The position numbers and the translations under genes were made by a program. The notes beneath the pieces are model-generated. The model made no database searches. It saw only the letters and a program-made list of their open reading frames with translations, and was not told the origin of the DNA. From Paramoeba atlantica (lineage: Eukaryota > Protista > Discosea), in contig CDRNVI010000057.1 in the NCBI GenBank assembly GCA_977017575.1, positions 1-33,160 on the forward strand: a DNA stretch of 33,160 nucleotides. The letters are read 5' to 3'. Positions 1-33,160 of this stretch are shown piece after piece (within the stretch, counting starts at the first letter, position 1; the number at the start of each line of letters is the position of its first letter).

Positions 1-35
1 AAAGCGGCCACACGCTTGTGAACGAAGAGAATCGG

Positions 36-40
36 AAAAA
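36..40 (-). terminator. RNA polymerase III oligo-T terminator (T5) directly 3' of the tRNA; present in all 20 units
   Basis: The minus strand reads ...TGGGCGC-G-TTTTT-CC. There is no encoded CCA, and a T-run follows the discriminator base, as in eukaryotic nuclear tRNA genes. Confidence 0.85.
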
Positions 41-121
41 CGCGCCCAGCAGGGTTCGAACCTGCGCGTGAGAACACACCTGATTTCAAGTCAGGCCCCT
101 TAACCACTTGGGTATGGACGC
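41..121 (-). tRNA. trnS: tRNA-Ser(UGA), eukaryotic nuclear type, copy 1
   Basis: Minus strand folds as GCGTCCA TA CCC AAGTGGTTAA GGG G CCTGA CT-TGA-AA TCAGG TGTGTTCTCACGC GCAGG TTCGAAC CCTGC TGGGCGC G. This gives a 7-bp acceptor stem, a long variable arm (GTG/CAC), G73, and anticodon TGA at + strand 86-88. Confidence 0.97.
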
Positions 122-232
122 TTCCGTCGTGGTGTGTCTCGAGTTTTGTGCGTTCATAGCGGTGCACTTTACCTTGCTTTTTCATGTGATAATGGAAACT
201 CCACGATTTCCCTCGCTGAACGATCCTTACAG

Positions 233-247
233 CCCCCCCCCCCCCCC
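233..247. repeat. Variable poly-C tract (poly-G on the tRNA strand), one per unit, C11-C16
   Basis: Lengths counted for units 1-20: 15,13,14,14,15,13,16,15,15,15,12,12,12,13,11,14,14,15,14,15. Confidence 0.9.
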
Positions 248-1522
248 AAGCAAGGCGACATTCACCACCGTAGGTCGCATTGATGAATGCAATGGTGGTT
301 TGAGTGTGCCCGTGCGAACGACCAAGAAGTGACACATACAATTTTGGCGATGACATAGTCGGGAAGAGAGGTTGAGCACGATGCGTTCACGTTTTGAACA
401 GAGCTACGAAATCTATCGGGAAGGGGTGGGTCTTTGCAACGGCCGGGCGAAGAAATTCGTTGTTTTATACCTGGATTGTGCAGAACGTGTTTCGGAAGGT
501 GTCACGTGGAAGGTGTTCCGCGCCATTGTGCGTCCTGTTTTCATTGTTCATGTGCTGCCCTGCCTTGCCCCAAGTAAAACATCTAGCGGAATTGTTCGAT
601 GCACGTGAAATCACGCCCTGTGCATCTAACGGAATCAGTGGGATCGAAGAAGACAAAGATCATTCTCCACGGAATGGGGTCGCACGGTGGATGCGAGTTT
701 CGTGTGAAACCGACGTTTTTCCACCACACTATTACAGTACGCGCGCGCCCTGCGATTCTGTTGCTTGGAAGAGCAGGTGAAATGTAAAAGAAGTATAGAG
801 AAATACAACCGCCCCCCCTTGAGATGCAGGAAGCTTGTGCAATCAAGCATTGGTTTGACTAAAATAATGTCCGATGACAACAAATTCTTGCGTTAGAAGA
901 GGGGAAGGCTTATAGTATCAGTGAAATCATGTGAAAATAGTGCCCAAAGCAAATATCAGAGCAAACCACGAGCGCTCAGAACACTCATCAAGTAGAAAGG
1001 GTTAAAATTTTTTAAGATTTGGTTCAGGGAAGAACGGACAAAAAGTGGACTGGCGAAACCCACGTTTTGATTCGCAATCATACTGACTAACGGAAAAACT
1101 CTATCTCTACAGAAAATATCGCTCGAAGCACGACCACTCAGGAGATGTAGCTTGCTGGTTCGGCGTTTCGCAATCGACGCACGCCATGCACGGAAGTCAT
1201 GCAAACGTCGCGTCCAGAGATATTTGAAAACCCCCCTTCACCGTGCAGGCGGAAAGAGGTAAATCTGAGGTCATTTTGAATTTTGAGATAGGATGCGCTA
1301 AAAAGCGGTACACTTTTCGGGCTTTTTCATTCGACACGCGCACGGCCATCTACTCATTCACCGTTTCTGCCGCCAAAACGTCATCTGCTACACAGGACAA
1401 AAAGACTTCATTTCAGCAAAGAAAATACCCTAAAATGTACCATTGCTTCTGCGATTCACGTTGCGTCTCTCCCGCGCGCCCAAAAGCGGCCACACGCTTG
1501 TGAACGAAGAGAATCGGAAAAA

Positions 1523-1603
1523 CGCGCCCAGCAGGGTTCGAACCTGCGCGTGAGAACACACCTGATTTCAAGTCAGGCCCCTTAACCACTTGGGTATGGA
1601 CGC
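1523..1603 (-). tRNA. trnS: tRNA-Ser(UGA) copy 2
   Basis: Identical to copy 1. Confidence 0.97.
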
Positions 1604-3002
1604 TTCCGTCGTGGTGTGTCTCGAGTTTTGTGCGTTCATAGCGGTGCACTTTACCTTGCTTTTTCATGTGATAATGGAAACTCCACGATTTCCCTCGCTG
1701 AACGATCCTTACAGCCCCCCCCCCCCCAAGCAAGGCGACATTCACCACCGTAGGTCGCATTGATGAATGCAATGGTGGTTTGAGTGTGCCCGTGCGAACG
1801 ACCAAGAAGTGACACATACAATTTTGGCGATGACATAGTCGGGAAGAGAGGTTGAGCACGATGCGTTCACGTTTTGAACAGAGCTACGAAATCTATCGGG
1901 AAGGGGTGGGTCTTTGCAACGGCCGGGCGAAGAAATTCGTTGTTTTATACCTGGATTGTGCAGAACGTGTTTCGGAAGGTGTCACGTGGAAGGTGTTCCG
2001 CGCCATTGTGCGTCCTGTTTTCATTGTTCATGTGCTGCCCTGCCTTGCCCCAAGTAAAACATCTAGCGGAATTGTTCGATGCACGTGAAATCACGCCCTG
2101 TGCATCTAACGGAATCAGTGGGATCGAAGAAGACAAAGATCATTCTCCACGGAATGGGGTCGCACGGTGGATGCGAGTTTCGTGTGAAACCGACGTTTTT
2201 CCACCACACTATTACAGTACGCGCGCGCCCTGCGATTCTGTTGCTTGGAAGAGCAGGTGAAATGTAAAAGAAGTATAGAGAAATACAACCGCCCCCCCTT
2301 GAGATGCAGGAAGCTTGTGCAATCAAGCATTGGTTTGACTAAAATAATGTCCGATGACAACAAATTCTTGCGTTAGAAGAGGGGAAGGCTTATAGTATCA
2401 GTGAAATCATGTGAAAATAGTGCCCAAAGCAAATATCAGAGCAAACCACGAGCGCTCAGAACACTCATCAAGTAGAAAGGGTTAAAATTTTTTAAGATTT
2501 GGTTCAGGGAAGAACGGACAAAAAGTGGACTGGCGAAACCCACGTTTTGATTCGCAATCATACTGACTAACGGAAAAACTCTATCTCTACAGAAAATATC
2601 GCTCGAAGCACGACCACTCAGGAGATGTAGCTTGCTGGTTCGGCGTTTCGCAATCGACGCACGCCATGCACGGAAGTCATGCAAACGTCGCGTCCAGAGA
2701 TATTTGAAAACCCCCCTTCACCGTGCAGGCGGAAAGAGGTAAATCTGAGGTCATTTTGAATTTTGAGATAGGATGCGCTAAAAAGCGGTACACTTTTCGG
2801 GCTTTTTCATTCGACACGCGCACGGCCATCTACTCATTCACCGTTTCTGCCGCCAAAACGTCATCTGCTACACAGGACAAAAAGACTTCATTTCAGCAAA
2901 GAAAATACCCTAAAATGTACCATTGCTTCTGCGATTCACGTTGCGTCTCTCCCGCGCGCCCAAAAGCGGCCACACGCTTGTGAACGAAGAGAATCGGAAA
3001 AA

Positions 3003-3083
3003 CGCGCCCAGCAGGGTTCGAACCTGCGCGTGAGAACACACCTGATTTCAAGTCAGGCCCCTTAACCACTTGGGTATGGACGC
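3003..3083 (-). tRNA. trnS: tRNA-Ser(UGA) copy 3
   Basis: Identical to copy 1. Confidence 0.97.
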
Positions 3084-4483
3084 TTCCGTCGTGGTGTGTC
3101 TCGAGTTTTGTGCGTTCATAGCGGTGCACTTTACCTTGCTTTTTCATGTGATAATGGAAACTCCACGATTTCCCTCGCTGAACGATCCTTACAGCCCCCC
3201 CCCCCCCCAAGCAAGGCGACATTCACCACCGTAGGTCGCATTGATGAATGCAATGGTGGTTTGAGTGTGCCCGTGCGAACGACCAAGAAGTGACACATAC
3301 AATTTTGGCGATGACATAGTCGGGAAGAGAGGTTGAGCACGATGCGTTCACGTTTTGAACAGAGCTACGAAATCTATCGGGAAGGGGTGGGTCTTTGCAA
3401 CGGCCGGGCGAAGAAATTCGTTGTTTTATACCTGGATTGTGCAGAACGTGTTTCGGAAGGTGTCACGTGGAAGGTGTTCCGCGCCATTGTGCGTCCTGTT
3501 TTCATTGTTCATGTGCTGCCCTGCCTTGCCCCAAGTAAAACATCTAGCGGAATTGTTCGATGCACGTGAAATCACGCCCTGTGCATCTAACGGAATCAGT
3601 GGGATCGAAGAAGACAAAGATCATTCTCCACGGAATGGGGTCGCACGGTGGATGCGAGTTTCGTGTGAAACCGACGTTTTTCCACCACACTATTACAGTA
3701 CGCGCGCGCCCTGCGATTCTGTTGCTTGGAAGAGCAGGTGAAATGTAAAAGAAGTATAGAGAAATACAACCGCCCCCCCTTGAGATGCAGGAAGCTTGTG
3801 CAATCAAGCATTGGTTTGACTAAAATAATGTCCGATGACAACAAATTCTTGCGTTAGAAGAGGGGAAGGCTTATAGTATCAGTGAAATCATGTGAAAATA
3901 GTGCCCAAAGCAAATATCAGAGCAAACCACGAGCGCTCAGAACACTCATCAAGTAGAAAGGGTTAAAATTTTTTAAGATTTGGTTCAGGGAAGAACGGAC
4001 AAAAAGTGGACTGGCGAAACCCACGTTTTGATTCGCAATCATACTGACTAACGGAAAAACTCTATCTCTACAGAAAATATCGCTCGAAGCACGACCACTC
4101 AGGAGATGTAGCTTGCTGGTTCGGCGTTTCGCAATCGACGCACGCCATGCACGGAAGTCATGCAAACGTCGCGTCCAGAGATATTTGAAAACCCCCCTTC
4201 ACCGTGCAGGCGGAAAGAGGTAAATCTGAGGTCATTTTGAATTTTGAGATAGGATGCGCTAAAAAGCGGTACACTTTTCGGGCTTTTTCATTCGACACGC
4301 GCACGGCCATCTACTCATTCACCGTTTCTGCCGCCAAAACGTCATCTGCTACACAGGACAAAAAGACTTCATTTCAGCAAAGAAAATACCCTAAAATGTA
4401 CCATTGCTTCTGCGATTCACGTTGCGTCTCTCCCGCGCGCCCAAAAGCGGCCACACGCTTGTGAACGAAGAGAATCGGAAAAA

Positions 4484-4564
4484 CGCGCCCAGCAGGGTTC
4501 GAACCTGCGCGTGAGAACACACCTGATTTCAAGTCAGGCCCCTTAACCACTTGGGTATGGACGC
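4484..4564 (-). tRNA. trnS: tRNA-Ser(UGA) copy 4
   Basis: Identical to copy 1. Confidence 0.97.
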
Positions 4565-5964
4565 TTCCGTCGTGGTGTGTCTCGAGTTTTGTGCGTTCAT
4601 AGCGGTGCACTTTACCTTGCTTTTTCATGTGATAATGGAAACTCCACGATTTCCCTCGCTGAACGATCCTTACAGCCCCCCCCCCCCCCAAGCAAGGCGA
4701 CATTCACCACCGTAGGTCGCATTGATGAATGCAATGGTGGTTTGAGTGTGCCCGTGCGAACGACCAAGAAGTGACACATACAATTTTGGCGATGACATAG
4801 TCGGGAAGAGAGGTTGAGCACGATGCGTTCACGTTTTGAACAGAGCTACGAAATCTATCGGGAAGGGGTGGGTCTTTGCAACGGCCGGGCGAAGAAATTC
4901 GTTGTTTTATACCTGGATTGTGCAGAACGTGTTTCGGAAGGTGTCACGTGGAAGGTGTTCCGCGCCATTGTGCGTCCTGTTTTCATTGTTCATGTGCTGC
5001 CCTGCCTTGCCCCAAGTAAAACATCTAGCGGAATTGTTCGATGCACGTGAAATCACGCCCTGTGCATCTAACGGAATCAGTGGGATCGAAGAAGACAAAG
5101 ATCATTCTCCACGGAATGGGGTCGCACGGTGGATGCGAGTTTCGTGTGAAACCGACGTTTTTCCACCACACTATTACAGTACGCGCGCGCCCTGCGATTC
5201 TGTTGCTTGGAAGAGCAGGTGAAATGTAAAAGAAGTATAGAGAAATACAACCGCCCCCCCTTGAGATGCAGGAAGCTTGTGCAATCAAGCATTGGTTTGA
5301 CTAAAATAATGTCCGATGACAACAAATTCTTGCGTTAGAAGAGGGGAAGGCTTATAGTATCAGTGAAATCATGTGAAAATAGTGCCCAAAGCAAATATCA
5401 GAGCAAACCACGAGCGCTCAGAACACTCATCAAGTAGAAAGGGTTAAAATTTTTTAAGATTTGGTTCAGGGAAGAACGGACAAAAAGTGGACTGGCGAAA
5501 CCCACGTTTTGATTCGCAATCATACTGACTAACGGAAAAACTCTATCTCTACAGAAAATATCGCTCGAAGCACGACCACTCAGGAGATGTAGCTTGCTGG
5601 TTCGGCGTTTCGCAATCGACGCACGCCATGCACGGAAGTCATGCAAACGTCGCGTCCAGAGATATTTGAAAACCCCCCTTCACCGTGCAGGCGGAAAGAG
5701 GTAAATCTGAGGTCATTTTGAATTTTGAGATAGGATGCGCTAAAAAGCGGTACACTTTTCGGGCTTTTTCATTCGACACGCGCACGGCCATCTACTCATT
5801 CACCGTTTCTGCCGCCAAAACGTCATCTGCTACACAGGACAAAAAGACTTCATTTCAGCAAAGAAAATACCCTAAAATGTACCATTGCTTCTGCGATTCA
5901 CGTTGCGTCTCTCCCGCGCGCCCAAAAGCGGCCACACGCTTGTGAACGAAGAGAATCGGAAAAA

Positions 5965-6045
5965 CGCGCCCAGCAGGGTTCGAACCTGCGCGTGAGAACA
6001 CACCTGATTTCAAGTCAGGCCCCTTAACCACTTGGGTATGGACGC
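5965..6045 (-). tRNA. trnS: tRNA-Ser(UGA) copy 5
   Basis: Identical to copy 1. Confidence 0.97.
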
Positions 6046-7446
6046 TTCCGTCGTGGTGTGTCTCGAGTTTTGTGCGTTCATAGCGGTGCACTTTACCTTG
6101 CTTTTTCATGTGATAATGGAAACTCCACGATTTCCCTCGCTGAACGATCCTTACAGCCCCCCCCCCCCCCCAAGCAAGGCGACATTCACCACCGTAGGTC
6201 GCATTGATGAATGCAATGGTGGTTTGAGTGTGCCCGTGCGAACGACCAAGAAGTGACACATACAATTTTGGCGATGACATAGTCGGGAAGAGAGGTTGAG
6301 CACGATGCGTTCACGTTTTGAACAGAGCTACGAAATCTATCGGGAAGGGGTGGGTCTTTGCAACGGCCGGGCGAAGAAATTCGTTGTTTTATACCTGGAT
6401 TGTGCAGAACGTGTTTCGGAAGGTGTCACGTGGAAGGTGTTCCGCGCCATTGTGCGTCCTGTTTTCATTGTTCATGTGCTGCCCTGCCTTGCCCCAAGTA
6501 AAACATCTAGCGGAATTGTTCGATGCACGTGAAATCACGCCCTGTGCATCTAACGGAATCAGTGGGATCGAAGAAGACAAAGATCATTCTCCACGGAATG
6601 GGGTCGCACGGTGGATGCGAGTTTCGTGTGAAACCGACGTTTTTCCACCACACTATTACAGTACGCGCGCGCCCTGCGATTCTGTTGCTTGGAAGAGCAG
6701 GTGAAATGTAAAAGAAGTATAGAGAAATACAACCGCCCCCCCTTGAGATGCAGGAAGCTTGTGCAATCAAGCATTGGTTTGACTAAAATAATGTCCGATG
6801 ACAACAAATTCTTGCGTTAGAAGAGGGGAAGGCTTATAGTATCAGTGAAATCATGTGAAAATAGTGCCCAAAGCAAATATCAGAGCAAACCACGAGCGCT
6901 CAGAACACTCATCAAGTAGAAAGGGTTAAAATTTTTTAAGATTTGGTTCAGGGAAGAACGGACAAAAAGTGGACTGGCGAAACCCACGTTTTGATTCGCA
7001 ATCATACTGACTAACGGAAAAACTCTATCTCTACAGAAAATATCGCTCGAAGCACGACCACTCAGGAGATGTAGCTTGCTGGTTCGGCGTTTCGCAATCG
7101 ACGCACGCCATGCACGGAAGTCATGCAAACGTCGCGTCCAGAGATATTTGAAAACCCCCCTTCACCGTGCAGGCGGAAAGAGGTAAATCTGAGGTCATTT
7201 TGAATTTTGAGATAGGATGCGCTAAAAAGCGGTACACTTTTCGGGCTTTTTCATTCGACACGCGCACGGCCATCTACTCATTCACCGTTTCTGCCGCCAA
7301 AACGTCATCTGCTACACAGGACAAAAAGACTTCATTTCAGCAAAGAAAATACCCTAAAATGTACCATTGCTTCTGCGATTCACGTTGCGTCTCTCCCGCG
7401 CGCCCAAAAGCGGCCACACGCTTGTGAACGAAGAGAATCGGAAAAA

Positions 7447-7527
7447 CGCGCCCAGCAGGGTTCGAACCTGCGCGTGAGAACACACCTGATTTCAAGTCAG
7501 GCCCCTTAACCACTTGGGTATGGACGC
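7447..7527 (-). tRNA. trnS: tRNA-Ser(UGA) copy 6
   Basis: Identical to copy 1. Confidence 0.97.
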
Positions 7528-8926
7528 TTCCGTCGTGGTGTGTCTCGAGTTTTGTGCGTTCATAGCGGTGCACTTTACCTTGCTTTTTCATGTGATAATG
7601 GAAACTCCACGATTTCCCTCGCTGAACGATCCTTACAGCCCCCCCCCCCCCAAGCAAGGCGACATTCACCACCGTAGGTCGCATTGATGAATGCAATGGT
7701 GGTTTGAGTGTGCCCGTGCGAACGACCAAGAAGTGACACATACAATTTTGGCGATGACATAGTCGGGAAGAGAGGTTGAGCACGATGCGTTCACGTTTTG
7801 AACAGAGCTACGAAATCTATCGGGAAGGGGTGGGTCTTTGCAACGGCCGGGCGAAGAAATTCGTTGTTTTATACCTGGATTGTGCAGAACGTGTTTCGGA
7901 AGGTGTCACGTGGAAGGTGTTCCGCGCCATTGTGCGTCCTGTTTTCATTGTTCATGTGCTGCCCTGCCTTGCCCCAAGTAAAACATCTAGCGGAATTGTT
8001 CGATGCACGTGAAATCACGCCCTGTGCATCTAACGGAATCAGTGGGATCGAAGAAGACAAAGATCATTCTCCACGGAATGGGGTCGCACGGTGGATGCGA
8101 GTTTCGTGTGAAACCGACGTTTTTCCACCACACTATTACAGTACGCGCGCGCCCTGCGATTCTGTTGCTTGGAAGAGCAGGTGAAATGTAAAAGAAGTAT
8201 AGAGAAATACAACCGCCCCCCCTTGAGATGCAGGAAGCTTGTGCAATCAAGCATTGGTTTGACTAAAATAATGTCCGATGACAACAAATTCTTGCGTTAG
8301 AAGAGGGGAAGGCTTATAGTATCAGTGAAATCATGTGAAAATAGTGCCCAAAGCAAATATCAGAGCAAACCACGAGCGCTCAGAACACTCATCAAGTAGA
8401 AAGGGTTAAAATTTTTTAAGATTTGGTTCAGGGAAGAACGGACAAAAAGTGGACTGGCGAAACCCACGTTTTGATTCGCAATCATACTGACTAACGGAAA
8501 AACTCTATCTCTACAGAAAATATCGCTCGAAGCACGACCACTCAGGAGATGTAGCTTGCTGGTTCGGCGTTTCGCAATCGACGCACGCCATGCACGGAAG
8601 TCATGCAAACGTCGCGTCCAGAGATATTTGAAAACCCCCCTTCACCGTGCAGGCGGAAAGAGGTAAATCTGAGGTCATTTTGAATTTTGAGATAGGATGC
8701 GCTAAAAAGCGGTACACGTTTCGGGTTTTTTCATTCGACACGCGCACGGCCATCTACTCATTCACCGTTTCTGCCGCCAAAACGTCATCTGCTACACAGG
8801 ACAAAAAGACTTCATTTCAGCAAAGAAAATACCCTAAAATGTACCATTGCTTCTGCGATTCACGTTGCGTCTCTCCCGCGCGCCCAAAAGCGGCCACACG
8901 CTTGTGAACGAAGAGAATCGGAAAAA

Positions 8927-9007
8927 CGCGCCCAGCAGGGTTCGAACCTGCGCGTGAGAACACACCTGATTTCAAGTCAGGCCCCTTAACCACTTGGGTA
9001 TGGACGC
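8927..9007 (-). tRNA. trnS: tRNA-Ser(UGA) copy 7
   Basis: Identical to copy 1. Confidence 0.97.
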
Positions 9008-10409
9008 TTCCGTCGTGGTGTGTCTCGAGTTTTGTGCGTTCATAGCGGTGCACTTTACCTTGCTTTTTCATGTGATAATGGAAACTCCACGATTTCCCTC
9101 GCTGAACGATCCTTACAGCCCCCCCCCCCCCCCCAAGCAAGGCGACATTCACCACCGTAGGTCGCATTGATGAATGCAATGGTGGTTTGAGTGTGCCCGT
9201 GCGAACGACCAAGAAGTGACACATACAATTTTGGCGATGACATAGTCGGGAAGAGAGGTTGAGCACGATGCGTTCACGTTTTGAACAGAGCTACGAAATC
9301 TATCGGGAAGGGGTGGGTCTTTGCAACGGCCGGGCGAAGAAATTCGTTGTTTTATACCTGGATTGTGCAGAACGTGTTTCGGAAGGTGTCACGTGGAAGG
9401 TGTTCCGCGCCATTGTGCGTCCTGTTTTCATTGTTCATGTGCTGCCCTGCCTTGCCCCAAGTAAAACATCTAGCGGAATTGTTCGATGCACGTGAAATCA
9501 CGCCCTGTGCATCTAACGGAATCAGTGGGATCGAAGAAGACAAAGATCATTCTCCACGGAATGGGGTCGCACGGTGGATGCGAGTTTCGTGTGAAACCGA
9601 CGTTTTTCCACCACACTATTACAGTACGCGCGCGCCCTGCGATTCTGTTGCTTGGAAGAGCAGGTGAAATGTAAAAGAAGTATAGAGAAATACAACCGCC
9701 CCCCCTTGAGATGCAGGAAGCTTGTGCAATCAAGCATTGGTTTGACTAAAATAATGTCCGATGACAACAAATTCTTGCGTTAGAAGAGGGGAAGGCTTAT
9801 AGTATCAGTGAAATCATGTGAAAATAGTGCCCAAAGCAAATATCAGAGCAAACCACGAGCGCTCAGAACACTCATCAAGTAGAAAGGGTTAAAATTTTTT
9901 AAGATTTGTTTCAGGGAAGAACGGACAAAAAGTGGACTGGCGAAACCCACGTTTTGATTCGCAATCATACTGACTAACGGAAAAACTCTATCTCTACAGA
10001 AAATATCGCTCGAAGCACGACCACTCAGGAGATGTAGCTTGCTGGTTCGGCGTTTCGCAATCGACGCACGCCATGCACGGAAGTCATGCAAACGTCGCGT
10101 CCAGAGATATTTGAAAACCCCCCTTCACCGTGCAGGCGGAAAGAGGTAAATCTGAGGTCATTTTGAATTTTGAGATAGGATGCGCTAAAAAGCGGTACAC
10201 TTTTCGGGTTTTTTCATTCGACACGCGCACGGCCATCTACTCATTCACCGTTTCTGCCGCCAAAACGTCATCTGCTACACAGGACAAAAAGACTTCATTT
10301 CAGCAAAGAAAATACCCTAAAATGTACCATTGCTTCTGCGATTCACGTTGCGTCTCTCCCGCGCGCCCAAAAGCGGCCACACGCTTGTGAACGAAGAGAA
10401 TCGGAAAAA

Positions 10410-10490
10410 CGCGCCCAGCAGGGTTCGAACCTGCGCGTGAGAACACACCTGATTTCAAGTCAGGCCCCTTAACCACTTGGGTATGGACGC
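10410..10490 (-). tRNA. trnS: tRNA-Ser(UGA) copy 8
   Basis: Identical to copy 1. Confidence 0.97.
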
Positions 10491-11891
10491 TTCCGTCGTG
10501 GTGTGTCTCGAGTTTTGTGCGTTCATAGCGGTGCACTTTACCTTGCTTTTTCATGTGATAATGGAAACTCCACGATTTCCCTCGCTGAACGATCCTTACA
10601 GCCCCCCCCCCCCCCCAAGCAAGGCGACATTCACCACCGTAGGTCGCATTGATGAATGCAATGGTGGTTTGAGTGTGCCCGTGCGAACGACCAAGAAGTG
10701 ACACATACAATTTTGGCGATGACATAGTCGGGAAGAGAGGTTGAGCACGATGCGTTCACGTTTTGAACAGAGCTACGAAATCTATCGGGAAGGGGTGGGT
10801 CTTTGCAACGGCCGGGCGAAGAAATTCGTTGTTTTATACCTGGATTGTGCAGAACGTGTTTCGGAAGGTGTCACGTGGAAGGTGTTCCGCGCCATTGTGC
10901 GTCCTGTTTTCATTGTTCATGTGCTGCCCTGCCTTGCCCCAAGTAAAACATCTAGCGGAATTGTTCGATGCACGTGAAATCACGCCCTGTGCATCTAACG
11001 GAATCAGTGGGATCGAAGAAGACAAAGATCATTCTCCACGGAATGGGGTCGCACGGTGGATGCGAGTTTCGTGTGAAACCGACGTTTTTCCACCACACTA
11101 TTACAGTACGCGCGCGCCCTGCGATTCTGTTGCTTGGAAGAGCAGGTGAAATGTAAAAGAAGTATAGAGAAATACAACCGCCCCCCCTTGAGATGCAGGA
11201 AGCTTGTGCAATCAAGCATTGGTTTGACTAAAATAATGTCCGATGACAACAAATTCTTGCGTTAGAAGAGGGGAAGGCTTATAGTATCAGTTATCAGTGA
11301 AATCATGTGAAAATAGTGCCCAAAGCAAATATCAGAGCAAACCACGAGCGCTCAGAACACTCATCAAGTAGAAAGGGTTAAAATTTTTTAAGATTTGGTT
11401 CAGGGAAGAACGGACAAAAAGTGGACTGGCGAAACCCACGTTTTGATTCGCAATCATACTGACTAACGGAAAAACTCTATCTCTACAGAAAATATCGCTC
11501 GAAGCACGACCACTCAGGAGATGTAGCTTGCTGGTTCGGCGTTTAGCAATCGACGCACGCCATGCACGGAAGTCATGCAAACGTCGCGTCCAGAGATATT
11601 TGAAAACCCCCCTTCACCGTGCAGGCGGAAAGAGGTAAATCTGAGGTCATTTTGAATTTTGAGATAGGATGCGCTAAAAAGCTTTTCGGGCTTTTTCATT
11701 CGACACGCGCACGGCCATCTACTCATTCACCGTTTCTGCCGCCAAAACGTCATCTGCTACACAGGACAAAAAGACTTCATTTCAGCAAAGAAAATACCCT
11801 AAAATGTACCATTGCTTCTGCGATTCACGTTGCGTCTCTCCCGCGCGCCCAAAAGCGGCCACACGCTTGTGAACGAAGAGAATCGGAAAAA

Positions 11892-11972
11892 CGCGCCCAG
11901 CAGGGTTCGAACCTGCGCGTGAGAACACACCTGATTTCAAGTCAGGCCCCTTAACCACTTGGGTATGGACGC
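11892..11972 (-). tRNA. trnS: tRNA-Ser(UGA) copy 9
   Basis: Identical to copy 1. Confidence 0.97.
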
Positions 11973-13373
11973 TTCCGTCGTGGTGTGTCTCGAGTTTTGT
12001 GCGTTCATAGCGGTGCACTTTACCTTGCTTTTTCATGTGATAATGGAAACTCCACGATTTCCCTCGCTGAACGATCCTTACAGCCCCCCCCCCCCCCCAA
12101 GCAAGGCGACATTCACCACCGTAGGTCGCATTGATGAATGCAATGGTGGTTTGAGTGTGCCCGTGCGAACGACCAAGAAGTGACACATACAATTTTGGCG
12201 ATGACATAGTCGGGAAGAGAGGTTGAGCACGATGCGTTCACGTTTTGAACAGAGCTACGAAATCTATCGGGAAGGGGTGGGTCTTTGCAACGGCCGGGCG
12301 AAGAAATTCGTTGTTTTATACCTGGATTGTGCAGAACGTGTTTCGGAAGGTGTCACGTGGAAGGTGTTCCGCGCCATTGTGCGTCCTGTTTTCATTGTTC
12401 ATGTGCTGCCCTGCCTTGCCCCAAGTAAAACATCTAGCGGAATTGTTCGATGCACGTGAAATCACGCCCTGCGCATCTAACGGAATCAGTGGGATCGAAG
12501 AAGACAAAGATCATTCTCCACGGAATGGGGTCGCACGGTGGATGCGAGTTTCGTGTGAAACCGACGTTTTTCCACCACACTATTACAGTACGCGCGCGCC
12601 CTGCGATTCTGTTGCTTGGAAGAGCAGGTGAAATGTAAAAGAAGTATAGAGAAATACAACCGCCCCCCCTTGAGATGCAGGAAGCTTGTGCAATCAAGCA
12701 TTGGTTTGACTAAAATAATGTCCGATGACAACAAATTCTTGCGTTAGAAGAGGGGAAGGCTTATAGTATCAGTGAAATCATGTGAAAATAGTGCCCAAAG
12801 CAAATATCAGAGCAAACCACGAGCGCTCAGAACACTCATCAAGTAGAAAGGGTTAAAATTTTTTAAGATTTGGTTCAGGGAAGAACGGACAAAAAGTGGA
12901 CTGGCGAAACCCACGTTTTGATTCGCAATCATACTGACTAACGGAAAAACTCTATCTCTACAGAAAATATCGCTCGAAGCACGACCACTCAGGAGATGTA
13001 GCTTGCTGGTTCGGCGTTTCGCAATCGACGCACGCCATGCACGGAAGTCATGCAAACGTCGCGTCCAGAGATATTTGAAAACCCCCCTTCACCGTGCAGG
13101 CGGAAAGAGGTAAATCTGAGGTCATTTTGAATTTTGAGATAGGATGCGCTAAAAAGCGGTACACTTTTCGGGCTTTTTCATTCGACACGCGCACGGCCAT
13201 CTACTCATTCACCGTTTCTGCCGCCAAAACGTCATCTGCTACACAGGACAAAAAGACTTCATTTCAGCAAAGAAAATACCCTAAAATGTACCATTGCTTC
13301 TGCGATTCACGTTGCGTCTCTCCCGCGCGCCCAAAAGCGGCCACACGCTTGTGAACGAAGAGAATCGGAAAAA

Positions 13374-13454
13374 CGCGCCCAGCAGGGTTCGAACCTGCGC
13401 GTGAGAACACACCTGATTTCAAGTCAGGCCCCTTAACCACTTGGGTATGGACGC
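13374..13454 (-). tRNA. trnS: tRNA-Ser(UGA) copy 10
   Basis: Identical to copy 1. Confidence 0.97.
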
Positions 13455-14855
13455 TTCCGTCGTGGTGTGTCTCGAGTTTTGTGCGTTCATAGCGGTGCAC
13501 TTTACCTTGCTTTTTCATGTGATAATGGAAACTCCACGATTTCCCTCGCTGAACGATCCTTACAGCCCCCCCCCCCCCCCAAGCAAGGCGACATTCACCA
13601 CCGTAGGTCGCATTGATGAATGCAATGGTGGTTTGAGTGTGCCCGTGCGAACGACCAAGAAGTGACACATACAATTTTGGCGATGACATAGTCGGGAAGA
13701 GAGGTTGAGCACGATGCGTTCACGTTTTGAACAGAGCTACGAAATCTATCGGGAAGGGGTGGGTCTTTGCAACGGCCGGGCGAAGAAATTCGTTGTTTTA
13801 TACCTGGATTGTGCAGAACGTGTTTCGGAAGGTGTCACGTGGAAGGTGTTCCGCGCCATTGTGCGTCCTGTTTTCATTGTTCATGTGCTGCCCTGCCTTG
13901 CCCCAAGTAAAACATCTAGCGGAATTGTTCGATGCACGTGAAATCACGCCCTGCGCATCTAACGGAATCAGTGGGATCGAAGAAGACAAAGATCATTCTC
14001 CACGGAATGGGGTCGCACGGTGGATGCGAGTTTCGTGTGAAACCGACGTTTTTCCACCACACTATTACAGTACGCGCGCGCCCTGCGATTCTGTTGCTTG
14101 GAAGAGCAGGTGAAATGTAAAAGAAGTATAGAGAAATACAACCGCCCCCCCTTGAGATGCAGGAAGCTTGTGCAATCAAGCATTGGTTTGACTAAAATAA
14201 TGTCCGATGACAACAAATTCTTGCGTTAGAAGAGGGGAAGGCTTATAGTATCAGTGAAATCATGTGAAAATAGTGCCCAAAGCAAATATCAGAGCAAACC
14301 ACGAGCGCTCAGAACACTCATCAAGTAGAAAGGGTTAAAATTTTTTAAGATTTGGTTCAGGGAAGAACGGACAAAAAGTGGACTGGCGAAACCCACGTTT
14401 TGATTCGCAATCATACTGACTAACGGAAAAACTCTATCTCTACAGAAAATATCGCTCGAAGCACGACCACTCAGGAGATGTAGCTTGCTGGTTCGGCGTT
14501 TAGCAATCGACGCACGCCATGCACGGAAGTCATGCAAACGTCGCGTCCAGAGATATTTGAAAACCCCCCTTCACCGTGCAGGCGGAAAGAGGTAAATCTG
14601 AGGTCATTTTGAATTTTGAGATAGGATGCGCTAAAAAGCGGTACACTTTTCGGGCTTTTTCATTCGACACGCGCACGGCCATCTACTCATTCACCGTTTC
14701 TGCCGCCAAAACGTCATCTGCTACACAGGACAAAAAGACTTCATTTCAGCAAAGAAAATACCCTAAAATGTACCATTGCTTCTGCGATTCACGTTGCGTC
14801 TCTCCCGCGCGCCCAAAAGCGGCCACACGCTTGTGAACGAAGAGAATCGGAAAAA

Positions 14856-14936
14856 CGCGCCCAGCAGGGTTCGAACCTGCGCGTGAGAACACACCTGATT
14901 TCAAGTCAGGCCCCTTAACCACTTGGGTATGGACGC
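14856..14936 (-). tRNA. trnS: tRNA-Ser(UGA) copy 11
   Basis: Identical to copy 1. Confidence 0.97.
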
Positions 14937-16334
14937 TTCCGTCGTGGTGTGTCTCGAGTTTTGTGCGTTCATAGCGGTGCACTTTACCTTGCTTTTTCAT
15001 GTGATAATGGAAACTCCACGATTTCCCTCGCTGAACGATCCTTACAGCCCCCCCCCCCCAAGCAAGGCGACATTCACCACCGTAGGTCGCATTGATGAAT
15101 GCAATGGTGGTTTGAGTGTGCCCGTGCGAACGACCAAGAAGTGACACATACAATTTTGGCGATGACATAGTCGGGAAGAGAGGTTGAGCACGATGCGTTC
15201 ACGTTTTGAACAGAGCTACGAAATCTATCGGGAAGGGGTGGGTCTTTGCAACGGCCGGGCGAAGAAATTCGTTGTTTTATACCTGGATTGTGCAGAACGT
15301 GTTTCGGAAGGTGTCACGTGGAAGGTGTTCCGCGCCATTGTGCGTCCTGTTTTCATTGTTCATGTGCTGCCCTGCCTTGCCCCAAGTAAAACATCTAGCG
15401 GAATTGTTCGATGCACGTGAAATCACGCCCTGCGCATCTAACGGAATCAGTGGGATCGAAGAAGACAAAGATCATTCTCCACGGAATGGGGTCGCACGGT
15501 GGATGCGAGTTTCGTGTGAAACCGACGTTTTTCCACCACACTATTACAGTACGCGCGCGCCCTGCGATTCTGTTGCTTGGAAGAGCAGGTGAAATGTAAA
15601 AGAAGTATAGAGAAATACAACCGCCCCCCCTTGAGATGCAGGAAGCTTGTGCAATCAAGCATTGGTTTGACTAAAATAATGTCCGATGACAACAAATTCT
15701 TGCGTTAGAAGAGGGGAAGGCTTATAGTATCAGTGAAATCATGTGAAAATAGTGCCCAAAGCAAATATCAGAGCAAACCACGAGCGCTCAGAACACTCAT
15801 CAAGTAGAAAGGGTTAAAATTTTTTAAGATTTGGTTCAGGGAAGAACGGACAAAAAGTGGACTGGCGAAACCCACGTTTTGATTCGCAATCATACTGACT
15901 AACGGAAAAACTCTATCTCTACAGAAAATATCGCTCGAAGCACGACAACTCAGGAGATGTAGCTTGCTGGTTCGGCGTTTAGCAATCGACGCACGCCATG
16001 CACGGAAGTCATGCAAACGTCGCGTCCAGAGATATTTGAAAACCCCCCTTCACCGTGCAGGCGGAAAGAGGTAAATCTGAGGTCATTTTGAATTTTGAGA
16101 TAGGATGCGCTAAAAAGCGGTACACTTTTCGGGCTTTTTCATTCGACACGCGCACGGCCATCTACTCATTCACCGTTTCTGCCGCCAAAACGTCATCTGC
16201 TACACAGGACAAAAAGACTTCATTTCAGCAAAGAAAATACCCTAAAATGTACCATTGCTTCTGCGATTCACGTTGCGTCTCTCCCGCGCGCCCAAAAGCG
16301 GCCACACGCTTGTGAACGAAGAGAATCGGAAAAA

Positions 16335-16415
16335 CGCGCCCAGCAGGGTTCGAACCTGCGCGTGAGAACACACCTGATTTCAAGTCAGGCCCCTTAACCA
16401 CTTGGGTATGGACGC
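16335..16415 (-). tRNA. trnS: tRNA-Ser(UGA) copy 12
   Basis: Identical to copy 1. Confidence 0.97.
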
Positions 16416-17814
16416 TTCCGTCGTGGTGTGTCTCGAGTTTTGTGCGTTCATAGCGGTGCACTTTACCTTGCTTTTTCATGTGATAATGGAAACTCCACGA
16501 TTTCCCTCGCTGAACGATCCTTACAGCCCCCCCCCCCCAAGCAAGGCGACATTCACCACCGTAGGTCGCATTGATGAATGCAATGGTGGTTTGAGTGTGC
16601 CCGTGCGAACGACCAAGAAGTGACACATACAATTTTGGCGATGACATAGTCGGGAAGAGAGGTTGAGCACGATGCGTTCACGTTTTGAACAGAGCTACGA
16701 AATCTATCGGGAAGGGGTGGGTCTTTGCAACGGCCGGGCGAAGAAATTCGTTGTTTTATACCTGGATTGTGCAGAACGTGTTTCGGAAGGTGTCACGTGG
16801 AAGGTGTTCCGCGCCATTGTGCGTCCTGTTTTCATTGTTCATGTGCTGCCCTGCCTTGCCCCAAGTAAAACATCTAGCGGAATTGTTCGATGCACGTGAA
16901 ATCACGCCCTGCCGCATCTAACGGAATCAGTGGGATCGAAGAAGACAAAGATCATTCTCCACGGAATGGGGTCGCACGGTGGATGCGAGTTTCGTGTGAA
17001 ACCGACGTTTTTCCACCACACTATTACAGTACGCGCGCGCCCTGCGATTCTGTTGCTTGGAAGAGCAGGTGAAATGTAAAAGAAGTATAGAGAAATACAA
17101 CCGCCCCCCTTGAGATGCAGGAAGCTTGTGCAATCAAGCATTGGTTTGACTAAAATAATGTCCGATGACAACAAATTCTTGCGTTAGAAGAGGGGAAGGC
17201 TTATAGTATCAGTGAAATCATGTGAAAATAGTGCCCAAAGCAAATATCAGAGCAAACCACGAGCGCTCAGAACACTCATCAAGTAGAAAGGGTTAAAATT
17301 TTTTTAAGATTTGGTTCAGGGAAGAACGGACAAAAAGTGACTGGCGAAACCCACGTTTTGATTCGCAATCATACTGACTAACGGAAAAACTCTATCTCTA
17401 CAGAAAATATCGCTCGAAAGCACGACCACTCAGGAGATGTAGCTTGCTGGTTCGGCGTTTAGCAATCGACGCACGCCATGCACGGAAGTCATGCAAACGT
17501 CGCGTCCAGAGATATTTGAAAACCCCCCTTCACCGTGCAGGCGGAAAGAGGTAAATCTGAGGTCATTTTGAATTTTGAGATAGGATGCGCTAAAAAGCGG
17601 TACACTTTTCGGGCTTTTTCATTCGACACGCGCACGGCCATCTACTCATTCACCGTTTCTGCCGCCAAAACGTCATCTGCTACACAGGACAAAAAGACTT
17701 CATTTCAGCAAAGAAAATACCCTAAAATGTACCATTGCTTCTGCGATTCACGTTGCGTCTCTCCCGCGCGCCCAAAAGCGGCCACACGCTTGTGAACGAA
17801 GAGAATCGGAAAAA

Positions 17815-17895
17815 CGCGCCCAGCAGGGTTCGAACCTGCGCGTGAGAACACACCTGATTTCAAGTCAGGCCCCTTAACCACTTGGGTATGGACGC
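17815..17895 (-). tRNA. trnS: tRNA-Ser(UGA) copy 13
   Basis: Identical to copy 1. Confidence 0.97.
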
Positions 17896-19292
17896 TTCCG
17901 TCGTGGTGTGTCTCGAGTTTTGTGCGTTCATAGCGGTGCACTTTACCTTGCTTTTTCATGTGATAATGGAAACTCCACGATTTCCCTCGCTGAACGATCC
18001 TTACAGCCCCCCCCCCCCAAGCAAGGCGACATTCACCACCGTAGGTCGCATTGATGAATGCAATGGTGGTTTGAGTGTGCCCGTGCGAACGACCAAGAAG
18101 TGACACATACAATTTTGGCGATGACATAGTCGGGAAGAGAGGTTGAGCACGATGCGTTCACGTTTTGAACAGAGCTACGAAATCTATCGGGAAGGGGTGG
18201 GTCTTTGCAACGGCCGGGCGAAGAAATTCGTTGTTTTATACCTGGATTGTGCAGAACGTGTTTCGGAAGGTGTCACGTGGAAGGTGTTCCGCGCCATTGT
18301 GCGTCCTGTTTTCATTGTTCATGTGCTGCCCTGCCTTGCCCCAAGTAAAACATCTAGCGGAATTGTTCGATGCACGTGAAATCACGCCCTGCGCATCTAA
18401 CGGAATCAGTGGGATCGAAGAAGACAAAGATCATTCTCCACGGAATGGGGTCGCACGGTGGATGCGAGTTTCGTGTGAAACCGACGTTTTTCCACCACAC
18501 TATTACAGTACGCGCGCGCCCTGCGATTCTGTTGCTTGGAAGAGCAGGTGAAATGTAAAAGAAGTATAGAGAAATACAACCGCCCCCCTTGAGATGCAGG
18601 AAGCTTGTGCAATCAAGCATTGGTTTGACTAAAATAATGTCCGATGACAACAAATTCTTGCGTTAGAAGAGGGGAAGGCTTATAGTATCAGTGAAATCAT
18701 GTGAAAATAGTGCCCAAAGCAAATATCAGAGCAAACCACGAGCGCTCAGAACACTCATCAAGTAGAAAGGGTTAAAATTTTTTAAGATTTGGTTCAGGGA
18801 AGAACGGACAAAAAGTGGACTGGCGAAACCCACGTTTTGATTCGCAATCATACTGACTAACGGAAAAACTCTATCTCTACAGAAAATATCGCTCGAAGCA
18901 CGACCACTCAGGAGATGTAGCTTGCTGGTTCGGCGTTTAGCAATCGACGCACGCCATGCACGGAAGTCATGCAAACGTCGCGTCCAGAGATATTTGAAAA
19001 CCCCCCTTCACCGTGCAGGCGGAAAGAGGTAAATCTGAGGTCATTTTGAATTTTGAGATAGGATGCGCTAAAAAGCGGTACACTTTTCGGGCTTTTTCAT
19101 TCGACACGCGCACGGCCATCTACTCATTCACCGTTTCTGCCGCCAAAACGTCATCTGCTACACAGGACAAAAAGACTTCATTTCAGCAAAGAAAATACAC
19201 TAAAATGTACCATTGCTTCTGCGATTCACGTTGCGTCTCTCCCGCGCGCCCAAAAGCGGCCACACGCTTGTGAACGAAGAGAATCGGAAAAA

Positions 19293-19373
19293 CGCGCCCA
19301 GCAGGGTTCGAACCTGCGCGTGAGAACACACCTGATTTCAAGTCAGGCCCCTTAACCACTTGGGTATGGACGC
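19293..19373 (-). tRNA. trnS: tRNA-Ser(UGA) copy 14
   Basis: Identical to copy 1. Confidence 0.97.
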
Positions 19374-20772
19374 TTCCGTCGTGGTGTGTCTCGAGTTTTG
19401 TGCGTTCATAGCGGTGCACTTTACCTTGCTTTTTCATGTGATAATGGAAACTCCACGATTTCCCTCGCTGAACGATCCTTACAGCCCCCCCCCCCCCAAG
19501 CAAGGCGACATTCACCACCGTAGGTCGCATTGATGAATGCAATGGTGGTTTGAGTGTGCCCGTGCGAACGACCAAGAAGTGACACATACAATTTTGGCGA
19601 TGACATAGTCGGGAAGAGAGGTTGAGCACGATGCGTTCACGTTTTGAACAGAGCTACGAAATCTATCGGGAAGGGGTGGGTCTTTGCAACGGCCGGGCGA
19701 AGAAATTCGTTGTTTTATACCTGGATTGTGCAGAACGTGTTTCGGAAGGTGTCACGTGGAAGGTGTTCCGCGCCATTGTGCGTCCTGTTTTCATTGTTCA
19801 TGTGCTGCCCTGCCTTGCCCCAAGTAAAACATCTAGCGGAATTGTTCGATGCACGTGAAATCACGCCCTGCGCATCTAACGGAATCAGTGGGATCGAAGA
19901 AGACAAAGATCATTCTCCACGGAATGGGGTCGCACGGTGGATGCGAGTTTCGTGTGAAACCGACGTTTTTCCACCACACTATTACAGTACGCGCGCGCCC
20001 TGCGATTCTGTTGCTTGGAAGAGCAGGTGAAATGTAAAAGAAGTATAGAGAAATACAACCGCCCCCCCTTGAGATGCAGGAAGCTTGTGCAATCAAGCAT
20101 TGGTTTGACTAAAATAATGTCCGATGACAACAAATTCTTGCGTTAGAAGAGGGGAAGGCTTATAGTATCAGTGAAATCATGTGAAAATAGTGCCCAAAGC
20201 AAATATCAGAGCAAACCACGAGCGCTCAGAACACTCATCAAGTAGAAAGGGTTAAAATTTTTTAAGATTTGGTTCAGGGAAGAACGGACAAAAAGTGGAC
20301 TGGCGAAACCCACGTTTTGATTCGCAATCATACTGACTAACGGAAAAACTCTATCTCTACGGAAAATATCGCTCGAAGCACGACCACTCAGGAGATGTAG
20401 CTTGCTGGTTCGGCGTTTAGCAATCGACGCACGCCATGCACGGAAGTCATGCAAACGTCGCGTCCAGAGATATTTGAAAACCCCCCTTCACCGTGCAGGC
20501 GGAAAGAGGTAAATCTGAGGTCATTTTGAATTTTGAGATAGGATGGGCTAAAAAGCGGTACACTTTTCGGGCTTTTTCATTCGACACGCGCACGGCCATC
20601 TACTCATTCACCGTTTCTGCCGCCAAAACGTCATCTGCTACACAGGACAAAAAGACTTCATTTCAGCAAAGAAAATACCCTAAAATGTACCATTGCTTCT
20701 GCGATTCACGTTGCGTCTCTCCCGCGCGCCCAAAAGCGGCCACACGCTTGTGAACGAAGAGAATCGGAAAAA

Positions 20773-20853
20773 CGCGCCCAGCAGGGTTCGAACCTGCGCG
20801 TGAGAACACACCTGATTTCAAGTCAGGCCCCTTAACCACTTGGGTATGGACGC
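20773..20853 (-). tRNA. trnS: tRNA-Ser(UGA) copy 15
   Basis: Identical to copy 1. Confidence 0.97.
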
Positions 20854-22250
20854 TTCCGTCGTGGTGTGTCTCGAGTTTTGTGCGTTCATAGCGGTGCACT
20901 TTACCTTGCTTTTTCATGTGATAATGGAAACTCCACGATTTCCCTCGCTGAACGATCCTTACAGCCCCCCCCCCCAAGCAAGGCGACATTCACCACCGTA
21001 GGTCGCATTGATGAATGCAATGGTGGTTTGAGTGTGCCCGTGCGAACGACCAAGAAGTGACACATACAATTTTGGCGATGACATAGTCGGGAAGAGAGGT
21101 TGAGCACGATGCGTTCACGTTTTGAACAGAGCTACGAAATCTATCGGGAAGGGGTGGGTCTTTGCAACGGCCGGGCGAAGAAATTCGTTGTTTTATACCT
21201 GGATTGTGCAGAACGTGTTTCGGAAGGTGTCACGTGGAAGGTGTTCCGCGCCATTGTGCGTCCTGTTTTCATTGTTCATGTGCTGCCCTGCCTTGCCCCA
21301 AGTAAAACATCTAGCGGAATTGTTCGATGCACGTGAAATCACGCCCTGCGCATCTAACGGAATCAGTGGGATCGAAGAAGACAAAGATCATTCTCCACGG
21401 AATGGGGTCGCACGGTGGATGCGAGTTTCGTGTGAAACCGACGTTTTTCCACCACACTATTACAGTACGCGCGCGCCCTGCGATTCTGTTGCTTGGAAGA
21501 GCAGGTGAAATGTAAAAGAAGTATAGAGAAATACAACCGCCCCCCCTTGAGATGCAGGAAGCTTGTGCAATCAAGCATTGGTTTGACTAAAATAATGTCC
21601 GATGACAACAAATTCTTGCGTTAGAAGAGGGGAAGGCTTATAGTATCAGTGAAATCATGTGAAAATAGTGCCCAAAGCAAATATCAGAGCAAACCACGAG
21701 CGCTCAGAACACTCATCAAGTAGAAAGGGTTAAAATTTTTTAAGATTTGGTTCAGGGAAGAACGGACAAAAAGTGGACTGGCGAAACCCACGTTTTGATT
21801 CGCAATCATACTGACTAACGGAAAAACTCTATCTCTACAGAAAATATCGCTCGAAGCACGACCACTCAGGAGATGTAGCTTGCTGGTTCGGCGTTTAGCA
21901 ATCGACGCACGCCATGCACGGAAGTCATGCAAACGTCGCGTCCAGAGATATTTGAAAACCCCCCTTCACCGTGCAGGCGGAAAGAGGTAAATCTGAGGTC
22001 ATTTTGAATTTTGAGATAGGATGCGCTAAAAAGCGGTACACTTTTCGGGCTTTTTCATTCGACACGCGCACGGCCATCTACTCATTCACCGTTTCTGCCG
22101 CCAAAACGTCATCTGCTACACAGGACAAAAAGACTTCATTTCAGCAAAGAAAATACACTAAAATGTACCATTGCTTCTGCGATTCACGTTGCGTCTCTCC
22201 CGCGCGCCCAAAAGCGGCCACACGCTTGTGAACGAAGAGAATCGGAAAAA

Positions 22251-22331
22251 CGCGCCCAGCAGGGTTCGAACCTGCGCGTGAGAACACACCTGATTTCAAG
22301 TCAGTCCCCTTAACCACTTGGGTATGGACGC
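22251..22331 (-). tRNA. trnS: tRNA-Ser(UGA) copy 16, variant C27A (A27:G43 mismatch)
   Basis: The + strand has g>t at 22305 (tcagt instead of tcagg), which breaks the top pair of the anticodon stem. Confidence 0.85.
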
Positions 22332-23731
22332 TTCCGTCGTGGTGTGTCTCGAGTTTTGTGCGTTCATAGCGGTGCACTTTACCTTGCTTTTTCATGTGAT
22401 AATGGAAACTCCACGATTTCCCTCGCTGAACGATCCTTACAGCCCCCCCCCCCCCCAAGCAAGGCGACATTCACCACCGTAGGTCGCATTGATGAATGCA
22501 ATGGTGGTTTGAGTGTGCCCGTGCGAACGACCAAGAAGTGACACATACAATTTTGGCGATGACATAGTCGGGAAGAGAGGTTGAGCACGATGCGTTCACG
22601 TTTTGAACAGAGCTACGAAATCTATCGGGAAGGGGTGGGTCTTTGCAACGGCCGGGCGAAGAAATTCGTTGTTTTATACCTGGATTGTGCAGAACGTGTT
22701 TCGGAAGGTGTCACGTGGAAGGTGTTCCGCGCCATTGTGCGTCCTGTTTTCATTGTTCATGTGCTGCCCTGCCTTGCCCCAAGTAAAACATCTAGCGGAA
22801 TTGTTCGATGCACGTGAAATCACGCCCTGCGCATCTAACGGAATCAGTGGGATCGAAGAAGACAAAGATCATTCTCCACGGAATGGGGTCGCACGGTGGA
22901 TGCGAGTTTCGTGTGAAACCGACGTTTTTCCACCACACTATTACAGTACGCGCGCGCCCTGCGATTCTGTTGCTTGGAAGAGCAGGTGAAATGTAAAAGA
23001 AGTATAGAGAAATACAACCGCCCCCCCTTGAGATGCAGGAAGCTTGTGCAATCAAGCATTGGTTTGACTAAAATAATGTCCGATGACAACAAATTCTTGC
23101 GTTAGAAGAGGGGAAGGCTTATAGTATCAGTGAAATCATGTGAAAATAGTGCCCAAAGCAAATATCAGAGCAAACCACGAGCGCTCAGAACACTCATCAA
23201 GTAGAAAGGGTTAAAATTTTTTAAGATTTGGTTCAGGGAAGAACGGACAAAAAGTGGACTGGCGAAACCCACGTTTTGATTCGCAATCATACTGACTAAC
23301 GGAAAAACTCTATCTCTACAGAAAATATCGCTCGAAGCACGACCACTCAGGAGATGTAGCTTGCTGGTTCGGCGTTTCGCAATCGACGCACGCCATGCAC
23401 GGAAGTCATGCAAACGTCGCGTCCAGAGATATTTGAAAACCCCCCTTCACCGTGCAGGCGGAAAGAGGTAAATCTGAGGTCATTTTGAATTTTGAGATAG
23501 GATGGGCTAAAAAGCGGTACACTTTTCGGGCTTTTTCATTCGACACGCGCACGGCCATCTACTCATTCACCGTTTCTGCCGCCAAAACGTCATCTGCTAC
23601 ACAGGACAAAAAGACTTCATTTCAGCAAAGAAAATACCCTAAAATGTACCATTGCTTCTGCGATTCACGTTGCGTCTCTCCCGCGCGCCCAAAAGCGGCC
23701 ACACGCTTGTGAACGAAGAGAATCGGAAAAA

Positions 23732-23812
23732 CGCGCCCAGCAGGGTTCGAACCTGCGCGTGAGAACACACCTGATTTCAAGTCAGGCCCCTTAACCACTT
23801 GGGTATGGACGC
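23732..23812 (-). tRNA. trnS: tRNA-Ser(UGA) copy 17
   Basis: Identical to copy 1. Confidence 0.97.
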
Positions 23813-25212
23813 TTCCGTCGTGGTGTGTCTCGAGTTTTGTGCGTTCATAGCGGTGCACTTTACCTTGCTTTTTCATGTGATAATGGAAACTCCACGATTT
23901 CCCTCGCTGAACGATCCTTACAGCCCCCCCCCCCCCCAAGCAAGGCGACATTCACCACCGTAGGTCGCATTGATGAATGCAATGGTGGTTTGAGTGTGCC
24001 CGTGCGAACGACCAAGAAGTGACACATACAATTTTGGCGATGACATAGTCGGGAAGAGAGGTTGAGCACGATGCGTTCACGTTTTGAACAGAGCTACGAA
24101 ATCTATCGGGAAGGGGTGGGTCTTTGCAACGGCCGGGCGAAGAAATTCGTTGTTTTATACCTGGATTGTGCAGAACGTGTTTCGGAAGGTGTCACGTGGA
24201 AGGTGTTCCGCGCCATTGTGCGTCCTGTTTTCATTGTTCATGTGCTGCCCTGCCTTGCCCCAAGTAAAACATCTAGCGGAATTGTTCGATGCACGTGAAA
24301 TCACGCCCTGCGCATCTAACGGAATCAGTGGGATCGAAGAAGACAAAGATCATTCTCCACGGAATGGGGTCGCACGGTGGATGCGAGTTTCGTGTGAAAC
24401 CGACGTTTTTCCACCACACTATTACAGTACGCGCGCGCCCTGCGATTCTGTTGCTTGGAAGAGCAGGTGAAATGTAAAAGAAGTATAGAGAAATACAACC
24501 GCCCCCCCTTGAGATGCAGGAAGCTTGTGCAATCAAGCATTGGTTTGACTAAAATAATGTCCGATGACAACAAATTCTTGCGTTAGAAGAGGGGAAGGCT
24601 TATAGTATCAGTGAAATCATGTGAAAATAGTGCCCAAAGCAAATATCAGAGCAAACCACGAGCGCTCAGAACACTCATCAAGTAGAAAGGGTTAAAATTT
24701 TTTAAGATTTGGTTCAGGGAAGAACGGACAAAAAGTGGACTGGCGAAACCCACGTTTTGATTCGCAATCATACTGACTAACGGAAAAACTCTATCTCTAC
24801 AGAAAATATCGCTCGAAGCACGACCACTCAGGAGATGTAGCTTGCTGGTTCGGCGTTTAGCAATCGACGCACGCCATGCACGGAAGTCATGCAAACGTCG
24901 CGTCCAGAGATATTTGAAAACCCCCCTTCACCGTGCAGGCGGAAAGAGGTAAATCTGAGGTCATTTTGAATTTTGAGATAGGATGCGCTAAAAAGCGGTA
25001 CACTTTTCGGGCTTTTTCATTCGACACGCGCACGGCCATCTACTCATTCACCGTTTCTGCCGCCAAAACGTCATCTGCTACACAGGACAAAAAGACTTCA
25101 TTTCAGCAAAGAAAATACACTAAAATGTACCATTGCTTCTGCGATTCACGTTGCGTCTCTCCCGCGCGCCCAAAAGCGGCCACACGCTTGTGAACGAAGA
25201 GAATCGGAAAAA

Positions 25213-25293
25213 CGCGCCCAGCAGGGTTCGAACCTGCGCGTGAGAACACACCTGATTTCAAGTCAGTCCCCTTAACCACTTGGGTATGGACGT
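25213..25293 (-). pseudogene. trnS: tRNA-Ser(UGA) copy 18, G1A + C27A, probable tRNA pseudogene
   Basis: g>t at 25267 gives A27:G43, and c>t at 25293 gives A1:C72. tRNA identity is certain; loss of function is inferred. Confidence 0.6.
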
Positions 25294-26694
25294 TTCCGTC
25301 GTGGTGTGTCTCGAGTTTTGTGCGTTCATAGCGGTGCACTTTACCTTGCTTTTTCATGTGATAATGGAAACTCCACGATTTCCCTCGCTGAACGATCCTT
25401 ACAGCCCCCCCCCCCCCCCAAGCAAGGCGACATTCACCACCGTAGGTCGCATTGATGAATGCAATGGTGGTTTGAGTGTGCCCGTGCGAACGACCAAGAA
25501 GTGACACATACAATTTTGGCGATGACATAGTCGGGAAGAGAGGTTGAGCACGATGCGTTCACGTTTTGAACAGAGCTACGAAATCTATCGGGAAGGGGTG
25601 GGTCTTTGCAACGGCCGGGCGAAGAAATTCGTTGTTTTATACCTGGATTGTGCAGAACGTGTTTCGGAAGGTGTCACGTGGAAGGTGTTCCGCGCCATTG
25701 TGCGTCCTGTTTTCATTGTTCATGTGCTGCCCTGCCTTGCCCCAAGTAAAACATCTAGCGGAATTGTTCGATGCACGTGAAATCACGCCCTGCGCATCTA
25801 ACGGAATCAGTGGGATCGAAGAAGACAAAGATCATTCTCCACGGAATGGGGTCGCACGGTGGATGCGAGTTTCGTGTGAAACCGACGTTTTTCCACCACA
25901 CTATTACAGTACGCGCGCGCCCTGCGATTCTGTTGCTTGGAAGAGCAGGTGAAATGTAAAAGAAGTATAGAGAAATACAACCGCCCCCCCTTGAGATGCA
26001 GGAAGCTTGTGCAATCAAGCATTGGTTTGACTAAAATAATGTCCGATGACAACAAATTCTTGCGTTAGAAGAGGGGAAGGCTTATAGTATCAGTGAAATC
26101 ATGTGAAAATAGTGCCCAAAGCAAATATCAGAGCAAACCACGAGCGCTCAGAACACTCATCAAGTAGAAAGGGTTAAAATTTTTTAAGATTTGGTTCAGG
26201 GAAGAACGGACAAAAAGTGGACTGGCGAAACCCACGTTTTGATTCGCAATCATACTGACTAACGGAAAAACTCTATCTCTACAGAAAATATCGCTCGAAG
26301 CACGACCACTCAGGAGATGTAGCTTGCTGGTTCGGCGTTTAGCAATCGACGCACGCCATGCACGGAAGTCATGCAAACGTCGCGTCCAGAGATATTTGAA
26401 AACCCCCCTTCACCGTGCAGGCGGAAAGAGGTAAATCTGAGGTCATTTTGAATTTTGAGATAGGATGCGCTAAAAAGCGGTACACTTTTCGGGCTTTTTC
26501 ATTCGACACGCGCACGGCCATCTACTCATTCACCGTTTCTGCCGCCAAAACGTCATCTGCTACACAGGACAAAAAGACTTCATTTCAGCAAAGAAAATAC
26601 ACTAAAATGTACCATTGCTTCTGCGATTCACGTTGCGTCTCTCCCGCGCGCCCAAAAGCGGCCACACGCTTGTGAACGAAGAGAATCGGAAAAA

Positions 26695-26775
26695 CGCGCC
26701 CAGCAGGGTTCGAACCTGCGCGTGAGAACACACCTGATTTCAAGTCAGTCCCCTTAACCACTTGGGTATGGACGT
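26695..26775 (-). pseudogene. trnS: tRNA-Ser(UGA) copy 19, G1A + C27A, probable tRNA pseudogene
   Basis: g>t at 26749 and c>t at 26775, plus an upstream g>c at 26785. Loss of function is inferred. Confidence 0.6.
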
Positions 26776-28176
26776 TTCCGTCGTCGTGTGTCTCGAGTTT
26801 TGTGCGTTCATAGCGGTGCACTTTACCTTGCTTTTTCATGTGATAATGGAAACTCCACGATTTCCCTCGCTGAACGATCCTTACAGCCCCCCCCCCCCCC
26901 AAGCAAGGCGACATTCACCACCGTAGGTCGCATTGATGAATGCAATGGTGGTTTGAGTGTGCCCGTGCGAACGACCAAGAAGTGACACATACAATTTTGG
27001 CGATGACATAGTCGGGAAGAGAGGTTGAGCACGATGCGTTCACGTTTTGAACAGAGCTACGAAATCTATCGGGAAGGGGTGGGTCTTTGCAACGGCCGGG
27101 CGAAGAAATTCGTTGTTTTATACCTGGATTGTGCAGAACGTGTTTCGGAAGGTGTCACGTGGAAGGTGTTCCGCGCCATTGTGCGTCCTGTTTTCATTGT
27201 TCATGTGCTGCCCTGCCTTGCCCCAAGTAAAACATCTAGCGGAATTGTTCGATGCACGTGAAATCACGCCCTGCGCATCTAACGGAATCAGTGGGATCGA
27301 AGAAGACAAAGATCATTCTCCACGGAATGGGGTCGCACGGTGGATGCGAGTTTCGTGTGAAACCGACGTTTTTTCCACCACACTATTACAGTACGCGCGC
27401 GCCCCTGCGATTCTGTTGCTTGGAAGAGCAGGTGAAATGTAAAAGAAGTATAGAGAAATACAACCGCCCCCCTTGAGATGCAGGAAGCTTGTGCAATCAA
27501 GCATTGGTTTGACTAAAATAATGTCCGATGACAACAAATACTTGCGTTAGAAGAGGGGAAGGCTTATAGTATCAGTGAAATCATGTGAAAATAGTGCCCA
27601 AAGCAAATATCAGAGCAAACCACGAGCGCTCAGAACACTCATCAAGTAGAAAGGGTTAAAATTTTTTAAGATTTGGTTCAGGGAAGAACGGACAAAAAGT
27701 GGACTGGCGAAACCCACGTTTTGATTCGCAATCATACTGACTAACGGAAAAACTCTATCTCTACAGAAAATATCGCTCGAAGCACGACCACTCAGGAGAT
27801 GTAGCTTGCTGGTTCGGCGTTTAGCAATCGACGCACGCCATGCACGGAAGTCATGCAAACGTCGCGTCCAGAGATATTTGAAAACCCCCCTTCACCGTGC
27901 AGGCGGAAAGAGGTAAATCTGAGGTCATTTTGAATTTTGAGATAGGATGCGCTAAAAAGCGGTACACTTTTCGGGCTTTTTCATTCGACACGCGCACGGC
28001 CATCTACTCATTCACCGTTTCTGCCGCCAAAACGTCATCTGCTACACAGGACAAAAAGACTTCATTTCAGCAAAGAAAATACACTAAAATGTACCATTGC
28101 TTCTGCGATTCACGTTGCGTCTCTCCCGCGCGCCCAAAAGCGGCCACACGCTTGTGAACGAAGAGAATCGGAAAAA

Positions 28177-28257
28177 CGCGCCCAGCAGGGTTCGAACCTG
28201 CGCGTGAGAACACACCTGATTTCAAGTCAGGCCCCTTAACCACTCGGGTATGGACGC
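28177..28257 (-). tRNA. trnS: tRNA-Ser(UGA) copy 20, variant A13G
   Basis: t>c at 28245 changes the D-arm to CCC-GAGTGGTTAA-GGG (G13:A22). All stems are intact. Confidence 0.95.
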
Positions 28258-29588
28258 TTCCGTCGTGGTGTGTCTCGAGTTTTGTGCGTTCATAGCGGTG
28301 CACTTTACCTTGCTTTTTCATGTGATAATGGAAACTCCACGATTTCCCTCGCTGAACGATCCTTACAGCCCCCCCCCCCCCCCAAGCAAGGCGACATTCA
28401 CCACCGTAGGTCGCATTGATGAATGCAATGGTGGTTTGAGTGTGCCCGTGCGAACGACCAAGAAGTGACACATACAATTTTGGCGATGACATAGTCGGGA
28501 AGAGAGGTTGAGCACGATGCGTTCACGTTTTGAACAGAGCTACGAAATCTATCGGGAAGGGGTGGGTCTTTGCAACGGCCGGGCGAAGAAATTCGTTGTT
28601 TTATACCTGGATTGTGCAGAACGTGTTTCGGAAGGTGTCACGTGGAAGGTGTTCCGCGCCATTGTGCGTCCTGTTTTCATTGTTCATGTGCTGCCCTGCT
28701 TTGCCCCAAGTAAAACATCTAGCGGAATTGTTCGATGCACGTGAAATCACGCCCTGCGTATCTAACGGAATCAGTGGGATCGAAGAAGACAAATATCATT
28801 CTCCACGGAATGGGGTCGCACGGTGGATGCGAGTTTCGTGTGAAACCGACGTTTTTCCACCACACTATTACAGTACGCGCGCGCCCTGCGATTCTGTTGC
28901 TTGGAAGAGCAGGTGAAATGTAAAAGAAGTATAGAGAAATACAACCGCCCCCCCTTGAGATGCAGGAAGCTTGTGCAATCAAGCATTGGTTTGACTAAAA
29001 TAATGTCCGATGACAACAAATTCTTGCGTTAGAAGAGGGGAAGGCTTATAGTATCAGTGAAATCATGTGAAAATAGTGCCCAAAGCAAATATCAGAGCAA
29101 ACCACGAGCGCTCAGAACACTCATCAAGTAGAAAGGGTTAAAATTTTTTAAGATTTGGTTCAGGGAAGAACGGACAAAAAGTGGACTGGCGAAACCCACG
29201 TTTTGATTCGCAATCATACTGACTAACGGAAAAACTCTATCTCTACAGAAAATATCGCTCGAAGCACGACCACTCAGGAGATGTAGCTTGCTGGTTCGGC
29301 GTTTCGCAATCGACGCACGCCATGCACGGAAGTCATGCAAACGTCGCGTCCAGAGATATTTGAAAACCCCCCTTCACCGTGCAGGCGGAAAGAGGTAAAT
29401 CTGAGGTCATTTTGAATTTTGAGATAGGATGCGCTAAAAAGCGGTACACTTTTCGGGCTTTTTCATTCGACACGCGCACGGCCATCTACTCATTCACCGT
29501 TTCTGCCGCCAAAACGTCATCTGCTACACAGGACAAAAAGACTTCATTTCAGCAAAGAAAATACACTAAAATGTACCATTGCTTCTGC

Positions 29589-29590
29589 GT
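29589..29590. other. Abrupt junction between the eukaryote-type tRNA array and bacterial-type DNA
   Basis: The unit continues gcttctgcg-attcacg in all other copies, but here reads gcttctgcg-tttttcacaagg. Composition falls from the high-40s % GC to roughly 40% or below (estimated by eye from sampled lines). Confidence 0.95.
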
Positions 29591-29735
29591 TTTTCACAAG
29601 GAAGGTTATATACAACTCACACGAACTAACCATTTGTTTTATCAGCCAAAAAGTGCAATTAATCAAGGAACTTAACCCTTGTTTTGTCGTCTAAATGATT
29701 GCGGCACAAGAATCAGCAACAAACGGCGGTACACG

Positions 29736-30311
29736 ATGGGTTATGCAAAACAACAGACTACCTATTTAGGACAGCATTTTTTAATTGCGATGCCTAAACG
29801 CACATCACTCCAATTTATTGATGCATTAACCTACATTTGTGATCACAGTGAGGAAGGCGCCATGGGGGTTATTGTTAATTACCCACTTGAGTTGACATTA
29901 GCAGATATGTTGGTACAAATGGGGATTAAACAAGATCCTAAAGTCGATTGCAGTCAGTCAGTTTACTATGGTGGTCCGATTCAATGTGAACGTGGTTTTG
30001 TATTGCATCGTCCACATGGAAAGTGGTATGCAAGTTTGCCGTTAGATGATGAATTAATGATGACAACATCACGTGATATTTTAGAAGCAATGGCAGTTGG
30101 GAACGGCCCGACAGAGACGATGGTCTTTCTGGGCTATTCTGGTTGGGAAGCGGGTCAATTGGAAATGGAAATGGCAAATAATACCTGGTTAAGTAGTCCG
30201 GCTGATTTATCGATCTTATTTCAGGTGCCGTATCAACAACGTCGCCAAGCAGCAGCACGCATATTGGGTGTTGACTTAAGCACATTATCACATGATGCTG
30301 GACATGCTTAA
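29736..30311 (+). CDS. yqgE: YqgE/AlgH family protein (UPF0301)
   Basis: Motifs HFLIAMP, ICDHSEEGAMGVIVN, YYGGP..ERGFVLH, FLGYSGWEAGQLE.E...NTWL and C-terminal AGHA. ATG at 29736 (191 aa) is preferred over the ORF-track TTG at 29679 because the family is about 190 aa long. Confidence 0.95.
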   Translation: MGYAKQQTTYLGQHFLIAMPKRTSLQFIDALTYICDHSEEGAMGVIVNYPLELTLADMLVQMGIKQDPKVDCSQSVYYGGPIQCERGFVLHRPHGKWYASLPLDDELMMTTSRDILEAMAVGNGPTETMVFLGYSGWEAGQLEMEMANNTWLSSPADLSILFQVPYQQRRQAAARILGVDLSTLSHDAGHA

Positions 30312-30312
30312 A

Positions 30313-30762
30313 ATGACAAATACAATGGATGTTACACCACTGGTTGCGCTAGGTTTTGATTTTGGAATGAAACGTATTGGTGCTGCAGTTGGGCAGACAG
30401 TAACACGTAGTGCAACACCACTTAATGTATTACCTGCAACAGATGGGATCCCTGACTGGCAAACAATAGATGAATTAGTTAAGCAATGGCAGCCAACTGT
30501 ATTGGTGGTCGGTTTGCCCTTGAACATGGATGGCAGTGCGCAGACAATTACACATGCAGCTAAACGTTTTGGTGAACGTTTAGTAAATCGTTATCAGTTA
30601 CCTGTACATTATATTGATGAGCGTTTAACCTCAGTGGATGCGCGTGCCAAGCTCTATGCGGATGGTGGTTATCGTGCATTGAAAAATAATAGTATTGATA
30701 GCGTTGCAGCTCAGTTGATCTTAGAGACATGGATGTTGGAACATTATGGTGGCTCAAAATAA
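30313..30762 (+). CDS. ruvX: YqgF/RuvX family RNase H-fold nuclease (pre-16S rRNA maturation / putative Holliday junction resolvase)
   Basis: Motifs LGFDFGMKRIG, VVGLPLNMDG, DERLTS and DSVAAQLIL, directly after yqgE. The start is uncertain (ATG at 30304, 30313 or 30325). Confidence 0.95.
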   Translation: MTNTMDVTPLVALGFDFGMKRIGAAVGQTVTRSATPLNVLPATDGIPDWQTIDELVKQWQPTVLVVGLPLNMDGSAQTITHAAKRFGERLVNRYQLPVHYIDERLTSVDARAKLYADGGYRALKNNSIDSVAAQLILETWMLEHYGGSK

Positions 30763-30789
30763 CCGCAATTCAAACATTATCGAGCTGAT

Positions 30790-30819
30790 TTGCCAATCGC
30801 TAAGCAATTACGTTATAGT
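30790..30819 (+). promoter_or_regulatory. Candidate sigma70 promoter for pyrB
   Basis: TTGCCA (30790-30795), an 18-bp spacer, then TATAGT (30814-30819). Each box matches consensus at 5 of 6 positions and sits about 30 bp before the pyrB ATG. Confidence 0.45.
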
Positions 30820-30849
30820 CATGCGCAATTAGCCTAAATAGAACAGCAC

Positions 30850-31788
30850 ATGGCAACAGTCCAATTACCACATTTAATCGATATTGAATCACTTTCTAGT
30901 GACACGATTACAGCGCTGTTAACCCAAGCAAATACTTATTTACAACAAGCAACAACAGCGCCAATTAACACACCATTGACACATAAAACCGTTGCAACGT
31001 TATTTTACGAAAACAGCACACGCACACGTATGTCATTTCAGCTGGCAGCCCATCGCTTACATGCTTACTGCATTGACTTTAACAAGCAGGGTTCATCTGT
31101 TAGTAAAGGTGAATCGTTAATAGATACAGCAGCCAGCCTAATTGCAATGGGCGCTAATGTTTTAATTGTGCGTCATCCTCACGACAAAATAGCAACAATT
31201 TTAGCAGAAAAGTTTACTGATCAGGCAGCAATTATTAATGCAGGTGATGGTATGTATGCACACCCAACCCAAGCATTATTAGATGTGTTGACTATTCAGC
31301 AACACAAACCAAACTTTAAGGCATTAAAGGTTGCCATCATTGGTGATGTATCGCATTCACGCGTAGCACGTTCACAAATTTGTGCATTAAGTAAATTGGG
31401 TGTGAGTGACATTCGTGTAGTTGCACCAACAGCATTATTACCAACCGATATCCAACAGTGGCCAGTAACAGTCATGGCGGATATTGAACAAGGGCTATCG
31501 GGTGTAGATGTTGTGATTTGTTTGCGGATTCAAACAGAACGGATCGCAACCAATCAATGTCCAGATGTGACTACCTATCACCAGCAATTTGGTGTATCTG
31601 CACAGCGTTTAGCATTAGCCAAGCCAGATGCCATCGTAATGCATCCAGGACCAATCAACCGCGGTGTTGAAATTGATGATGCTGTTGCCGATGGGTCACA
31701 ATCAGTGATCTTACACCAAGTACGTAATAGTGTTCCGATGCGTATGGCTGTGTTAACTGTCATTGCAAATACACGATGGTCACTGTAA
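30850..31788 (+). CDS. pyrB: Aspartate carbamoyltransferase catalytic subunit
   Basis: Motifs FYENSTRTRMSF (carbamoyl-phosphate binding), INAGDG..AHPTQALLD, GDVSHSRVARS, LRIQTER and MHPGP; 312 aa. Confidence 0.97.
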   Translation: MATVQLPHLIDIESLSSDTITALLTQANTYLQQATTAPINTPLTHKTVATLFYENSTRTRMSFQLAAHRLHAYCIDFNKQGSSVSKGESLIDTAASLIAMGANVLIVRHPHDKIATILAEKFTDQAAIINAGDGMYAHPTQALLDVLTIQQHKPNFKALKVAIIGDVSHSRVARSQICALSKLGVSDIRVVAPTALLPTDIQQWPVTVMADIEQGLSGVDVVICLRIQTERIATNQCPDVTTYHQQFGVSAQRLALAKPDAIVMHPGPINRGVEIDDAVADGSQSVILHQVRNSVPMRMAVLTVIANTRWSL

Positions 31789-33109
31789 TTACTTATTTTC
31801 TAATAAATATGCAATTTTAGTACACACTTTATTAGATAATGGTTTACTAAAAATAGTATCACAGTACGGTTTGTAATTGCTGTCATCTAATGTTTGATTG
31901 TCATGTGCTGTTAAGCCGATGATCAGTGTTTTTTGATTGGGTGTGCTATGTGTTCGGATTTGTTTAGCTACCTCAAAACCGTTCATATCAGGCAAGGTAA
32001 TATCGAGTATCACAACATCGTAAGCATGTTGATTAGCTAATTGAATGGCATCTGCACCTAGCTTGGCATGATCTAGTGTACTATTAAACTGTTCAGTCAG
32101 CATATAACTGGCAACTGTGCTGGCAATCGTGTCATCTTCAACTAATAGTATGCGCCATTGTTTAGCTATTTTATCTGGAGTAGCTTGTTGGTAATGTGTT
32201 GATGACGACGAATCATCATCAGCTAAGTTGGTTGCTTTCTGTTGTGTGGCTGTGTTGGGTAATGCGAGTGGAATAATACAGGTAAATGTTGCCCCTTTAC
32301 CTTCATCACTGACGACATCGATTTTCCCATGTAACTTTTCAATCCATTTTTTAGTTTGCCATAAACCTAATCCATTGCCTTCAAATTGTTTAGTATCATA
32401 GTAAGTGTGTACTTGACTAAAGCGATCAAAAATAATGTCTTGTTTATCTTTGGCAATACCTATCCCAGTGTCAGTGACTTGCAAGATTAGATTAAGCTTA
32501 TCCGTTTGCTCAACAGGTTCAAAATTAACGATAACACTTATGTCGCCTGCTTCAGTGAATTTGAGCGCATTAGTCAGTAAGTTCAGTAAAATTTGTTTTA
32601 GGATTGTTTGATCACCGATAAATTGAGTTGGAGCTTTGTTTGGATAATGAATTTGTAAATCCAATGACTTTTGCTTAATCGCTGGTGCCACCATAGCTTG
32701 TACATGTGCTAATGTTTCTTGCAAGTTTAAATGACGTTAATGTTGGCTTAATATGATAATCTATTTGCGTGCTAATATTACTAAGCACATCGTTTACTAA
32801 TGTCAGTAACTGTTCAGATGAAGAAATAATATAGCTAATTAATTCAGATTTTTCTGGATCGGTTTCACATTTTTTTAAAATGCTTGCCGCACCTAAAATA
32901 CCAGTAAAAGGTGTACGCACATCGTGACTAATATTAGCAATAGAAGCAGCTTGCGTTTGCATGATTGCTGTCATGCATTCATTTGCAAGTTGTATTTCTT
33001 GTTGCTGTTGCTGCAACGTAGTGTAACGCGCTTGGAGATTAGCAAGAGATTGTTTGAGTTGCTGTATTTCTGCAGCATGCATTGCATCTGGCGTGGTTTT
33101 TTCAACCAT
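31789..33109 (-). pseudogene. Hybrid sensor histidine kinase (HisKA + HATPase_c + REC) split by a one-base frameshift near 32726-32728 (pseudogene or sequencing error)
   Basis: ORF 33109-32675 carries the H-box SHDVRTP. ORF 32724-31789 carries the N-box LLNLLTNALKF, G1 DTGIGI, F IFDRF, G2 GNGLGL and a receiver domain (LLVEDD, LDITLPDMNG, GLTAH, SKP). Removing one A from TCA TTT AAA CTT GCA gives ...SFNLQETL... and a single 439-aa protein. Confidence 0.85.
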
Positions 33110-33160
33110 AAATCCAATCCCTGTTTGGGGCCCACGAATAATTTTTTAAAGAAAGTTGAC

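Follow-up and report, generated by a model that had tools for sequence, protein, structure and literature searches.

A tandem tRNA-Ser(UGA) array, probably neutral and satellite-like, on a protist contig with a bacterial tail

The window analysed here is the entire contig C57 (33,160 nt) of a 45.7-Mb eukaryotic assembly. Its positions 1-29589 are a real tandem array of one eukaryotic protist tRNA-Ser gene. The account that fits best, with a probability of roughly 0.8 as a whole, is that of a neutral, satellite-like tRNA array followed by a chimeric bacterial tail at 29590-33160.

Architecture of the array and its tRNA gene

ARAGORN and the Rfam model RF00005, used at its gathering score, agree on a count of exactly 20 tRNA-Ser(UGA) genes, each 81 nt long and all on the minus strand (Table 1), in agreement with the original prediction of at least 20 tandem copies in 1.48-kb units. 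As in a tandem tRNA array, many homogenised copies (20 as assembled) lie head to tail, from the first gene at 41-121 to the last at 28177-28257, with a gene-to-gene spacing of 1478-1483 bp and 98.3-100% identity among units; the length differences are mostly due to a poly-C tract. The array is open at its left edge, which is the contig end, as was predicted, and stops on the right in mid-unit (consensus position 1412 of 1481).

The gene has the long variable arm, UGA anticodon and G73 of a class II tRNA-Ser, and scores 61.2 bits against a gathering score of 29. Read from the sequence against the textbook A/B box consensus, which is general knowledge, the B box GGTTCGAACCC matches at 11 of 11 positions and the A box at 10 of 11. 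The trailer TTTTTCCGATTC is present in 20 of 20 copies, TTTTT follows each, and CCA is encoded in none. Because of the missing CCA, the T5 trailer and the B box, the array genes are assigned, as far as sequence signals go, to the eukaryotic nuclear Pol III type.

The tRNA sequence is identical in 16 of the 20 units. The exceptions carry C27A (units 16, 18, and 19, the last two with G1A in addition) or A13G (unit 20); the weakened copies adopt a minimum-energy fold without the cloverleaf. Sequence variants are common to adjoining units, position-specific, and graded along the array. These features bear on the possibility that an assembler expanded one or two real units into 20: assemblies often mis-size long tandem repeats, and the contig, chimeric at one end, is an orphan fragment. 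Such an artefact is nevertheless very improbable, given the graded position-specific variants and the four further contigs on which the 1.48-kb unit forms arrays; these have variant blocks of their own, and one is tied into a 449-kb contig through unique flanks.

Table 1. Coordinates of the features in the window
Feature	Position	Strand	Remarks
Tandem array, 19 full and 1 partial 1.48-kb unit	1..29589	-	one tRNA-Ser(UGA) per unit
Representative intact tRNA-Ser(UGA), 81 nt	23732..23812	-	61.2 bits; cloverleaf with long variable arm
Other tRNA-Ser(UGA), starts	41, 1523, 3003, 4484, 5965, 7447, 8927, 10410, 11892, 13374	-	
Other tRNA-Ser(UGA), starts (continued)	14856, 16335, 17815, 19293, 20773, 22251, 25213, 26695, 28177	-	
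Weakened tRNA copies toward array edge	within 22251..26775	-	
Weakened copy, C27A	22251..22331	-	Rfam 56 bits vs 61.2 for the intact copy
Weakened copies, C27A and G1A	25213..25293, 26695..26775	-	Rfam 49.8 bits vs 61.2
T5 run directly 3' of the discriminator base	28172..28176	-	predicted Pol III terminator; after every copy
Poly-C tract of variable length	28383..28397	+	every unit (~consensus position 192)
Blunt junction of array and bacterial DNA	29589..29590	.	G200 alignment begins exactly at 29590
Gammaproteobacterial chromosome fragment	29590..33160	+	GC 39.7%; = G200:C1:604030-607599
yqgE/algH family gene, bacterial	29736..30311	+	NF001266, 223 bits, above cut-off
ruvX (yqgF) Holliday junction resolvase-like gene, bacterial	30292..30762	+	TIGR00250, 143 bits
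pyrB, aspartate carbamoyltransferase catalytic subunit, bacterial	30850..31788	+	NF002032, 366 bits; PyrB 100% identical to the G200 copy
Hybrid histidine kinase/response regulator gene, bacterial	31789..33109	-	two frames

Spacer, sister arrays and host

The spacer was described at the outset as GC-balanced, CpG-rich and non-repetitive, unlike that of Entamoeba, and the unit as holding one 81-nt tRNA and no second one. Both descriptions hold, the contrast being with the units of Entamoeba histolytica: the spacer has a GC content of 48.5% and a CpG observed/expected ratio of 1.15, TRF finds no internal short repeats in the unit, and Rfam at E<=1 returns neither a second tRNA nor another family, only chance-level matches. 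None of six spacer ORFs has a Pfam match. Between array families, the first 102 consensus positions show 0 differences as opposed to ~4.6% elsewhere, the invariant part being only the tRNA and ~20 nt upstream of it. A second RNA or protein gene in the spacer was rejected, as Rfam, Pfam, and between-family conservation are all empty outside the tRNA; the same evidence led to rejection of a spacer small RNA driven by the promoter boxes of the tRNA, as known for trypanosomatid snRNA genes. In these comparisons the spacer appears to be free of genes and of constraint.

Across the assembly, ~110 copies of tRNA-Ser(UGA) are found on eight contigs; several of the array contigs resemble duplicates, apparently one locus assembled more than once, and 110 therefore overcounts the haploid number. 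Arrays are present on C56, C57, C72, C96, and C106, while on C87 the gene is multiplied in a separate, unrelated 6.1-kb repeat and has damaged B boxes. At the homologous locus C56/C72 (flanks 99.91% identical) the array lies between an 18-bp satellite, whose edge is seen on C72, and a (GAAGAAAGAG)n cap, seen on C56. In C56, a G-G mismatch in the T stem is common to 8 consecutive units. An end-to-end join of C57 and C72 was rejected, since both are open on the tRNA-downstream side.

The array host is most likely a kinetoplastid-like (Euglenozoa) protist, to judge by one protein and a tRNA family likeness. The top five PDB matches of the ribosomal protein uL3 of the assembly are Leishmania/Trypanosoma ribosome chains (590-609 bits; the next match has 549), and the uL3-bearing contig C53 carries a single-locus tRNA-Ser(CGA) with the same D loop and variable arm as the array tRNA. 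DNA of a second eukaryote seems to be present in the assembly as well.

Possible origins of the array and comparison with known arrays

Unequal exchange and gene conversion inside a single chromosome are the most likely source of the array and of its uniformity. Conservation is confined to the tRNA and the stretch directly 5' of it; the 1.4-kb spacer would be drifting freely, and damaged tRNA copies would have spread in blocks. Free drift of the spacer and the block spread of damaged copies suggest the behavior of a chromosome-end satellite in which a tRNA gene happens to be included rather than of a dosage-tuned family; at the fully assembled homologous locus, the array is flanked by the 18-bp satellite and the terminal purine repeat.

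A demand for a very large supply of tRNA-Ser(UGA), with all copies active, is a rather improbable explanation. It might account for the perfect conservation of the tRNA and 5' flank between array families that are ~5% apart elsewhere, for the majority of the copies being intact, and for the multiplication of the same gene in the unrelated repeat on C87. However, UCA is the least used serine codon (9% of Ser codons in a small sample of 5,635 codons, in which some ORFs are possibly spurious), which bears out the initial view that the copies exceed codon need; T-stem or anticodon-stem mismatches occur in blocks of units, the B boxes of the C87 copies are damaged, and in Entamoeba gene number is independent of codon use (PMC2652664). 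Other tRNAs on the kinetoplastid-type contigs are not multiplied likewise: genes for Arg, Lys, Trp, and Ser(CGA) stand alone, belong to a small mixed cluster, or turn up on pairs of contigs, which differs from the genome-wide arrays of Entamoeba, in which most tRNA species are arrayed.

A structural role, in which tRNA genes bound by TFIIIC/Pol III would separate the genes from the terminal repeat as a barrier or buffer, is unlikely as well. The C56 array directly adjoins the (GAAGAAAGAG)n cap and has the satellite on its inward side, every Entamoeba chromosome has tRNA arrays at one end (bioRxiv 10.64898/2026.07.06.736064), and tRNA genes are reported at domain boundaries in T. cruzi (PMC12204681) and man (PMC4041453); this layout, however, is seen at one locus only, possibly represented by two haplotypes. 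A more specific form of the idea is doubtful too: the array as a working chromosome-end part, i.e., a block bound by Pol III/TFIIIC that separates the gene-bearing chromosome from a non-TTAGGG purine-repeat cap, uniform within each homologue and 5% apart between homologues with 99.9% identical flanks. If true, it would be a parallel to the tRNA arrays that Entamoeba chromosomes have at one end. As the sister array on C56 ends at a chromosome-end-like purine repeat, the term subtelomeric from the original prediction fits, but nothing here shows the structural or boundary function proposed along with it. The blocks of stem-breaking mutations and the unconstrained spacer are better explained by neutral, satellite-like amplification.

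The array was also thought to be a possible distinct protist type, which does not stand: published examples of tandem tRNA arrays, at chromosome ends as well as in other places, already exist for Entamoeba, Schizosaccharomyces japonicus, and Arabidopsis. Entamoeba shares with C57 long head-to-tail arrays of short units with near-identical tRNA gene copies (PMC2652664; bioRxiv 10.64898/2026.07.06.736064), a location at chromosome ends, and a copy number unrelated to codon use. There, almost every tRNA belongs to an array (25-28 array types, ~4500 genes, >10% of the genome) in units of up to 5-6 tRNAs, sometimes with 5S RNA, those of E. histolytica being AT-rich with short tandem repeats (PMC2652664; bioRxiv 10.64898/2026.07.06.736064); here, in contrast, one tRNA species is arrayed, the lineage (Euglenozoa) is unrelated, and each unit combines one gene with a 1.4-kb spacer that is GC-balanced and non-repetitive. 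The tRNA-Ser/Tyr/Tyr cluster on chromosome 1 of Arabidopsis thaliana (~27 units of ~1.5 kb over almost 40 kb; PMC10701932) is nearly equal in size and copy number, contains tRNA-Ser and has no other genes, but it is interstitial, with three tRNA genes per unit and an unrelated unit sequence. The Arabidopsis tRNA-Cys cluster on chromosome 5 is reported to be epigenetically silenced (PMC10701932). The S. japonicus centromeric and telomere-side arrays (PMC7619369) and the human 1q23.3 VNTR (PMC4041453) are likewise tRNA tandem repeats of variable copy number at chromosome landmarks, but have several tRNAs per unit (5.6 kb and 7.3 kb), with 5S rDNA or CTCF sites; the S. japonicus arrays are also much larger (PMC7619369).

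Trypanosomatids have few tRNA genes, most of them in one or two copies (PMC12204681); an array of at least 20 copies of an ordinary tRNA at a chromosome end is therefore an outlier in a related protist. For kinetoplastids, the only tandem multiplication of a tRNA gene reported is the 11-copy tRNA-Sec tandem of Trypanosoma cruzi, whose remaining tRNA genes have one or two copies each; the tRNA-Sec genes lie within a Pol II unit, interspersed with a kinase gene, and, according to the authors, are likely transcribed by Pol II, as in T. brucei (PMC12204681). The C57 units, unlike these, are gene-free between the tRNAs, and the tRNA has Pol III signals. The array adds another independent example of tRNA arrays at chromosome landmarks to those of Entamoeba and fission yeast.

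Bacterial tail and its junction

The contig was originally treated as uniform, and the bacterial, chimeric tail was missed. It matches a separate 2.45-Mb gammaproteobacterial chromosome (G200) at 3569 of 3571 bases (99.94% identity), and the junction is blunt, with no microhomology found at 29589/29590. G200 runs on past the breakpoint with its own sequence, and no array unit was found in it. In the search for related loci, the relatives among the matches listed reached ~52%. G200 DNA recurs on other contigs: C89:1-10000 matches it at 997-1007 kb, and the last 2 kb of C56, beyond the terminal repeat, at 1.763 Mb; the pieces at these two contig ends include the rpoB-rpoC-fusA core operon.

As G200 pieces also end two other contigs, the tail would be a chimera and not a gene transfer: DNA of a co-sequenced bacterium, foreign to the locus, probably joined by an assembly or library error (a chimeric read or over-extension by the assembler at the contig end). 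A real, very recent horizontal transfer beside the tRNA array in the protist chromosome is extremely improbable. The clean join within one contig could speak for it, and foreign DNA is known to insert at tRNA genes and in subtelomeres. Yet the tail is almost identical to a free-standing chromosome instead of having diverged from a donor, it is still bacterial in GC and CpG content, the contig never goes back to host DNA but has bacterial DNA up to its end, the other two contigs end in different G200 pieces (the core operon among them), and the bacterial tail of C56 sits beyond the chromosome-end repeat. The C57 tail and the C56 and C89 ends need trimming before bacterial gene transfers or chromosome ends are reported.

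Within the tail, an additional T at 32728, compared with G200, splits the frame of the kinase/regulator gene. The 1536-nt SSU rRNAs on C112-C126 and C221 were considered as 16S of the bacterium and rejected, being only 66-75% identical to gammaproteobacterial 16S; with this identity and scores of ~716 bits, they look mitochondrial.

The tRNA-Ser(UGA) array and its units

The original prediction of at least 20 tandem tRNA-Ser(UGA) copies in units of about 1.48 kb was correct in both description and coordinates, as ARAGORN and the Rfam tRNA model (49.8-61.3 bits; gathering score 29) recovered the same 20 genes, each lying on the minus strand. Successive genes lie 1478-1483 bp apart, and aligned units of the contig, C57, are 98.3-100% identical. 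Most of the length variation is carried by a single poly-C tract, while point variants are common to adjacent units and form a gradient along the array. Unit 8 has gained 7 bp (TATCAGT) after consensus position 874 and lost another 7 bp (CGGTACA) at consensus positions 1265-1271, which leaves it no longer or shorter than before. The spacer had been described as GC-balanced, CpG-rich, non-repetitive and devoid of a second tRNA, and this holds: the array portion has a GC content of 48.5% and a CpG observed/expected ratio of 1.15, TRF detected no short repeats, and no further Rfam family was found within a unit even at E≤1. None of six spacer ORFs searched against Pfam gave a match.

The arrayed genes are eukaryotic Pol III genes. 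CCA is encoded in none of the 20 copies, and TTTTT directly follows the gene in every one. As read from the sequence, the B box (GGTTCGAACCC) matches the textbook consensus perfectly and the A box agrees with it at 10 of 11 positions. The main variant folds as a cloverleaf in which the variable arm is long, and 16 copies have an identical tRNA sequence. Near the right edge, the uppermost position of the anticodon stem is altered by C27A in units 16, 18 and 19, with G1A additionally present in units 18 and 19; Rfam scores of these copies are lower, and their minimum-energy folds no longer form a cloverleaf.

Coordinates of features in C57 and related contigs
Feature	Location	Strand	Method or counterpart
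tRNA-Ser(UGA), first of 20 (81 nt each)	C57:41-121	minus	ARAGORN
tRNA-Ser(UGA), last of 20	C57:28177-28257	minus	ARAGORN
Unit 8	C57:10410-11891		
Bacterial tail with ORFs yqgE/algH, ruvX, pyrB, hybrid histidine kinase	C57:29590-33160		G200:C1:604030-607599
Unique flank, 2243 bp	C56:399758-402000		C72:52001-54243
Satellite (CCATCGTTTTTGGTAAGA)n, ~6.4 kb	C72:54060-60415		
Satellite (CCATCGTTTTTGGTAAGA)n, start	C56:401817		
Far array end (region)	C56:437808-448883		
6.1-kb repeat	C87:18200-38500		
Bacterial head, ~12.1 kb	C89:1-12150		
Matched part of the head	C89:1-10000		G200:997447-1007445
Last 2 kb of C56			G200:1763113-1765112

Host genome and array families

The window is contig C57 in its entirety, and the assembly to which it belongs comprises 45.7 Mb in 248 contigs. 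Its cytosolic uL3 gene has no introns, and the five best matches of the protein among solved structures (590-609 bits; next 549) are Leishmania and Trypanosoma ribosome chains. Contig C53 combines uL3 with a three-tRNA cluster including a tRNA-Ser(CGA), whose D loop and variable arm are the same as in the arrayed gene; the latter thus belongs to the tRNA-Ser family of the uL3-bearing genome. Since many genes and contigs occur in near-identical pairs, the assembly is partly duplicated, with haplotypes as the probable cause.

Contigs C137-C185 (e.g., C143, C144, C149, and C177) hold many dispersed copies of tRNA-Lys(CUU), tRNA-Lys(UUU), tRNA-Thr and tRNA-Met, accompanied by 1.9-kb 18S genes. As these tRNAs are strongly unlike the kinetoplastid-type genes in sequence and in their T-rich flanks, this DNA may come from a second eukaryote in the sample, possibly the host amoeba. 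Each of eleven small contigs (C112-C126 and C221) contains one SSU rRNA of 1533-1538 nt. With a score of only ~716 bits against the bacterial model and 66-75% identity to the 16S of gammaproteobacteria, this gene resembles a mitochondrial rRNA that was assembled repeatedly.

A 47-nt tRNA core occurs 110 times in the assembly with at most two mismatches (reversed control, 0); the 100 matches listed fall on C56 (21), C57 (20), C72 (17), C96 (16), C106 (13), C87 (11), C38 (1), and C43 (1). Units of C57 and C72 are 99.5-99.8% identical and share a variant pool, while those of C56, C96 and C106 form a second family, ~94.7-95% identical to the first. Common blocks of marked variants suggest that C96 is probably an alternative assembly of the C56 locus; C106, which also carries the composite units of C96, may be another. 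In these 3.05-kb composites, copied along the array in both contigs, ~1.55 kb of other DNA interrupts the 1.48-kb unit near consensus 685-695. The C87 repeat is unlike the 1.48-kb unit and has only the tRNA in common with it; each repeat bears two tRNA-Ser(UGA) genes (spacings 1739 and 4347 bp) with altered T loops or damaged B boxes.

C56 and C72 share a tRNA-Arg(UCU) ~55 kb upstream, the same 17-bp and 10-bp flank repeats, a unique flank of 99.91% identity, and the same 18-bp satellite, which adjoins a truncated tRNA at the inner array edge in C72 and starts no more than ~3.5 kb before the array in C56. Judged by this common flank, the two contigs are two versions of a single main locus. The C56 array stops inside a unit at its far end and is followed by at least 1.5 kb of a (GAAGAAAGAG)n cap, a probable chromosome end. 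Array units of C56 and C72 are ~5% apart versus 0.1% for their flanks, with identity above 99% within each array; homogenisation within chromosomes would be the simplest reading.

Constraint and possible origin of the array

Between the two families, consensus positions 1-102, which cover the tRNA and ~20 nt of 5' flank, show no differences, while ~4.6% divergence is distributed over the rest of the unit, and the comparison revealed no second conserved block. Damaged copies spread as readily as good ones: a T-stem G-G mismatch is common to eight consecutive C56 units, and a variable-arm change occurs in other blocks. Comparison of codon usage, which had been proposed, showed UCA to be the rarest serine codon (9%; UCG 15%) in a small sample of 5,635 codons from ORFs of kinetoplastid-type loci. 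The proposed check for similar arrays of other isoacceptors showed the remaining tRNAs of the kinetoplastid-type contigs to be present singly or in contig pairs. Together, the single conserved block, the damaged blocks, the rarity of UCA and the unarrayed state of other tRNAs favour a satellite-like amplification of the tRNA unit through unequal exchange, in which selection would act only to keep enough good copies. Alternatively, the array may serve as a barrier or chromosome-end buffer.

The proposal of a distinct protist array type is countered by earlier descriptions of tandem tRNA arrays. They are well described in Entamoeba (PMC2652664), where they lie at one end of every chromosome (bioRxiv 10.64898/2026.07.06.736064), and are known from Arabidopsis (27 Ser-Tyr-Tyr units spanning nearly 40 kb; PMC10701932), S. 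japonicus (centromeric arrays and one next to a telomere; PMC7619369), and man (the 1q23.3 tRNA VNTR; PMC4041453). Trypanosomatids have few tRNA genes, most of them in one or two copies; the exception reported is a T. cruzi set of 11 tRNA-Sec genes with a kinase gene interspersed (PMC12204681). No report of a comparable array in a kinetoplastid was found in the open-access literature. New here are the C57 copy of the array, the two-family comparison, and the demonstration that the C57 tail is a piece of a separate bacterial chromosome.

Bacterial DNA at contig ends

From position 29590, beyond a blunt join, the GC content falls to 39.7%. In a sample of 401 gammaproteobacterial genomes, the tail PyrB was 100% identical in one, G200, a single contig of 2.45 Mb. 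The tail agrees with it at 3569 of 3571 bases; of the two differences, one is an additional T at 32728, to which the kinase gene owes its apparent frameshift. Past the breakpoint G200 continues with genes of its own, and no array unit was found in this chromosome. Contig C89 begins with a bacterial head (fusA-rpsG-rpoC-rpoB-rplL-rplJ), most of which is ~100% identical to G200, and passes into eukaryotic DNA, in which a kinetoplastid-type uL3 lies at 62 kb. G200 sequence at 100% identity also makes up the final 2 kb of C56, beyond the terminal repeat. That three contigs are joined terminally to three different parts of one bacterial chromosome, in one case past the probable chromosome end, points to chimeric reads or over-extension and argues against gene transfer into the protist. 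Within the C89 head, rpoC is split over three reading frames and rpsG over two.

Follow-up and report, generated by a model that had tools for sequence, protein, structure and literature searches.

Tandem arrays of tRNA genes are found in eukaryotes, among them Entamoeba and some vertebrates. Over most of its length the window (the whole 33,160-bp stretch of Paramoeba atlantica contig CDRNVI010000057.1 that was analysed) resembles such arrays. A unit of about 1.5 kb is repeated head to tail, and it carries Pol III-type tRNA genes with no encoded CCA and with a run of T residues downstream. Unlike the arrays of Entamoeba and vertebrates, the one in the window has a single tRNA species per unit and a GC content of about 49%. 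The array ends abruptly at position 29589, and from 29590 to the end of the window the sequence is bacterial.

Near-identical symbiont DNA lying beside host repeats and carrying its first inactivating mutations is a configuration that recalls Wolbachia DNA in chromosome 4 of Drosophila ananassae, as that case is presented where PMC8495745 cites it. Genuine endosymbiont-to-nucleus transfers are recognized by many spanning reads, nuclear-level depth, and persistence in cured lines; in the present case, four sequencing runs contained the unjoined forms only.

The other close parallel is technical. Chimeric reads make up 0.02–3.17% of long-read libraries, mostly in ligation-based preparations, and have been named as a hazard in the validation of LGT, explicitly that from endosymbiont to host (PMC8495745). 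Chimeric PacBio and ONT reads, which arise by ligation or in silico, join unrelated parents bluntly and at arbitrary positions, both parents being abundant and the junction being unsupported elsewhere (PMC8495745). The joint in the window is like them in bluntness and in the abundance of both parents, and at the level of assembled contigs no support for it was seen elsewhere. Unlike the usual chimeric reads, which are generally discarded by assemblers, this one seems to have been kept in an assembled contig. The analysis below leads to the view that the joint is an artefact, namely a chimeric molecule or read that joined two abundant DNA species, with a probability of roughly 0.9.

The tRNA-Ser Array

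ARAGORN located 20 tRNA-Ser(UGA) genes on the minus strand of positions 1–29589 with a period of 1478–1483 bp, the last copy lying at 28177–28257. These positions, together with pairwise alignment, delimit the feature at 1–29589 (minus strand) as a eukaryotic nuclear tandem array: 20 units of approximately 1481 bp that each carry a single tRNA-Ser(UGA) gene, plus a partial unit. An encoded CCA is absent and TTTTT follows directly downstream in 20 of 20 copies; the features of a Pol III tRNA array (tandem units, no CCA, and an oligo-T terminator) are therefore present in every one of them. Rfam confirmed both of the tRNA-Ser copies that lie in the stretch searched with it (n = 2). No Pfam domains were found in the open reading frames (ORFs) of the array spacers, and Tandem Repeats Finder, with a longest period of 500, reported no repeat for the array.

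Neighbouring units are 99.3–100% identical. As far as 29589, the final partial unit matches the preceding one almost perfectly (2 mismatches over 641 bp); beyond that point the alignment collapses. Since a 21st tRNA gene would be expected to start at about 29659, the break falls 70 bp before it, as a preliminary description of the locus had stated. That description had also recognized CCA-less, T5-terminated tRNA genes of eukaryotic type, which holds for all 20 copies.

The 81-nt tRNA gene occurs in 4 sequence variants among the 20 copies, 16 of which are identical. The variant copies start at 22251, 25213, 26695, and 28177. In units 18 and 19, position 1 of the tRNA is A rather than G; the first base pair of the acceptor stem is thereby disrupted, and the Rfam score is 50 bits as compared with 61 bits. 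The copy at 28177–28257 has a G at tRNA position 13 that is specific to unit 20. As the variants are grouped at the right-hand end of the array, homogenization seems to be weaker toward that end. Moreover, the many extra spacer variants in the Logan contigs of the runs described below indicate that additional diverged copies of the array exist in the genome. The tRNA array itself is genuine and is unrelated to the artefact.

The Bacterial Segment and Its Source

At the joint the GC content falls from about 0.47–0.51 in the array to 0.36–0.42 in the bacterial part. The 3,571 bases from 29590 onward hold yqgE, ruvX, pyrB, and a hybrid histidine kinase gene. Intergenic DNA (29590–29735, plus strand) precedes yqgE (29736–30311, plus strand), which encodes a YqgE/AlgH family protein of 191 amino acids and matches NCBIfam NF001266 with 223 bits against a cutoff of 198. 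Its ATG at 29736 lies 146 bp after 29590, the distance given in the preliminary description. The next gene, ruvX (also yqgF; 30313–30762, plus strand), encodes a Holliday junction resolvase-like protein and matches TIGR00250. Its start was taken from a 149-amino-acid gene call in the bacterial genome described below, and the longest ORF begins at 30292. It is followed by pyrB (30850–31788, plus strand), for the 312-amino-acid catalytic subunit of aspartate carbamoyltransferase, which matches NF002032. The three family matches bear out the earlier reading of a bacterial yqgE-yqgF-pyrB order past the break. A hybrid sensor histidine kinase/response regulator gene lies on the minus strand (31789–33109); it is split into two overlapping ORFs in the window and is an intact 439-amino-acid gene in the bacterial genome. 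A scan of the bacterial intergenic region for promoters and terminators yielded matches at chance level.

The source of this DNA was found in the ENA assembly ERZ24900291, on contig ctg4025c (2,447,832 bp), which is apparently circular judging from the suffix ‘c’ in its name. A stretch covering approximately 595–617 kb of this contig was fetched. Positions 29590–33160 of the window form one alignment with positions 8741–12310 of the fetched stretch, with 99.94% identity and with its left edge precisely at 29590. PyrB and YqgE are found on ctg4025c with exactly the same protein sequences, and yqgE, ruvX, and pyrB are 100% identical in the two sequences. To the left of yqgE, ctg4025c carries an ankyrin-repeat gene, a gene with a Peptidase_C80 domain, an ABC transporter, a second ankyrin-repeat gene, and priA. 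The breakpoint of the window maps to an intergenic spacer, 92 bp past the stop of the ankyrin-repeat gene, and the sequence of ctg4025c is unbroken across this position. The array unit had no match in any of the fetched bacterial loci (about 22 kb of ctg4025c). Similarly, a public collection of gene positions held yqgE solely on the 2.45-Mb contig, with no entry in which it stands beside the array.

A second public assembly, ERZ26167977, includes contig ctg6910_3.31x_l (12,131 bp, linear, 3.31x), which covers the same bacterial region and begins just left of ruvX. It is 100% identical to ctg4025c over 11,531 bp, and this stray shows that low-coverage leftover contigs of the bacterium occur in that assembly.

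The best PyrB matches, from Pseudomonas, Marinomonas, Marinobacter, and similar genomes, are about 52% identical in a biased set, the candidates among the GTDB species representatives having been pre-picked by one peptide pattern; this set yielded no close named relative. A search of the ESM Atlas returned generic aspartate carbamoyltransferase clusters only, and a literature search for a kinetoplastid gammaproteobacterial or Legionellales endosymbiont gave nothing relevant. The bacterium may belong to an undescribed host-associated gammaproteobacterial lineage. Near yqgE, ctg4025c also carries pilMNOPQ-like type IV pilus genes and a two-ORF insertion sequence (DUF4096 and DDE_Tnp_1), and the Peptidase_C80 domain is of the self-cleaving toxin type. 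The ankyrin-repeat genes, the C80 protein, the type IV pilus genes, and the insertion sequence, taken with the genome size (about 2.45 Mb), would fit a host-associated lifestyle. The bacterium is probably a symbiont. Two marine metagenome runs contained 5–6% of the sampled words of 28300–30880, words that may belong to the array or to the bacterial side; such matches hint at a marine habitat for either the organism or its bacterium.

Private Differences in the Bacterial Segment

The window and ctg4025c differ at two positions, both in the kinase gene. At 32513 the window has A in place of G, a substitution that turns Ala into Val in the kinase (codon 199). The other difference is an additional T at 32726 (TT to TTT); it causes a frameshift around codon 128 of the 439-amino-acid kinase and gives rise to the two ORFs. 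Neither the A at 32513 nor the extra T at 32726 was present in the two independent assemblies with ctg4025c and ctg6910_3.31x_l, and both were absent at full depth from the Logan contigs of all four runs; neither recurred at nuclear depth in these independent data. The truncated 144-amino-acid kinase product has no record in public assemblies. The window ends 434 bp past the last private difference. A homopolymer indel and a substitution within 3.6 kb fit what is typical of poorly corrected sequence from a single read, and real mutations of a nuclear copy would have the same appearance.

Structure of the Joint

The joint was compared by lining up the window, the canonical continuation of the array, and the bacterial flank. 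Across 29589/29590 the window reads TTCTGCG followed by TTTTTCACAAGG, where the array would canonically continue from TTCTGCG into ATTCACGTTGCG and the bacterial flank reads AGCCTACC before TTTTTCACAAGG. The breakpoint is blunt: there are no extra letters, no Ns, and no adapter letters, and the in-register homology amounts to zero bases. The loose ttcac similarity that had been pointed out beside the break is indeed there as a common TTCAC, shifted by two bases and thus out of register. A target-site duplication, a terminal inverted repeat, a transposase, and an integrase were all sought at the joint and none was found, in agreement with the preliminary description, and a search for repeats and inverted repeats gave short matches at chance level only. 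Blunt ligation of two fragments would produce a joint of this kind, free of such signatures. The 30-mer spanning the junction occurs once in the window and was not found in JGI metagenome contigs, a search that is little informative.

Continuity and Depth in Independent Runs

Four runs of the same organism (X3–X6) contain 71–80% of the sampled words of a stretch centred on the junction, and their Logan assembled contigs (contigs rather than raw reads) were placed on 28300–33160. Assembled contigs lose low-frequency branches and might therefore fail to show a single-copy nuclear junction next to an array of high copy number and an abundant bacterium. With Logan contigs, which drop rare variants, no contig bridging 29589/29590 was found in any of the four runs, and the several independent contigs spanning host and bacterium that would mark a real junction did not appear among them. 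Instead, both parent sequences run on uninterrupted over the breakpoint in 4 of 4 runs, as the bacterial one does on ctg4025c. On the host side, an array contig extends beyond 29589 with ATTCACGTTGCGTCTCTC, which is how the unit canonically continues. On the bacterial side, a contig extends left over 29590 into GGGTATTGGCTTAGAATTACAAAGCCTACC, identical to ctg4025c; one such contig is 35.6 kb long and reaches 25 kb left of the breakpoint.

Sequencing depth on the two sides was likewise uncoupled. For X3–X6, which may be DNA or RNA runs, the depths of array and bacterium were 182 and 854, 151 and 66.5, 3458 and 13469, and 1392 and 8403, which correspond to array-to-bacterium ratios of 0.21, 2.3, 0.26, and 0.17. 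A ratio that varies between 0.17 and 2.3 from run to run indicates that the two sides lie on different molecules in bulk DNA.

These data bear on the checks proposed in the preliminary description. A sharp depth step at 29589/29590 is present in all four runs, with an inconsistent ratio. The alternative left flank of the bacterial sequence was recovered from all four runs and from the 2.45-Mb contig, and spanning support was found in none of the runs, at the level of Logan contigs.

Origin of the Joint

Several observations come together at the joint: both parents are uninterrupted at the breakpoint, the junction is unseen in the other contigs compared, the depths are uncoupled, and the tail carries private, error-like differences. 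In every other data set the array and the bacterial sequence continue separately, and this favours a chimera. The length of the tail points in the same direction, since the many spanning reads of a real junction should extend the contig by about one read length more, and only 3.57 kb of bacterial DNA is present. Moreover, the array and the bacterium both rank with the most abundant DNA species of the libraries, and random chimeras are likeliest to form between such species. A ranking of artefact above real insertion or capture had already been offered, and the lack of a bridging contig, the uncoupled depths, and the separate continuation of both parents uphold it.

In the proposed scheme, one chimeric DNA molecule or read would consist of a fragment of the high-copy host tRNA-Ser array and a fragment of the genome of the co-sequenced bacterium. 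Most probably the two were joined by blunt ligation during library preparation, or two molecules were read as one. The assembler would then have anchored the array half on genuine array reads and let the contig end in the 3.57-kb bacterial tail. We infer that a single read stands behind the joint.

Several of the same features would also be accounted for if symbiont DNA had very recently been inserted into the nucleus of the host, by non-homologous end joining where the tRNA-Ser array ends, and if its kinase gene were now decaying. The junction is clean, without Ns or adapter letters. One of the two private differences inactivates the kinase, as might occur in a non-functional nuclear copy, and Logan contigs cannot show absence. 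Against these points, a bridging contig was seen in 0 of 4 runs and both unjoined forms were seen in 4 of 4, and the depth ratio of array to bacterium is uncoupled. The window ends only 434 bp past the last variant and holds just 3.57 kb of bacterial DNA, although spanning reads should extend further. In addition, yqgE, ruvX, and pyrB have remained 100% identical to those of the free bacterium, and the product of the variant kinase is in no public assembly. Such an insertion is accordingly regarded as improbable.

Slightly less credible still is a misjoin of two genuine contigs by an assembler or scaffolder, through a false overlap or end joining and with no chimeric molecule involved. The window does resemble a small and maybe weakly supported contig, and the 12-kb stray ctg6910_3.31x_l duplicates the same bacterial region in a second assembly. 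Yet the joint has zero in-register homology, with TTCAC offset by two bases, and thus has no overlap by which an assembler could misjoin two real contigs; an overlap-based misjoin was judged unlikely on this ground. It also lacks Ns, and the private differences in the tail suggest the sequence of a single read and not a consensus of the abundant bacterial reads.

Capture of host DNA by the bacterium, with the tRNA array placed in the bacterial chromosome, had also been put forward and is extremely unlikely: nothing but the window itself speaks for it, ctg4025c has its ankyrin-repeat gene at that place and no array match in the ~22 kb fetched, each of the four runs has bacterial contigs that pass straight through the breakpoint, and the depth of the array changes irrespective of that of the bacterium, so that the unbroken ctg4025c refutes it for the bulk population and only a rare subpopulation could remain.

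Implications

The junction between the tRNA-Ser array and the bacterial genes is almost certainly not a biological feature. If it were, that is, if at least 3.6 kb had really been inserted by end joining, a symbiont-to-nucleus transfer would have been caught nearly in the act. Anyone taking the contig at face value would report a protist case of gene transfer from symbiont to nucleus. Recognition of its end as almost certainly chimeric averts a mistaken LGT report and marks the contig for removal or for splitting at 29589/29590. For the organism itself, the finding means that the assembly includes sequence of a co-sequenced bacterium with a genome of about 2.45 Mb and with ankyrin-repeat genes.
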